A stretch of 63,790 nt of DNA, the filler included, from a bacterium (GTDB lineage: Bacteria > UBP18 > UBA7526): NCBI GenBank assembly GCA_030615855.1. It is 6 parts of 6 records of this genome, joined end to end, with 100 filler letters (N's around TTAATTAATTAA, not from the genome) between each part and the next. Parts side by side here need not be neighbours in the genome. Positions count along the whole stretch, not along the records: positions 1 to 16,507 come from JAUWYL010000024.1; positions 16,608 to 29,065 come from JAUWYL010000029.1; positions 29,166 to 42,641 come from JAUWYL010000028.1; positions 42,742 to 50,800 come from JAUWYL010000034.1; positions 50,901 to 59,751 come from JAUWYL010000033.1; positions 59,852 to 63,790 come from JAUWYL010000044.1. One strand, given 5' to 3'. Below, piece after piece: positions 1 to 63,790 of the stretch (within the stretch, counting starts at the first letter, position 1; each line of letters opens with the position of its first letter). Under the pieces are notes generated by a model. That model made no database searches, was not told the DNA's origin, and saw nothing but the letters and a program-made list of their open reading frames with translations. The position numbers and the translations under genes are program-made.

Positions 1-378
1 CCTTCCACCCCGGCAGTAGGAGTTGCCTTGGGTACGGATAGATTAATCCTGACCTTAGAAAGAGAAGGGGTTAGGCTCCCGGTTGAAGAGGGTGTAGATA
101 TCTATCTTGCTTCTCTAGGTGAGAAGGCAAGTAAGAAAGGCTTTGCCTTAGTCCAGAGATTGAGAGAGAAGAATCTAAAGGTAGAAGGAAGCTTATCTTC
201 CAAAAGTCTCAAAAGTCAGCTGAGATTAGCAAATAGATTAGGGGCGAGATACGTCCTTATCCTGGGGGAGGAAGAACTCGCCAAGAAGAGAGCCATACTT
301 AAGGAAATGACTACGGGCAAGCAGGAAGAAATAGCCTTAAAGAGAATAGTAGAAGAGATAAGCAGGAAAGTAGGATAG
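1..378 (+). CDS. hisS: Histidyl-tRNA synthetase, 3' end (partial)
   Basis: PAVGVALGTDRL motif 3 plus class IIa anticodon-binding domain (SLKSQLRLANRLGARYVLILGEEE); upstream of aspS. Confidence 0.9.
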   Translation, partial: PSTPAVGVALGTDRLILTLEREGVRLPVEEGVDIYLASLGEKASKKGFALVQRLREKNLKVEGSLSSKSLKSQLRLANRLGARYVLILGEEELAKKRAILKEMTTGKQEEIALKRIVEEISRKVG

Positions 379-539
379 TAGAAGAGTAGAAAAGTAAAGA
401 AATCAATGCAAAATGTAAAATGCAAAATTAACAATGCAAAACTGAAGTAGGGGAGTAGGTAATCGGGTTATTCGAAAAGCAAAAGACATTGTTATCTGTT
501 CAATGTTCATTGTAAACTTCTGAACGAAGTGAGGGGGAA

Positions 540-1085
540 ATGACTAAGTTATCGAAGTATCAGAAGGTAGGAATCTTTGTCGATGTCCAGAATATGTTCT
601 ACTCAGCAAAGCATCAGTATGGAGCGAAGTTAAACTTCGCAAAACTTTTAGAGTTTGCAGTCAAGGGAAGAAGACTCATAAGAGCCATTGCCTATATCGT
701 TCAGACCAAGGGCATTGATCAGGCGAAGTTCATCGATATGCTCTCACGCACGGGTTATGAGGTAAAGTCCAAGGAGCTCAAGATTCGCCCAGATGGAACG
801 GCGAAAGGAGACTGGGATATGGGCATCGCCATCGATAGTATATCGTTAGTAGATAGAATAGATACCATGGTCTTGGTCTCTGGGGATGGAGACTTTGTCG
901 ACCTGGTGAATATGCTAAAGGGAAGAGGGGTGAGGGTGGAAGTACTGTCCTTTCCCAAATCAACAGCGGATGAATTAAAGCAAGCCGCCACCCAGTTCTA
1001 TCCCATTGAGTCCCACCTCCTAATTAAAGAACGACGACAGAGTCGCCGAGTAGGAGAGTATAAAAGAAGAAGAGCAGGAAAGTGA
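540..1085 (+). CDS. NYN domain (LabA/DUF88) protein
   Basis: IFVDVQNMFY, KGDWDMGIAID, LVSGDGDF motifs. Confidence 0.9.
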   Translation: MTKLSKYQKVGIFVDVQNMFYSAKHQYGAKLNFAKLLEFAVKGRRLIRAIAYIVQTKGIDQAKFIDMLSRTGYEVKSKELKIRPDGTAKGDWDMGIAIDSISLVDRIDTMVLVSGDGDFVDLVNMLKGRGVRVEVLSFPKSTADELKQAATQFYPIESHLLIKERRQSRRVGEYKRRRAGK

Positions 1086-1181
1086 GAGAGCGACCAAGCT
1101 ATCGAGCTATCAAGCAATCGAGAACAAGAATCCAGTATCTGTGCTAATCCGTAAAAAATCTGTGATAATCTGTGGTGAAGA

Positions 1182-2927
1182 ATGATGAGAACCCATTCCT
1201 GTGGAGAGTTAAAGAAGAAGGATATGGGCAAAGAAGTTACTCTTTGTGGCTGGGTGCAGAAGCGTAGGGACCACGGAGGGCTCATCTTCATCGATCTCAG
1301 GGATAGGGAAGGAATTACCCAGGTGGTCTTCAATCCCAAAGTATCCAAAGAATCACATAGGAAGGCCCATGAATTAAGAGGCGAATATGTCTTAAGTGTT
1401 AAAGGGAAGGTCTCTAAGAGACCCAAAGGAACAGAGAACAAGAGCCTTCCCACCGGCCAGATTGAGGTTCTGGCCTCAAAACTAAACATCCTGAATAAGT
1501 CCCAGACCCCGCCCTTCGAGGTTGCTGATAGTGTAAGAGCCTTAGAGGACTTGAGGTTAAAGTATAGATATTTAGATCTACGCAGAAGACCTATGCAGAA
1601 AAATATCATATTGAGACACAGGGTAGCGAAGGACATAAGGGACTTCTTAGATAGCAAGGGCTTTATAGAGATTGAGACTCCCATCCTGACCAAGAGCACC
1701 CCAGAAGGGGCCCGGGACTATCTGGTTCCTTCCAGAGTAAACCCAGGAAGATTCTTCGCCCTTCCCCAGTCTCCTCAGTTATTTAAGCAGATGCTTATGG
1801 TCGCCGGCTTTGACAAATACTTCCAGATTGCCAAATGTTTTCGGGACGAGGACTTGAGAGCCGATAGACAGCCAGAACATACCCAGATAGACCTTGAGGC
1901 CTCCTTTGTAGAACAAGAGGACATCTACGCTTTAATAGAAGAGATGATGCATTATCTCTTTAAGGCCACCCTAGGAGTCAAAATAAAGAGGCCCTTTCCC
2001 GTTATTACCTATCAGGAGGCGATGAATAAATTCGGTTCGGATAAGCCCGACACTAGATTCAGCCTGGAACTCATTGATGTTACCAAGGTTGGGAAAAAAT
2101 CGGACTTTAGAATATTCAAGGAAGCAGAATCCATTAAGGGAATAAGGGTTCCCAAAGGAGAGAAGTTAAGCCTCAGGGAGATAAAAGCACTCACCGAAAT
2201 TGCCACACTCTATGGCGCCCAAGGCCTTGCTTGGCTTAAATTGACAAAGGAAGGCCTGAAGAGCCCTATCGCCAAGTTCTTCAGTGAGAAGGAAAGGAAT
2301 AATCTGATTAGAGAAATGAAAGCAAAAGAAGGGGACTTACTACTATTTGTTGCTGATAAGAAAGAGATAGTTCACGAGACCTTAGGCCAGGTTCGCTTAG
2401 CCCTGGGCAAAAAACCTTCGTTCATTAATAAAAAGGAGCATAACTTCCTCTGGGTAATTGATTTTCCTTTAGTAGAGTTTGATGAGGAAGAGAAGAGGTT
2501 CAAAGCCATGCACCATCCTTTCTGCATGCCCCAAGAAGAGGACCTGGCGCTTCTGGAAAAGGAACCTCTAAAGGTGAGATCCAAGACCTATGATCTGGTC
2601 CTCAACGGGGTGGAGCTTGGGACGGGAAGCATCAGAATCCATGACAGTAACCTTCAGAAGAGGATTTTTCAGCTCCTGGGGATTGGCGAAAAGGAGATAT
2701 TTTCTAAGTTTGGTTTCTTCCTGGAGGCCCTGGAGTATGGGGCCCCTCCCCATGGGGGGATTGCTTTAGGCTTGGATAGGTTGGTGATGATCATGGCGGG
2801 CAGGGAGACAATAAGGGATGTCATCGCCTTTCCCAAGACCCAGAGAGCAACCTCTCTCTTAACCGGATCTCCCTCTTCTGTTACTGAGGAGCAACTTAAA
2901 GAACTACAGTTAAAAATTGAGAGATAA
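1182..2927 (+). CDS. aspS: Aspartyl-tRNA synthetase
   Basis: MRTHSCGEL, RRDHGGLIFIDLRD, ALPQSPQLFKQ, GAPPHGGIALGLDR. Confidence 0.98.
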   Translation: MMRTHSCGELKKKDMGKEVTLCGWVQKRRDHGGLIFIDLRDREGITQVVFNPKVSKESHRKAHELRGEYVLSVKGKVSKRPKGTENKSLPTGQIEVLASKLNILNKSQTPPFEVADSVRALEDLRLKYRYLDLRRRPMQKNIILRHRVAKDIRDFLDSKGFIEIETPILTKSTPEGARDYLVPSRVNPGRFFALPQSPQLFKQMLMVAGFDKYFQIAKCFRDEDLRADRQPEHTQIDLEASFVEQEDIYALIEEMMHYLFKATLGVKIKRPFPVITYQEAMNKFGSDKPDTRFSLELIDVTKVGKKSDFRIFKEAESIKGIRVPKGEKLSLREIKALTEIATLYGAQGLAWLKLTKEGLKSPIAKFFSEKERNNLIREMKAKEGDLLLFVADKKEIVHETLGQVRLALGKKPSFINKKEHNFLWVIDFPLVEFDEEEKRFKAMHHPFCMPQEEDLALLEKEPLKVRSKTYDLVLNGVELGTGSIRIHDSNLQKRIFQLLGIGEKEIFSKFGFFLEALEYGAPPHGGIALGLDRLVMIMAGRETIRDVIAFPKTQRATSLLTGSPSSVTEEQLKELQLKIER

Positions 2928-3379
2928 TGGAGGTGAAGGAGATGCTTTCTTTTAAAGCAAAAGGGATTTTGGTCATTGCTTTGGGATTAGCGGTATTTAT
3001 GGCATGTGCCCCCAGAGAAGAAGTGAAGGGAGAGCCTGCTCCGGCAACGGAGAGGCCCGAATTGAAAGTAGCTAAGATTACTTTAACTACGGGCGTGGAG
3101 AGTCGCCAGCCTATTGACTCGGCTATTGTTTTCCCTAATTCTGTAGGACGGGTTTATTGCTGGACTCTCATTCTGGGAGCAAAGAAACCTACAATAATAA
3201 AACATATCTGGTGCTATGAAAAGAAAAAGATGGCTGAGGTTTCTTTAAAAGTGAATTCTCCACAATATAGAACTTGGAGCTGTAAAACCATTCTCCCTCA
3301 ATGGAAGGGCGATTGGCGAGTATGGATTGTTGATAATCAGGGCAATCTCTTAGGGACCGCTTCCTTTAAGATTGAGTAA
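2927..3379 (+). CDS. DUF2914-like lipoprotein
   Basis: lipobox-like FMAC; VYCWT...HIW...YRTWSCKTI...GDWRV pattern. Confidence 0.7.
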   Translation: MEVKEMLSFKAKGILVIALGLAVFMACAPREEVKGEPAPATERPELKVAKITLTTGVESRQPIDSAIVFPNSVGRVYCWTLILGAKKPTIIKHIWCYEKKKMAEVSLKVNSPQYRTWSCKTILPQWKGDWRVWIVDNQGNLLGTASFKIE

Positions 3380-3469
3380 AGATTTTTGAAAAAGTCAGAA
3401 ATCTTCAAGAGGGCTCTGAAGATTTTTTCAAAAACCTCAAGTAAAGGTTTTGTCGATATTGGAGGAAAG

Positions 3470-4156
3470 ATGAGAATCGTTTACGCTTTGTTCTTAACCT
3501 GGATATTATTGGCAGGCTGCGGGCCGAAGAGGCCCTTACAGGAGATTGTGGATGCCAAGATCGCCATTCAACAGGCGAAAGAGGCGGGAGCTGAAAAATA
3601 CGCCTCTCAGAGACTGAGGAGCGCCCAGGATTACCTCATCCGTGCCTCAGGGACGAAGAGAAAGAAGGAGACGAGGGAACTGGCCCAAGAGGCAGAGGTG
3701 GATGCCCGGATAGCAGAGTCTATGGCTAAAAGAGTAAAGGAAGAAGAGAAAAAGAGGGTGGAAGAGGCCGAGAAGAGGAAAAAACTTCTCTATCGGGAAG
3801 CAGAGAGAGCAATCGCCAGGGCTCAGGAAGCGATCAGTAAAGCAGAGAAGGAGAATAAGGAGGTTGGAGCAGTAAAGAATAAATTAGAAAAAGCAAAGAA
3901 GGCCCTCCAAAAAGAGAGATTCAAAGAAGCGAAGAAGATTGCTCAAGAGGCAAAGGAATTGGCCTTGAAAGCAGGAGTAAAACTATCTGAATACCGTGAA
4001 GTAAAGAAGGGTGAGACACTGAAAATTATTGCTCACGAAGTCTACGGAGATCCAGAGAAGTGGCTCCTGATCTATAGAGCGAATAAGAATAAGATCAAGA
4101 ATGCCAATATCATCTATCCTGGTCAAATACTGCGCATTCCCAGGGACAAAAAATGA
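3470..4156 (+). CDS. Lipoprotein with DUF4398-like coiled coil and C-terminal LysM domain
   Basis: GGAGG before ATG 3470; LAGC lipobox; VKKGETLKIIAHEVYGDPEKWLLIYRAN...IYPGQILRIP. Confidence 0.85.
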   Translation: MRIVYALFLTWILLAGCGPKRPLQEIVDAKIAIQQAKEAGAEKYASQRLRSAQDYLIRASGTKRKKETRELAQEAEVDARIAESMAKRVKEEEKKRVEEAEKRKKLLYREAERAIARAQEAISKAEKENKEVGAVKNKLEKAKKALQKERFKEAKKIAQEAKELALKAGVKLSEYREVKKGETLKIIAHEVYGDPEKWLLIYRANKNKIKNANIIYPGQILRIPRDKK

Positions 4157-4297
4157 ATCCCGCACCTTTTATCGTATTTTGTACTTATCTTTTAAAAAGC
4201 AAAAGAAAAAGCCTTGTGAACCCCACACCTTCCTTGCACGCGGTTGGGATTTGGGGAGAAGAAGGAGCTGTGAATCATAAAAAAGGTGCGGGATGAA
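4153..4297. mobile_element. Miniature inverted-repeat element flanked by ATGAA direct repeats
   Basis: ATCCCGCACCTTTT (4157-4170) / AAAAGGTGCGGGAT (4281-4294) perfect 14-bp IR; ATGAA at 4153 and 4293. Confidence 0.65.
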
Positions 4298-6497
4298 AGA
4301 GAATAGAAAAAACCAGCCCTCAAGATGGTTGCTTGCTTCTGGACTATTCCTCATCCTGGTCCTCATCTCTTCACCCATCTTTACTATCCCCAGGCCAAAG
4401 CTGAAGGTAGGGGATATCGTTGCTCAGGATATAAAGGCCCCCCAGGATCTGGAAATTATTGATACCGCAGAAACCCTGAAGAGGCAGGAGGCAGCGGCGA
4501 GTAAGGTAAGGCCGGTCTACGACTTTAATACCAGACTGATTGAGGAACCGGAAAGTAAAGTGAGCCTCATCTTTGAAGGGACAAAGAGGGTAAAGGGGGA
4601 GGAACTATCCCAGGAAGAGAAGTTAGCTCTTTTGAACGAGGAACTGGACATTGAACTTTCTGAGAAGACACGCATCACCTTATTAAGTTACTCTAAACCA
4701 GATAGACTGGAAAACCAGATAAAGGCCCTCCTCCAGACCATAATGCAGGAGAAGATCGTTAATGATCCTAAGCTTTTAGCCACCAAGATTAAAGGGGGAA
4801 TTAAAGTAAAAAAAAGCGATGGGAAAGAAAGCCTTTTATTGAAGAAGGAAGGAATATATACCCTGCCTGAGGCAAAGAGGCTACTGGAGACCAATTGTCG
4901 AGAATTATTCCCTGATAATCGATTTCTGCGTCAGGCAAGTTATGAGATAGTAGATAAGCTTCTTATCCCGAATTTCAGATACAATGATAAGGAGACCAGG
5001 GAGAATCAGAAGAAGGCGCGGGAAGAGGCGGGACAAAAAATCTTCTTAATTAAGAAAGGACAGAAGATCGTTGAAGAAGGATATCCAGTTACTAGAGACC
5101 AATTGGTAATCCTTGAGACCCTATGGCAAACAACTACCAAGAGAGTCTTTCCCATCATTATGGGAAGAGCCTTGATTATTCTTGTTCTTATGATGGGAAT
5201 AGGTTTCTACCTTCATCGCTACCAGACCTGGGTTCTGAAGGATAATACCCTTCTCTCTGTTCTGGGGCTCATCGTTATCCTCATGCTCCTCTTGACCAAG
5301 GGCTTAACCTTTACGGACTTAAGTGGCTACTTTATTCCGCTGGCCTTTGCTACCATATTGATTGCCGTCATCCTTGGTGGGAGATTGGCCATAATGACCG
5401 GGGTTGCTCTGGCCATCCTGGTTGGCCTCCTCACGGGGAATAGGCTTCCCTTTGCTATTGTGGCCCTGGCAGGAGGAGTAACTGGGGCCTACTCTGTACG
5501 CTGGTTGAAGCATAGAACCGATTTCTTAAGAGCAGGAGCTTCAATCGCTTTGACTAACTGCCTGCTCATCCTGGCCTTTATTCTCCTTGGCATAGAGCCG
5601 GAGACTAAGAGTCTTTGGTGGGGGCTGGGCAATGGGTTTACCTCTTGCCTTCTCGCTTTTGCTCTTCTTCCGGCATTTGAACATGGCTTCAAAGTCACTA
5701 CAGATATAAGATTACTCGAACTCTCTAATCTCAATCAACCAATCCTGAAAAGATTGGCCATTCAGGCTCCCGGGACTTACCACCATTCCATTATTGTAGG
5801 AAACCTGGCGGAGAGGGCAGCCGAGGCCGTAGGTGCCAATCCCCTCTTAGCAAGGGTCACTTCCTATTACCACGATATCGGAAAGATTAAGAATAGCGAT
5901 TACTTTATTGAGAATCGGATTGGCCCTTCTGTAGGATATGAGAAATTGGTGCCTAGATTGAGCTCTCAGATCATCATCTCCCATGTCAAGGAAGGGGTGG
6001 AGATTGCTCAAGAAGAGAGATTGCCCCCCAGGATTATAAACGTCATCACCCAGCACCATGGAACGGGCCTCATCGCCCAGTTCTATCGGAAAGCACTGAA
6101 GGTAGAGAAAGAAGGCGTAGAGGAAGAGGACTATCGCTATCCTGGCCCCAGGCCAAGAAGCAAGGAAGCAGCCATCGTCATGCTTGCAGATAGTGTGGAA
6201 GCTGCCTCGCGCACCCTCACCAAGCCTTCTCCAGAAGAAATTGGGGACCTGGTGAGAGAAATCATCAATGAAAAGTTCACCGATTCTCAGCTCGATGAAT
6301 CCCCTCTGACACTAAGCGATTTAAAGAAGATTGTGGAGATTTTTACCCACACGTTGAGCGGAATAACCCATGGGAGGATCGACTACCCCCTGACAAAGAG
6401 GATTAAGAAAAGATATGGAGATACTGGTAAAGAGTCTAGTAAAAGAAAAAGGCTTCAGGCTCTCTTTAGCAAGAAAGGTGGCCAGAAAAACACTTGA
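4293..6497 (+). CDS. 7TM-HD (PgpH-like) membrane HD phosphohydrolase
   Basis: extracellular domain, multiple TM helices, APGTYHHS, YYHDIGK, QHHGT, MLADSVEAA; upstream of ybeY. Confidence 0.92.
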   Translation: MKENRKNQPSRWLLASGLFLILVLISSPIFTIPRPKLKVGDIVAQDIKAPQDLEIIDTAETLKRQEAAASKVRPVYDFNTRLIEEPESKVSLIFEGTKRVKGEELSQEEKLALLNEELDIELSEKTRITLLSYSKPDRLENQIKALLQTIMQEKIVNDPKLLATKIKGGIKVKKSDGKESLLLKKEGIYTLPEAKRLLETNCRELFPDNRFLRQASYEIVDKLLIPNFRYNDKETRENQKKAREEAGQKIFLIKKGQKIVEEGYPVTRDQLVILETLWQTTTKRVFPIIMGRALIILVLMMGIGFYLHRYQTWVLKDNTLLSVLGLIVILMLLLTKGLTFTDLSGYFIPLAFATILIAVILGGRLAIMTGVALAILVGLLTGNRLPFAIVALAGGVTGAYSVRWLKHRTDFLRAGASIALTNCLLILAFILLGIEPETKSLWWGLGNGFTSCLLAFALLPAFEHGFKVTTDIRLLELSNLNQPILKRLAIQAPGTYHHSIIVGNLAERAAEAVGANPLLARVTSYYHDIGKIKNSDYFIENRIGPSVGYEKLVPRLSSQIIISHVKEGVEIAQEERLPPRIINVITQHHGTGLIAQFYRKALKVEKEGVEEEDYRYPGPRPRSKEAAIVMLADSVEAASRTLTKPSPEEIGDLVREIINEKFTDSQLDESPLTLSDLKKIVEIFTHTLSGITHGRIDYPLTKRIKKRYGDTGKESSKRKRLQALFSKKGGQKNT

Positions 6498-6852
6498 GGT
6501 CGAGAGCTATAAAGAGGCTCAAGTAAGCATCCTATTCTGCGAGGACGCCTATATTAAGAGGTTGAATAGGAAGTATCGGGGGGTGGATGCCCCTACAGAT
6601 GTCTTAGCTTTCTCCATGCACGAGGGTAGATTTCCTAAAGTTCATCCTGAGATCTTAGGGGATGTGGTCATCTCCCTGGAGACCGCTTCTCGCCAGGCAA
6701 AGAGATATAAACACTCCTTAGATAAAGAGATAGCTCTCTTAGTGGTCCACGGTATTCTTCACCTCTTAGACTATGACCATCTGAAGAAAAAAGACAAGGA
6801 AAAGATGCGCAAAAGAGAAAAACAAATCTTAGCAGTAATCGGCGATCTTTAA
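6415..6852 (+). CDS. ybeY: rRNA maturation endoribonuclease YbeY
   Basis: LNRKYRG.DAPTDVLAF, HGILHLLDYDH. Confidence 0.95.
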   Translation: MEILVKSLVKEKGFRLSLARKVARKTLEVESYKEAQVSILFCEDAYIKRLNRKYRGVDAPTDVLAFSMHEGRFPKVHPEILGDVVISLETASRQAKRYKHSLDKEIALLVVHGILHLLDYDHLKKKDKEKMRKREKQILAVIGDL

Positions 6853-6926
6853 AGTAACTAGTAACCAGCGAACAGTAACCAGTTTTTGTTATTACTGTTA
6901 ACTGTAAACTGTTCACTGTAAACTGC
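6853..6926. repeat. Inverted heptamer-repeat arms (CAGTAAC-type / GTTACTG-type)
   Basis: AGTAACT-AGTAACC-AGCGAAC-AGTAACC then TTACTGT-TAACTGT-AAACTGT-TCACTGT; similar at 43122-43172. Confidence 0.75.
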
Positions 6927-6944
6927 CGAACGCAGTGAGGAGAA

Positions 6945-7667
6945 ATGAAGCCCAGAAGTTTTCTGGAAAGTTTTAATAGCGCCGTAGAGGGAATCATCTA
7001 TGTCTTGAAGACCCAGAGGAATATGCGCATTCACTTCATCATCGCCATAATCATCTTAGTGGGTAGCCTCTTCCTCCGTCCCCGCCTCAGCCCCATGGAA
7101 CTCATGATCCTTTCCTTTACCATCGCTTTGGTCCTAATCACCGAGATGGTTAATACTGCCTTAGAGAAGACCATCGATCTTATGAATGATACCTACCACC
7201 CCTTAGCGCGTATCGCAAAGGACATCACTGCGGGGACGGTCTTGATTGTCTCCGTGGTAGCCATCGTGGTGGGATACCTTATCCTCTTCCGACGCTATTT
7301 AGCCCCGGGAATAGAGAGTGCTATGGCAAGCGTCAAGGCCTCCAGTGCTCATATTACCTTTGTCAGCCTTATGGTAGTGGTCTTAGTGGTAATCCTTTTT
7401 AAGGCCCTGGCTGCCAGATCCAGTGGTTTTATGTTAAGCGGGGGGATGCCCTCCCTCCATAGTGCCTTGGCGGGTGCCATCTGGGTAGTCTTATCCCTCA
7501 TTAGCGGCAATCCTATCGTCGTTGTCCTGGCCTTCATCCTGGCCTTCTTCGTTGCTCAATCGAGAATCGCCAAAGGCATCCATTCCTTAAGAGAAGTAGT
7601 CTTTGGTGCCCTTCTTGGAACATTGACCGCTCTCTTAATCTTCCAGCTCTTCAGGAGAATAATTTGA
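6945..7667 (+). CDS. dgkA: Diacylglycerol/undecaprenol kinase fused to PAP2 domain
   Basis: QRNMRIH, EMVNTALEKTID, AKDITAG; GGMPSLHSA and SRIAKGIHSLREV. Confidence 0.9.
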   Translation: MKPRSFLESFNSAVEGIIYVLKTQRNMRIHFIIAIIILVGSLFLRPRLSPMELMILSFTIALVLITEMVNTALEKTIDLMNDTYHPLARIAKDITAGTVLIVSVVAIVVGYLILFRRYLAPGIESAMASVKASSAHITFVSLMVVVLVVILFKALAARSSGFMLSGGMPSLHSALAGAIWVVLSLISGNPIVVVLAFILAFFVAQSRIAKGIHSLREVVFGALLGTLTALLIFQLFRRII

Positions 7668-8929
7668 ATAATTTAATAGGAAAGATAGTTGCTCTCATTC
7701 TCTTACTTGCTTTCTCTGCCTTCTTCTCTGGCTCAGAGACCGCTCTATTCTCTTTAAGTAAACTGCGCATCCGAAGACTGGAAGAGAGGAAGAGGAGGGG
7801 GATTGAGGTGGTGAAGAGGCTCCTGGAAGATCCCCATCGCCTGATAACCACCATCCTCATTGGAAATATGGTAGTCAACATCGCTGCCTCTACAGTAGTA
7901 ACTGCTATTGCGATTACTATGGCAACAAATCATGGTATACCTAATAGTATAGGTGTTGGTATATCTATAGGTGTGATAACCTTCCTCCTTTTGATCTTTG
8001 GCGAAATTACGCCCAAGACCTATGCCGTTCAGAATGCAGAGGCCATCAGCCTCCTGGTTGCCCGACCATTGGAGCTCTTTTCCATCATTATTCTTCCTCT
8101 ACGCCGGACGCTGGAATCGGCGAGCGATCTCTTCCTTCCCCTCTTCAGGAGTAAACACCCCCCTCGGGTCCCTTCGGTGACTGAGGATGAGATAAAGACC
8201 ATGGTTACCGTTGGTGAGAGGGAAGGGGTATTGGGGGGGGAGGAGAGGGAGATGATCCACTCCATCTTCAAGTTTACTGATACCCGGGCCTTTGAGACCA
8301 TGATCCCCCGCACAGATATGGTCTGTCTGGAAGTAGATGCTACGGTGGGAGAGGCCCTGGACCTCATAAGGAAGACCGGCCACTCCCGCATCCCGGTCTA
8401 TCAGGGGAGGGTGGATAATATGGTGGGGATTGTCTATGCCAAGGATATTCTCTCCCACTTCAAAAAGGAGAATTACCAGTTGAGACTCCGGGATTTAGTG
8501 CGTCCTCCTTACTTCATCCCTGAGAGTAAAAGAATTCCCAGCCTCTTAAAGGAGTTTCAGAGAAGAAAAATTCAGATGGCCCTGGTGGTCAATGAGTATG
8601 GAGGGATAGAGGGATTGGTTACCTTAGAGGACCTGGTGGAGGAGATCGTGGGCGAGATCCCTCCTGAGTATCGGAAGGAGGAGAGGCTCATTCAAAGGAT
8701 TGACAGACATACCCTGAGGGTATCCGGTCGCCTGGAGATCGATGAAGCGAATAGGGTGCTCAAGTTAAGGCTCCCGGAGAATGGCTTTGAAACCATCGGG
8801 GGCTTCATCTTCAACCTCATCGGCCGCATCCCTAAAGAGGGGGAAGAGATAAATTATAGGAAACTCTCCTTCATCATTGAGAAGGCTACCCCCAAGAGAA
8901 TCCTCTCTGTGAGGATAAAGAGGAGATAA
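7664..8929 (+). CDS. CNNM/hemolysin-family CBS-CorC protein
   Basis: SAFFSGSETALFSL, FGEITPK, HSRIPVY, TLEDLVEEIVGEI. Confidence 0.93.
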   Translation: MNNLIGKIVALILLLAFSAFFSGSETALFSLSKLRIRRLEERKRRGIEVVKRLLEDPHRLITTILIGNMVVNIAASTVVTAIAITMATNHGIPNSIGVGISIGVITFLLLIFGEITPKTYAVQNAEAISLLVARPLELFSIIILPLRRTLESASDLFLPLFRSKHPPRVPSVTEDEIKTMVTVGEREGVLGGEEREMIHSIFKFTDTRAFETMIPRTDMVCLEVDATVGEALDLIRKTGHSRIPVYQGRVDNMVGIVYAKDILSHFKKENYQLRLRDLVRPPYFIPESKRIPSLLKEFQRRKIQMALVVNEYGGIEGLVTLEDLVEEIVGEIPPEYRKEERLIQRIDRHTLRVSGRLEIDEANRVLKLRLPENGFETIGGFIFNLIGRIPKEGEEINYRKLSFIIEKATPKRILSVRIKRR

Positions 8930-9924
8930 TGATAATCTGGATCATACTGGCCATAGGATTCTGTTTACTGCTTGCTGCTTTCTTCTCTGGCACAGAGACG
9001 GGAATGGTATCTGTGAGTCGTATCCGGGTGAGACATCTTGTGGAGAAGGGATCGAAGCGGGCTCAGATTGTGGAGAACCTTCTCAAGAACCCAGATCGCA
9101 TGTTGGCCGCTACCCTGGTGGGAACAAATATCTCTTTAGTCACGGGAAGCGCTCTGGCCACCCTTCTACTGGCGAGCTATTCTCCAGATAAGGCAGCGCT
9201 TCTGGCTACTCTTATCATGTCTCCCCTGGTCATTATCTTTGCTGAGATTATCCCCAAGACGGTCTATCGCTATCATACAGACTACCTTACTTTCGCTTCA
9301 GCCTATCCTCTCAAGTGGGCCTGTGACATCTTTCGTCCTTTAATCTATTTCTTCACCTTTATTACCAATGGGATCATTCGGTTGTTGAGAGGGAAGAAAA
9401 GAATAAAGAGCCCCTATGTTACCCGGGAAGAATTACAATCTTTGGTGGGGATGGGTAGAAGGGAGGGGGTGCTCGAGACTACAGAGGAGGAACTCATCCA
9501 TCGGGTCTTTGAAATGGAAGAGACTAACATAGATAAGACCATGGTTCCCAGAGAAAAGATAATAGCCGTGAAAGAGGAAACCCCTTTAGAGGAGGTCTTG
9601 AGTCTGGCCATTAAGAAGGGTTTTGTCCGCATCCCGGTCTATAAGAAAGATATAAAACATATTACGGGAATCGTGCATGTCAAGGACCTTCTATCCTATC
9701 CAAAGAGCGAAAGGGAGAAAATGAGGGCAAAGGAGGTCATGCATCCCGCCCACTATAGCTCCTCAGATAAGAAGGTGAGCCAGCTCCTAAATACCCTTCG
9801 TCTGGCAAGAATCCACATGGTCATCGTGGTAGATAAGAGGAAAGAGACTTTAGGGTTGGTTACCATTGAGGACCTCTTAGAGGAGATTGTGGGCGAGATA
9901 GAGGAGGAGTACCGTGTGGTCTAA
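8929..9924 (+). CDS. Second CNNM/hemolysin-family CBS protein
   Basis: AFFSGTETG, FAEIIPK, RIPVY, TIEDLLEEIVGEI; lacks CorC tail. Confidence 0.92.
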   Translation: MIIWIILAIGFCLLLAAFFSGTETGMVSVSRIRVRHLVEKGSKRAQIVENLLKNPDRMLAATLVGTNISLVTGSALATLLLASYSPDKAALLATLIMSPLVIIFAEIIPKTVYRYHTDYLTFASAYPLKWACDIFRPLIYFFTFITNGIIRLLRGKKRIKSPYVTREELQSLVGMGRREGVLETTEEELIHRVFEMEETNIDKTMVPREKIIAVKEETPLEEVLSLAIKKGFVRIPVYKKDIKHITGIVHVKDLLSYPKSEREKMRAKEVMHPAHYSSSDKKVSQLLNTLRLARIHMVIVVDKRKETLGLVTIEDLLEEIVGEIEEEYRVV

Positions 9925-10525
9925 GATAAGAGGATATTTTCTAACCGGCTTGGTTGCTGTTCTGCCTCTGGTGGTTACTATCTGGATACTCTATCGTATC
10001 TTCCTCTTCATAGATAAGCGCCTGACGGCCATCATTGAGCCCTTCGATCTTCCCCTGCCCTGGCTCTGGATGGGGAAGGGGCTGACCCTCTTAGCCATTC
10101 TCATCCTGATCCTCTTAGTAGGACTCTTTGTGCGCAATATCATTGGGAGAAGGCTCCTTACCTGGGGAGAGGGACTGCTCTATAGGGTCCCCATCGTGCG
10201 CCGCATCTATCCCTTCGTCCGGCAGGTATCGAATGCTCTCTTGGGTCAAAAGAAGAAGTTCTTCCAAAGGGTGGTCTTGGTGGAATATCCCAGAAAGGGG
10301 GTCTACTCCTTAGGCTTCGTTACCAAGGAGGCAGCGCCTGAGATTGGAAAGAAGACCAAGAAGAGATTGCTTACTATCTTCATCTCCACTACCCCCAATC
10401 CCACAAGTGGGGTGCTCATGCTCTTTCCTGAAAAAGATACCATCCCTTTGGAGATGAGTGTTGAGGAAGGGATGAAGCTCATCGTCTCTGGCGGAACGGT
10501 CATTCCACCGACAAAGAAGTCTTGA
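9914..10525 (+). CDS. DUF502 membrane protein
   Basis: YFLTGL..LPL..T, VVLVEYPRKG, TTPNPTSG, MSVEEGMKLIVSGG. Confidence 0.9.
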   Translation: MWSKIRGYFLTGLVAVLPLVVTIWILYRIFLFIDKRLTAIIEPFDLPLPWLWMGKGLTLLAILILILLVGLFVRNIIGRRLLTWGEGLLYRVPIVRRIYPFVRQVSNALLGQKKKFFQRVVLVEYPRKGVYSLGFVTKEAAPEIGKKTKKRLLTIFISTTPNPTSGVLMLFPEKDTIPLEMSVEEGMKLIVSGGTVIPPTKKS

Positions 10526-10580
10526 CCCCGCTCCTTCTTTGTAACATAATTTCTATGTCTGACGAAGGGGCGGGGTTGAC
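10522..10580. mobile_element. Miniature IR element flanked by TTGAC direct repeats
   Basis: TTGAC-CCCGCTCCTTC...GAAGGGGCGGGG-TTGAC. Confidence 0.55.
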
Positions 10581-10604
10581 AGTCATAACAAATAATACTA
10601 TAAG
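10576..10604 (+). promoter_or_regulatory. sigma70-type promoter
   Basis: TTGACA-17-TATAAG. Confidence 0.55.
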
Positions 10605-10850
10605 TTAAGTAGTAAGAAAGTAGAAGAGTATCAGATTGCCAGAATATCAGATAAAGAAGGCCAGATATCAGAAAGTCAGATTGAATCTGATTTCTGAATT
10701 CTCATTCTGATACTCTGATGTTCTGATAATCTGTGATTAGACGAGACAAGCGAAGCGCATCGTCATATTCTCAAAGGTTCGCAATTATCTGTGATCTATG
10801 CAGATCTGTAGATTATCTGTGTGAATCTGTGTCTAAGGAGGTGATTAGAG

Positions 10851-11195
10851 ATGGTAGAAAAGGCGGGAATCAGTGGTAGGTCCATCGCCTCTATGGTGGT
10901 GGGGATATGCAGTCTGCCTCTTTTCATTCCCATCCCCCTTCCGGGAATGATTCCCGGATTGGGTCTTATCCTGGGAATCGTGGCCATCGTCTTAGCGGCC
11001 ATAGAGTTGAAAGCCATTGCTAAGGGGAAGGTAGACCCCAGAAGCAGGGGATTTGCTGTTGCTGGGATGGCAACGGGAATCATGGGAACACTATCTGGAG
11101 TGCTCTTCATCGTCTTCTTCGGGGCAGTTGCTTCTACTGTATTAGCAGCAATTGCTGCTGCCTTAAAGAGTGGTCAGATTCCCATTCCCAAATAA
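10851..11195 (+). CDS. DUF4190-like small membrane protein
   Basis: SIASMVVGICS...GIVAIVL...GFAVAGMATG; AGGAGGT RBS. Confidence 0.75.
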   Translation: MVEKAGISGRSIASMVVGICSLPLFIPIPLPGMIPGLGLILGIVAIVLAAIELKAIAKGKVDPRSRGFAVAGMATGIMGTLSGVLFIVFFGAVASTVLAAIAAALKSGQIPIPK

Positions 11196-11395
11196 ATAAA
11201 CACGGATTAGCGCGGATAACAACACGGATTACAGGATGCGCTTCGTTAGCATCCTAGAGAGCATCAAATTGATTAATACTTAATCATCAACGGCGGAGAA
11301 CAAAGTGCGCCGTTTAATATTAAGCATTGACACGGATTTAATCTGTGATCATCTGTAAAAAATCTGTGATTATCCGTGTATCAGAGGAGGTATTT

Positions 11396-11749
11396 ATGGC
11401 GAAGAAAAAGAAAGGGAAAAAAGTCGAGAAGAAAATCGAGAAGGGAAAAGAGATTGAAGAGGGAAAGGTCTTCGCAGCCCTTTCTTATCTCTGGCTTCTG
11501 AGCGTCATTATTCTCTTTGGCAAGAAAGAGAATAAGTTCGTTGCCTTCCACGCCAAGCAAGGAGTGGTACTATTCGGCTGCATCATCGCTGGCTGGGTCA
11601 TCTGCTTAATCCCTTATGTGAGATTCTTAGGTTGGATAGTAAGGATCACCTGCTGGGCAGGGATGCTCATCGGGATTATTAAGTCCTTGGCTGGAGAGAA
11701 GTACAAAATTCCTTTGGCCGGTGATTTGGCAGAGAAGATTAAAATATAA
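11396..11749 (+). CDS. DUF4870-like membrane protein
   Basis: AALSYL...NKFVAFHAKQG...GEKYKIPLAG; GGAGG before ATG 11396. Confidence 0.8.
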   Translation: MAKKKKGKKVEKKIEKGKEIEEGKVFAALSYLWLLSVIILFGKKENKFVAFHAKQGVVLFGCIIAGWVICLIPYVRFLGWIVRITCWAGMLIGIIKSLAGEKYKIPLAGDLAEKIKI

Positions 11750-11840
11750 GGTAGGAAAGTAAAAAAAGAAGAAGAGTAGGAAAGTAGCGATGCTATTTAC
11801 TACTTTGTTACTTTCTTACTTCCGAGCGAAGCGAGGAGAG

Positions 11841-12548
11841 ATGCCCCCCCAGAAGACTCAAGGTATCGTTCTCGGTTTTACGGACTGGCATGAAACCTCA
11901 AAGATCGTCACTTTCTATACTAAGGATTTCGGCAAGATAAGAGGGGTAGCCAAGGGAGCAAGAAGAAAGAAATCGAAGTTCAGCCCTTTGGAGATCTTAA
12001 GTCATCATATTATCGTCTTTTATAAAAGGGAAGATAAGGATTTATGTACCTTAAGTGAGTGCCAGACAAAGGAAACCTTTCCCAATATCAGAAAAGATGT
12101 AAAGAAAGTTGCTTACGGAGCTTACTTAGCAGAATTGATAGATGCCGTCTCTACCAGTGAAAAGAGCGAAGCACTCTTCGATTTATTTTTGAAAGCACTC
12201 CATTTTTTAGAAAGAAGAGAGGATTCTGAGATCATCATTCGCGCCTTTGAGACCCGCCTCTTAGATATCTTGGGATTTGGACTTCATCTCGATAATTGTC
12301 TCATCTGCAAGAAGAGACTAAAAGAAAATTTTAAGTTTAATCCTGGCTTAGGGGGGGTAATCTGTATCCATCATCCCCAGGATGGGATAAGGATTTCAGA
12401 AGAGACCAGGAATTTTTTAAGGAATCCCGGAATCAAAAAGACCTCTTCAGAAACGAGGAAAGAACTAAAAACCGTTCTCCAGAATTCCATCCATTATCAT
12501 ATTGGAAAGAGGCTCAAATCCCTGGACTTTTTGGAAGCAATAGAATAG
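11841..12548 (+). CDS. recO: DNA repair protein RecO
   Basis: KTQGIVL...ETSKIVTFYTKDFGKIRGVAKGARR, C-terminal CxxC; start moved to ATG after GAGGAG. Confidence 0.93.
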   Translation: MPPQKTQGIVLGFTDWHETSKIVTFYTKDFGKIRGVAKGARRKKSKFSPLEILSHHIIVFYKREDKDLCTLSECQTKETFPNIRKDVKKVAYGAYLAELIDAVSTSEKSEALFDLFLKALHFLERREDSEIIIRAFETRLLDILGFGLHLDNCLICKKRLKENFKFNPGLGGVICIHHPQDGIRISEETRNFLRNPGIKKTSSETRKELKTVLQNSIHYHIGKRLKSLDFLEAIE

Positions 12549-12656
12549 GGCTATCCGGTTATCAGGTGATCAGGTTATCGGTGATCGGTAATAAAGGAAA
12601 CGGAGAAATGAGAAGGGTTAACCGAAACCGGTTGACCCAGGAAAGGAAGGAAGAGA

Positions 12657-13139
12657 ATGCGTAGCGATCGAAAGTCAATTTTGTGCGGTTGGAAGTGGGC
12701 AATATGTGTGGCCGGTTTGATATCTTTGACTGCACTTGTTGTCACAGGGTGTGGTTCGCGGTTTCGGAAGCTGCCTGAGTCGGAAGTCGACACTGAGATG
12801 AAATTAGTGGCCGAGCGTATTGCCACTAATATTCTTGTGTCGCAGAGAGATGGGCGGTTTGAACCATTGGGCGATGAGGCCACACTAGCTATGCGTTCAG
12901 GCCTAACGCCCGAAAAGCAAAAGGAAGCATATGAAACCATCAAAGGAATGTTTGGTGACTTTCAGTCTATGGAGTACGTTGAAACCTGGGTGCCGACAGA
13001 CGGCTCGCTGTTGGTCATCTATCGTTTCAAAGGGTGCTTTTCAAAAAGTAAAGCCAGACCAGAAATTCGGGCTGTGATGGACGGCGAAGGGAAATTGGCA
13101 GGTTTTTGGATTAAACCCTGGAGAGCCAAAGTTCAGTAA
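12657..13139 (+). CDS. Hypothetical lipoprotein (DUF3887-like) between recO and glyQS
   Basis: VTGC lipobox; FGDFQS...GKLAGFWIKP. Confidence 0.6.
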   Translation: MRSDRKSILCGWKWAICVAGLISLTALVVTGCGSRFRKLPESEVDTEMKLVAERIATNILVSQRDGRFEPLGDEATLAMRSGLTPEKQKEAYETIKGMFGDFQSMEYVETWVPTDGSLLVIYRFKGCFSKSKARPEIRAVMDGEGKLAGFWIKPWRAKVQ

Positions 13140-13232
13140 ATTTTACGACCGCTTGCTTTTGAGTCAAAATCCGTGATTATCTGTGATCTGTGTGAATCTG
13201 TATTCAATCCGTGTCTTAGGAGGATTTTTTAA

Positions 13233-14531
13233 ATGACTGTTGATATGCAAAAGATAATCTCCCTGTGTAAACGCCGAGGGTTCATATACCAGGATAGCGA
13301 GATCTATGGCGGCCTGGGTAGTGTCTGGGATTATGGCCCTTTGGGAGTAGAACTGAAGAATAATGTGAAGAGGATCTGGTGGCAAAGCATGGTCTACGAA
13401 AGAGACGATATGGAGGGCTTGGATAGTGCCATCCTAATGCATTCCGATACTTGGAAAGCCTCTGGCCATGTAACATCCTTCAAGGACTTGCTCGTAGATT
13501 GCAAAGAGTGCAAGAAGAGATTTAAGCAAGAACAGATTAAAAAGGGCAGGTGTCCCGAGTGTGGTGGCCCGCTAAGCGAGCCGAGATATTTTAATCTGAT
13601 GTTTAAAACCTACATCGGTTCAGTAGAGGATAGGCAATCCCAGATCTATCTCAGGCCCGAGACCGCCCAGGGAATCTTTGTCGATTTTTCCCACATCGTG
13701 GACAGCACGCGCCGCAAACTTCCCTTCGGCATCGCCCAGATAGGGAAGGCTTTCCGAAACGAGATCACCACGGGAAACTTCACCTTCCGCTCGAGAGAAT
13801 TCGAACTGATGGAGATAGAATACTTCGTCAGGCCCCAGGATGCTGAGAAGTGGCATAAGCACTGGATCCAGGAGCGCCTCAATTGGTATAAGAGGTTTGG
13901 TATAAATCCTAAAAACTTGAGGGTAAGAAAGCATACTAAGAAGGAGTTGGCCCATTATGCCAAGGCCTGCTTTGATATTGAGTATCGCTTTCCCTTTGGT
14001 TGGGGAGAACTGGAAGGACTGGCCAATAGGACGGACTATGATCTCTCCCGCCACGCAGAGGTGAGCGGGAAGGACCTCTCCCTCTTTGATGAGAAAAGTA
14101 AAGAGAAAATAATCCCTTATGTCATAGAGCCCTCCGGAGGAGTGGACAGGAGCTTCTTGGCCTTCTTGATAGATGCTTATAGAGAGGAGAAGGTTCGAGG
14201 GGAAAAGCGGATTGTCTTAGGACTCCACAAGGACTTGGCCCCCATCAAGGTAGCGGTATTTCCCTTACTGCGCAATAGACCTCGACTGGTGAAACTGGCA
14301 AAAGAGATTGCCCAGAAATTACGTGGTCCATACAAGGTAGTCTATGATGATACAGCATCCATCGGAAAGCTTTATAGAAGGCAGGATGAGGTGGGGACCC
14401 TATACTGTGTGACCATAGATGTGAAATCCTTGAGCGATAAGAAGGTGACCGTAAGGGATAGGGACAGTATGCTTCAGGATAGAGTTGCTATCTCCCGCTT
14501 GAAAAAATATCTAGATGATAAATTAGCATAA
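13233..14531 (+). CDS. glyQS: Glycyl-tRNA synthetase (alpha2 type)
   Basis: KRRGFIYQDSEIYGG, YLRPETAQGIF, FRNEIT, IGKLYRRQDEVGT. Confidence 0.97.
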   Translation: MTVDMQKIISLCKRRGFIYQDSEIYGGLGSVWDYGPLGVELKNNVKRIWWQSMVYERDDMEGLDSAILMHSDTWKASGHVTSFKDLLVDCKECKKRFKQEQIKKGRCPECGGPLSEPRYFNLMFKTYIGSVEDRQSQIYLRPETAQGIFVDFSHIVDSTRRKLPFGIAQIGKAFRNEITTGNFTFRSREFELMEIEYFVRPQDAEKWHKHWIQERLNWYKRFGINPKNLRVRKHTKKELAHYAKACFDIEYRFPFGWGELEGLANRTDYDLSRHAEVSGKDLSLFDEKSKEKIIPYVIEPSGGVDRSFLAFLIDAYREEKVRGEKRIVLGLHKDLAPIKVAVFPLLRNRPRLVKLAKEIAQKLRGPYKVVYDDTASIGKLYRRQDEVGTLYCVTIDVKSLSDKKVTVRDRDSMLQDRVAISRLKKYLDDKLA

Positions 14532-14550
14532 GAATTGAACTGTAAGTTGT

Positions 14551-14661
14551 AGGTTACGTCAAAGGGTAACGGTAACGAAGCCCGTATCGTTTAGGGGTTA
14601 CGGTTACGTAACCGAACAACGTAGCCGAAACGGGTATCCTAACCTTAACCGAGCAACTTTT
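14551..14661. repeat. Dispersed palindromic element, copy 1 of 3
   Basis: GAAGCCCGTATCG...CGAAACGGGTATC; matches 23810-23885 (same strand) and 44242-44371 (reverse). Confidence 0.8.
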
Positions 14662-14719
14662 GACTTATTAACTTGTCAACTTATTAACTTGTCAACTTAA
14701 GCAAGGAGGAATATTACGG

Positions 14720-16507
14720 ATGAGCAAAAAGTATGTCTACTTCTTTGGAAGGGGAAAGGCAGAGGGGAATACTGAGATGAGAAACCTCTTAGGAGGTAAA
14801 GGAGCCAACTTGGCGGAGATGACCAACTTAGGCATCCCCGTCCCTCCGGGCTTCACCATCACCACTGAGGCCTGTATCTATTATTACCAGCATAAAGGAA
14901 AATATCCTAAAGGGATGAAAGAGGAGATCGACAGGAACCTGAAGAGGTTGGAGAAGGCGATGGGTTCTAAGTTTGGAGATGAGTATAATCCTCTCTTAGT
15001 TTCGGTGCGCTCTGGCGCTCGAGTTAGTATGCCGGGAATGATGGATACTATTCTGAACTTAGGATTAAATGACGAGACGATTAAGGGGTTGATCAGGGCC
15101 ATGGGTCATGAGAGGTTCGCCTGGGATGCCTATCGCCGGCTCATCCAGATGTTCGCCCATGTGGTGATGGGTATGGAGACCGGCGAATTTGAGGAGATTA
15201 TTGTGGGAAGGAAAAAAGAATTGGGAATAAGGCTCGATACCGAGTTCAATACTCAGGCTTTGATGGACTTGGTGGAGAGATTTAAGAGAAGAGTTAAAGA
15301 GAAGACGAAGAGGGACTTCCCTCAGGACCCCAGGAGACAGCTTTTTATGGCCATCGATGCTGTCTTCGGCTCCTGGAATACCCCCCGAGCCATTACCTAT
15401 AGAAATCTTCATAACCTTTCCCATACCTGGGGGACAGCAGCCAATGTCCAGACCATGGTCTTTGGGAATATGGGCTGGGACTCCGGTACTGGAGTGGCCT
15501 TCACCAGAGACCCGGCAACTGGTGAGAAGAAATTCTTTGGAGAATACTTATTGAATGCTCAGGGTGAGGATGTGGTTGCTGGGATAAGGACCCCAAAGAA
15601 AATATCGAAGTTGGCCAAGGAGATGCCTCAGGTCTATCGGGAATTGGTTAGAATCTATAAGAAGTTAGAGAAACACTATCGGGATATTCAGGACTTGGAG
15701 TTCACCATTCAGAATAAAAAGCTCTTCCTCTTGCAGACCAGGACGGGAAAGAGGACCGCCCAGGCAGCCCTGAAGATCGCTGTCGATATGGTAAAGGAGA
15801 AGTTAATCGGTAAAAAAGAGGCTCTTCTGCGCGTGGAACCCAATCAATTTGACCAGCTATTACATAGAAGGATCGACCCCAAGGCAAGGATAAAGGTCAT
15901 CGCCCAGGGGTTGGCTGCATCTCCTGGAGCAGCAGTGGGTGAAGTGGTCTTCACTGCTGACCATGCTCAGGAGGAAGCGGAGAAGGGAAGGAAGGTTATC
16001 TTGGTGAGGCATGAGACTTCTCCAGAGGATATCCATGGTATGGCTGCTGCCCAGGGGATACTAACCTCTCGTGGGGGTCTTACGTCACATGCTGCCGTGG
16101 TAGCAAGGGGGATGGGGAAGTGCTGCGTTGCTGGTTGCGAGGCCATAGATGTGGACTATGATAGGAAGAGATTCCTTGTAGGAGATATAATTGTCAAGGA
16201 GGGAGATTACATCTCTTTGAATGGGAATACGGGAGAGGTCATCTTGGGTAAGGTACATACCATTGAGCCTATTTTGAGCAAGGAGTTCCAGATTCTGATG
16301 AAGTGGGCAGATGAAACGCGGAGATTGGGGGTGAGGACCAATGCCGATACCCCAAAGGATGCCAAAAAAGCCCGGGAGTTTGGAGCAGAAGGGATTGGAT
16401 TATGCCGGACAGAGCATATGTTCTTTGGAGAGAAGAGAATGCCCATCGTTCAGGAAATGATCTTAGCCCGGGATGAGAGGACAAGGGAAAAGGCTTTGAG
16501 GAAACTT
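14720..16507 (+). CDS. ppdK: Pyruvate phosphate dikinase (3' truncated by contig end)
   Basis: LLGGKGANLAEM, VSVRSGA, GGLTSHAAVVARG, GIGLCRTEHMFF. Confidence 0.97.
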
Positions 16508-16607
16508 NNNNNNNNNNNNNNNNNNNNNNNNNNNNNNNNNNNNNNNNNNNNTTAATTAATTAANNNNNNNNNNNNNNNNNNNNNNNNNNNNNNNNNNNNN
16601 NNNNNNN
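16508..16607. other. Artificial contig linker
   Basis: N44-TTAATTAATTAA-N44; same at 29066-29165, 42642-42741, 50801-50900, 59752-59851. Confidence 0.97.
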
Positions 16608-16968
16608 CATCTTCTGGATAGAGGACTTTGCAAAGATAATGCCTCTTGCTACAGGAGAAGAGGCCTTTGGGAGCGTTGAGGAACTATTGAAGATTGGTGA
16701 GAGGCAGGTGAATGTCAAGCGAGCCTTCAATATCAGGGAGGGATTGACTAGGGCAGATGATACCCTGCCTAAGAGATTTACTGGTGTGCCCATGCCAGAA
16801 GGCCCGGGAAAGGGTCAGGTGGCCAATCTAAAGATTATGCTTGATGAATACTATCGGCTACGCGGCTGGGATTTAGAGACTGGCATGATTAAGAGAAAGA
16901 CCCTGAAGAGATTAAACCTACCAGAGACAGAGAAAGAACTCGATAAACTGAAGAAAATGGTGGATTAA
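16608..16968 (+). CDS. Aldehyde:ferredoxin oxidoreductase family, C-terminal fragment
   Basis: GERQVNVKRAFNIREG...DDTLPKRF...MLDEYYRLRGWD. Confidence 0.9.
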
Positions 16969-16974
16969 AAAAGG

Positions 16975-17107
16975 TTTACGGTTAACGGTTTACGGTTAAC
17001 GGTTTACGGTGAACGGTAAACAGCCCCGACGGTTGTCGGGACGGGCAAATTGAATAATAATTATTCATCAGCGGGGCAAGTAAAACGCACCGCTCAACGG
17101 TAAACCC
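16975..17107. repeat. Composite GGTTTAC-heptamer element with internal hairpin modules
   Basis: near-identical to 52603-52728, shorter version at 23210-23297. Confidence 0.85.
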
Positions 17108-17130
17108 ATTACCCCAGATTGGAGTGAGAG

Positions 17131-19020
17131 ATGACTTTCAAAGGTGGCTATGCAGGAACACTTCTTTACGTCGATCTGACGAAAGAGAAGATTAAGAAGG
17201 TTCCCTTAGATGAAGAATTAAGTAAGAAGTATATCGGGGGAGCAGGCCTGGCAGCTAAACTATTACTCGATATGATTCCAAAAAGGGTCGACCCATTATC
17301 TCCCAGGAATGTCCTGGGATTTTTTGTCGGGCCGTTAACCGGAACTCTCTTTCCTCAGGCCTCGAGATATACTGTGGCGGCTAAGAATCCTTTGACCAAT
17401 GCCTGGGGCGAGGCTCATGCAGGAGGCTTCTGGGGCCCGGAATTAAAGTTGGCTGGATATGATGGGATAATCTTTACCGGAAAGGCAAAGAGACCGGTCT
17501 ATCTCTTCATTGATAATGACGAAGTAGAGATTCGTAGTGCAAAGAACCTCTGGGGAATGAAAACCTCTGAAGCAATGGATAGGGTGATTGAAATTCATAA
17601 AGACCCCCAGATAGAGTCTGTAGCCATCGGCCCGGCAGGGGAGAACTTAGTACGCTTCGCCTGTATCTTTACCAGAAATGGACGGGTAGCAGCGCGCAGC
17701 GGCATGGGCCTTGTGATGGGCTCAAAGAACCTGAAACTCATCGCTGTTCGGGGAACGAAGGGTCTGGATGTTGCCAAACCGGATGAATACTTGGATGCTG
17801 TAAAGGTCTGGTATGATAAGGTCCTGAATCATCCCTATACTGAGGGAAGGGTGAAGTATGGGACGACAGAATTAATAGATCTCATGCAATCCATTGGCAG
17901 ACTTCCTACCTATAATATGAGACAGGGGGTCTTCGATGAGTGGGAGAATATCTCCTGTGACACCTATCGGGATAAGTATTTCTTAAGAGCCAGGGCAGAC
18001 TACGCCTGTATTCAGAGGTGCGGTCGCTTCGTTTCTGTAGGAACCGGGCCCTATAAGTGCATGGGCAAGGGGCCGGAGTATGAATGTATCTCTGCTTTAG
18101 GTTCCAGATGCGGAAATTCCAATTTGGCTTCTATTATCTATACCCATCATCTCTGCGATGAATACGGGATGGATTCTATCGGAACAGGAAGCGTCATTGC
18201 CTGGGCCATGGAGTGTTACGAAAAAGGTTTGTTGACTGAGAAGGATACCGGGGGGTTGGCCTTTAACTGGGGAGACTATGAGTTAATTATCAAGTTAGCA
18301 GAAATGATTGCCAAAAGAGAGGGGATCGGTGACCTATTGGCCGAAGGAAGCTACCGGGCAGCCAAGAGGCTTGGCCGGGGTTCAGAAAAATATGTTATGC
18401 ATGTCAAGGGACAGGATATGGCCTCCCAGGAGCCCAGAGCCCAGAAGTCTATGGGATTATCCGCTGCTACTGCTGCCCGAGGGGCAGACCACCTCTACGC
18501 CTTTCCCGTGCTTGATGAGGGCCAGATCTTTACTAAGGAGATAAAGCAGTGGTATGGAACAAAGTATCTTCCTGAAATAGGAGAGAGATTAAGTCCCAAG
18601 AATAAGGGGTTTATGGTCTCTCATAATGAGAATTACTCTGTCTTAATCGAATCCTTAGGGGTCTGTAAGTATGGCACCATGGTTCCTCCTGCCTTATATT
18701 ATGAGGATATTATAAGAGCCATAGAAGTGACCATGGGCTGGAAGATGACGGAGAAAGAGTTAAAGAAGATTGGAGAGAGGATCGTCAATCTTAATCGACT
18801 ATTTAATATCAGAGAGGGAATCACTCGCAAGGATGATTCCCTACCCGATAGATTGACCAAGGAACCAGCTCCTCTGGGGGTCCCCAAGGGCCAGGTGGTG
18901 GAACTCGATCAGATGCTCGATGAATACTATAAATATCGCGGCTGGGACAAAAAGACTGGAAAACCAACCAAGAAAAAACTTAAGGAACTGGGACTTAGCG
19001 AAGAAGCGAAATTCGAATAA
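17131..19020 (+). CDS. AOR-family tungsto/molybdopterin oxidoreductase large subunit
   Basis: GGFWGPELKLAGYDG, IGPAGENLV, AARSGMGLVMGSKNLK, CDEYGMD, RGADH. Confidence 0.95.
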   Translation: MTFKGGYAGTLLYVDLTKEKIKKVPLDEELSKKYIGGAGLAAKLLLDMIPKRVDPLSPRNVLGFFVGPLTGTLFPQASRYTVAAKNPLTNAWGEAHAGGFWGPELKLAGYDGIIFTGKAKRPVYLFIDNDEVEIRSAKNLWGMKTSEAMDRVIEIHKDPQIESVAIGPAGENLVRFACIFTRNGRVAARSGMGLVMGSKNLKLIAVRGTKGLDVAKPDEYLDAVKVWYDKVLNHPYTEGRVKYGTTELIDLMQSIGRLPTYNMRQGVFDEWENISCDTYRDKYFLRARADYACIQRCGRFVSVGTGPYKCMGKGPEYECISALGSRCGNSNLASIIYTHHLCDEYGMDSIGTGSVIAWAMECYEKGLLTEKDTGGLAFNWGDYELIIKLAEMIAKREGIGDLLAEGSYRAAKRLGRGSEKYVMHVKGQDMASQEPRAQKSMGLSAATAARGADHLYAFPVLDEGQIFTKEIKQWYGTKYLPEIGERLSPKNKGFMVSHNENYSVLIESLGVCKYGTMVPPALYYEDIIRAIEVTMGWKMTEKELKKIGERIVNLNRLFNIREGITRKDDSLPDRLTKEPAPLGVPKGQVVELDQMLDEYYKYRGWDKKTGKPTKKKLKELGLSEEAKFE

Positions 19021-19161
19021 GCGCAATTCCCAATTCCCAATTTCTAATTTCCAATGAGTGAAAGGTAGTTGGGTTAAGGTAAGGTAGTGAGTTTAGTAGT
19101 TGGGTAAGGGTTAGGTGTTTAAAAAGACCAACTACAGAAATTTAATGGAGGATTACTGATA

Positions 19162-19521
19162 ATGGATATGTTATTCTATGTCCTATTAGGTCTGGGAGCA
19201 GGAGTCTTAAGTGGCTTAATCGGGATAGGAGGGGGAGTAATCATCATTCCTGCTTTGGTCTATCTCTTCGGGCTTACCCAACATCAAGCCCAGGGAACAA
19301 CCTTGGCCTTGTTAGTTCCCCCCATCGGTCTACTTGCTGCCTGGACCTATTATAAGCACGGGCACGTGGATCTGAAGATTGCCGCCCTTATATGTCTGGG
19401 TTTCTTTGTGGGTGGTTTAATGGGCGCCCGGGCAGCCGTCGGGATATCCGGCGAAGTGCTCAGGAGGGTTTTTGGATGCGCCCTATTATTTTTGGCTCTA
19501 AGAATGATTTTAGGAAAGTAA
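19162..19521 (+). CDS. TauE/SafE (TSUP) family membrane protein, half-size
   Basis: GLIGIGGGVIIIPAL, QHQAQGTTLALLVPPIGL. Confidence 0.9.
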   Translation: MDMLFYVLLGLGAGVLSGLIGIGGGVIIIPALVYLFGLTQHQAQGTTLALLVPPIGLLAAWTYYKHGHVDLKIAALICLGFFVGGLMGARAAVGISGEVLRRVFGCALLFLALRMILGK

Positions 19522-19551
19522 CTCATTACTAAGCAAAAGGAGGAAGAAAGA

Positions 19552-19758
19552 ATGGCTAAGAAGAAAGAGAAGAAAGGGAGGAAAAAGATTAAGAAGGAAA
19601 AGAAGGTAAAGCAAGTCTTTACTATCACTATGGAGAGCAGTGACCCCTATGTGGGCACCATCCAAGAGAATGTTAAGGGTAAGAAAGCGCGCTTTACCAG
19701 TGCCGGAGCCCAGATAAATTTTGTGGCCAAGAACATCATTGCTCCCGAAAAGGAATAA
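19552..19758 (+). CDS. Small basic hypothetical protein
   Basis: AGGAGG RBS; Lys-rich N-terminus. Confidence 0.6.
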   Translation: MAKKKEKKGRKKIKKEKKVKQVFTITMESSDPYVGTIQENVKGKKARFTSAGAQINFVAKNIIAPEKE

Positions 19759-19759
19759 T

Positions 19760-19900
19760 ATGAACGAGAGACTTTTTTTGGCTTTAAAGGGGACCATCCG
19801 GGATTTTGTTAAGACCACGCGGGACGATGGTTGGGAGGAAAGAGAGATAAAGAAGGTCATCCGCCATATGACCCGGGATACTCTTAAGGAGTATAAATAG
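19760..19900 (+). CDS. 46-aa hypothetical protein (below ORF-track cutoff)
   Basis: MNERLFLALKGTIRDFVKTTRDDGWEEREIKKVIRHMTRDTLKEYK; fills the gap exactly, AAGGA upstream. Confidence 0.55.
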   Translation: MNERLFLALKGTIRDFVKTTRDDGWEEREIKKVIRHMTRDTLKEYK

Positions 19901-19912
19901 AAAAGGTAAGTT

Positions 19913-20911
19913 ATGAAGATAACCTTCTTTGAGTGCAAAGATTATGAAAAGAAGAGATACTGTGCCGAACTAAAGGAGCATACGATAAACTGCACCAGTT
20001 CTATTTTAACCGCTCAAACTTTAAAGGATTACCGGGATTCAGAAGTCATCTCTGTCTTCATTCGTTCCACATTAGATAAAAAGAACCTTGCTCAATTCGC
20101 TAACTTACGTCTTATTGTTACCCGCTCTACTGGCTTTGACCATATCGATTTAGAGGAATGCCAGAAAAGAAAGGTTGCGGTTACTAACGTTCCTTTCTAT
20201 GGGGAAAATACGGTTGCCGAGCATGCCTTTGCTCTCATTCTATCTCTTTCCCGCAATATCCATAAATCCTATGTACGAACCCTAAAGGATGATTTTACCA
20301 TTGAGGATTTACAGGGTTTTGACTTAAAAGGAAAGATTTTAGGAGTAATAGGGACGGGACATATCGGTTCTCATGTGATTAAGATGGCCAAGGGATTTGG
20401 AATGGAGGTTTTGGCCTATGACAAATATCCTGATTCCCTTCGGGCTGATGTTCTACAGTTTAAATATGTTCCCTTAGAAGAATTACTAAAGGAATCGGAT
20501 ATTGTTACCATTCATATGACTCTTACTCCCGAAACCCGGCATTTCATAAATGAAGAGAGTCTACGCCAGATGAAGAAGGGGGCCATTCTGGTCAATACTG
20601 CCCGAGGAGATATTGTAGATACCGATGCCTTATACAAGGCCTTGAAAGATAAACACTTAGGAGGAGCAGGATTGGATGTGATTGAAGGAGAAGAACTTAT
20701 TAAAGAAGAGCATGAGTTACTCTATAAAACGGGAAATCCTGAGAAATTAAGAACTCTCTTCCAGGATAAGGCTATCTTCAAGATGGATAACGTGGTTTTT
20801 ACTCCCCATAATGCCTTTAACAGTAGGGAAGCGGTTAATAGGATTATGGATACTACTATTGAAAATATTCTTTCTTTCTGTAAGGGAAAAATTATTAACC
20901 AGATTAAATGA
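19913..20911 (+). CDS. D-isomer-specific 2-hydroxyacid (D-lactate-like) dehydrogenase
   Basis: TRSTGFDHID, GVIGTGHIG, VNTARG, TPHNAF. Confidence 0.93.
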   Translation: MKITFFECKDYEKKRYCAELKEHTINCTSSILTAQTLKDYRDSEVISVFIRSTLDKKNLAQFANLRLIVTRSTGFDHIDLEECQKRKVAVTNVPFYGENTVAEHAFALILSLSRNIHKSYVRTLKDDFTIEDLQGFDLKGKILGVIGTGHIGSHVIKMAKGFGMEVLAYDKYPDSLRADVLQFKYVPLEELLKESDIVTIHMTLTPETRHFINEESLRQMKKGAILVNTARGDIVDTDALYKALKDKHLGGAGLDVIEGEELIKEEHELLYKTGNPEKLRTLFQDKAIFKMDNVVFTPHNAFNSREAVNRIMDTTIENILSFCKGKIINQIK

Positions 20912-21040
20912 ACCAGTGCCTTGTTATTTTCGGCTCCAAGAATGATTTTGGGAAATAACGGCGCGCTTCGCTCTCCGCCGTCTTTCACTTATTGAAATTC
21001 CGATACCTTAAAATAACGTTTGATAGATGAGAAAAGACAT

Positions 21041-21064
21041 TCCCGCATTCCCGGGAATGCGGGA
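21041..21064. repeat. Perfect 24-bp palindrome (REP-like)
   Basis: TCCCGCATTCCCGGGAATGCGGGA is its own reverse complement. Confidence 0.8.
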
Positions 21065-21201
21065 CTGAAGAAAATAATAGAAATAGTGAGAAGTAAAAAG
21101 AAGAAGTAAGTATTAGATGAAGCGAAAAAGATAGATTGAAATTTGGCCTTTTTGAACCTAAAAAAATTAAGTGAATTGGCTTCAAAGAAAAAAGGGGGGT
21201 T

Positions 21202-22329
21202 GTGATGTTTTGGAAAATAATGAAACCAGCTGCAGCTATAACCATTTTAGCTTTAGCTATTCTCTTTTCTGTGACCGCTTATAGCAGTGAGAAAATGATG
21301 AAAGAAAGTAATGTAGATGGAAATATGAATAAAATGTTAAACGAAATTAAAAAAACTGTAGTTTTTCTTGGTGAAATTAATGGGGCCGTTACAAAATTAG
21401 TATTTTTAAAAATAAAAGACTTAGATGAGTCGAAGTCTGAAGAAGTTTTTAATGAATTAATAGAAAAGGGGTATTTAGATGTAGATGGCAAGATACTGCA
21501 TAAATTTTGGCCACATAAAAACGAATTTACATTAAGACTCAGTAAAAAATTTGCTAAATATGAAAAGGAAATAATTGATATTTTAACACAAGAAGTAAGG
21601 CTCCGATTTTACGCAACTGGGTTTTTAGTTAGTATTCAAAATGTTTATCATCTGCTCACCGCAAAACATGTAGTTGCAAGTATGAAAACTGGAAAGTTGC
21701 AGGATGAAGGAATGCTCGTATTCTTTAACTCGAAAGATGGAAGGATTGGTCTGCGTTCTATAGAAAGTGTAAAGAAAAATTACGGAGTGAATTGGATTTT
21801 TCATAAGAATGTAGAAGTAGATGTTGCTATAATTCCATTTGGATTAGACTCCCAAAAAGATGATGTAAAAGTAATTCGTAATAAGTGGTTTCTTCTTTCC
21901 GATAGAATATTTGAACTTTACGATGTTTTCTTTTTATCTTATCAGCCAGGCATTGAACCTCAAAGAAAAATTTCCCCAGTTATCAGAGCTGGAATAATAA
22001 GCATAATCAATGATGACAAATCATTCTATATAGATGCTTCTGCTTTTCCAGGGAATAGTGGCAGTCCTGTATTTCTCAAACCTTCTCCTATAAGATTTGA
22101 TAAAAATAGAATCTCTCTCGGAAAGGATCCATTAGGCGGTAAATTCGTAGGAATTATCGGCGAATATATTCCATATCAAGAAATAGCTATAAGTACTCAA
22201 ACTGGTCGTCCGCGTGTAATATTTGAAGAAAATACAGGGCTTTCGAAAGTGTGGTCTGTAGAGTTCATTAAGGAAATTCTTGACTCAGATGTATTTAAAG
22301 AACAGATTGATAAAATACCAAGGAAATAA
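21202..22329 (+). CDS. Secreted trypsin-like serine peptidase
   Basis: ATGFLV, LTAKHV (His), VDVAII (Asp), PGNSGSPVF (Ser); signal-like N-terminus; AT-rich. Confidence 0.85.
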   Translation: MMFWKIMKPAAAITILALAILFSVTAYSSEKMMKESNVDGNMNKMLNEIKKTVVFLGEINGAVTKLVFLKIKDLDESKSEEVFNELIEKGYLDVDGKILHKFWPHKNEFTLRLSKKFAKYEKEIIDILTQEVRLRFYATGFLVSIQNVYHLLTAKHVVASMKTGKLQDEGMLVFFNSKDGRIGLRSIESVKKNYGVNWIFHKNVEVDVAIIPFGLDSQKDDVKVIRNKWFLLSDRIFELYDVFFLSYQPGIEPQRKISPVIRAGIISIINDDKSFYIDASAFPGNSGSPVFLKPSPIRFDKNRISLGKDPLGGKFVGIIGEYIPYQEIAISTQTGRPRVIFEENTGLSKVWSVEFIKEILDSDVFKEQIDKIPRK

Positions 22330-22465
22330 AAGTCGCCCCTTTACCTATCAACAACTCCTATGAAGATCGTACAACACGGGCTTTGTGGCTTACTTCGTTT
22401 ATTTGAATGCTTCGTACTTTGCAAACACGCAAAACATTGATTAAATCGTGTAAGGAAAAATTTCT

Positions 22466-22870
22466 ATGGAATATCCAGTCAAATATGTAGAATCTTTTCG
22501 GGGAAGTATTGGTTTATTCGGCAAAGGTCTAGTTTGTCTGGAAGAGAATGTAGTATATTTTCAAGGAAGAAAACATTGGCTCGGTATAGTAAGGATAGGG
22601 ATATTCTTAGTTATAACAGTATTACTTGGATCTTTTATGGGTATTGGTTTTTTAATAGCTGTGCTAATATTTCACTATGCATGTGCCTCATCAGTTAATC
22701 TTAAAATTCCATATTCAAATCTTTCCGATGTAGATCGGTTGAATAGTAAGATACAAGTAAAAGTTCGGTTGAATAATAAAGTAAAGAATCTTATTTTTAT
22801 ATGCAAACAAAATGCTAGTGAGATCGAAGGGCAATTAAAGGAAAGAATTACTGATGGAACAAACTTTTAA
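22466..22870 (+). CDS. Hypothetical membrane protein (AT-rich)
   Basis: two hydrophobic segments; AAGGA RBS. Confidence 0.6.
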   Translation: MEYPVKYVESFRGSIGLFGKGLVCLEENVVYFQGRKHWLGIVRIGIFLVITVLLGSFMGIGFLIAVLIFHYACASSVNLKIPYSNLSDVDRLNSKIQVKVRLNNKVKNLIFICKQNASEIEGQLKERITDGTNF

Positions 22871-23165
22871 TCCATTAAATTGGTTAGCAATTATGCTTAT
22901 TGCTCATACTGTAGGAATTTTTGCTGCGTTTTATGTATACGATGATGGTAGAAAAAGATATGCTAGTAAATTTTGGGTTATTGGTTGGGCAATAGGTGTT
23001 TATCTTGCATTTATTATTGTTTTTTGGTTTTATCTACTTTCAAGACCACCAGTTACTTTTTTTGATGCTCCAGAATTATCAGGAGGAAAAAAACTTTTAA
23101 TTTATTTTGTTTCTTTTCCGTTGGGGATGGGGTTGATCGCATTTTTATCTTTAATTTTTGCATGA
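22854..23165 (+). CDS. Hypothetical membrane protein (AT-rich)
   Basis: three hydrophobic segments, VYDDGRKR...FWFYLLSRP pattern. Confidence 0.6.
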   Translation: MEQTFNPLNWLAIMLIAHTVGIFAAFYVYDDGRKRYASKFWVIGWAIGVYLAFIIVFWFYLLSRPPVTFFDAPELSGGKKLLIYFVSFPLGMGLIAFLSLIFA

Positions 23166-23320
23166 CTCGATAGAACCGTCAAACTGTCTCACTTGGTGTT
23201 AAGGAAATATGGTTTACGGTTACGGTTTACGGTGTACGGTAAAGACCGTAAACGGTAAACAGTCCCGATAGATGTCGGGACGGGTAAACCGTAAACGATT
23301 ACTGAGACTCAGGAGGTATC

Positions 23321-23791
23321 ATGTCTAAAGTTTTAATGATTGATGCCGAAAAGTGTAGCGGATGTCGCTTGTGTGAACTGGCCTGTGCCTTTAATAAGGA
23401 GAAGAGGATTATTCCCATTCTGGGAAGGGTAAACGTCTTCCAGAACTATGAACAGGGCTTAAGCGTCCCGGTGGTCTGCACCCAGTGCGAGGAGGCGCCC
23501 TGCATCAGGGTCTGTCCCACAGAGGCCCTTTATCGCGACCCGGAGACGAATGCTGTCAAGGTGAAAGAGGAGAAGTGTATTGGATGTAAGATGTGCACCC
23601 AGGCCTGTCCCTATGGAGCGGTGGTCTTTATCCCTGAGAAGAAGGTGGTCATTAAGTGCGACCTCTGTGACGGAGACCCGGTCTGCGTCAAGTTCTGCCC
23701 CACCGGCGCTATCAAATACGAAGAGCCAGTGAAAGCCACCCTTTCCAAGAGGAGGGAGCAGGCGGAGAAGGTGTGGGAGACCCTTACCTAG
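23321..23791 (+). CDS. 4Fe-4S dicluster protein (AOR small/electron-transfer subunit)
   Basis: CSGCRLCELAC, CTQCEEAPCIRVCP, CIGCKMCTQACP, CDLCDGDPVCVKFCP. Confidence 0.95.
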   Translation: MSKVLMIDAEKCSGCRLCELACAFNKEKRIIPILGRVNVFQNYEQGLSVPVVCTQCEEAPCIRVCPTEALYRDPETNAVKVKEEKCIGCKMCTQACPYGAVVFIPEKKVVIKCDLCDGDPVCVKFCPTGAIKYEEPVKATLSKRREQAEKVWETLT

Positions 23792-23917
23792 TTTACGGTA
23801 AACGGTTAGGGTAACGAAGCCCGTATCGTTTAAGGGTTACGGTTACGTAACCGAAAAACGTGACCGAAACGGGCATCGTAACCGATAAACGATTAACGAA
23901 TTATTCAAGGAGGTTTT

Positions 23918-24397
23918 ATGAGTAAGATACTTGTGGTGGATATTGAGAAGTGTTCCGGATGTCGAATATGTGAGTTGGCCTGTTCTTGGTATCATGAAGA
24001 GGAGTTCAATCCCGCCAAAGCCCGGCTGTCTATCGTGAGTTGGAAGAAGGCGGCCATCCACTATCCCATGATCTGCGAGCAGTGCGAGAAGGCCCCCTGC
24101 GCCGAGGTCTGTCCTACAGATGCTATTTACAAGGATGAGGAGAGTGGATCTTGGAAGGTGGATGAAGCCAAGTGCATTGGGTGTAAATTCTGTATCCAGG
24201 TCTGTCCTTTGGGTGCCATCTCTTTCTTTGAGGAGAAAAGGGGAGCAATAAAGTGTGATCTCTGTGATGGAGACCCCCAGTGCGTCAAGTTCTGTCCCAT
24301 GGAGGCCATTGAGTTCGTGGAAGAGGATAAGGTAGGCTTGAAGAAGAAACGCATCTCAGCCGAGAAACTCTTTGCCACCATGCAGGAGGTAAAATAG
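23918..24397 (+). CDS. Second 4Fe-4S dicluster protein (paralog)
   Basis: same four Cys groups. Confidence 0.95.
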   Translation: MSKILVVDIEKCSGCRICELACSWYHEEEFNPAKARLSIVSWKKAAIHYPMICEQCEKAPCAEVCPTDAIYKDEESGSWKVDEAKCIGCKFCIQVCPLGAISFFEEKRGAIKCDLCDGDPQCVKFCPMEAIEFVEEDKVGLKKKRISAEKLFATMQEVK

Positions 24398-25882
24398 ATG
24401 TTTCAAAGGAAAGCATTGGGCTTTAGTCTAAGTTTATTATTGCTGATTTCGGCAGTAAGCAAGGCTGAAGAGAGAAGACCGAATTCTATAGATGATTTGG
24501 TTAAGGCATTGAAAAGTAAGGATAGCAAAATCCGAATAGCTGCAATCGAAAAATTAGGAAAGTCCAATGATAAAAGAGCTATAGAGCCCTTGATTGAGGT
24601 TTTGAAGAAGGACGAAAATGATAGAGTGAGAGCAGAGTCTGTTGAAGCATTGGGTTTTTTGGGAGATAAAAGGGCAGTGGAACCATTAATTTATGCATTA
24701 AAGTATGACGATTCCAGGAGCGTTCATTGGGAAGTTGCCAGAGCTTTTGAGACAATAAGAGCTAAAGAAGCCTATCAACCATTAATAGAAGAATTTAACA
24801 ATGCCATTACAAGGCAGTGGAGAGATAGCGCTCATCATGTTGCATCAGCAATTGGTAATACTAGAGACCCAAGAGCGTATGACTTTTTAACAAAAGAGAT
24901 ATTGGATAAAAAGACTTACCATCCTTTTATTAGGAGTGGGGCAGCAGTAGGCTTGGGAAAATTAGGTGATAAAAGGGCGGTAGAAATACTCATTGGAATG
25001 TTAGAAGAGCATGACCCAGCGGCATATGGTGCTGCTGATGGATTGGGACTATTGAAGGATAAAAGAGCAGTAAAGCCTTTAATTGATGCCTTAGATAAAG
25101 AAGCCGAGCACAGAAGCCATATAGCAGAAGCTTTGGGCGAAATAGGGGATAAAAGGGCAGTGGAACCACTCATTAATCTATTGAGGGATAGTCGCTCCTA
25201 TACCCGTGACAAAGCAGTTGAAGCCCTGGGTAAGATAGGCGATAAAAGAGCGATTGAGCCATTAAAATATGTTGCCAAGATCGATAGAAATTCTCATACC
25301 CGCTCTAATGCCCGGGAGGCTCTTGGTATATTGATACCTGAGGAAATGAAAAGAAGAGGCTATACCTTTGATTTTCTTAAATCGACCTTGACAGCTGATA
25401 ATCTTCCCTATATTGTTTTTGCTTTGAAAAGTAAGAGTAAATATGTTCGTAAATTAGCAGCGTTCGATTTAGGAGAGTTGAGAGATAAGAGAGCAATAGA
25501 TTATCTTAAGGAAGCTTTGAAGAATGAGAAAGAAGAAGAGGTTAAAAAAGAAATTACAAGAGCTTTAAGTAAAATTGAAACTGGCATAAAAGGCTTATTA
25601 GCTGAGTTAACATCAGGCAAGACTGAAGAGGAGAGGATTAACGCTGCTATATCCTTAGGTTATTCTGATGATAAACGAGCAGTATCCTATTTGATTAAAG
25701 GATTGGAAGACAAGAATGCTCGAGTTCGGAGATATGTGATTAATTCTCTTGGAAGATTAGGAAGCAAAGAGGCCATTAAGCCTTTAACTGATTTACTTCA
25801 TAGAGAGGATTCGGAATTAAATAAACAGATAATAGAATACGCATTGAAAGCATTACGAGAAGGGAGCCCTTTTTTATTTTAG
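24398..25882 (+). CDS. Secreted HEAT/PBS-lyase repeat protein
   Basis: signal peptide; many ALG.IGDKRAVEPLI..L repeats. Confidence 0.9.
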   Translation: MFQRKALGFSLSLLLLISAVSKAEERRPNSIDDLVKALKSKDSKIRIAAIEKLGKSNDKRAIEPLIEVLKKDENDRVRAESVEALGFLGDKRAVEPLIYALKYDDSRSVHWEVARAFETIRAKEAYQPLIEEFNNAITRQWRDSAHHVASAIGNTRDPRAYDFLTKEILDKKTYHPFIRSGAAVGLGKLGDKRAVEILIGMLEEHDPAAYGAADGLGLLKDKRAVKPLIDALDKEAEHRSHIAEALGEIGDKRAVEPLINLLRDSRSYTRDKAVEALGKIGDKRAIEPLKYVAKIDRNSHTRSNAREALGILIPEEMKRRGYTFDFLKSTLTADNLPYIVFALKSKSKYVRKLAAFDLGELRDKRAIDYLKEALKNEKEEEVKKEITRALSKIETGIKGLLAELTSGKTEEERINAAISLGYSDDKRAVSYLIKGLEDKNARVRRYVINSLGRLGSKEAIKPLTDLLHREDSELNKQIIEYALKALREGSPFLF

Positions 25883-25893
25883 GAGGTTTTGTT

Positions 25894-27870
25894 ATGAATG
25901 ATGGTTATGCTGGTAGATATCTGAGGGTTGATTTGCCGAGAGAGAAGTTCACTGTCCTGCCTACGCCCGAAGAATGGAAGAGGAAGTATCTGGGTGGAGT
26001 AGGAATGGGTGCCCGCATTATGTGGGACGAGGTGCCTCCAGAGGTCAAGCCCCTATCCCCCCAGAATAGGATCATTTTTGCTACTGGTCCCGTGAATGGA
26101 ACCCTATTTCCTCCTTCGGGAAGATATGAGGTCATCTCCAGGTCTCCCTTGACCGGCTGGTGGGCCCACGCTTCTGCTGGTGGATTCTTCGGCCCGGAGA
26201 TGAAGTATGCCGGATATGATCTCATTATTATCCAGGGGAAAGCGAAGAAACCTGTCTATTTACATATCGATAATGACTTAATTGAATTGAAGGATGCTAA
26301 GCATCTGTGGGGGAAGAACGTCATAGAGACTACTGACCAGATCATAAAGGAACTTAAAGATCCCGATGTCAAGGTGGCCTGTATTGGGCAGGCGGGTGAG
26401 AACTTGGTAAAGTATGCCTGCATTATGAGCGATTACTTCCGAGCCGCAGGGAGAACCGGATTGGGCGCTGTCTTAGGCTCTAAAAACTTAAAGGCCATTG
26501 CCATAAGGGGAACAAAGGGAATAAAGATCGCCAATAAGGAAAAGTTCAATAAATTATTGGAGGATGCCTTTAAGCGCCACTCACCAGAAGGAAGATACTG
26601 GGAGTATATTGAGAGTTTTCGCAAGTATGGAACATTCTCTTTGACTGATTGGGAGAATGCTATCGGAAGATTACCCACCAAGAACCACTGGACGGGCTAC
26701 TTTGAGAATGCTGAGGAGACCATCGGGATGGAGCCCATGAAAAAGAGGCATTATAAACGACATGCCTCCTGCTTCGGCTGCGGTATCCAGTGTAAGTATT
26801 CCTCTATCGTAAAGGAAGGGAAATATGCCGGAACAGAGTCCGAGGGCCCAGAGTATGAGACCGTAGAAGGCTTCACCTCTAACTTCTTATCTACTGATAC
26901 CAATGCCTTGATTCGGGCCAATTACCTCTGCAATATCTATGGTATGGATACCATCTCTGTTAGCCACTCTATCTCCTGGGCCTATGAGTGCTATGAACAT
27001 GGCCTCTTAACAAAGGATGATACCGATGGTAGGGAGCTAATCTGGGGTGAGGATGGGATGGATCATGTAATTGAATTATTGGAAGAGATTCCTTTTAGGA
27101 AAACCAAGTTCGCCAGTCTCCTGGCCGAAGGATCACAGGAGGCAGCGCGTAGAACAGGCAAAGGCTCTGAGGCCTATGCCATCCACGTCAATGGCTTAGA
27201 GGCCTCTGGTCAGGATGGAAGACCCCATAAGTCATTAGGTTTAACCTATGCCATCAATGTTCGGGGGGCGGACCATCTTACCTCCCTCTCCAGTCTGGAT
27301 GAGTTGGGTTATAAGGAAGAGATCAGAAGAAGGTATAAGAAGGAGACAGTCGATATCTTAGCCGAGAGATGGGATGAGAAATTAAAGGGATATCTGGTAG
27401 CGGATATGGAGGAGTTATATGCCCTCTGTGACTCTGCCCTACTCTGTAAGTATGGTGTTATGTGGCCCCCCATCTACTATCATCAGGACTTTGGGAAGAT
27501 TATCTCAACCATCACTGGCTTTACTGAGTATGAAAACCCGAAAGAACTGAATAAATTAGCCAAGAGAATCTGTCATCTCAGAAGATGCTTCAATGTCAGG
27601 CTTGGCTGGTCGAAAAAGAACGATGCTCTGCATCCCCGGTTTACTGAAGAGCCCATGCCTACCGGTCCGGCAAAGGGGCAGGTGGTTCATCTGGAGCCCA
27701 TGTTAAGGGAGTATTATCAGGCAAGAAAATATGATTGGAAGACCGGTTATCCCACCAAGAAGGAGTTGGAAGAGGTGGGATTGGAAGATGTGGCAAAGGA
27801 ACTAAAGAAAAGGAAGAAGTTAATTCCAGTATATCGAGGCAAGAAAGCCTTCCAGATCAGAAAGAAGTAA
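25894..27870 (+). CDS. AOR-family oxidoreductase large subunit
   Basis: GGFFGPEMKYAGYD, IGQAGENLV, AAGRTGLGAVLGSKNLK, CFGCGIQC, CNIYGMD, RGADH. Confidence 0.95.
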   Translation: MNDGYAGRYLRVDLPREKFTVLPTPEEWKRKYLGGVGMGARIMWDEVPPEVKPLSPQNRIIFATGPVNGTLFPPSGRYEVISRSPLTGWWAHASAGGFFGPEMKYAGYDLIIIQGKAKKPVYLHIDNDLIELKDAKHLWGKNVIETTDQIIKELKDPDVKVACIGQAGENLVKYACIMSDYFRAAGRTGLGAVLGSKNLKAIAIRGTKGIKIANKEKFNKLLEDAFKRHSPEGRYWEYIESFRKYGTFSLTDWENAIGRLPTKNHWTGYFENAEETIGMEPMKKRHYKRHASCFGCGIQCKYSSIVKEGKYAGTESEGPEYETVEGFTSNFLSTDTNALIRANYLCNIYGMDTISVSHSISWAYECYEHGLLTKDDTDGRELIWGEDGMDHVIELLEEIPFRKTKFASLLAEGSQEAARRTGKGSEAYAIHVNGLEASGQDGRPHKSLGLTYAINVRGADHLTSLSSLDELGYKEEIRRRYKKETVDILAERWDEKLKGYLVADMEELYALCDSALLCKYGVMWPPIYYHQDFGKIISTITGFTEYENPKELNKLAKRICHLRRCFNVRLGWSKKNDALHPRFTEEPMPTGPAKGQVVHLEPMLREYYQARKYDWKTGYPTKKELEEVGLEDVAKELKKRKKLIPVYRGKKAFQIRKK

Positions 27871-28146
27871 ACACGAATAAACGCGAACTGAATAGTAGAA
27901 GACGTAAGAAACATGACACGAATCAACACGAATTACGAGTAAATAAGAGAATAAGTTAATAAGTTGATACGAATTGCGAGTCACGGGTTACGAGTTAAGT
28001 GATTAAATCATAAAACCATACAACTATACAACCATCAAACCATAAAACTATTAAATTATTCAACTATCTAGCCGAACTCTGCATTCAATTATCTGTGCTC
28101 ATCTGTAATAAATCTGTGTAAATCTGTGTGCGAACGAAGTGAGCAA

Positions 28147-28599
28147 ATGAGAAAGATTAATCAAATTATAGATAGGTATAAGAAGGAAAAAGGAGCCTTG
28201 GTACCTCTTCTTCAGGATGTAATGGGGGAGTATGGTTATCTTCCGGGAGAGACCCTAAAGAAGATTGCTCAGGAGTTAGATACCCCTCTCTCCCGGGTTT
28301 ATGGCCTGGCCACCTTCTATAAATCCTTTAGCCTCACTCCCCGGGGAAAGCATCTGGTAAGTGTCTGTCTGGGAACCGCCTGTCATGTGAGAGGGGCTCC
28401 CCGGATTGTGGAGAAATTAGAAAGGGATTTGGGAATAAAAGCAGGAGAAACGACCAGGGACTTGAAGTTTACCTTAGAGACAGTCAATTGCCTGGGGGCC
28501 TGTGCTTTAGGACCCTTGATAACCATCGATGGAAAATACTATGGCCGGATGAACTCTGCCAAAATGGATAAAGTATTGAAAGAGTATCTCAAAAGATAG
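28147..28599 (+). CDS. NuoE/HydC-like [2Fe-2S] subunit
   Basis: VYGLATFYKSFSL, VCLGTACHVRG, VNCLGACALGP. Confidence 0.92.
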   Translation: MRKINQIIDRYKKEKGALVPLLQDVMGEYGYLPGETLKKIAQELDTPLSRVYGLATFYKSFSLTPRGKHLVSVCLGTACHVRGAPRIVEKLERDLGIKAGETTRDLKFTLETVNCLGACALGPLITIDGKYYGRMNSAKMDKVLKEYLKR

Positions 28600-28727
28600 G
28601 GAGTTTAAAAGGATTCAAACGGATGATAACGGATGCAAACGGATAAACTATCGCAAAAAGGTCCGTCTGCATCTGTTTAAATCTGTCTGAATCTGCGTCT
28701 TGCCGAACGGAGTGAGGCTTATTTAGA

Positions 28728-29065
28728 ATGAAATTAACGAGACCATCTGATTTACAGAAAGCGAGAAAGATGATTCGTTCTCGCTACGATCCAAAGAAGA
28801 CCTGTGTTACTGTCTGCTGTGGGACAGGATGTATTGCCTCTGGTGCCCAGGGTGTGGCTGAGGCCTTTAGAAAAGATATCGATAAAAGAGGCCTGAGACC
28901 CAGGGTGAATCTCAGGATAACCGGATGCCATGGATTCTGCGAAAGGGGCCCATTGGTAGTCATCTATCCCAAGAAAATCTTTTATCAAAGAGTAAGAGTA
29001 GGGGATGTAAAGGAGATTATCTCTCAAACCATCCTTAAAGAAAAGATAATCGAACGCCTCCTCTA
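28728..29065 (+). CDS. NuoF/HydB-like subunit, N-terminal [2Fe-2S] domain (truncated)
   Basis: VCCGTGCIASGA, TGCHGFCERGPLVVIYP. Confidence 0.88.
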
Positions 29066-29165
29066 NNNNNNNNNNNNNNNNNNNNNNNNNNNNNNNNNNN
29101 NNNNNNNNNTTAATTAATTAANNNNNNNNNNNNNNNNNNNNNNNNNNNNNNNNNNNNNNNNNNNN

Positions 29166-30451
29166 CCCGCAAGGTAAAGAACGATGGAGCAAAATACTTC
29201 GGTCCCTATACCAATGCCAAAGCCATCCGCCAAACCCTAAAATTCCTAAGGACCCTCTTTCCCATCAGGACCTGCAAGAGGAAGATTGGCAAAAAGCCCT
29301 TGAAACCATGTCTTAACTATCATATTAAAAGGTGTTTTGCACCCTGTGCCGGAAAGATTAGTAAAGAAGACTATCGAAAAGTAGTGGATGAGGTTGGCCT
29401 ATTCTTAAAAGGAGAAAGGAGGGCGCTGATAAAGAGTTTAGAGAAGAGGATGAAAGGGGCGAAGGAATCTCTAAAATTTGAAGAAGCCATTATACTACGC
29501 GATCAGATAAGATCCTTGGAGAAGATAAGCGCCAGACAGAAGGTTGTCTCGACGAGGCCCATAGATCAGGATGTCATTGCTTTCGCCTTAGGCCCGGACA
29601 ATGCCTGCAGCCAGATATTTTTCATTCGTAAAGGAAAACTCATTGGTGGAGAGCACTTCTTCTTGAAGGGGATAAAGGATAAATCTAAAGAGGAGATTCT
29701 AACTCCTTTAGTAAAACAGTATTATTATAATGCGATTTATATTCCAAAGGAGGTTGTTCTCCAGAACGAGATAGAGGAAAAAGAGTTAATTAAAAGCTAT
29801 CTTGGGAAGAAGGGCAAACGGAGAGTTAGATTAATTGTCCCCCGAAAGGGAGATAAGTTGAAGCTAATTAAATTGGCCGAGAGGAATGCTCGCCTTGCGC
29901 TTACTCAGAAATATAGCGCCAGCCAACAGATGAAGAAGGAAGCCTTAGGAGAATTACAGAGGACCCTGGGATTAAGAGATCTTCCCTTCAGAATAGAGGC
30001 CTTCGATATCTCAAACATAAGCGGAACTTTAGCCACTGGCTCACTGGTGGTTTTCAGGGGGGGTGAGCCAGATAAGAATGAATATCGCAGATTTAGAATT
30101 AAAAGGACACGGGGGGTCGATGATTATGCTATGATGGCTGAGGTAGTAGAGAGACGCTATAGGCGTCTTTTGAAAGAAAGAAAGATTCTGCCCGATCTAA
30201 TCTTAATCGATGGGGGAAAGGGCCAACTTAGTGCTGCCTTAAAGGTCTTAAAGAGATTAAAAATAAAACTTCCCGTTGCTGCCTTAGCCAAGGAGTATGA
30301 GCATCTCTTCATTCCAGGAAAATTACCCCCCATTATCCTGGCTAAAAATTCTTCTGCATTATATCTTTTAAAGCAAATCAGAGACGAAGCCCATCGCTTC
30401 GCTTTAGCTTACCACAGAAAACTAAGAAAGAAGAAAATTATTCATGACTAA
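29166..30451 (+). CDS. uvrC: Excinuclease ABC subunit C (5' truncated)
   Basis: YFGPYT, PCLNYHIKRCFAPC, RIEAFDISN, LIDGGKGQL, IRDEAHRFA. Confidence 0.95.
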
Positions 30452-30725
30452 ACTCGATTTGAGCGGTCTCACTCCTTTTCAGAGGAAGGCCTTGGAAGTA
30501 GTAAAGACCATTCCCTATGGAGAGACAAGGACCTATAAATGGGTAGCCAGGGAAATGGGAAATCCAAAGGCAGCCCGGGCCGTAGGCCAGGCTTTGAAAA
30601 GGAATCCCTATCCTATAATTATTCCCTGCCACAGGGTAATCCGTAGCAATGGAAAATTAGGAGGCTACTCAAAAGGAACCCAGAAAAAGAAAAGACTCCT
30701 TAAAGAGGAAGGAGTTACTAGATAG
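30444..30725 (+). CDS. ogt: Minimal O6-methylguanine-DNA methyltransferase (MGMT family)
   Basis: IPYGETRTY, ARAVGQAL.RNP, IPCHRV. Confidence 0.9.
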   Translation: MTKLDLSGLTPFQRKALEVVKTIPYGETRTYKWVAREMGNPKAARAVGQALKRNPYPIIIPCHRVIRSNGKLGGYSKGTQKKKRLLKEEGVTR

Positions 30726-30749
30726 ACTGCTTTTAGTTTCGTTCAATCA

Positions 30750-30778
30750 TTGACAATCTACCTCAAATGGGGTAGAAT
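30750..30778 (+). promoter_or_regulatory. sigma70-type promoter
   Basis: TTGACA-17-TAGAAT. Confidence 0.75.
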
Positions 30779-30787
30779 AATATTGGT

Positions 30788-30813
30788 ATCATTCGCACGA
30801 ATGAGCGAATGAT
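30788..30813. repeat. Palindromic site TCATTCGCACGAATGAGCGAATGA, copy 1 of 3
   Basis: identical 24-mer at 31295-31318 and 33237-33260. Confidence 0.85.
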
Positions 30814-30894
30814 ATTTCATACATTATTTATCTGTGTGAATCTGTAGTTTTAATCTGTGCTAATCTGTGCTAATCTGTGGTTCAGGAGGGAAGG

Positions 30895-31006
30895 ATGAAT
30901 CCCGTTAGACCTATCTCGCCGGTAATTCCCAGTTATGGAATTAACAACAGGTTTTGGTTTTATATACATATTTCAAAACGAAAGAATGGAGGTCTAACGG
31001 GATGAA
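30895..31006. mobile_element. Miniature IR element flanked by ATGAA direct repeats
   Basis: ATGAA-TCCCGTTAGACCT...AGGTCTAACGGG-ATGAA. Confidence 0.7.
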
Positions 31007-31280
31007 GGAACTGACCAAGCTCTTTAAAGCCCTGGCCAATGAGAGGAGACTTAAGATATTATACCTTTTGGCTAAAAAAGGAAAGGGGACGGTCTCCAGT
31101 ATCAGTCAAAGTTTGGGCCTTTCTATTAGAAGTATCTCCAAGCATCTCTTGAAGTTAGAGGATACTGGTTTAATAGCGCGCAAACAGACGAGTAAATGGG
31201 TCTATTATTCCTTGAATGACAATCCAAAAGAGGATGTAAAACACTTACTCAGAATACTTCGCAGAAGACGAAGAAAGTAA
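31002..31280 (+). CDS. ArsR/SmtB family transcriptional regulator
   Basis: LFKALANERRLKIL, SISKHLLKLEDTGLI, VYYSL. Confidence 0.9.
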   Translation: MKELTKLFKALANERRLKILYLLAKKGKGTVSSISQSLGLSIRSISKHLLKLEDTGLIARKQTSKWVYYSLNDNPKEDVKHLLRILRRRRRK

Positions 31281-31346
31281 CTTTAGATATTCGCTCATTC
31301 GCACGAATGAGCGAATGATAGAAAGCCTGATTAAGGAGTCGCGGAA

Positions 31347-33209
31347 TTGAAGAAGGTAGTAGGTTTATGTTTAATAATATTCCTGACGCTATTAGCATCT
31401 CTTGTTTATGCTGATGTAATTCATTTAAGAGATGGAGGAACAGTTGAGGGGAAGATAATAGAGGAGACTAAAGACATAGTTAAAGTAAAAACTACCTATG
31501 GAATAATATCTTTTCAGAAAGATCAGATAGCTTCCATAGAGAAGCGAGTTACGGATGAGGAGATTTACAAAAAGAAGGCATCAAAGATAAAACCCAATGA
31601 CCCAGAAGCACACCATCAACTCGGCCTCTTCTGTATCAAGAAGGGATTGAATAATCATGCCATTGAAGAATTCAAAGAAACCTTAAGGCTGAAATCAAAA
31701 CATATCGATGCCTGCTACTATCTGGGCATCGCCTATGAAAGAAAAGGAAAGCATAAAAAGGCGTTAAAAAAATTTAAAGAAGTATTGAAGCAGAACCCAT
31801 TCTATAGTGCCCGAGACAAAGATCGACTCTTCAACCTTCTAAAGAAGGCAAAAGAGAGTAAAAATTACTCTGAAGTTCATTCCTATTTGGGAGACGCCTA
31901 TGAAAGGCAAGGGGAATATGAAGAAGCGTTGGCTGAGTGGGAGAGGGTGATCGACACCTGCTTTGAATCGACGGAGGAGGAAAGAGAGAGGGCAAGAAGA
32001 CATCTAAGAATATTACATAAGAGGATCCCTCCCAATAAAGACCCTGCCAAGGCCAATGTCTGGGACATGTTCGTCGCCATCTTTAGGAAAACGGACTTTA
32101 CCTGGGTAGATAAGAAAGGGATTGTAAAGCATGTCGCTGTCTCTTTAACTGATGAGCAGATTGATACTATACGCTCGAGTATGATGGATTTTGCCAAGTG
32201 GGTATTTGAGCATTCAAGGGGTCAGATGCGGATCAGTCTTAAATTTAAAGTCATCGATGAACCGATATCTAAGATTAGCACCTATCGCGGGAAATATATG
32301 CTCAAGCCAGAGGACGTGAAGAACTCCATCACAAACCTCTATAAATGGGGGAAGACCGATACCCTTGCTATCTTCTGGAATTCAGGAGATATTCCACTCG
32401 CTCGCGGTGGTTACTGTTTCTCTCATGGGAGCGCAAGAAAGAATGCCTCTGTTTTCTTATGTGCTATGTTACCCAAGTTTGATGTTACTTCTAGAACTTT
32501 TAATGTGGCCAGACACGAATGGCTACATAATCTCGATAGTGCAATCACCAATGTATTAAAGTACAAAAAAGAACTCTTCCCAGACATCGAGCGGCCGGCA
32601 GCAAGCTATAAAGAATATTCCAAGGACGTCTTCTATGAGGATATGATGAAGACCTGGGTGACATCGAAGATGTGGCAGGAGGCCACAATTATAGACGTAA
32701 TTACCGCTCCCTTCATCAGGGATTGGCTAGTTTGTGGTCCCTTTGATAACTCAAAGAAGAATGGCTTGGCTACTGATTATATTCATGAGGAGTATATGAA
32801 GCCATCTTTAGGAAAGGCAAGTAATGGAAAGAGATGGAAAGAACTAAAGAGTTCTAAAGATTATATAAACCTCAGGAGAAGTTTCAAGCCGAATAATTAT
32901 GTCGTTGCCTATGTCCATACCTATATCTACTCACCCAAAGAACAGAGGGCCAGATTATGGATAGGAAATGATGATGGTGTCAAAGTATGGTTGAATGGCA
33001 GATTAATACGGGAAAGTCCAGCGCCCGGTGGGGCTCGACCCTGGGAGGAATTGGTACCCATTACTTTAGAAAAAGGCTGCAACCGGCTTTTGATGAAGGT
33101 TGATCAACTGGAAAAGGGTTGGGGATTTTACGCTCAGATATGTGACAATCGAAGCAAAGAGATTAAAGGGCTGAAGTATCAATTAAATCAACCACAAGAG
33201 ATAAAGTAA
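31347..33209 (+). CDS. Secreted TPR protein with HExxH motif and C-terminal PA14-like beta domain
   Basis: signal peptide, DVIHLRDG, TPRs, HEWLH, WLVCGPF...IGNDDGVKVWLNG. Confidence 0.75.
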   Translation: MKKVVGLCLIIFLTLLASLVYADVIHLRDGGTVEGKIIEETKDIVKVKTTYGIISFQKDQIASIEKRVTDEEIYKKKASKIKPNDPEAHHQLGLFCIKKGLNNHAIEEFKETLRLKSKHIDACYYLGIAYERKGKHKKALKKFKEVLKQNPFYSARDKDRLFNLLKKAKESKNYSEVHSYLGDAYERQGEYEEALAEWERVIDTCFESTEEERERARRHLRILHKRIPPNKDPAKANVWDMFVAIFRKTDFTWVDKKGIVKHVAVSLTDEQIDTIRSSMMDFAKWVFEHSRGQMRISLKFKVIDEPISKISTYRGKYMLKPEDVKNSITNLYKWGKTDTLAIFWNSGDIPLARGGYCFSHGSARKNASVFLCAMLPKFDVTSRTFNVARHEWLHNLDSAITNVLKYKKELFPDIERPAASYKEYSKDVFYEDMMKTWVTSKMWQEATIIDVITAPFIRDWLVCGPFDNSKKNGLATDYIHEEYMKPSLGKASNGKRWKELKSSKDYINLRRSFKPNNYVVAYVHTYIYSPKEQRARLWIGNDDGVKVWLNGRLIRESPAPGGARPWEELVPITLEKGCNRLLMKVDQLEKGWGFYAQICDNRSKEIKGLKYQLNQPQEIK

Positions 33210-33299
33210 AATTTTTTAGAGAAAGTGAAGATAGAATCATTCGCACGAATGAGCGAATGACACTTGAAGCAGATTTTGGTGTTTGAAGGATAAAAGGAA

Positions 33300-36116
33300 A
33301 TGTTAGGGTTTGTTTTAAAGAAGATATTTGGGACAAAGCAGGAGAGGGATATCAAGCAGTTAAAACCTCTTACAGGAGAGATTAATGCTTTGGAGCCAGA
33401 TATCTCGAAGCTGAGCGATCGAGAGCTTCGGGCCAAGACGGATGAGTTCAAAGCCCGCATCAGAGAAAAGGAGAAGGAATTTGAGGAAGCGATAAGAGGA
33501 TTGAAAAAGGAACTATCTGAGGCCGTCTCTCCCAAGGGAAAGGAGAAGATAAAGATTAAATTAAAAGAGACCAAGAATAAGATATTGGGAGATATCCTTC
33601 CCACGGCCTTTGCCGTAGTGAGAGAAGTGGGAAAAAAGACCATCAATATGAGGCACTTCGATGTCCAGTTGATAGGAGGAATTGTCTTACATCAGGGGAA
33701 GATCGCTGAGATGGCTACGGGAGAGGGGAAGACCTTGGTGGCTACCCTAAATGCTTACTTAAATGGTCTCAGTGGAGAAGGGGTGCATATCGTTACCGTT
33801 AATGACTATTTAGCCAGAAGGGATACGGAATGGATGGGTCCCATATATGATTTCTTGGGCCTATCCGTGGGATGCATCCAGCACGATAAGTCATTCCTCT
33901 TCGATCTATCCATAAGTGAGACGGGAAAGTGGGAACTAGATAAGGTGGGTTCCGGGATATATCTTCGTCCAGTAAGTAGACAGGAGGCCTACCAGGCAGA
34001 CATTACCTATGGAACGAATAATGAGTTTGGCTTCGATTACCTTCGTGACAATATGGCCATAGGGCTCCAGGATAGGGTTCAGAGAAAACTCAACTATGCC
34101 ATTGTCGATGAGGTGGATTCCATCTTAATTGATGAAGCAAGGACACCTTTGATTATCTCCGGACCAGCAGAGGAGTCAACGGATAAATATATTATTGTGG
34201 AACGTCAGGTAATACCTCGTCTTCAAGGGAGGAAAATCCTTGAGGAAGAGGAGATAGAGGCCAAGAAAACCGGGGCTGATTTAGAGAAGGGCTATGATTA
34301 TATTGCGGATGAAAAGGCCGGGACCATTAAACTTACGGAGCAGGGGATTACTAATAGTGAAAAAATATTAAAGGTGGACGATATCTATGCCCCGCCGGGG
34401 GAATGGGCCCATCATATCACTCAAGGACTACGGGCTAAGGAATTCTTCCACCGGGATCATCACTATATGGTAAAGGATGGTCAGGTGATTATTGTCGATG
34501 AGTTCACGGGAAGATTAATGCCCGGTAGAAGGTGGAGTGAAGGACTCCATCAGGCAATAGAGGCCAAGGAGAATGTAAAGATTGCCAGGGAGAATCAGAC
34601 CTTAGCCACCATTACCTTCCAGAATTACTTCCGGATGTATGATAAGTTAGCGGGAATGACCGGAACTGCCGCCACTGAGGCAGAGGAGTTTAATGAGATC
34701 TATAAGTTAGATGTCGTAGTTATCCCTCCTAATAAGTCTTTAATAAGATACCAGTGGCCGGATGTGATATATAAGACAGGGGAAGAGAAGTTCAAGGCAG
34801 CGGTAGAGGAGATAGCAAAATTACATAAGGAAGGAAGACCAGTCTTAGTAGGAACGGTATCCATTGAGAAGAGCGAATATTTAAGTAATCTACTACGGAA
34901 GAAGGGGATTCCCCATGAGGTATTGAATGCCAAGAACCATGAGAGGGAGGCCCATATTATTGCTAAGGCGGGGCAGAAGGGTTCAGTGACCATTTCTACC
35001 AATATGGCAGGGAGGGGAACGGACATTGTCTTAGGAAAAGGGGTTGCCCAGATGGACGGGCTCCATGTCTTAGGGACAGAGAGACATGAGGCCAGGAGGG
35101 TTGATAATCAGTTGAGGGGAAGGGCGGGGAGGCAGGGAGACCCTGGTTCCTCAAGATTTTACCTCTCTTTACAGGATGACCTTATGAGACTCTTCGGTTC
35201 GGATCGCATCTCTTTCATCATGGATAAACTCCATATCCCCTCTGATCAGCCCATTGAACATGCCCTGGTGACCAGGGCCATTACCACTGCCCAGAAGAGG
35301 GTGGAGCAGCGGAACTTTGAGATACGAAAACACCTCTTAGAATATGACGATGTCATGGAGAAGCAGAGGGACTATATCTATAGAAGAAGAAGGGAAATTC
35401 TGGAGAAGGAGAATCAGAGCCAGGCCATCAAGGAATGGATGGAGGGGATCTTAGATAGTGCTTTAGATATCCATATCTTGGAGAAGACCCATCCCGAGGA
35501 TTGGGATATAGAGGGATTGAATAGAGGACTCGGCCAAGTATTTCCCATTGCTTTGAGAAGAGAGGACATCGATCTTTCACGAATAACGAGAGAGGATCTG
35601 AGAAGGATACTCTGGGATGCTATTCTCAAAGCCTATCAAGAGAAGGAGGAAAGGATTGGCCCGGAGAGCATGCGTGCCCTGGAAAGGGACATTATGCTCC
35701 ACATCGTTGATTCCAGGTGGAAAGACCACCTCTATAATCTGGACCACCTGAAAGAGGGGATCGGCCTTCGCGCCTATGGCCAGAGGGATCCCTTGATAGA
35801 ATATAAACATGAATCCTTTAATTACTTTACTACTCTATGCGAGGCCATTCCCCAGGAGGGGATTGCGCTCTTATTTAAGGTTCGCTTACCGGGAGAAGCG
35901 CACGAGAGAGAAGCACCGGTTAGAAGACACTTCATCCATCAACGCTACTCGACCTACGACATGGCAGAAGCAAAAGGAGAAGTTGAACAGCCGGATATCA
36001 GAGGAGAGCCGGAGGCCAAGCCCCTTCCCTTTAAGAGGCCGGGGAGGAAGATCGGGAGGAATGAGCCCTGTCCCTGTGGAAGCGGGAAGAAGTATAAGTA
36101 TTGTTGTGGAAGTTAA
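33300..36116 (+). CDS. secA: Preprotein translocase subunit SecA
   Basis: [47 protein letters not shown]. Confidence 0.98.
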
Positions 36117-36131
36117 CACGGATAGGCACGG

Positions 36132-36518
36132 ATGGGAAAACGGATGAGCACGGATACGAAACACTTTACGTATTATTGGCTACCGCTGATTCTCTATGCG
36201 GGAGTGATATTTACCGTTTCTTCCTTTCCTCTGCCACCACCAAAGGTTGAGATTCCTTTTATAGATAAGTTCATCCATTTGGTAGAGTATGGAATATTGG
36301 GCTTTCTCTTCTATCGTGCCCTAAGAATTTCGAGGTTGGCAAGGCGAGTCTTCATTCTCGCTATTATCTTTTCTATTCTCTATGCTCTGAGCGATGAGAT
36401 TCATCAGTTTTTTGTTCCCGGAAGAAAATTCGACCTCTGGGACTTAGCAGCCGATAGTTTAGGAATCGTTTTGGTTACTTTATATCTGAAACATAAGCAG
36501 GGGTTAGCACGAAAATAA
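36132..36518 (+). CDS. VanZ family protein (start uncertain)
   Basis: DKFIHLVEYGILG, YALSDEIHQFFVPGR, DLAAD. Confidence 0.88.
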   Translation: MGKRMSTDTKHFTYYWLPLILYAGVIFTVSSFPLPPPKVEIPFIDKFIHLVEYGILGFLFYRALRISRLARRVFILAIIFSILYALSDEIHQFFVPGRKFDLWDLAADSLGIVLVTLYLKHKQGLARK

Positions 36519-36573
36519 GAGGGTTATTAACAATTTTAACTGGTATTAACCTTTTTCTTAGCAAGGATAAATA

Positions 36574-38094
36574 ATGAGATATCGCTCAATGTTTCTGGCC
36601 ATTCTCTCTGGAATTTTACTTATTTTTATCTTTCCTACTGTACTATTTGGCTATCACTTCCCCGATTTAGGAATTTTAGCCTGGATAGCATTAGTCCCGC
36701 TCTTCTTAGCTATTAAAAATAAGAGCCCAAAGAACGCCTTCGGTCTGGGTCTCCTTGCTGGATTGGTAAGCTTCTCAATAATTCTTTACTGGATAAGGAT
36801 TCTTTCTCCTCTAATCGGCCTTCTTATTTTAGCCTTTTACCTCGCTCTCTACATCGCCCTCTTCTGTTTTTTGTTTAATCTCTGTTTACGGTTTACGGTT
36901 TACGGTTTACGGTTTATTGTGGCTCCCTGTTTGTGGGTTGCCTTAGAATATCTCCGCTCCATTTTTCTATCCGGCTTTCCCTGGGCCCTCTTAGGACATA
37001 GCCAGTATCTAAACATACCTCTCATCCAGATTTCAGAGTTCACTGGAGCCTATGGAGTCTCATTTTTGATTGTCCTAGTGAATGCTACTATCGCCTATAG
37101 AATAGGCGAAGTCCAAAGTCCAAAGTCCAAAGTCAGAAAAATTCTTCCAATTGCAATAGTGGCAATCATTGTGGGCGCTTGCTTTACTTATGGGAAATTG
37201 ATGCTTCGTGCCTCACACCTCACACCTCGCACCTCAGAACTAAAAGTGGGTATTGTTCAGGGGAATGTTGATTTAGAGGAGAAGTGGAGCGAAATTCTTC
37301 ACGAAAAGGTCTTGGATACCCATATCAGATTGACAGAAGAAGTAGCAAAAGAAGAGCCAGAACTAATTGTCTGGAGCGAGACCGCTACCGCTTCCTGTCT
37401 AAAACATGAGGAAGGGGATTTAGCCAAACTCTCAAATTTAGCGAAAAAATTAAAAAGCCATTTACTCATCGGCTCTTTAGATCTGGCTACCCAGGGTGAC
37501 TATTACAATAGTGCCTTTCTCATCTCTCCCCAAGGCAATATCGCCTATCAATATAATAAGGTCCATCTGGTTCCCTTTGGAGAGGTTATTCCTCTAAGGA
37601 GACAGATTCCTCTTTTGGCCAGGTTGGTGGAGGGAATGGGGGGAGGAGGCTTTAGGGCAGGAGAGGAATTAACCATCTTTGATATAGATGGGAAGAGGTT
37701 CGGAGTACTAATCTGTTACGAGGGGCTCTTCGATAATCTGGTAAGAAAGTTTGTCAAAAAAGGTGCCGACTTTATGATTAACATTACCAATGATGCCTGG
37801 TATGAGAGAACGTCCGCTCCCTATCAGCACTTCTCATTTTCCATTTTCCGAGCCATAGAGAATAGGGTTCCCATTGTTCGGGCAGCAAATACCGGGGTCT
37901 CGGGATTTATCGATTCCTACGGAAGAATAAGAAAGGATTTAGACATCTTCATTGAAGGAACCCTGGTTGATAAGATTAGTCTGAAGAAACAGGAGACCTT
38001 CTACACCAGATTCGGCAACCTCTTCGCTTATCTCTGCCTAGGCCTAAGCGGCCTTCTCTTAATCGGGGCACTAATTAAGAAAAAGAGACATTAA
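36574..38094 (+). CDS. lnt: Apolipoprotein N-acyltransferase
   Basis: GFPWALLGHSQ, VWSETA, KVHLVPFGE, LICYE, NITNDAWY, RAANTGVS. Confidence 0.95.
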   Translation: MRYRSMFLAILSGILLIFIFPTVLFGYHFPDLGILAWIALVPLFLAIKNKSPKNAFGLGLLAGLVSFSIILYWIRILSPLIGLLILAFYLALYIALFCFLFNLCLRFTVYGLRFIVAPCLWVALEYLRSIFLSGFPWALLGHSQYLNIPLIQISEFTGAYGVSFLIVLVNATIAYRIGEVQSPKSKVRKILPIAIVAIIVGACFTYGKLMLRASHLTPRTSELKVGIVQGNVDLEEKWSEILHEKVLDTHIRLTEEVAKEEPELIVWSETATASCLKHEEGDLAKLSNLAKKLKSHLLIGSLDLATQGDYYNSAFLISPQGNIAYQYNKVHLVPFGEVIPLRRQIPLLARLVEGMGGGGFRAGEELTIFDIDGKRFGVLICYEGLFDNLVRKFVKKGADFMINITNDAWYERTSAPYQHFSFSIFRAIENRVPIVRAANTGVSGFIDSYGRIRKDLDIFIEGTLVDKISLKKQETFYTRFGNLFAYLCLGLSGLLLIGALIKKKRH

Positions 38095-38220
38095 ACCATT
38101 CGCGCGAATTGGCAAATGTTGTAAACTAAAATAATTTGCGTTTATAGTATCCGTGCTAATCCGTGTTTTTAAGCTCAAGCAGTAAGCGAAGCAAAGAAAT
38201 CCGTGTCTAGGGGGAATGAA

Positions 38221-39313
38221 ATGATTGAAGAATTGACAAAAGAACTGGAGAGACTAAAAAAGGGACTAGAAGAGATAAGGGGCTATCTTTGACTTAGATG
38301 AGTGTAGAAAAGAGATCGAAAGGTTAGAGAAGGAGACCCTGGTCCCGGACTTCTGGAAGGATAGGAAGAAGGCAGCCAGCACCACAAAGAGGTTAAATGC
38401 TCTAAAGACGAAACTCAACTCCTGGACGAAGTTGAAAGAGGATTATGAGGAGTTAGAGGTATATTTAGAGCTTCTAAAAGAGAAAGAGGATGAGAAGGTA
38501 ATCAAAGAGGTTCAGGAAGGAATCTCTGAACTCTCTAAGGAGCTGGATAGCCTAAAACTAAAGAGCATGCTTAAGGAGGAAGAAGACCCCAATAACGCCA
38601 TTCTCTTCATTCATGCTGGTGCCGGAGGAACGGAGTCCTGCGACTGGGCAAATATACTCTTGAGGATGTATCTCAGATGGGTAGAGAGGAAGGGATACAG
38701 TTCCCAGATTCTCCATATTACTGGTGGAGAGGAGGCAGGAATAAGATCGGCAACCCTCCTCATCAGTGGCCTCTATGCCTATGGGTATCTTAAGGCGGAG
38801 AGCGGGGTCCATCGGTTAGTAAGAATCTCTCCCTTCGATGCCGCAAAGAGGAGGCATACCTCCTTCGCCTCTGTCTTTGCCTCTCCCGAGATCGATGAAT
38901 CCATAGAGGTAGAGATTAAGGATGCTGATTTAAAAATAGATACCTATCGGGCAAGTGGGGCAGGAGGACAGCATGTCAATGTCACTGACTCCGCGGTAAG
39001 GATAACCCATCTTCCCACCGGGATTGTTGCCCAGTGCCAGAATGAGAGGTCGCAGCACCAGAATAAAGCAACCGCTTTAAAGATTCTACGTTCCCGACTA
39101 TTCGAGTATTATCGAGAAAAAGAAAGGGAGAAATTGGCTGAGATTGAGAAGAAAAAGAAGAAGATTGAGTGGGGCTCCCAGATCCGCTCCTATGTCTTAC
39201 ATCCCTATAGAATGGTCAAGGACCATCGGACAAACTTAGAGAAAGGAAATGTGGATAAGGTTCTGGATGGAGAGATAGATGAGTTCATAGAGGCCTACTT
39301 AACGCGTGCTTGA
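38221..39313 (+). CDS. prfB: Peptide chain release factor 2 with programmed +1 frameshift
   Basis: ATG 38221; AGGGGC-TAT-CTT-TGA-C slip site at 38287-38293; SPF and GGQ motifs. Confidence 0.96.
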
Positions 39314-39339
39314 CATATAGAAGCAATATGTGATATGAT
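39310..39339 (+). promoter_or_regulatory. Putative promoter of lysS
   Basis: TTGACA-18-TATGAT. Confidence 0.5.
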
Positions 39340-39369
39340 AAAAATTCAAATAATTGACGTGAGGTAAAA

Positions 39370-40836
39370 GTGGAAGAATTCATTAAAGTGAGGCATGAGA
39401 AGCTCAAAAGGCTAAGAAAAGAGAAGATAGAACCCTATCCCCATAGGTATAAGATCACCTATAAGACAAGAGAAATATTGGGGAAATATAAAAAACTAAA
39501 GATCGGGGAGGAAGTAAGGGGCTCCCAGGTTTCTTTGGCAGGAAGGATTATGAGTAAGAGGGGTCATGGGAAGAGCGGATTTGCCCATATAATGGATGGC
39601 AGTGGCAAGATTCAAGTATATACCAAGTTCGATGTTGTGGGGGAAAAGAAATATGGCCTCTATAAGAAGCTCGATATCGGGGACTTCATCGGAGTTGAAG
39701 GTAGAATATTTAAGACCAAAACTGGGGAGATAACTGTCCTAGTTGAAGATTTTACCCTTTTGGCAAAGTCTCTGAGGCCCCTACCAGAGAAATGGCACGG
39801 ATTAAAAGACGTGGAAATAAGGTTCAGGCAGAGATACATTGATCTAATCATGAATCCCGAAGTCAAGGAGACCTTTCTGCGAAGATCACGGATCACGTCT
39901 TTAATAAGAAAGTTTTTAGATAAAAAGGATTTCCTGGAGATTGAGACCCCCATGATGCAGCCCATCCCCGGAGGAGCAGCCGCTACACCATTTGTTACCC
40001 ACCATAAAGCGTTGCACCGAGATCTATACCTGAGGATTGCCCCTGAACTCTACTTGAAGAGATTGATTGTGGGCGGGATGGAGAGGGTCTATGAGATAAA
40101 TAGGAACTTCAGAAATGAGGGAATCTCTACCAGGCATAATCCAGAGTTCACCATGCTCGAGTTATACCAGGCCTACGCTGATTATGAGGACTTAATGGAA
40201 TTGACAACTGAACTAATCGCCGAGATAGCCAAAGAGGTCTTAGGGACCCTGAAGATAGAGTATCAGGGAAAGAAGATAGATCTGAAGACCCCCTGGAAAA
40301 GACTTACTTTAAAAAGCGCCATAAAGAAATACACCAAACTCGATATCGATAAAACGAAGAATATTAAGAAAGAAGCGAAGAAGTTAGGGTTGAAAATTGA
40401 GGAAGACTTGGCCGATACCCAGGTGATAGATCATATCTTCAAGGAGTTTGTGGAACCCCGGCTCATCCAACCCATGTTCATCACTGACTACCCTAGAGAA
40501 TTGTCTCCCTTAGCAAAGGCGAAGAAGAATAACCCTAATTTGGCAGAGAGGTTTGAACTCTTCATTGGGACTTTGGAACTAGCCAATGCCTACTCGGAAT
40601 TAAATGACCCTATTCTCCAGAGGGAGAGATTGAAGGAGCAGCTGGCCCTAAGATGGGCGGGTTCTGAAGATGCCCATATGATGGACGAAGACTTCTTGAG
40701 GGCCCTGGAGTATGGTATGCCTCCCTGTGCGGGATTGGGAATTGGGATCGATAGATTGGTTATGCTCCTAACCGACTCTCCCTCCATTAGGGATGTTATT
40801 TTATTCCCCCATATGAAACCAGAGAAACAGCAATGA
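39370..40836 (+). CDS. lysS: Lysyl-tRNA synthetase (class II)
   Basis: LPEKWHGLKD, YLRIAPELYLKR, FRNEG, YGMPPCAGLGIGIDR. Confidence 0.98.
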   Translation: MEEFIKVRHEKLKRLRKEKIEPYPHRYKITYKTREILGKYKKLKIGEEVRGSQVSLAGRIMSKRGHGKSGFAHIMDGSGKIQVYTKFDVVGEKKYGLYKKLDIGDFIGVEGRIFKTKTGEITVLVEDFTLLAKSLRPLPEKWHGLKDVEIRFRQRYIDLIMNPEVKETFLRRSRITSLIRKFLDKKDFLEIETPMMQPIPGGAAATPFVTHHKALHRDLYLRIAPELYLKRLIVGGMERVYEINRNFRNEGISTRHNPEFTMLELYQAYADYEDLMELTTELIAEIAKEVLGTLKIEYQGKKIDLKTPWKRLTLKSAIKKYTKLDIDKTKNIKKEAKKLGLKIEEDLADTQVIDHIFKEFVEPRLIQPMFITDYPRELSPLAKAKKNNPNLAERFELFIGTLELANAYSELNDPILQRERLKEQLALRWAGSEDAHMMDEDFLRALEYGMPPCAGLGIGIDRLVMLLTDSPSIRDVILFPHMKPEKQQ

Positions 40837-41031
40837 AAAATGTAAAATGCAAAATTAGCAATGCAAAATTAAAAGTAATAACCAATCACCAAGAAACAAG
40901 ATACAAACAATACTCAATAACCAATCAGCAATAACCAAGCTGTTTGAATATTGGAATTTTGAATTTGGAATTTGTTTGGTTATTGTTTCTTGTATCTTGT
41001 AACTTGTCAACTTTTTACTTTAGGACTGAGG

Positions 41032-42252
41032 ATGCATTATCCACTTTTTATTGCTTTGAGATATTTAAAGGGAGGAAAGGGAAGCCCTTTCCTCTCAGTC
41101 ATTACTTTAATCTCTATCGGGGGAGTAACCTTAGGGGTGGCTGCTCTAATCATTACCCTATCGGTAATGAACGGTTTCCATGAGGACCTGAGGGATAAGA
41201 TTGTAGGGACCAATGCCCATATTGTCATCTTAAAAGAGGGCTCGGAGGGTTTGAGCAATTATAGGGAACTGGGAAAACGGGTGGAAGGAATGGAGCATGT
41301 CCTGACCACCTCTCCCTTTATCTTTGGCCAGGCCATGATAAGATCCTCCCAAAGTTCGCTGGGGGTTGTGATAAGGGGAATAGATATAGATAAAGAGACT
41401 GAGGTAACAGACCTCGATAAAAATATCATAAAGGGAAACTTGAAGGATTTTGGCCCAGATAGCCTCATCTTGGGTAAGGAGTTGGCCATGAGTCTGGGAG
41501 CGGATGTTGGCGAACGGGTGAGGGTCATATCCCCTAAGGGAATTGCGACGCCCATAGGCATGAAGCCCAGATTCAAGAGCTTTAAAGTGATAGGAATATT
41601 CGATACCGGAATGTATGAGTATGACTCAACCCTAGCCTATGTAACATTGGATAGCGCTCGGGAACTATTCAGAATGGGGGAAGTAGTCACCGGGCTCCAG
41701 GTGAAGATAGACGATATCTACCAGGCAAGTAAGATGGATAAAAGAATCCAGAAGGAATTAGACTATCCCTACTGGGTGAGGAACTGGATGGAACTCAATA
41801 GCAACCTCTTCGCTGCCCTAAGGATGGAGAAGATCACCATGACAGTTATTTTAGTTCTCATTATCCTGGTTGCTGCTTTCAACATCGCCAGTACCCTGAT
41901 CATGAAGGTCATCAGGAAGACGAAGGAGATCGGCATATTGAAAGCCATGGGTGCCCAACGTAAGAGTATTATGTCCATCTTCATCATGGAGGGATTGATC
42001 ATTGGTCTTATGGGAACCCTTCTGGGAACATTCATCGGCTCTTTAATCTGTTTCCTGCAGGATAAGTACCATTTCGTTAAATTACCGGGAGGGGGAGAGG
42101 TCTATTATATAAGTATCCTCCCCATCTCTATGAAGGGAGGCGATATCCTCCTTATTATCTTAGCAACTATCGGGATAAGTCTATTGGCAACCATCTATCC
42201 TGCCTGGCGGGGAGCGAGACTAGACCCAGTGGAGGCCATTCGCTACGAATAG
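41032..42252 (+). CDS. lolC: Lipoprotein-releasing ABC permease LolC/E
   Basis: IALRYL, LSVMNGF, VAAFNI, EIGILKAMG, YPAWRGARLDPVEAIRYE. Confidence 0.92.
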   Translation: MHYPLFIALRYLKGGKGSPFLSVITLISIGGVTLGVAALIITLSVMNGFHEDLRDKIVGTNAHIVILKEGSEGLSNYRELGKRVEGMEHVLTTSPFIFGQAMIRSSQSSLGVVIRGIDIDKETEVTDLDKNIIKGNLKDFGPDSLILGKELAMSLGADVGERVRVISPKGIATPIGMKPRFKSFKVIGIFDTGMYEYDSTLAYVTLDSARELFRMGEVVTGLQVKIDDIYQASKMDKRIQKELDYPYWVRNWMELNSNLFAALRMEKITMTVILVLIILVAAFNIASTLIMKVIRKTKEIGILKAMGAQRKSIMSIFIMEGLIIGLMGTLLGTFIGSLICFLQDKYHFVKLPGGGEVYYISILPISMKGGDILLIILATIGISLLATIYPAWRGARLDPVEAIRYE

Positions 42253-42520
42253 GGGAAACGGAGAATTGGAGAAACGGGGAAAGGGAGAAAGTGGGCAGGT
42301 AGGCAGCGATCGGTAAACGGTGGCCGGCTATGGAGAACAGAGATCGGTTATTAGAAAACCGAAATCAGTAAAGAGAATGGAAAACGGAAAACAGTTTTCC
42401 AATTTCTGATTTCACTGCTGTTTTCAGATTTCTGCCAACTGTTTTCAGATTTCGTTACAGTTTTTCTTAAGACGAAACGAACTGCGTAACTAAACAACGA
42501 ATAATGAGGAACAAAAAAGT

Positions 42521-42641
42521 ATGGATGATATTATTGTAGCCGAAAATTTATATAAGACCTATTACCAAGATGGTCAGGCTGTCCCAGTTTTAAAAGGAGT
42601 AAATCTTAAAGTAAAGAAGGAGGAGATTATATCTATCGTTG
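42521..42641 (+). CDS. lolD: LolD-like ABC ATPase, N-terminal fragment
   Basis: MDDIIVAENLYKTY...VLKGVNLKVKKEEIISIV; follows lolC/E. Confidence 0.75.
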
Positions 42642-42741
42642 NNNNNNNNNNNNNNNNNNNNNNNNNNNNNNNNNNNNNNNNNNNNTTAATTAATTAANNN
42701 NNNNNNNNNNNNNNNNNNNNNNNNNNNNNNNNNNNNNNNNN

Positions 42742-43109
42742 TAGATAAGAAGAGATTTGAGACCATTATTCTTGGTTGGTCTCTTTCCAGGGACCCAGAC
42801 TCCTATGACATCTGGCATTCGTCAAAGACAAAGGAGGGAGAGTTCAACTTCATCTCCTATAAGAATGAGGAGCTCGATCGCCTGCTCCTTGAGGGCCGGA
42901 GGACCTTTGACAGAGATAAGAGGAAGAGGATCTATCACAGGATCCATGAAATTTTGGCAGAGGAACAGCCCTGTATCTTCCTCTATGTTCCGGATGCCCT
43001 GCCCATGGTTCATGCCAGATTCAAGGGCATAGAGCCCGCCCCCTTGGGGATCGGTTATAACTTCATAAAGTGGTATGTTCCCAAGGAAGAGCAGAAGTAT
43101 ACCCAATAA
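42742..43109 (+). CDS. Peptide ABC transporter substrate-binding protein, C-terminal fragment
   Basis: manual translation: LGWSLSRDPDSYDIWHSS...NFISYKNEELDRLL...EEQPCIFLY. Confidence 0.88.
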
Positions 43110-43200
43110 GCAATACGTGAGAAGTAACCAGTAACCAGTTTACAGTTTCTTTTTCGCTGGTTACTGTAAACTATCCCGAATATAATATTTGGAGAGAAAG

Positions 43201-44172
43201 ATGCTTCGTTATTTATCCCGAAGATTATTACAGATGATTCCCTTGTTAATCGGGATAACCATTATCTCCTTTGCTGTTATTCACTTAGCGCCTGGTGAGC
43301 CGACAGATCTGGTAACCGATCTCCAGCCCAAGGTCTCCGCCCAGGCAGCGGAGAGACTGAGGCATCTCTATGGATTGGATAGACCTCTTCATATCCAGTA
43401 TCTGGATTGGCTGAGGAGGCTGGTTAAGTTAGACATGGGAAGGTCCTTTCTCGATAATCGATTGGTGAGTTTAAAGATCTTAGAAAGACTTCCCATTACC
43501 ATAACCATAAACGTTTTATCTCTACTACTCATCATTATCGTTGCCCTTCCCATAGGTATCGTCTCTGCCACCCGACAGTACTCCCTATTCGATAGAGCAA
43601 GTACGCTATTCGTCTTTTTAGGCTTCGCTACTCCTACCTTCTGGCTGGCATTACTATTAATGATTCTCTTTGGGATAAAGTTAGGCTGGCTCCCCATCTC
43701 TGGCTTAAGATCCCTCTCTGCTGCTTCCTTTTCTTTCGGGGGGAGATTATTAGATATGGCCAAACACTTAATCTTACCGGTCTTTGTCTCTGCTTTTGGA
43801 GGATTGGCCAGCTTCTCAAGATATATGAGATCCAATATGCTTGAGGTCATCCATCAGGATTATGTTAGAACTGCCCGAGCAAAGGGACTCTCTGAGAGAG
43901 CAGTCATCTACAAGCACGCCCTACGCAATGCCCTTTTACCCATTGTCACTATCTTAGGGCTTTCGGTTCCGGCCTTGATTGGAGGAAGTGTAATCTTTGA
44001 ATCCATATTTGCTATCCCGGGAATGGGGAGGCTCTTCTATGAATCGGTTATGGCTCGGGATTATCCGGTAATCATGGGAGGATTGGTCATCGGAGCGATT
44101 CTAACATTATTAGGGAATTTAATCGCAGATATAACCTATGCCTATGTCGATCCCAGGATAAGATATCGGTGA
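43201..44172 (+). CDS. Peptide ABC permease (OppB/DppB)
   Basis: [35 protein letters not shown]. Confidence 0.93.
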
Positions 44173-44499
44173 ACGGTGATCAGTGGTCGGTGAACGGTGA
44201 TTGGTAGTAAATAGGAAAATACGTGAATACGTGAATACGTTAAAAGTTGCTCGGTTACGGTCAGGGTTAAGATGCCCGTTTCGTTTAGGGGTTACGTAGT
44301 TCGTCTTTAAAGACGTAACTTTTAGACGTTACCGATACGGGCTTCGTTGCCGTAACCCTTTGATGTAACCTGTATTTTGTATCCTTATTTTCTTATTTCT
44401 GAGTGTTAACGAAGAAACAAGGTTCTGCGCGTAGCGCAGGTTCTTATTTTCTTATTCACTTATTAACCTATCAACTTATTCACTTATTTTTGAGGATGA

Positions 44500-45351
44500 A
44501 TGATGCAGGAAGAGAGACTTTCGAGAATAATCTGGAGAAGATTTAAGAGAAATAAGCTTGCTGTGGGTGGCGGCATCCTGGTATTGCTTTTATTTATTAT
44601 TGCTTTTCTTGCCCCCTTGCTCTCTCCATATGATCCAGGCGAGATTAATGTCAAGAATATCCTTCTTTCCCCAAGTAAGGCCCATCTCTTAGGAACGGAT
44701 GAGCTAGGAAGGGACATTCTCTCCCGGATGATCTGGGCTTCCCGCATCTCTTTGAAAGTAGGCTTTGTTGCCATGGGGATTGCCATCCTCATCGGGATAA
44801 TCCTGGGTGCTCTTGCCGGCTACTATGGAGGGAGGATAGACAATCTCATCATGCGCTTTGTAGACATCATGCTCTGCTTCCCTACCTTTTTTCTCATCTT
44901 AGCAGTAATCGCTATCTTAGAGCCCTCTATTACCAATATTATGGTTGTTATCGGTATCACCTCCTGGCCAGGGATTGCCCGGCTATTACGGGCTGAGTTC
45001 TTAAGCCTTAAAGAGCGGGAATTCGTCGCTGCCGCCCGTGCCTTAGGGGCAAGTGATAGAAGGATCATCTTTAGACATATTCTTCCCAATGCCCTGGCTC
45101 CAGTAGTGGTCGCTGCTACCTTAGGAGTAGCGGGTGCTATTCTAACAGAATCTGCCCTCTCCTTCTTAGGCATTGGAGTTCAGCCACCTATACCCAGCTG
45201 GGGGAATATCCTGACAAGTGGAAAGGCATATATTGACCTCGCCTGGTGGTTATCCCTCTTTCCGGGAATAGCAATCCTTGTCACTGTTCTGGGATATACC
45301 CTTTTGGGAGAGGGTCTAAAGGATGCCCTCAATCCCAGGCTGGAGAGATAG
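44500..45351 (+). CDS. Peptide ABC permease (OppC/DppC)
   Basis: HLLGTDELGRD, EFVAAARALG, HILPN. Confidence 0.93.
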   Translation: MMQEERLSRIIWRRFKRNKLAVGGGILVLLLFIIAFLAPLLSPYDPGEINVKNILLSPSKAHLLGTDELGRDILSRMIWASRISLKVGFVAMGIAILIGIILGALAGYYGGRIDNLIMRFVDIMLCFPTFFLILAVIAILEPSITNIMVVIGITSWPGIARLLRAEFLSLKEREFVAAARALGASDRRIIFRHILPNALAPVVVAATLGVAGAILTESALSFLGIGVQPPIPSWGNILTSGKAYIDLAWWLSLFPGIAILVTVLGYTLLGEGLKDALNPRLER

Positions 45352-45352
45352 A

Positions 45353-46315
45353 ATGTTACTCGAAGTGAAGAACCTCTCCACTTATTTTTATACAGAGGAT
45401 GGGCTATCGAGAGCAGTGGATGGGGTGGATTTTGAGATAGGAGAAAGGGAGGTCCTGGGATTGGCAGGGGAGAGTGCCTGCGGAAAGACGGTGACCGCTT
45501 TATCTATCTTGAAGCTCGTCCCTCCACCAGGCAGGATCGTAAGGGGAGAGGTCCTTTATAAAGGTAGAGATTTACTAAAATATTCTGTAGATGAGATGAG
45601 AGAGATAAGGGGGAGAGAGATATCCATGGTCTTTCAGGAGCCCACCACCTCCCTCAACCCGGTCTTCACCATTGGGGATCAGATCATAGAGACCCTAATT
45701 CTTCATCAACAATTGAAGAGAAAGGAGGCCCAGAAAAAAGCGGTCCAATTACTTAACCTCGTTAATATCCCTTCACCAGAATCGAGGATCCATGACTACC
45801 CCCATAACTTAAGTGGAGGGATGAAACAGAGGGTCATGATTGCCATGGCCCTATCCTGTAATCCTTTCCTCTTAATCGCTGATGAGCCAACTACTGCCCT
45901 GGATGTTACCATCCAAGCCCAGATTTTAGAATTACTTAAAGAATTACAGAAAAGACTCAAAATGAGCATCCTGCTCATCACCCATAACTTAGGCATCATC
46001 TCGCAGGTTTCGGATAGAGTAGCCATCATGTATGCTGGGAGGATAGTAGAGCAGGGGACGACAGAAAAGATACTTAAAAGGCCTCTTCATCCCTATACTA
46101 AGGGATTATTGGAATCCATTCCCAGAATGGAGACTACCCAGAAACGCCTGCCAACTATTGAGGGTATGGTTCCCAAGCCAATCCAGTGGCCCTCAGGGTG
46201 TAGATTCCATCCCAGATGTCCTGTGAAATTATCTATGTGCGGTGAGAAGGAGCCGGAGATGAGAGAATTTACCCCGGGCCATAAAGTAAGATGCCACTTA
46301 GTCAGTGATCGGTGA
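45353..46315 (+). CDS. Peptide ABC ATPase (OppD/DppD)
   Basis: GESACGKT, LSGGMKQR, ADEPTTALD, GCRFHPRC. Confidence 0.93.
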   Translation: MLLEVKNLSTYFYTEDGLSRAVDGVDFEIGEREVLGLAGESACGKTVTALSILKLVPPPGRIVRGEVLYKGRDLLKYSVDEMREIRGREISMVFQEPTTSLNPVFTIGDQIIETLILHQQLKRKEAQKKAVQLLNLVNIPSPESRIHDYPHNLSGGMKQRVMIAMALSCNPFLLIADEPTTALDVTIQAQILELLKELQKRLKMSILLITHNLGIISQVSDRVAIMYAGRIVEQGTTEKILKRPLHPYTKGLLESIPRMETTQKRLPTIEGMVPKPIQWPSGCRFHPRCPVKLSMCGEKEPEMREFTPGHKVRCHLVSDR

Positions 46316-46448
46316 TCGGTGGTGAAGAAAGAAAATACGAAAATACGAAAATAAGGGAAAGGAAGGTAAGGCGGAAGGGGACTTATTCACTTATTAACGT
46401 ATTCACTTATTCACTTATTAACTAATTCCAAGCGTTAGCGAGGTAGCG

Positions 46449-47399
46449 ATGCCGTCTTTATTAAGAGTAGAGGATATTAAGAAGTATTTTCCCGTAGAAA
46501 GAGGAATATTTAAAAAAGAGGTGGCCCGGATAAGGGCGGTGGATGGGATAAGTTTCTCTTTAGATAAAGGAGAGACCTTAAGTCTGGTAGGGGAATCTGG
46601 CTGTGGGAAGACGACTGTAGCAAGGTTAATCCTCAGGCTCCTTGAGCCAACGAGTGGAGCTATCTACTTCAAGGGGCAAAATATTTCAACTCTTGATAGG
46701 AAAGAAATGTTCAAAGTTCGGGGGCTAATGCAGATTATATTCCAGGACCCCTTTGGCTCCCTCAATCCTCGTCAGAGGGTGGGTGATATTATTGGGGAAG
46801 CACTCTCTATCCATAATTTGGCCCAGGATAGGAGAAGAGAAAGGATTGGCGAACTATTGAGAACTGTGGGACTGGAGGAGGAGTGCATCTGGCGCTATCC
46901 TCACCAGTTTAGTGGTGGCCAAAGGCAGCGAATTGGAATCGCTAGGGCTTTAGCAGTAGAGCCAGAACTCATGGTCTGCGATGAACCCATCAGTGCTCTG
47001 GATGTCTCTATTCAGGCTCAGATTCTGAATCTACTTAAAGAATTACAGGAAAGATTTGATCTTTCCTTCATCTTCATTGCCCATGATTTAGCGGTAGTCA
47101 AGCATATCAGTCACAGAGTAGTCATAATGTATTTGGGAAAGATTGTGGAACTGGCCGAAACAGAAGAGCTCTATAGTAATCCTCTTCATCCCTATACCAA
47201 GGCCCTCCTTTCTGCTATTCCTACCATAGAGAAAAGAGAAAGGATTGTTCTCAGAGGAGAGATTCCCGACCCTTCCCATCCTCCGAAAGGCTGTCGTTTC
47301 CATACCAGATGCCCCATAGCAAAACCAGAATGCAGCGAAAGAGAACCAGCACCCAAAGAGGTCACTAAAGGCCATCTCGTCTCTTGTTATTTGTTTTAG
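46449..47399 (+). CDS. Peptide ABC ATPase (OppF/DppF)
   Basis: GESGCGKT, FSGGQRQR, GCRFHTRC. Confidence 0.93.
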   Translation: MPSLLRVEDIKKYFPVERGIFKKEVARIRAVDGISFSLDKGETLSLVGESGCGKTTVARLILRLLEPTSGAIYFKGQNISTLDRKEMFKVRGLMQIIFQDPFGSLNPRQRVGDIIGEALSIHNLAQDRRRERIGELLRTVGLEEECIWRYPHQFSGGQRQRIGIARALAVEPELMVCDEPISALDVSIQAQILNLLKELQERFDLSFIFIAHDLAVVKHISHRVVIMYLGKIVELAETEELYSNPLHPYTKALLSAIPTIEKRERIVLRGEIPDPSHPPKGCRFHTRCPIAKPECSEREPAPKEVTKGHLVSCYLF

Positions 47400-47572
47400 T
47401 TTGTGTTTCTTTAATTCGCGTTCATTCGCGTTCTCTTTATTCGTGACAATTCGTGTTTGTTTATAGCGTAATTGCCCAACAGTTCGTGTTGATTCGTGTC
47501 CTCTTAATTCGTGTTGTTTCGTGTTTGTTTATTACATTTTCGCCCACCAGTTCGTGTTGTTTCGTGTTTACC

Positions 47573-47601
47573 TTGCATTTAAAATAAAAGTATGGTATTA
47601 T
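47573..47601 (+). promoter_or_regulatory. panBC promoter
   Basis: TTGCAT-17-TATTAT with TG extension. Confidence 0.6.
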
Positions 47602-47609
47602 TAATTGTA

Positions 47610-47646
47610 CCGCTTGGATCCGGCTTTAGACGGACTGGGACGGAAG
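47610..47646 (+). ncRNA. pan RNA motif-like leader hairpin
   Basis: CCG-CTTGG-A-TCCG / CGGA-CTGGG-A-CGG stem with two bulged A, upstream of a terminator and panB. Confidence 0.6.
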
Positions 47647-47727
47647 TAATTAGTTGGTTAGATGGTTAGTTAGCTAGTTGGTTAGAAAAGTCCTAACAAA
47701 CCAGCAAACCACCCAACTATTTTAGTG

Positions 47728-47760
47728 GCCTTCTGTCTTAAGCGGCAGAAGGCTTTTTTT
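47728..47760 (+). terminator. Intrinsic terminator/attenuator in panB leader
   Basis: GCCTTCTGTC-loop-GGCAGAAGGC-T7. Confidence 0.8.
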
Positions 47761-47908
47761 ATGGACACGGATCTACACGGATAAAATAAACGGATGGGCA
47801 CAGATAAATCCGTGGCAATGCTTAACTATTTATGCTCTCTAGGATGCTAACGAAGTGCATCCTGTAATCCGTAACAAATCCGTGACTATCCGTGTCGGGA
47901 GGGAGAAA

Positions 47909-48751
47909 ATGGAAAAGATGACAATTACTAAATTGAGGGAAATGAAAGAAAAAGGGAAGAAGATTGTGATGCTCACCTGTTACGACTATCCCACGGCCTT
48001 AATCATGAATGAGGTGGGGATCGATATTCTCTTAGTTGGTGATTCCCTGGGCATGGTCGTCTTGGGATATGAGGATACCTTGCCGGTGACTATGGAGGAT
48101 ATGATAAGGTATACCCAGGCCGTGGCAAGGGGGAATAAGAACCCTCTCCTGGTGGCGGATATGCCTTTCCTGTCTTATGAAGTTAGTAAGAATGAGGCCA
48201 TTAAGAATGCGGGAAGACTAATTAAGGAGGCCGGGGTCCAGGCGGTGAAGACCGAAGGGGGCAAGGAGATGGCGGAGATTATAAAGGCCATCGTTGATGT
48301 TAAGATCCCGGTTATGGGTCATATCGGACTTACTCCCCAATCAGTCCATAAGTTAGGGGGATTCAAGGTTCAGGGTAAAACCGCTCCCCAGGTAAAAAAA
48401 TTGATTGAGGATGCCCAGGCCTTAGAAGAGGCGGGGGTCTTCTCTATTGTATTAGAATGCGTTCCTGCTGAAGTAGCAAGGATGATTACCGAAAGGGTTA
48501 AGGTGCCTACCATTGGTATCGGCGCTGGCCCTTATTGCGATGGCCAGGTTCTGGTAACCCACGATCTATTGGGATTATTTGATAGATTCGTTCCCAAGTT
48601 TGTAAAGCAGTATGCCGATTTAAGAAAAATTCTAAGAGAAGCCTTTACAAAATTCAAGGAAGAGGTAGAAAGGGGAGAGTTTCCTTCCCGAGAACATTCC
48701 TTTAAGATAAAGGAAGAAGAACTTGCGAAAGTCAAGGATGAGAAACGGTGA
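47909..48751 (+). CDS. panB: 3-methyl-2-oxobutanoate hydroxymethyltransferase
   Basis: LVGDSLGMV, ADMPF, GHIGLTPQ, DGQVLV. Confidence 0.97.
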   Translation: MEKMTITKLREMKEKGKKIVMLTCYDYPTALIMNEVGIDILLVGDSLGMVVLGYEDTLPVTMEDMIRYTQAVARGNKNPLLVADMPFLSYEVSKNEAIKNAGRLIKEAGVQAVKTEGGKEMAEIIKAIVDVKIPVMGHIGLTPQSVHKLGGFKVQGKTAPQVKKLIEDAQALEEAGVFSIVLECVPAEVARMITERVKVPTIGIGAGPYCDGQVLVTHDLLGLFDRFVPKFVKQYADLRKILREAFTKFKEEVERGEFPSREHSFKIKEEELAKVKDEKR

Positions 48752-48923
48752 AACGGGGAATGGGTGAATCGGAGAAAGTGGGAAATTGAGAAAGTAGGAG
48801 TAAATCCCGCGGGATTTAATTTCTAATATCTAATTCCTAATTTTCAATAACCGAATAGAGAATTTTCACTGACTTGTCAACTTATTAACTTATTAACTTA
48901 TCAACTTGTTAACAGAGGTTTAA

Positions 48924-49769
48924 ATGAAAATAATCAAAAAGATTAAAGAGATGCAGAAGATAGCGGATGGGGTAAGAATGAAAGGAAAAATCATCGGCCT
49001 TGTTCCTACTATGGGCTACTTTCATAAAGGGCACCTGAGCCTGATGAGGCAAGCAAGAAGAAAAAGCGATTTATTGGTCGTCTCCATCTTTGTCAATCCC
49101 ACCCAGTTTGGTCCAGGAGAAGATTTTAAGAGTTATCCCCGCGATTTAAGACGCGACCTCCGATTGGCAAGAGAGATTGGAGTTGATGTTATCTTTTCCC
49201 CTGCAGTAAAAGAGATGTATCCCAAAGGATTCCTTACCCATGTTGATGTGGGGGAGGTTGGCTCCATCTTGGAAGGGGCCTCACGGCCAGGACACTTCAG
49301 AGGGGTGGCTACGATAGTGGCTAAGTTATTCAATGCCGTAAAGCCCCATCTTGCCTACTTCGGCCAGAAGGACTTCCAGCAGTCAGTGGTCATTAAGAAG
49401 ATGGTAGAAGACCTTGATATGGATGTGGAGATTGTTGTCTTACCCACCATAAGGGAGAAGGATGGCCTGGCCACAAGTTCCAGGAATGTTTATCTAACAA
49501 AAAAAGAGAGGAAGATAGCCCCTGTTCTCTATAAATCTTTGAAATTGGCTGAAAAACTGATAAAAGAAGGGGAGAGAGATAGCAGAGAGATTATTAGAAG
49601 TATGGAGGAGTTAATAGAAAAAGAGAAGTTAATAAAATTAGAATACATCGCTATCACTGACCCTGGAACTTTAAAAGAAATAAGAAGAGTAAAAAGAGAA
49701 GTGAACGTTTCTCTTGCAGCAAAGATAGGCCGAGCCAGACTCATTGACAATATTACCATCAAGATTTGA
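48924..49769 (+). CDS. panC: Pantoate-beta-alanine ligase
   Basis: VPTMG.FH.GH, FVNPTQF, FGQKDFQQ, RLIDN. Confidence 0.97.
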   Translation: MKIIKKIKEMQKIADGVRMKGKIIGLVPTMGYFHKGHLSLMRQARRKSDLLVVSIFVNPTQFGPGEDFKSYPRDLRRDLRLAREIGVDVIFSPAVKEMYPKGFLTHVDVGEVGSILEGASRPGHFRGVATIVAKLFNAVKPHLAYFGQKDFQQSVVIKKMVEDLDMDVEIVVLPTIREKDGLATSSRNVYLTKKERKIAPVLYKSLKLAEKLIKEGERDSREIIRSMEELIEKEKLIKLEYIAITDPGTLKEIRRVKREVNVSLAAKIGRARLIDNITIKI

Positions 49770-49836
49770 CATCCCCTATGAAGTGTGTTACTATATGCCG
49801 AGATCAAGAACTGACCTGATAAGGAGGAGTTAAGTT

Positions 49837-50800
49837 ATGGAATATCGTACACCCGAAGACGTAGTTGATGAGTTTAAGAAAAAGTTTATTGATTTTATGG
49901 GGAAGAAAAATCTCGGTGACTTTAAAAAGTTTGCGCCATTAATTGTGGTAGTATTATGGCTTTTATCAGGTATTTATATTATTGGACCGGATGCCCAAGG
50001 GGTGGTGAGAAGGTTTGGTAAGATGGTCAGGATAACCGGACCCGGACCACATTACCGCATCCCCTGGCCAATTGAGGCGGTAGATAAACCAAAAGTTAAA
50101 GAGATAAAGAGGTTAGAAGTTGGGTTTAAAACTGTATATCCCGGACCACCAGCAAGATATCAATTTATCCAGGCAGAGTCAATAATGTTAACCGGGGATG
50201 AGCAGATAGTGGATGCCCAGATTACAGTCCAGTATCAGATAAAAGATGCTGCAGATTATCTATTCAATGTCAGAGATTTGGAAGGGCCCGGGGGAGCACT
50301 CAAGGATGTGGCAGAAGTGGCTCTGAGACAGGTTGTTGGTCAGAGGCCAATCGATGATGTCCTCATAGAAGAAAAGCTTCAAATTGAGATTGATACCACG
50401 AAGTTTTTGCAGCAAATAATGGATGGCTATAATAGTGGGCTGCGAATAATTGAGGTGAAATTGCAGACTGTCCGTCCGCCCGAAGCGGTAGTAGCTGCAT
50501 TTAACGATGTAGTTAGTGCCAAGGAGGATAGAGAGAGGCTTATCAAGCAGGCTGAAGGATATCGTGAGGATATAATCCCCAAGGCCAGAGGTGAGGCAGA
50601 GAGTAGGATTAGGGCGGCAGAAGCCTATAAGGAAGAGAGAGTAAAACATGCTCAGGGCTCTGCCAAGAAGTTCCTGACGGTCTTAAAAGAATATAATAAG
50701 GCAAAAGTTGTAACCAGAAAAAGGTTATATTTGGAAACTATGGAGCAGGTTTTACCTCAGGTTCAAAAGTTTATTATTGATAGAGATATTGGCAGTGGCG
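49837..50800 (+). CDS. hflK: FtsH modulator HflK (3' truncated)
   Basis: GVVRRFGK, PWPIE, MLTGDE, RKRLYLETMEQVL. Confidence 0.92.
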
Positions 50801-50900
50801 NNNNNNNNNNNNNNNNNNNNNNNNNNNNNNNNNNNNNNNNNNNNTTAATTAATTAANNNNNNNNNNNNNNNNNNNNNNNNNNNNNNNNNNNNNNNNNNNN

Positions 50901-51387
50901 CACCGCCACCTTGGAAGGAACCAGGCCCCTCTTGGTTGAGATCCAGGCCCTGGTGAGCCCCTCCAGCTTCGCCTTACCCCAGAGAAGGACTACTGGCCTG
51001 GACTATAACCGGGCCTCTCTTCTCTTAGCTGTTTTGGAAAAGAGGGCGGGACTGAGATTGGGGAATAAGGATGTCTTTCTAAATGTTGCTGGGGGATTGA
51101 GGGTCTATGAACCAGCGGTGGATCTCTCTATGGTATTGGCTGTGGCCTCCAGTCTTAAGAATAAAGCCATCGACTCTGACCTGATTGCTTTGGGCGAGGT
51201 GGGTTTAAGCGGAGAGGTGCGCAGTATCAACCGGGTACCTTTAAGGATAAGGGAGGCAGAGAAGCTGGGCTTTAAGAGATGCCTCATTCCTAAAGGAAAC
51301 CTAAAGGATTTAGGAAAGAGAGAAAAAATAAAAATAATTGATGTAGGAAAAATTCAAGAAGCCCTGAAAATAGCAAGGATTAGTTGA
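50901..51387 (+). CDS. radA: DNA repair protein RadA/Sms, C-terminal fragment
   Basis: EGTRPLLVEIQALV, DVFLNVAGG, GEVGLSGEVR. Confidence 0.95.
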
Positions 51388-51414
51388 AAAGTCACTTAGT
51401 TCATAAGAAAATAA

Positions 51415-51516
51415 GGGTGAGTTGTGGGTTATGGGTCGAGTAATTGGGATGAGGGTGAGGAAACCCACCCCCAACCTCACAACCCGACCCACTACTCACT
51501 ACCCGTCCTCACCCCT
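51415..51516. repeat. GGGTGAG / CTCACCC inverted-arm element, twin of 53466-53568
   Basis: shared CCTCACAACCCGACCCACTACTCACTACCC block. Confidence 0.8.
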
Positions 51517-51623
51517 AATATAAGCAACTGTAATCAATTGCTGTAATACTACATTTATCTGTGATCTATGTAAATCCGTAATAAATCTGTGTGAATCCGT
51601 GTTTGAGAGGAGGTGAGAAAGAG

Positions 51624-52592
51624 ATGATCTGGATTATAAGAGTTCTTTTTTTATTTATCTGTGCTGGTTTAGGCTATCGCCTCCTAGATAAACTTGGCCT
51701 CTTAGCCTTTTCCCTGGGAGCAATAGCTATTCTCCTGTTGGAATTCGCCTCTAAGAGAGTTCGCCTGAAGACTTTCCTGGCAGTTAGCTTAGGACTCATT
51801 GTTGGATTAATCTGTGCTAACCTCTTGGCCTATTGTATTACCCTTGTTCCCTTTTCTTATCCCATACCACGCATTATCTTTATTGCCCTGAATCTCTCCT
51901 TAGGTTATCTGGGAATGGTCATCGCCTGGAGGAAGAGGGAGGAGATCGGTTTTGCACCCTTAATTCCCAGAAAGAAAGAAGCACCAAGACTGGGAGCAAA
52001 AACCAAGGTCCTGGATACCAGTGTTATCATCGATGGAAGGATCGCCGACATCTGTCAGACGAAGTTTGTGGAGGGAACCCTGATCATCCCCAGGTTCGTC
52101 TTAAGGGAACTGCAGTCCATCGCTGATTCTCCTGATTCTCTGAAGAGGAATCGGGGAAGAAGGGGACTTGATATCCTGAACCGGCTCCAAAAGCAGAAGG
52201 ATTTGGATATCAAGATAAGCGAGCAGGACTTCCCGGCAATTAGAGAGGTGGACGGAAAGCTCATCCAACTGACCAAGGTCCTGGACGGCCTCCTGGTAAC
52301 CAATGACTTCAATCTCAATAAGGTGGCCGAGCTACAAGGAGTGGAGGTCTTAAACGTCAATGAATTAGCCAATGCTCTGAGGCCGGTGGTTTTGCCTGGT
52401 GAGGTGATGAATGTGCGCATCATAAAGGGAGGAAAGGAGCCTGGCCAGGGGGTGGCCTATCTCGATGATGGGACCATGGTGGTTGTTGACGAGGGTGAGG
52501 ACTTCATGGGAAAGACCATGGATGTTGTAGTGACCAGTGTCCTGCAGACCACTGCGGGAAGGATGATCTTCACTCGCCTGAAAGAAGCCTGA
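51624..52592 (+). CDS. PIN/TRAM domain membrane protein (YacL-like)
   Basis: VLDTSVIIDGRI, RGRRGLDIL, YLDDGTMVVV; between radA and ispD. Confidence 0.93.
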   Translation: MIWIIRVLFLFICAGLGYRLLDKLGLLAFSLGAIAILLLEFASKRVRLKTFLAVSLGLIVGLICANLLAYCITLVPFSYPIPRIIFIALNLSLGYLGMVIAWRKREEIGFAPLIPRKKEAPRLGAKTKVLDTSVIIDGRIADICQTKFVEGTLIIPRFVLRELQSIADSPDSLKRNRGRRGLDILNRLQKQKDLDIKISEQDFPAIREVDGKLIQLTKVLDGLLVTNDFNLNKVAELQGVEVLNVNELANALRPVVLPGEVMNVRIIKGGKEPGQGVAYLDDGTMVVVDEGEDFMGKTMDVVVTSVLQTTAGRMIFTRLKEA

Positions 52593-52729
52593 GCTAAAAA
52601 AAGTTTACGGTTAACGGTTTACGGTTTACCGTAAACGGTAAACAGCGACGAACAGAGTGAGGAGCGGGCAAATTGAATAATAGTTATTCATCAGCGGGGC
52701 AAGTAAAACGCACCGCTCAACGGTAAACG

Positions 52730-53470
52730 ATGAAGCAACAATTAAAAGTGGTGGCTATTGTTCCTAGTGCGGGAAAGGGTGAGAGAATGGGCAAGAAGAA
52801 GGAGTTCCTTCTCTTAGGCGATAAACCTATCTTGGCCCATACCTTAAAACCCTTAGAAAACCATCCTCAAATCTCTGAAGTCATTTTAGTAATTGACGAG
52901 AAGAGTGTAGAAAAATGCAAAAGGGTAATTGTCGAGAAGTATGGTTTTAAGAAGGTTAAAGAAGTAGTCGCGGGAGGAGAGGAGAGGCAGGATTCTGTTT
53001 ATAATGGCCTGAAGAGAGTAGCTAAAGACTGTGATATCGTTCTCATTCAGGATGGCGTTCGTCCTTTTCTGACAGAGGATTTAATCACCAGATCTATTGA
53101 AGAGGCAGAGAAACATAAAGCAGCAGTAGTTGCTGTTCCCTGTATCGACACCATAAAATTTGCCCGAAAAGAGAATGATATGGCCTTAGAGACCCTGGAC
53201 CGAGAATACCTCTGGATGGCCCAGACTCCCCAAACCTTCAGATATGAGATAATTCTAAGGGCCTATGAAAAGGCGGGAGAAGAGAAGTTTAGAGGAACGG
53301 ATGATGCTTCTCTGGTAGAGAGGATGGGGATAGCGGTCAAGATTGTAAGAGGCTCCTACGATAACATCAAAATCACCACTCCTCAGGACCTAATCTTAGC
53401 AGAAGCCATCTTAGCCAAAAGGGAAGAGCAGGGACTAGAAGGGATTAGAAGGGACGAGCGGGGAGGGTGA
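52730..53470 (+). CDS. ispD: MEP cytidylyltransferase
   Basis: SAGKGERMG, GGEERQDSV, AQTPQ, TDDASLVE, NIKITT. Confidence 0.95.
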   Translation: MKQQLKVVAIVPSAGKGERMGKKKEFLLLGDKPILAHTLKPLENHPQISEVILVIDEKSVEKCKRVIVEKYGFKKVKEVVAGGEERQDSVYNGLKRVAKDCDIVLIQDGVRPFLTEDLITRSIEEAEKHKAAVVAVPCIDTIKFARKENDMALETLDREYLWMAQTPQTFRYEIILRAYEKAGEEKFRGTDDASLVERMGIAVKIVRGSYDNIKITTPQDLILAEAILAKREEQGLEGIRRDERGG

Positions 53471-53632
53471 GTTATGAGTTATGTGTCGGGGAATAAGGGT
53501 GAGGATGAGTTTTTACCCCATCCCCATCCTCACAACCCGACCCACTACTCACTACCCATCCCTACCCGTAATTCAACATCCTTGCTAATCCATGCTATTC
53601 CCTACTAATCCGTGAAAAATAGTGGAGAAAAA

Positions 53633-54094
53633 ATGCGAGTTGGAATAGGATACGATGTCCATAAGTTAGTTGAGGGAAGAAAGCTCATCTTGGGTGGGGT
53701 AGAGATCCCTTTTGAAAAGGGTTTACTTGGCCATTCAGATGGGGATGTCTTATTACATGCTATATGCGATGCCCTATTAGGGGCAGCAGGCAAAGGAGAT
53801 ATTGGACGACACTTTCCAGATACCGATCCAGAGTATAAAGATATCTCAAGTCTCATCCTTCTTGAAAAGGTGAAGGGATTAATAAAGGAGTATAGGATAA
53901 ATAACATAGATAGCATCGTCATTGCTCAGGAGCCGAAGCTCGCTCCCTATCTGGAGAAGATGAAGGAAAATATTGCCCAAGTATTGAAGATAGGCAAAAG
54001 CAAGATCAACATCAAGCCAACCACTACTGAAAAGTTGGGTCCCCTGGGAAGGGGGGAAGGAATAGCGGCCTACGCCACGGTAAGTCTCGAATGA
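53633..54094 (+). CDS. ispF: MEcPP synthase
   Basis: [28 protein letters not shown]. Confidence 0.96.
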
Positions 54095-54756
54095 AATATT
54101 ATTGTCATCTTTCTTTAATCACTGCAATCATTGTGCTTTTGTTTTTAAGTGGAAACAAGATATTGGCAGAAGAGAAGACAAAGATAGTAATAAATATCCC
54201 GACCACGACTTTGTATCTTTACCAAGGAGATGAACTGATCAAAGAGTATAGAATAACGGTTGGTCGCATAGATGCTTCCACACCCATTGGAAATTTCAAG
54301 GTAGTTAATAAAAAAGTTAATCCCACCTGGTATCCAACAGATGGAAGGAATCCCATTCCACCTGGACCGAACAACGAATTAGGAACGAGATGGATCGGGA
54401 TAGATAAACCCCATTTTGGGATGCATGGGACGATCAAGCCTCAGGAGATAGGGAAGGCCACTTCGGATGGCTGTGTGAGGCTTAAGAACAAAGATATTGA
54501 GGAGCTATACCCTTTAGTTCCTTTGAAGACATCGGTTGAAATCAGATATCAGACGATCGATGTGAAAAAAGAGAAGGGACTACTTAAAATCACCATCTAT
54601 TCTGATATCTATGCTTTGAGAACAAATACCATAAAGAGATTGGGGAAAGAGACGGGTTTGGAGATGGATGACTCTTTCTGGGAGGATACCATAAAAGAAG
54701 CAGAGGAGAGGGGGGTCTATTATTTCACCGTCTTTTCTGGTGGAGTGAGAGAGTGA
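54091..54756 (+). CDS. L,D-transpeptidase (YkuD domain)
   Basis: [17 protein letters not shown]...TSDGCVRL. Confidence 0.88.
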
Positions 54757-56192
54757 AGGTAAGGGTTAGGTTTGCTCCATCTCCCACAGGATATCTTCAT
54801 GTTGGCGGAGCAAGAACGGCACTCTTTAACTGGCTCTTTGCCCGCCACACGGAGGGAACATTTATCCTGAGGATTGAGGATACGGACAGGAAGCGCTCTG
54901 CAAATAAATACGAGAAAGCCATAATTGAGGATTTAAGATACTTAGGGCTCAATTGGGATGAGGGAATAGAAGTTGGTGGAAAATATGGACCCTATCGCCA
55001 GAGTCAAAGGCTAAGTCTATATAAGAAATATGCCTATCGATTATCAAAAGAGAAAAAAGCCTACTATTGTTACTGCACAGAAAGAGAGTTAGAGGGAAGA
55101 AGAAAGGAAGCATTGAGGAAGGGTCAGACACCGAGATATGACGGGAGATGCCGCAATCTAACAAAAGGGCAAAAGAGGGAGCATGAAAGAGAAGGGAGAA
55201 AGCCGACCATAAGGTTTAAAGTCCCAAAGAAGAAAGTAGTGGTCTCCGACCTTGTGCGGGGAGAGGTAACATTCGAGGCAGATGCCCTGGGAGACTTCAT
55301 CATCCTTCGCTCGGATGGGGTGGCAGCCTTCAACTTTGCCAATATTATTGATGATATGAGCATGAAGATCACCCACGTGATCAGGGGTGAGGACCACTTA
55401 TCCAATACTCCAAGACAGATCCTTCTCTATCAAGCTTTGGGAATAGAACCTCCCAAGTTTGCCCATATCTCTATGATCCTTGGTCCAGATCGCTCAAGGC
55501 TTTCTAAACGCCATGGGGCAACCGCAATAAGAGAGTATAGAAGGAAAGGTTATCTGCCAGAGGCCTTAGTAAATTATCTTGCCCTCCTGGGCTGGTATCC
55601 TCCGGATGGAGAAGAGATTAAGTCTACTAAGGAGTTAATTAAAGAGTTTTCATTGGATGATGTATCTAAGTCTTCGGCAATCTTTGATAACCAAAAACTG
55701 AACTGGATGGATGGCCACTATATAAGGAGCGCCTCCTTAAAGAGGATTATGGATTTGGCCATCCCTTATCTGAGAGAGGCAGGTTATCTAAAGGGAAGGA
55801 TAACCCCGGCCAAAAAGAGGTGGCTCTTGAAAGTGATCGAGGCCACCCGGACCCATCTCGATTATCTGGATCAAGTACCAGAAGAGACAGAGGTCTTCTT
55901 TACCAAAGAGATTAAGATTTCTAAAAAAGGGAAAGAGACTCTCAAAAAAGAGTCGAGTAAAAAAGTCTTAGTTGCTTTGGAAAATAGATTAAAGAAAATA
56001 AAGGAGATTACAGATAGAAATTTCAAGACCTTAATGAAAGACTTAGAGAAAGAGATCGGTTTTAGAGGAAAGAACCTCTATCTACCTATAAGGGTTGCCC
56101 TTACTGGCCAAAATAAAGGCCCAGAACTACGTTTTATTTTACCCATCTTAGGCAAAAGAGAATGCCTTAGAAGGCTTTCTAAGGTCCAATGA
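54753..56192 (+). CDS. gltX: Glutamyl-tRNA synthetase
   Basis: RFAPSPTGYLHVG, HVIRGEDH, RLSKRHG. Confidence 0.97.
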   Translation: MKVRVRFAPSPTGYLHVGGARTALFNWLFARHTEGTFILRIEDTDRKRSANKYEKAIIEDLRYLGLNWDEGIEVGGKYGPYRQSQRLSLYKKYAYRLSKEKKAYYCYCTERELEGRRKEALRKGQTPRYDGRCRNLTKGQKREHEREGRKPTIRFKVPKKKVVVSDLVRGEVTFEADALGDFIILRSDGVAAFNFANIIDDMSMKITHVIRGEDHLSNTPRQILLYQALGIEPPKFAHISMILGPDRSRLSKRHGATAIREYRRKGYLPEALVNYLALLGWYPPDGEEIKSTKELIKEFSLDDVSKSSAIFDNQKLNWMDGHYIRSASLKRIMDLAIPYLREAGYLKGRITPAKKRWLLKVIEATRTHLDYLDQVPEETEVFFTKEIKISKKGKETLKKESSKKVLVALENRLKKIKEITDRNFKTLMKDLEKEIGFRGKNLYLPIRVALTGQNKGPELRFILPILGKRECLRRLSKVQ

Positions 56193-57226
56193 ACGAATTG
56201 AGAAAAGACCCCATTTTGGGGAACTGGGTAATCATCTCTCCAGAACGGGACAAGAGACCCCGTGCCTTTGCCCGACCCCAGGAAAAAGTTAAGAGGAAAG
56301 AGACGGTCTGCCCCCTCTGCTCGGGCAATGAATTTCTAACTCCACCAGAGATCTATGCATTAAGACCCAAGAGGTCAAAGCCTGATACAAAGGGCTGGGG
56401 GGTGCGGGTGGTTCCCAATAGATTCCCAGCTTTGGGTAGAAAGAAAGAATTAGTGAGCAAGAGGCTGGGGATGTTTGATGTGATGAGTGGCTTCGGGGCC
56501 CATGAAGTAATCATTGAGACCCCGGATCATAACAAGAACCTAAAGGATCAGAGTGTAGAAGAATTGAGCAAAGTCTTAAAAACCTTCCAATACAGGATAG
56601 AGGAGCTCTATAAGGATAAGCGCCTGCGCTATTGCTTGGTATTTAAAAACGAAGGCTGGGAGGCCGGGGCCTCTCTGGAGCATCCCCATTCCCAACTCAT
56701 CGCTACCCCAGTCATCCCCAAAAGAATAAAGGAAGAACTGGTCGGCTCAAGGAATTATTTCAAAGGGAGGAGAAGATGCATCTACTGTGATATCCTGAGC
56801 CAGGAGAGGAAGGATGGCGAGAGAATAGTCTATGAGAACAAAGAGTATATTGCTTTCTGCCCCTTTGCCTCACGCTTCCCCTTTGAGATATGGCTCCTCC
56901 CCAAGAAGCATAACGCTGATTTCTGTTCTCAGACCACCAAAAAGAATATTCCTCTCTTGGCTGATGCCCTTAAAACCACCATGCAGAAGTTAGCTTCCAC
57001 TTTGAATGACCCCCAGTACAACTATGTCATCCACACTGCCCCCAACCCGATCTCCAGACATGGTTATGGGAAGAACATTGATAGAGACTTTCATTGGCAT
57101 ATCGAGATTATACCTCGCCTTACCCGGTTAGCAGGGTTTGAATGGGGGGCGGACTTCTACATCAATCCCATGGCACCAGAAGAAGCCGCCCGGTCTCTTC
57201 GAAACGCGAATAATCGCGAATTATAA
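56189..57226 (+). CDS. galT: Galactose-1-phosphate uridylyltransferase family
   Basis: ELRKDP, CPLC.GNE, GASLEHPHSQ, FHWHIEI. Confidence 0.92.
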   Translation: MNELRKDPILGNWVIISPERDKRPRAFARPQEKVKRKETVCPLCSGNEFLTPPEIYALRPKRSKPDTKGWGVRVVPNRFPALGRKKELVSKRLGMFDVMSGFGAHEVIIETPDHNKNLKDQSVEELSKVLKTFQYRIEELYKDKRLRYCLVFKNEGWEAGASLEHPHSQLIATPVIPKRIKEELVGSRNYFKGRRRCIYCDILSQERKDGERIVYENKEYIAFCPFASRFPFEIWLLPKKHNADFCSQTTKKNIPLLADALKTTMQKLASTLNDPQYNYVIHTAPNPISRHGYGKNIDRDFHWHIEIIPRLTRLAGFEWGADFYINPMAPEEAARSLRNANNREL

Positions 57227-57289
57227 AGATACGAATTGTCGCGAATAGAAAACTATAAATAGATACAAATCAAGAAAAGGGAAGAAGAA

Positions 57290-58765
57290 ATGACCCTTAA
57301 GGTTTATAATACCCTTACGGGAAAGAAAGAGAAATTTACACCTTTGAAGAAGGATAGGGTGAGGATGTATGTCTGTGGGGTGACGGTCTATGATGACTGC
57401 CATCTGGGACATGCTAGATGCTATGTGGCCTTCGATGTCGTCTATCGTTATCTAAGGTATAAAGGCTACAAGGTAAAATATGTTCAGAATATTACGGATG
57501 TGGATGATAAGATAATTGCCAAGGCAAAGGAGCTCCGAACTGCAAAAAATTTAAAAGCTCTAGTGAGAGAAGTGGCGGAGAGATATACCAAAGAGTATTT
57601 TAAATGGATGGATTATCTAAAGGTGAAGAGGGCTGATCTCTACCCCAAGGCAACAGAGCATATCGAGGAGATGATAAAGTTAATCCAAAAATTATTGGAT
57701 AAAGAATACGCCTATGAAATAGATGGGGATGTCTACTTTAATATCTCTAAATTCACCTCTTATGGTAGGCTCTCCGGTCGCTCTATTGATGAGATGCGGG
57801 CTGGGGCAAGGGTGGAGGTGGACGAGAGGAAGAAGAACCCCTTGGACTTCGCTTTATGGAAGAGGACAAAAGAGGGAGAGCCGAGCTGGGATAGCCCTTG
57901 GGGAAAGGGTCGTCCGGGTTGGCATATAGAATGCTCTGCTATGAGCATGAAGTATTTGGGGAAAAGTTTTGATATCCACGGGGGAGGTCAGGATCTCATC
58001 TTTCCTCACCATGAGAATGAGATTGCCCAGAGTGAGGCCTTTAGCGGGAAGCCCTTTGTCAAGTACTGGCTCCATAACGGCTTTGTCACCACAGAGGGTG
58101 AGAAGATGTCCAAATCCTTGGGGAATATCTTTACCCTGAAAGAACTCTTTCAGGAGTTTCCCGATCCAGAGATCGCCCGACTCTTTCTATTATCCATGCA
58201 CTATCGTAGTCCCGTTGACTTTACTAAGGAGAAATTAGTGGAAATAGAGAAGCGCCTTTCCCATTTCTATAATCTTTTGGATTTTATCCTTCAAGCAGTG
58301 AAGGGGAGAATCTCTAGTAAGAGGATCAATCCCCAGTCTCTGAGTAAGGAAGAGAAGAGGCTCTACCAAGAGATTCAAGAGACAAATAAAGAATTTGATA
58401 GAGCAATGGATGACGATTTCAATACGGCAAGGGCTTTCTCTTCCCTGGATAGCCTGGTAAAGGTGGCCAATACCCTAAAGGATAATCCAAAGGTAAGTGG
58501 AAATAAAGCATTATTGAGCAAAGTTTATAAGTTATTAAAAGAGAAGGGCGTGATTTTGGGCTTCTTTAAAAAGCATAATTGGAAGGCGATGACTCGCATT
58601 CCAGATAGAAAGGAAATAGAGAGGTTAATTGCCCAAAGGGATAGGGCGCGCGAGGAGAGAAATTGGGATCTAGCAGACAGGATAAGGAGCGATTTAAGAA
58701 AGAGAGGGATTATCCTGGAGGACCATCCAGAGGGAACTACCTGGAAAAGAAAACGAAAAACTTGA
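57290..58765 (+). CDS. cysS: Cysteinyl-tRNA synthetase
   Basis: YVCGVTVYD.CHLGHAR, GRPGWHIEC, KMSKS. Confidence 0.98.
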   Translation: MTLKVYNTLTGKKEKFTPLKKDRVRMYVCGVTVYDDCHLGHARCYVAFDVVYRYLRYKGYKVKYVQNITDVDDKIIAKAKELRTAKNLKALVREVAERYTKEYFKWMDYLKVKRADLYPKATEHIEEMIKLIQKLLDKEYAYEIDGDVYFNISKFTSYGRLSGRSIDEMRAGARVEVDERKKNPLDFALWKRTKEGEPSWDSPWGKGRPGWHIECSAMSMKYLGKSFDIHGGGQDLIFPHHENEIAQSEAFSGKPFVKYWLHNGFVTTEGEKMSKSLGNIFTLKELFQEFPDPEIARLFLLSMHYRSPVDFTKEKLVEIEKRLSHFYNLLDFILQAVKGRISSKRINPQSLSKEEKRLYQEIQETNKEFDRAMDDDFNTARAFSSLDSLVKVANTLKDNPKVSGNKALLSKVYKLLKEKGVILGFFKKHNWKAMTRIPDRKEIERLIAQRDRAREERNWDLADRIRSDLRKRGIILEDHPEGTTWKRKRKT

Positions 58766-58790
58766 CAAAAACTAATTTATCAGGTAAAAT
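58762..58790 (+). promoter_or_regulatory. Promoter of tRNA cluster
   Basis: TTGACA-17-TAAAAT. Confidence 0.75.
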
Positions 58791-58813
58791 ATAAATTTGT
58801 CTCTAATCAAGGT

Positions 58814-58951
58814 GCCCACATAGCTCAGTTGGTATCCCTGCGTCCCGACTTTGTCGGGACCGGTCCCTATGTCCAAAGGACCGGGATCCCGGCTTTGCTC
58901 AGGGAGACCTCGGTTCCAGCTTTGCTGGAACACAGGGGGAGCATCCCACTT
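58814..58951 (+). pseudogene. Orphan 5' half of a Thr-like tRNA with a 104-nt hairpin insert at the D-loop
   Basis: GCCCACATAGCTCAGTTGGTA [58835-58938] GAGCATCCCACTT. Confidence 0.7.
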
Positions 58952-58957
58952 TTTTGT

Positions 58958-59030
58958 GCCCACGTAGCTCAGTTGGTAGAGCAGGGCTCTTGTAAAGCTC
59001 AGGTCGGGGGTTCGAGACCCTCCGTGGGCT
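58958..59030 (+). tRNA. tRNA-Thr(TGT), CCA not encoded
   Basis: acceptor GCCCACG/CGTGGGC, anticodon arm GGGCT-CTTGTAA-AGCTC, GGTTCGA. Confidence 0.93.
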
Positions 59031-59055
59031 TTGAGTAAAATTCATTCAAAATTTT

Positions 59056-59140
59056 GGGCGGATACCCAAGTGGTTAACGGGGGCAGACTGTAAATCTGCT
59101 GGCGATGCCTTCGGAGGTTCGAATCCTTCTCCGCCCACCA
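59056..59140 (+). tRNA. tRNA-Tyr(GTA)
   Basis: GCAGA-CTGTAAA-TCTGC, long variable arm, GGTTCGAATCC, ACCA. Confidence 0.95.
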
Positions 59141-59197
59141 TCCTTCGCCAATATGTGGTGACCCTATGAAGCAGGCTACGGATGGCAGGCCAATTTT

Positions 59198-59231
59198 GCG
59201 GGTGTAGCTCAGTGGTAGAGTCCCGGCCTTC
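59198..59231 (+). pseudogene. Orphan 5' half of a Gly-like tRNA broken in the anticodon loop
   Basis: GCGGGTGTAGCTCAGTGGTAGAGTCCCGGCCTTC followed by hairpins. Confidence 0.7.
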
Positions 59232-59322
59232 TCCCGAAAATCTCCGAGTCCGACCACCTCTAGTGGACGGGCGAGAATAGATTTTCGGGGATCCCGCTAA
59301 GGCGCGGGGGCGTAATCTGTTG

Positions 59323-59396
59323 GCGGGCGTGGTTCAGTGGTAGAACATCAGCCTTCCAAGCTGAGGACGTGAGTTCGATTCTCATCGCCCGCTCCA
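59323..59396 (+). tRNA. tRNA-Gly(TCC)
   Basis: GCGGGCG/CGCCCGC, TCAGC-CTTCCAA-GCTGA, AGTTCGATT, TCCA. Confidence 0.95.
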
Positions 59397-59457
59397 AACT
59401 GGGTCAATCGGGATCCTCGCAACTGTAATCCCAACAGAGTTGGGAACATTTGCGGGG

Positions 59458-59486
59458 TTGACAAATAGGTTTTTATCTGTTATATT
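59458..59486 (+). promoter_or_regulatory. Promoter of tRNA-Thr/tuf
   Basis: TTGACA-17-TATATT with TG extension. Confidence 0.7.
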
Positions 59487-59505
59487 ATTTTTTTACCTAT
59501 GCCAT

Positions 59506-59581
59506 GCCCATGTAGCTCAGTTGGTAGAGCACATCCTTGGTAAGGATGAGGTCAGCGGTTCGATCCCGCTCGTGGGCTCCA
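59506..59581 (+). tRNA. tRNA-Thr(GGT)
   Basis: anticodon loop TTGGTAA in CATCC/GGATG stem, GGTTCGATCC, CCA. Confidence 0.95.
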
Positions 59582-59610
59582 GAAGGAAATTTTAAAGGAG
59601 GTAAAGAAGA

Positions 59611-59751
59611 ATGGCAAAGGCAAAGTTTGAGAGGAAGAAGCCCCATCTGAATGTGGGGACCATCGGACACGTGGACCATGGGAAGACCACCTTAGTGGCC
59701 GCCATGACCAGGATCTTAGCCAAGCATGGCTTAGCTAAGGAGATGAAGTTT
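59611..59751 (+). CDS. tuf: Elongation factor Tu, N-terminal fragment
   Basis: [27 protein letters not shown]. Confidence 0.97.
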
Positions 59752-59933
59752 NNNNNNNNNNNNNNNNNNNNNNNNNNNNNNNNNNNNNNNNNNNNTTAAT
59801 TAATTAANNNNNNNNNNNNNNNNNNNNNNNNNNNNNNNNNNNNNNNNNNNNGCATTGCCACAGATAATAGTAGTGGTGCGCTAAAGCTTGCCCCACTGAT
59901 GAATAACTGTTAATCAATATCAAAGGAAATAGA

Positions 59934-60743
59934 ATGAGAAATCTTAAGGTTGGGATTGTAGGCTGCGGAGCCATAGGAACAGAACTGGCTCAGGCAATAG
60001 ATAGAGAGATTAAAGACACACAGTTAGTCGCTTTAACTGATATCGATGAAGAAAAGGCAAAGAGATTAGCCTATTCTCTAAAAAGAAAACCAGAGATTCT
60101 GCCCTTAGATAGGTTAATTGAAAGGAGTGACCTCATCATTGAGGCCGCTTCAAAGGACCTCGTTTCCTCCCTGGCGAGAAAAGTAATAGAGCAGGGCAAA
60201 GATATTATGATTATGAGTGTGGGCGGTTTATTGGGGAATGAGGATATCCTTGACTTAGCAAAGAAGAAGGGCTCTAAAATATATCTCCCCTCTGGAGCAT
60301 TAGCCGGATTGGATGGTGTGAAAAGTGCCTCAATTGGGAAAATAGACTCAGTAATTTTAACGACTCGCAAGCCTCCAGAAGGATTGAAAGGTGCACCATA
60401 CATAATAAAGAATAAGATAGATTTAGATACTATAACCAAAGAGACGGTCATCTTTGAAGGGAGTGCGAATGAAGCAGTGGAGGGCTTTCCCAAGAATATC
60501 AATGTTTCTGCTGCGCTTTCTTTAGCAGGAATTGGGAAAGAGAAGACAAAGGTGAAGATTATTGCTGATCCAAACTTAAAGAAGAATATCCATGAGATTG
60601 AAGTGAAAGGGGAGTTCGGAAGATTAATCTCAAGAACAGAGAACCTTCCCTCCCCTAAAAATCTCAAGACAAGTTATCTTGCCTGTCTATCCGCCATCGC
60701 TACCTTAAAAGGAATAGTAAGTAACATAAAAGTAGGAACATAA
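59934..60743 (+). CDS. nadX: L-aspartate dehydrogenase
   Basis: GIVGCGAIG, IEAAS, PSGALAGLD, FPKNINVSA, NLKTSYLA. Confidence 0.92.
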   Translation: MRNLKVGIVGCGAIGTELAQAIDREIKDTQLVALTDIDEEKAKRLAYSLKRKPEILPLDRLIERSDLIIEAASKDLVSSLARKVIEQGKDIMIMSVGGLLGNEDILDLAKKKGSKIYLPSGALAGLDGVKSASIGKIDSVILTTRKPPEGLKGAPYIIKNKIDLDTITKETVIFEGSANEAVEGFPKNINVSAALSLAGIGKEKTKVKIIADPNLKKNIHEIEVKGEFGRLISRTENLPSPKNLKTSYLACLSAIATLKGIVSNIKVGT

Positions 60744-60781
60744 TAAAGTAAAAGAGTAAAAAAGTAGGAAAGTAAGAAAGT

Positions 60782-60805
60782 AGCCGCCTATAAAGGGCGG
60801 CTTTT
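60782..60805 (+). terminator. Intrinsic terminator after nadX
   Basis: AGCCGCC-TATAAAG-GGCGGCT-TTT. Confidence 0.65.
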
Positions 60806-60986
60806 ATTATCGATAATTCATTCATAGACCCTTGAAGAATTTTGTTGCACTTGTTGTCCGATCGGACACAAGATGCAACATTTCTTTTTGGTTCGCTCTA
60901 TTTGCGTCTGAATTTACCCGCAATAATCTGCGTTTATCATGCCTGAGCAGTAAGCAATAAGAAAAAATCCGCGTTAAAAAAAGGAC

Positions 60987-61041
60987 TTGACATAGAGAAA
61001 AATCGTGATATAATAAAATTTAATTAGTAAAATTTTACTAA
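60987..61041 (+). promoter_or_regulatory. Promoter and palindromic operator of the PadR gene
   Basis: TTGACA-16-TATAAT then perfect palindrome TTAGTAAAATTTTACTAA (61024-61041). Confidence 0.7.
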
Positions 61042-61057
61042 ACGAAAGAGGTGTAAA

Positions 61058-61591
61058 ATGACTCAGGAACTTGTTCTTCTGGGACTATTAGAGGAAGGGC
61101 CGAAGCATGGCTACGAGATTAAGAGGTTGATTACCAAGATTATAGAGACCTTCACCAGCATAAAAACTAAGTCCATCTACTATTCCTTAAGACAGATGGA
61201 AAAAGAGGGGCTTGTAGCCAAGAGGGTCTCTCGCGCAGGCAGAAGGCCGGAGAAGTACATCTATCACATAACGAAAAAGGGGAGCGGAAGATTTCAAGAA
61301 TTGCTGCGCAGGAGCTTCCTCATTCTTGAAAGACCATTCCTGAACATTGACCTCTCTCTATATTTTTTGCCTTTCATTAAGCCCAAGATGGCTCTTGCTC
61401 GACTTCGCACTCGCCTGCGTGGCTTGGGAAGAGTGAGGGTATGGCTTGAAAATATGGGTAGATCCTTAAAAAAGAGAAATGCTCCTCATCACCTACAGAC
61501 TATTATCCAGCATAACCTGGAACTGGCTAAGGCAGAGATCAAGTTTACCTCACAACTCGTCAAGACTCTGACCAAGAAAGCAAGGGCGTGA
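61058..61591 (+). CDS. PadR family transcriptional regulator
   Basis: LGLLEEGPKHGYEI, SIYYSLRQMEKEGLV, YHITKKG. Confidence 0.92.
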   Translation: MTQELVLLGLLEEGPKHGYEIKRLITKIIETFTSIKTKSIYYSLRQMEKEGLVAKRVSRAGRRPEKYIYHITKKGSGRFQELLRRSFLILERPFLNIDLSLYFLPFIKPKMALARLRTRLRGLGRVRVWLENMGRSLKKRNAPHHLQTIIQHNLELAKAEIKFTSQLVKTLTKKARA

Positions 61592-61682
61592 AGGAACTGA
61601 GGCATATCTCATTCATTTTTTACTTATTAACTTATTCACTTGTCAACTTGTTAACTAAATGTGAGGAAGGAGGTGAGAAGAA

Positions 61683-62588
61683 GTGAAAAAGACGTTACTA
61701 ATTCTTTGTTTGGTGAGCATTATGGTTCTGGGGACTGCTGGATTAGCCTTTGCCAAGGATACAAAGTTTGGTCCTCCGATAATCAACGATGATGCTGGTA
61801 CAGTATCCAAGGGAACCCTTGAGTGGGGAACGGGCGTTGCTCAAACCTGGGACTCTAGCTTCTACACCACGAGCATCATCACTGCCTTGACCTATGGTAT
61901 CACCGACCATCTGGAGGCCTACGTCGCTCCCTGTGTGCTTAGCGCTGTCTGGGGAGACGACCTCCATAATTCGCCCGCCGATCCGCGTTATGCTGCCCTG
62001 GTTGGTGCTTATGGCAACCATGGTGCGGTTCATCAGGAATTCACTGACATCTGGGTAGGTACCAAGTATCAATTCCTGGAGGAGAAGGGCAATATCCCAG
62101 CCGTAGCTGCTAAGCTCCGGCTTAAGATTCCCGGCAAATCAGACAGCAAAAACCTGACTACTGGGGAGTTAGACGAGGATATTACCCTCTGTGCAACTAA
62201 AGGATTTGGCAAGAGCCTTGGTCCGTTTCCCAAGCTTCAGGTAGATGCGAATCTAGGCTATCGGCAGATTGGTAATCCAGACAACAGGGTCTATGCCGAT
62301 GAGGTTCGCTACGGGGCATCGGTCATGTACCCGTTCTTCTTTTCCGGGTTCTCCCTTAAGGAGGCACCATGGAAGGGATTCCTACTCGTCGGGGAATTGG
62401 TAGGAAGGACAAATAGTAGTAGAAGCACCCACATTGTTATCAACGAGAATATTTTGGATGCTTATCTTGGGATCAAGCAGTTCATAACCCCACTATTCTA
62501 TTACAAACTCGGCCTTGGTAATCGGATAAGCGATGATAGTCCTGACTACTTGGGATATTTGGGTGTAGTTTACTACTTCCACCTGTAG
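61683..62588 (+). CDS. Putative outer-membrane beta-barrel transporter (MetA-pathway/phenol-degradation-like)
   Basis: signal peptide, PIINDDAGTV, LTYGITDHLE, DIWVGTKYQF, aromatic C-terminal strand. Confidence 0.7.
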   Translation: MKKTLLILCLVSIMVLGTAGLAFAKDTKFGPPIINDDAGTVSKGTLEWGTGVAQTWDSSFYTTSIITALTYGITDHLEAYVAPCVLSAVWGDDLHNSPADPRYAALVGAYGNHGAVHQEFTDIWVGTKYQFLEEKGNIPAVAAKLRLKIPGKSDSKNLTTGELDEDITLCATKGFGKSLGPFPKLQVDANLGYRQIGNPDNRVYADEVRYGASVMYPFFFSGFSLKEAPWKGFLLVGELVGRTNSSRSTHIVINENILDAYLGIKQFITPLFYYKLGLGNRISDDSPDYLGYLGVVYYFHL

Positions 62589-62656
62589 GCTGAAAAAGAG
62601 CCTCCGATAGATCGGGGGCTCAGTCATCATTCATTCTTTCATTTAACGAGTTTAGA

Positions 62657-63613
62657 TTGGTGAAGAGAAAAAAAGAAAACCCAATAAAAGGGATAGCAAA
62701 GTTATCTCTTATCAAGTTTCTCATCTGGCTCTTGAACATTCTTCCCAGGGGATTACTCTATGGACTGGCAAGAATACTTGCCTCTATCTCCTGGGTAGTA
62801 ATGAGACCCCCTAAAAGGACGAGCCTCTTTAATCTCAAAAGAGTCTTTGGCAAAGAAAAGAGTCAGAAAGAGATTAAGAGGCTTGCCAAGGAGAATGCCT
62901 TCCATCTGGTGAAGAATGTCTGTGAACTCTTCCGGGGGATGAACCTCTCTAAAGACCAGATCGATAGGCTCTTTAAGATAAAAGGGAAAGAGAACTTAGA
63001 TAAAGCCTTAGCAAAAGGAAAGGGAATAATCGGCCTCTCTGCTCACATCGGAAACTTCATGATGATTTCTATTAAAATGAACCGGGAAGGCTATTCCTTT
63101 GGTTATATCGCCCGTGATATCTTAGGCGATAGAGTAGCTAGGTTATTGGCTGATATGAGAAGAAGGATGGGGGCCTATACCATCCCCGCCTTCCCTCCCC
63201 ATGCCTGCACCCATAGATGCATTGAGTGGCTGAGGAAGAATAGTATACTATTCTTACAGTTCGATAGGATTCCGATTAAGGGAGGAGTAGTAGTTGATTT
63301 CTTCGGCCATCCAGCAGCCACCATGCCTGGACCCATTGTATTAGCAAGAAGAACGGGAGCAGCCATCGTTCCCATGTTCATCGTCAGACAGAGAGATAAT
63401 ACACATAAGATAGTCATCGATCCTGAAATAGAACTGGAGAAGACTGGAGATAAAGAGAAGGACCTCTTAACCAATGCCCAGAAATTGACCAAGATAATAG
63501 AGAACGCTATCTTAAGATATCCTGAGGATTTCTTCTGGATCTTCGGGAGATGGATGGATCAGGTACCATATAAAAGCGAGAAACGGAGACACGGTGACCC
63601 GGAGAAACGGTGA
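62657..63613 (+). CDS. Lipid A biosynthesis (LpxL/HtrB-like) acyltransferase
   Basis: GKGIIGLSAHIGNF, VDFFGHPA, YPEDFFWIFGRW. Confidence 0.88.
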   Translation: MVKRKKENPIKGIAKLSLIKFLIWLLNILPRGLLYGLARILASISWVVMRPPKRTSLFNLKRVFGKEKSQKEIKRLAKENAFHLVKNVCELFRGMNLSKDQIDRLFKIKGKENLDKALAKGKGIIGLSAHIGNFMMISIKMNREGYSFGYIARDILGDRVARLLADMRRRMGAYTIPAFPPHACTHRCIEWLRKNSILFLQFDRIPIKGGVVVDFFGHPAATMPGPIVLARRTGAAIVPMFIVRQRDNTHKIVIDPEIELEKTGDKEKDLLTNAQKLTKIIENAILRYPEDFFWIFGRWMDQVPYKSEKRRHGDPEKR

Positions 63614-63790
63614 AAATGAGAGAGTGGGCCCCGACGAGCACGAAGCTGGGGGTCGGGATCTCCGCTTCGCTCCGAAAAGCGGGCAGGTGGAAATAAATCC
63701 TGCAGGATTTAATCTCTCCCGAAGGGATCCCTTTGGGGCAATATCCAATTTCTAATTTCCAATAACCAAATAGAGAATTTTCACTGACTT

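Follow-up and report, generated by a model that had tools for sequence, protein, structure and literature searches.

Gene spacers of an uncultured sediment bacterium filled with tandem-word arrays, partly paired as arms: candidate insertable cassettes resembling ORF-bearing 23S rRNA intervening sequences

Several families of small intergenic repeats lack genes and form hairpins within operons, among them the REP/BIME-REPIN, Correia, RUP and BOX elements and the mycobacterial MIRUs, the last of which run in the direction of transcription and share bases with the stop and start codons of their neighbours. For PF05635 proteins and the rRNA intervening sequences (IVSs), we know of no function or means of spread established since about 1990. 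As described in the available part of one report, the IVS of Coxiella carries an S23p ORF, a 28-bp inverted-repeat stem and a variable count of tandem GACAGAT heptamers, and is excised by RNase III (PMC4990558). Arrays of the heptamer TAACTGA, for which a post-transcriptional regulator has been proposed, lie immediately ahead of start codons in Beggiatoaceae, cyanobacteria and Bacteroidetes (PMC4679880); neither "four helix" nor "intervening sequence" occurs in that paper (0 hits each), and its available part draws no link to PF05635 genes. A search of openly accessible main texts returned no published link between PF05635 cassettes and genome-wide gene-less arrays.

The genome considered here is a 1.375-Mb MAG of an uncultured sediment bacterium (G000, 93.6% complete), six contigs of which, joined by Ns, make up the 63,790-nt stretch that was analysed (the window); G001, G002, G003, G004 and G005 are relatives compared at window junctions. 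Tandem arrays were called by TRF, spacers of at least 60 nt were counted, a spacer was taken as array-bearing in the genome scan if it held at least 14 nt of array, and ten dinucleotide shuffles served as control. Our reading, to which we assign a probability of roughly 55%, is that the spacers hold insertable cassettes similar to ORF-bearing 23S rRNA IVSs, in which two complementary arms built of 7-, 8- or 10-nt words surround a cargo.

Tandem words of 7, 8 and 10 nt are abundant. An array of period 6-12 is present in 27 of the 36 co-directional spacers of at least 60 nt on the window contigs and in 405 of 693 such spacers in the whole genome, in agreement with the first-pass annotation, which had assigned 7-10-nt arrays to most longer spacers; the words it listed are all present where it placed them, two of the positions (11821 and 47570) being array ends. 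Its expectation that repeats would outnumber those of shuffled spacers also held by a wide margin, arrays of at least 14 nt being found in 431 of 727 genome spacers of at least 60 nt versus 31-51 in the shuffles, with 23,287 versus 696-1,204 array-covered bases. TRF covers 15.5% of intergenic and 1.5% of coding bases. The dominant periods are 7 (300 rows), 8 (213) and 10 (140), 9 and 11 being rare, and the 696 arrays comprise 390 different canonical units, the commonest of which occurs in 16 arrays. Rfam identified four tRNAs within the window and nothing else.

The arrays of the window, all given here on the + strand, are frequently combined within a single spacer. TRF detects a purine-rich AGTAGAAA-type array followed by an AATGCAA array at 338-441, beginning where the upstream gene stops (378), in a spacer that is near-identical in G002 and replaced in G005 and G001. 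At 1088-1174 a GCTATCGA array and an ATCYGTG array of period 10 precede the aspS start (TRF); this spacer is missing in G001 and differs in array copy number in G002 and G005. Further TRF calls place GGTGAAC/GGTGATC, AATACGTG and ACTTATTA arrays in one spacer at 44167-44488, GTGATCG, GAAAATAC and ACTTATTC arrays at 46305-46428, ATTCGTGT arrays with a 68-nt higher-order period plus a TTAGTTGG array at 47414-47686, and purine-rich GAAACGGT and GAAAGTGG arrays followed by TAATTTC and AACTTATT arrays at 48742-48913. Arms described earlier as stacked or nested were seen as such in relatives and, by TRF and sequence, at two window sites: at 10607-10840 an AGTAGAA array, an ATCAGA/TCTGAT hairpin and an orphan ATCTGTG array precede an RBS, and at 27868-28129 ACACGAAT, AATAAGTT and AAACCATA arrays are followed by ATCTGTG ahead of a start. 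The 3' part of the latter spacer is common to G002 and G004 and its 5' part is replaced; in G003 the spacer measures 15 nt.

The arrays are, in addition, polarised. Purine content decreases along the spacer (Spearman -0.40, p 8e-29), and of 349 spacers with a longest helix of at least 14 pairs, 175 have a purine-rich and 93 a pyrimidine-rich 5' arm (binomial p 6e-7), the other 81 belonging to neither class; the purine-arm-first order proposed in the first-pass annotation is a bias and not a general rule. The first array lies at most 10 nt from the stop in 140 of 405 spacers (median 22) and the last ends at most 25 nt from the start in 148 of 405 (median 40), and the placement of arms right after the stop and just before the RBS, also claimed there, describes these spacers and not the remainder. 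TRF calls include a GGTGATC/ATCGGTA array behind a stop codon (12553-12586), a CACGGAT array at a stop codon (36118-36161), a purine-rich AAAGTAGG array behind a stop codon (60728-60783), and purine-rich arrays of GGAGAAAC (42247-42291) and GAGAAACG (63578-63615). A complementary stretch is found in the same spacer for 262 of 639 arrays (41%; control 28), and, since only these have a partner in their own spacer, about six in ten arrays (377 of 639) are orphaned, a majority where the first-pass annotation had spoken of some. Orphans before an RBS are found by TRF and sequence at 13168-13201 (ATCYGTG) and at 30828-30879 (ATCTGTG, period 10, ending at the RBS), and by TRF at 14654-14699 (ACTTATTA/ACTTGTCA) and 61622-61656 (ACTTATTA).

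Beside start codons, words in tandem context are strongly strand-specific: ATCTGT occurs 82 times versus 16 for its complement, GAAAGT 34 versus 3, and AAAATG 25 versus 4. This specificity, together with the orphan arrays that end at the RBS and the post-transcriptional regulator proposed for TAACTGA arrays upstream of starts in the available part of that report (PMC4679880), speaks for the words being candidate binding sites of trans-acting proteins, whether branch-specific PF05635 pentamers or proteins of the S1/Csp/Csr type, with translation or stability of the neighbouring genes set by binding and the hairpins secondary. Such an explanation nevertheless appears unlikely, given that the downstream genes are unrelated housekeeping genes, that close relatives carry different words at the same junction, a pattern difficult to reconcile with a conserved regulon, and that hundreds of word families face about ten PF05635 genes.

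The spacers fold more stably than their shuffled counterparts, with a sense MFE of -36.6 versus -29.3 kcal/mol (538 spacers). Long stems formed by complementary termini, as in the 23S rRNA IVSs, are seen both in the paired arrays counted above and in the helices of at least 20 pairs present in 161 of 538 spacers (in a subset, 40 of 120 real versus 9 of 120 shuffled). A 3' module composed of a C(GNA)G mini-hairpin and a Shine-Dalgarno sequence has 62 matches in the genome. In the window it is represented by CYGARCGNAGYGAGG at 520-534, immediately ahead of the start at 540, and it closes three spacers with paired arms: a CAGTAAC arm and a complementary ACTGTAA arm at 6853-6940 (module at 6926-6940; TRF and sequence), a AGTAGGAA arm and a complementary TTACTTTC arm at 11750-11836 (module at 11822-11836; sequence), and an ACGGAT arm and an ATCTGT arm at 28617-28717 (module at 28703-28717; TRF and sequence).

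C(GNA)G triloops are very stable DNA mini-hairpins. Their enrichment (48 sense and 26 antisense versus 5-14 in shuffles) is among the observations in favour of hairpins that work as single-stranded DNA, either by signalling replication or recombination or by serving a hypothetical ssDNA-hairpin recombinase as substrates, with polarity following the fork. The excess folding energy is alike on both strands (-7.9 kcal/mol antisense versus -7.4), and therefore nothing in it favours RNA over DNA; because genes are one-directional over whole contigs, sense equals one replication strand, and polarity is not assignable to transcription because gene direction and the presumed direction of replication coincide. 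Moreover, the stem of the 3' module is kept through a double change, its paired positions being A-T in 31 and G-C in 26 of the 62 matches. Against this stand the position of the module, exactly at Shine-Dalgarno distance from start codons, which points to RNA, and the 0 matches to the Y1 (IS200/RAYT) transposase PF01797 in the 93.6% complete source genome; the two module variants may also be just two lineages, and the A-T to G-C change therefore perhaps a single event. Action in single-stranded DNA is judged highly improbable.

Several spacers contain long non-repetitive interiors between their arms. A GGTTTAC arm, a conserved three-hairpin core of about 75 nt and a GTAAAC arm occupy 16973-17125 (TRF and sequence; no Rfam match); cassettes of this core type exist in 16 copies, 15 of them co-oriented with genes, and show compensatory stem changes. 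A second GGTTTAC-armed cassette lies at 23211-23300 (TRF and sequence) and a third GGTTTAC-armed three-hairpin cassette at 52603-52728 (TRF and copy comparison). At 11196-11383 a CACGGAT arm, another three-hairpin core (11221-11339; no Rfam match) and an ATCYGTG array follow one another, and 97 nt share 98% identity with a G001 spacer that is not orthologous. Window cassettes each have 5-26 matches of at least 60 nt in G000 and match non-orthologous contigs of relatives at 80-98% identity, the upper values exceeding the 86-92% of neighbouring genes; the stacked spacer at 10607-10840, for instance, has 26 such matches in G000 and recurs on many non-orthologous contigs of relatives.

Comparison of relatives reveals how these spacers change. 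Gain takes place at stop/start junctions and frequently duplicates the old junction, in which case the stop remains in the upstream copy and the RBS and start in the downstream one. Many cassettes supply a ready-made RBS module, and cassettes are lost again via deletion between short repeats or have their interiors swapped, the exchange taking place between conserved flanks. Junction duplications measure 4-24 nt, and metagenome contigs document a 9-nt junction duplication, one replaced spacer and one added 40-nt array. Where the window has 28617-28717, an ATGA overlap stands in G001, G003 and G005 and the same flanks with another interior in G002, and the AATGCAA array with nested complementary arms at 40832-41007 (TRF, relatives) corresponds to 5-8 nt in G001 and G003 and to other cassettes in G002 and G005. 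When orthologous spacers were aligned, both the empty and the filled states foreseen in the first-pass annotation occurred at 8 of 34 comparable junctions, and its suggestion that gene boundaries are sites of gain is supported, these often being NTGA stop/start overlaps.

Copy-number differences between relatives, the junction duplications of 9-24 nt (one of them polymorphic in metagenome contigs), the many different units and the predominance of orphans would all suit neutral slippage in a lineage devoid of mismatch repair, with words expanding in place, arms arising by template switching, and nothing moving or being selected; MutS and MutL were indeed found in 0 of 6 genomes of the family. 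Missing repair alone is not enough, however, because G003, in which MutS and MutL are missing too, has no array in 17 kb. Slippage also leaves the long non-repetitive cores at 5-26 places, with up to 98% identity on non-orthologous contigs, poorly explained, as it does the dominance of periods 7, 8 and 10 over 9 and 11, the enclosure of one specific gene family across phyla, and the identity of G000/G002 spacers, which is bimodal (at least 0.70 in 10 of 18 pairs, at most 0.53 in 8 of 18) and not graded. As a complete account, it seems quite unlikely to us.

The gene family in question encodes the PF05635 23S rRNA intervening-sequence protein (family membership score 68.8 bits), a four-helix bundle that the first-pass annotation had associated with such arms and had reported missing from the window. 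No PF05635 match was obtained on the window contigs, and arms enclose 7 of 7 assessable copies in G000. A six-frame HMM search of G000 gave 10 matches, one with a stop, on C2, C6, C7, C26, C30, C35, C44 and C45; because it gave only these, the gene-less cassettes are without detectable gene remnants. A PF05635 ORF occupies the loop in those seven copies and at one G002 junction, and in none of the window cassettes. Arm-enclosed copies also occur in outgroup phyla (z -5.7 in G016, -7.4 in G012 and -5.9 in G015). Seven of the eight word families listed earlier recur as arms of some of 18 sampled PF05635 copies, the word at 12553-12586 being the upstream arm of a G004 gene and that at 14654-14699 the downstream arm of a G002 gene. 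A unit is common to gene-less arrays and sampled PF05635 arms in 146 of 631 cases versus 62-76 in controls; the other 485 arrays share no unit with the sampled arms.

Gene-less and gene-bearing forms can be compared directly. The cassette at 14556-14651, identified by sequence match, resembles both arms of the C30 gene cassette (left arm 86% over 56 nt, right arm 90% over 29 nt) and has 19 matches of at least 60 nt in G000, both strands of this near-palindrome being counted; together with the cassette at 23795-23883 it matches the C30 arms with the gene absent (right arm 79-90%). The junction of the latter (23791-23918) occurs in four states among relatives: empty, as an ATGA overlap in G001; arms only; arms with a 139-aa PF05635 gene in G002; and arms with a pseudogene in G003. 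Judged from these sequences, loss of a gene between two ACGTAA copies and insertion of a gene with a 6-bp duplication would look identical. The earlier description of empty scars is supported in part, in that gene-less arms match a gene cassette, a scar being one of two readings, and so is that of a mobile-element class, in that cassettes are insertable and arms occur with and without the PF05635 gene, most arrays being orphans.

One further element differs in kind. Within an ATGA stop/start overlap, 4157-4292 holds a gene-less 136-nt element whose terminal inverted repeats, CCCGCACCTTTT, are those of a gene-bearing GIY-YIG mini-element (C35:39292-39489); the two share an (A)TGA target, the ATGA junction is uninterrupted in G001, and G000 has ATGA on both sides. 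With five matches of at least 60 nt in G000, itself included, it is the one window element to combine the hallmarks of a MITE, namely terminal repeats in common with a copy that carries the gene, an empty site in a relative and repeated target bases, and by this comparison it reads as a gene-less copy of the GIY-YIG mini-element. Terminal inverted repeats of 13-14 nt border the GIY-YIG genes, and the class is separate from the arrays because these are plain inverted repeats instead of tandem-word arms.

In the IVS-like reading that we prefer, the cargo would be a PF05635 gene in about 8-10 places and the three-hairpin core in about 16, most cassettes having none; the inverted-repeat element beside them, which comes from a GIY-YIG mini-gene, is unrelated. 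Arms would grow, shrink and diversify through whole-unit slippage, aided by the lineage's lack of MutS and MutL, and polarity would arise because cassettes share the orientation of the host operon, their purine-rich, SD-like arm preceding the cargo gene. Within long co-directional transcripts, pairing of the arms may yield stems of at least 20 pairs, which RNase III, whose gene is present (C27:38256-38639, 125 bits), might cut, or which might stabilise flanking mRNA, as in rRNA IVS excision. A bolder and doubtful extension holds that gene-less arrays provide the cis sites at which very long co-directional transcripts are punctuated throughout the genome, each PF05635 pentamer recognising its own word and RNase III excising paired arms exactly as in rRNA, such that mRNAs would be processed through hundreds of "messenger intervening sequences"; cassettes would then carry stop, RBS and start modules because gene boundaries must be re-created at the landing site. 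With hundreds of armed cassettes in 1.4 Mb, and with the same junctions empty, armed or gene-bearing in close relatives, gain, loss and choice of target can be measured directly in this lineage. The data also link the unexplained intergenic heptamer arrays known from cyanobacteria and giant sulfur bacteria with a defined class of elements, and stems serving as RNase III sites, if true, would represent a new way of organising operon expression.

Among known systems, the REP/BIME, Correia, RUP, BOX and MIRU repeats each have one fixed palindrome, unlike the arms described here, which are tandem 7-10-nt words of many unrelated families; unlike REP/RAYT, no RAYT/Y1 transposase accompanies them in G000. 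MIRU-like units of 40-100 nt overlapping the neighbours' stop and start are absent from the window and appear only in G005, where the junction orthologous to 9914-9924 holds three 58-nt units, each repeating RBS, start and stop. Several features are shared with cyanobacterial STRR and TAACTGA repeats: short tandem units are nearly confined to spacers and oriented to the downstream start ("forward" just upstream of starts), related strains differ by 7-nt-step indels, and other heptamers share the same spacers (PMC4679880, available part). Unlike the TAACTGA type, which in that part of the report centres on one word per genome and on direct repeats (in BOGUAY, 169 direct sets and one inverted repeat), the genome studied here has no dominant word and complementary arms for 41% of arrays. 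Unlike the 23S rRNA IVSs, which lie in helix 25 or 45, the window cassettes all stand between protein-coding ORFs; the genome has hundreds of cassettes per 1.4 Mb, nearly all without a gene, and they employ hundreds of words with periods of 8 and 10 besides 7. The IVS of helix 45 in Coxiella burnetii, with counterparts in Leptospira and others, has in common with the gene-bearing cassettes a long inverted-repeat stem whose loop carries a PF05635/S23p gene, a purine-rich, SD-like sequence ahead of it, and a 5' arm that holds tandem heptamers (GACAGAT there, CACAGAT/CACGGAT here) whose number varies between strains, as far as the available part of that report describes it (PMC4990558).

Arrays of short tandem words with periods of 6-24, as delineated by TRF, occupy 15.5% of intergenic bases but only 1.5% of coding bases in the genome under study (GCA_030615855.1, hereafter G000), a 1.375 Mb MAG in 45 contigs. 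An array of at least 14 nt is present in 431 of the 727 spacers of at least 60 nt, compared with 31-51 spacers in ten dinucleotide shuffles, which places repeat frequency well above that of composition-matched sequence; in addition, every word listed in the first-pass annotation was recovered at each of its coordinates, both in the TRF table and by direct check. On the six contigs (C9, C10, C12, C13, C15, and C17) that, joined by N runs, compose the 63,790-nt window, 27 of 36 co-directional spacers of at least 60 nt carry an array. Periods of 7, 8, and 10 dominate, while 9 and 11 are rare, and unit diversity is high (390 canonical units in 696 arrays), with some words displaying clear strand specificity (sense versus complement: ATCTGT, 82 versus 16; GAAAGT, 34 versus 3). 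Because no one word dominates among the arrays, the possibility that they represent DNA uptake sequences was rejected, as was an assembly artefact, since the same arrays recur in independent MAGs and in contigs from other sequencing runs. Total TRF coverage proved non-discriminating as a lineage marker, outgroup genomes already reaching 0.4-6.3% at a score of 30. When restricted to periods 7, 8, and 10 at a score of 40, arrays amount to 5-19 nt/kb within the family (zero in the relative G003) versus approximately 1 nt/kb in most outgroups. The exception is a set of unrelated outgroup MAG loci of the Herpetosiphonaceae/Chloroflexaceae (L030, L031, L033, and L040), where arrays of these periods reach 12.8 nt/kb, a density like that of the studied family.

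The best reading of these spacers is that they constitute a population of armed cassettes of the intervening-sequence (IVS) type, mostly gene-less. The cargo in question is PF05635, the four-helix-bundle 23S rRNA IVS protein, which has 10 matches in G000, 2, 10, 4 (degenerate), 9, and 8 in its relatives G001 to G005, respectively, and matches in 9 of 25 outgroup genomes. None of the 10 G000 matches lies in the window, in agreement with the first-pass annotation, which had also placed similar repeats around such genes elsewhere: complementary tandem-word arms indeed enclose all 7 of the G000 copies with enough flanking sequence (arm duplex z-scores of -1.8 to -5.1), and likewise flank copies in several outgroup genomes, where z-scores fall as low as -7.4. 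When 18 PF05635 copies were sampled, seven of the eight word families originally described were seen again among their arms, and a unit present in these arms also occurs in 146 of 631 gene-less arrays, compared with 62-76 in controls. The gene-bearing cassette at C30:13654-14145 has gene-less counterparts at two places in the window, 14556-14651 and 23795-23883 (left arm 86% identical over 56 nt, right arm 79-90%), with the gene missing between two copies of ACGTAA, an arrangement that could reflect either deletion or a 6-bp target duplication. At the junction at 23791-23918, G002 carries arms and a 139-aa ORF scoring 68.8 bits to PF05635, G003 carries arms and a pseudogene, G000 carries arms only, and G001 carries nothing. 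Losses also occur, as the "empty" G001 junction fits a deletion running from GGGAG in the upstream gene to AGGAGG in the cassette.

Each window cassette has 5-26 matches of at least 60 nt in G000, and window cassettes also match many non-orthologous contigs of G001-G005 at 80-98% identity, while neighboring genes are 77-97% (mostly 86-92%) identical between G000 and its family relatives. A Y1 transposase was sought in G000 and not found, and was therefore rejected as the mover of the cassettes. The first-pass annotation had envisaged the repeats as empty scars of a mobile element or as an mRNA hairpin code, and comparison of 36 junctions of C9, C10, and C12 with those of relatives did uncover filled and empty pairs: with empty defined as at most 15 nt (mostly overlapping genes) and filled as at least 60 nt, both states occur at 8 of the 34 comparable junctions. 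At 28599-28728, for example, G001, G003, and G005 display an ATGA overlap, while G000 and G002 share the same flanks around unrelated interiors, and at 14531-14720 five different spacers exist across six genomes, four of which are cassettes and one of which, that of G003, is a plain 40 nt. When spacers of G000 are paired with those of G002, identities are bimodal, being at least 0.70 in 10 of 18 pairs and at most 0.53 in the remaining 8. The old junction is found duplicated around inserts, over 4-24 nt, with the stop retained in the upstream copy and the RBS and start in the downstream one. In G005, the junction orthologous to 9914-9924 (L021, on G005:C11) holds three tandem 58-nt units, each of which combines a hairpin with a copy of the old 11-nt gene overlap (RBS, start, and stop) and can be read as a mini-ORF, a layout resembling that of mycobacterial MIRUs. 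On a smaller scale, a 9-nt tandem duplication of a TTGA stop/start junction at 7658-7676 lengthens the downstream gene by three codons, and this duplication (at 7667) is polymorphic, being missing from contigs of all 4 metagenome runs compared. The runs containing window DNA are sediment metagenomes, and contigs from other metagenomes display a replaced spacer at 14531-14720 as well as an extra 40-nt purine-rich array at 12546-12552. In two other runs, 23 letters stand in place of a 160-aa gene (12657-13139) and its flanking arrays (12572-13176), a gene that was also not found in the retrieved syntenic regions of G003-G005. On the IVS-type reading, armed cassettes come and go at gene boundaries and are exchanged there, and unit slippage probably remodels them further.

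Folding of 538 of 581 spacers, performed with a reduced number of shuffles, yielded -36.6 kcal/mol in sense versus -29.3 in shuffles, and -34.4 in antisense versus -26.4, a stability excess of -7.4 and -7.9 kcal/mol, respectively. Since the excess is found on both strands, nothing singles out RNA, and G-U pairs (11.2% in sense folds versus 9.5% in antisense folds) do not discriminate RNA from DNA; a function of the cassette stems in RNA is something we infer. Composite helices of at least 20 pairs occur in 161 of the 538 spacers, and, in a subset, in 40 of 120 real versus 9 of 120 shuffled spacers. While the original observation was confirmed overall, its claims regarding polarity and pairing require softening. 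A complementary stretch exists within the same spacer for 262 of 639 arrays (control, 28), leaving roughly 60% as orphans. Purine-rich arrays tend to lie early in a spacer and pyrimidine-rich arrays later (Spearman -0.40), and long helices have a purine-rich 5' arm in 175 cases, a pyrimidine-rich one in 93, and one of neither kind in 81, so that polarity holds as a bias and not as a rule. Similarly, placement directly after a stop or just before an RBS holds for about a third of spacers and not for the rest, the first array lying within 10 nt of the stop in 140 of 405 and the last within 25 nt of the start in 148 of 405. Genes are strongly co-oriented in this genome: among 1,320 genes (simple ORF caller), strand is uniform in almost every contig (243 of 252 on the plus strand of C30, 1 of 122 on that of C35), 964 of 1,001 junctions are co-directional, and the window's six contigs are all plus-strand. 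Of 13 minority-strand spacers, 12 are on C3 and C5, which carry genes in both directions, and the single usable one, on C30, is too few to tell transcription from replication as the source of polarity.

Other occupants share these spacers. A GIY-YIG mini-element is present at 4157-4292 as a copy lacking its gene, recognized by inverted repeats shared with C35:39292-39489; its target is (A)TGA, and in G001 the site is empty. Unlike armed cassettes, it has plain inverted repeats and no tandem arms. A three-hairpin core of approximately 75 nt within GGTTTAC/GTAAAC arms, seen at 16973-17125, 23211-23300, and 52603-52728, has 16 copies in G000, 15 co-oriented with genes, and displays compensatory, stem-preserving changes; it could be a structured RNA. 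Similar in layout is a multi-hairpin element within CACGGAT arms (11221-11339), 97 nt of which are 98% identical to a non-orthologous G001 spacer on the opposite strand, conservation exceeding that of neighboring genes. Rfam returned only chance-level matches for both cores, and at the gathering threshold the window contains a cluster of four tRNA genes (58958-59578) and nothing else. Behind arms of various families, sequence search placed a 3' module, CYGARCGNAGYGAGG, at 520-534, 6926-6940, 11822-11836, 28703-28717, and 58 other sites (62 in G000), most of which lie upstream of a start codon at Shine-Dalgarno distance. This portable module joins a mini-hairpin with a C(GNA)G triloop to a downstream GAGG, in two variants one A-T to G-C double change apart (paired positions A-T in 31, G-C in 26). 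For a candidate 5' module around GGAATTTGAATAA, a search allowing two mismatches was too noisy for a count. Outside the window, a further multi-copy element, which opens with a GGTATCGGAATTTGAATAA-type hairpin and continues into a G-rich segment, occupies seven or more places on C7, C18, C28, C30, C35, and C45.

With regard to repair genes, MutS (PF00488) and MutL (PF01119) matched in none of the six family genomes G000-G005 (0/6; completeness 53-94%), and NucS gave only a marginal partial match (24.4 bits). G000 encodes RNase III (C27:38256-38639). These repair genes are likewise not found in G003, yet 17 kb of that genome yielded zero arrays, and the PF05635 copies it carries are degenerate.

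A literature search found no paper linking PF05635 cassettes with genome-wide gene-less arrays. Among known systems, arrays of the heptamer TAACTGA are described directly upstream of start codons in Beggiatoaceae, cyanobacteria, and Bacteroidetes (PMC4679880). In Coxiella, the 23S IVS forms a 28-bp stem whose loop holds an S23p ORF; its 5' part contains tandem GACAGAT heptamers that vary in number, and RNase III excises it (PMC4990558).
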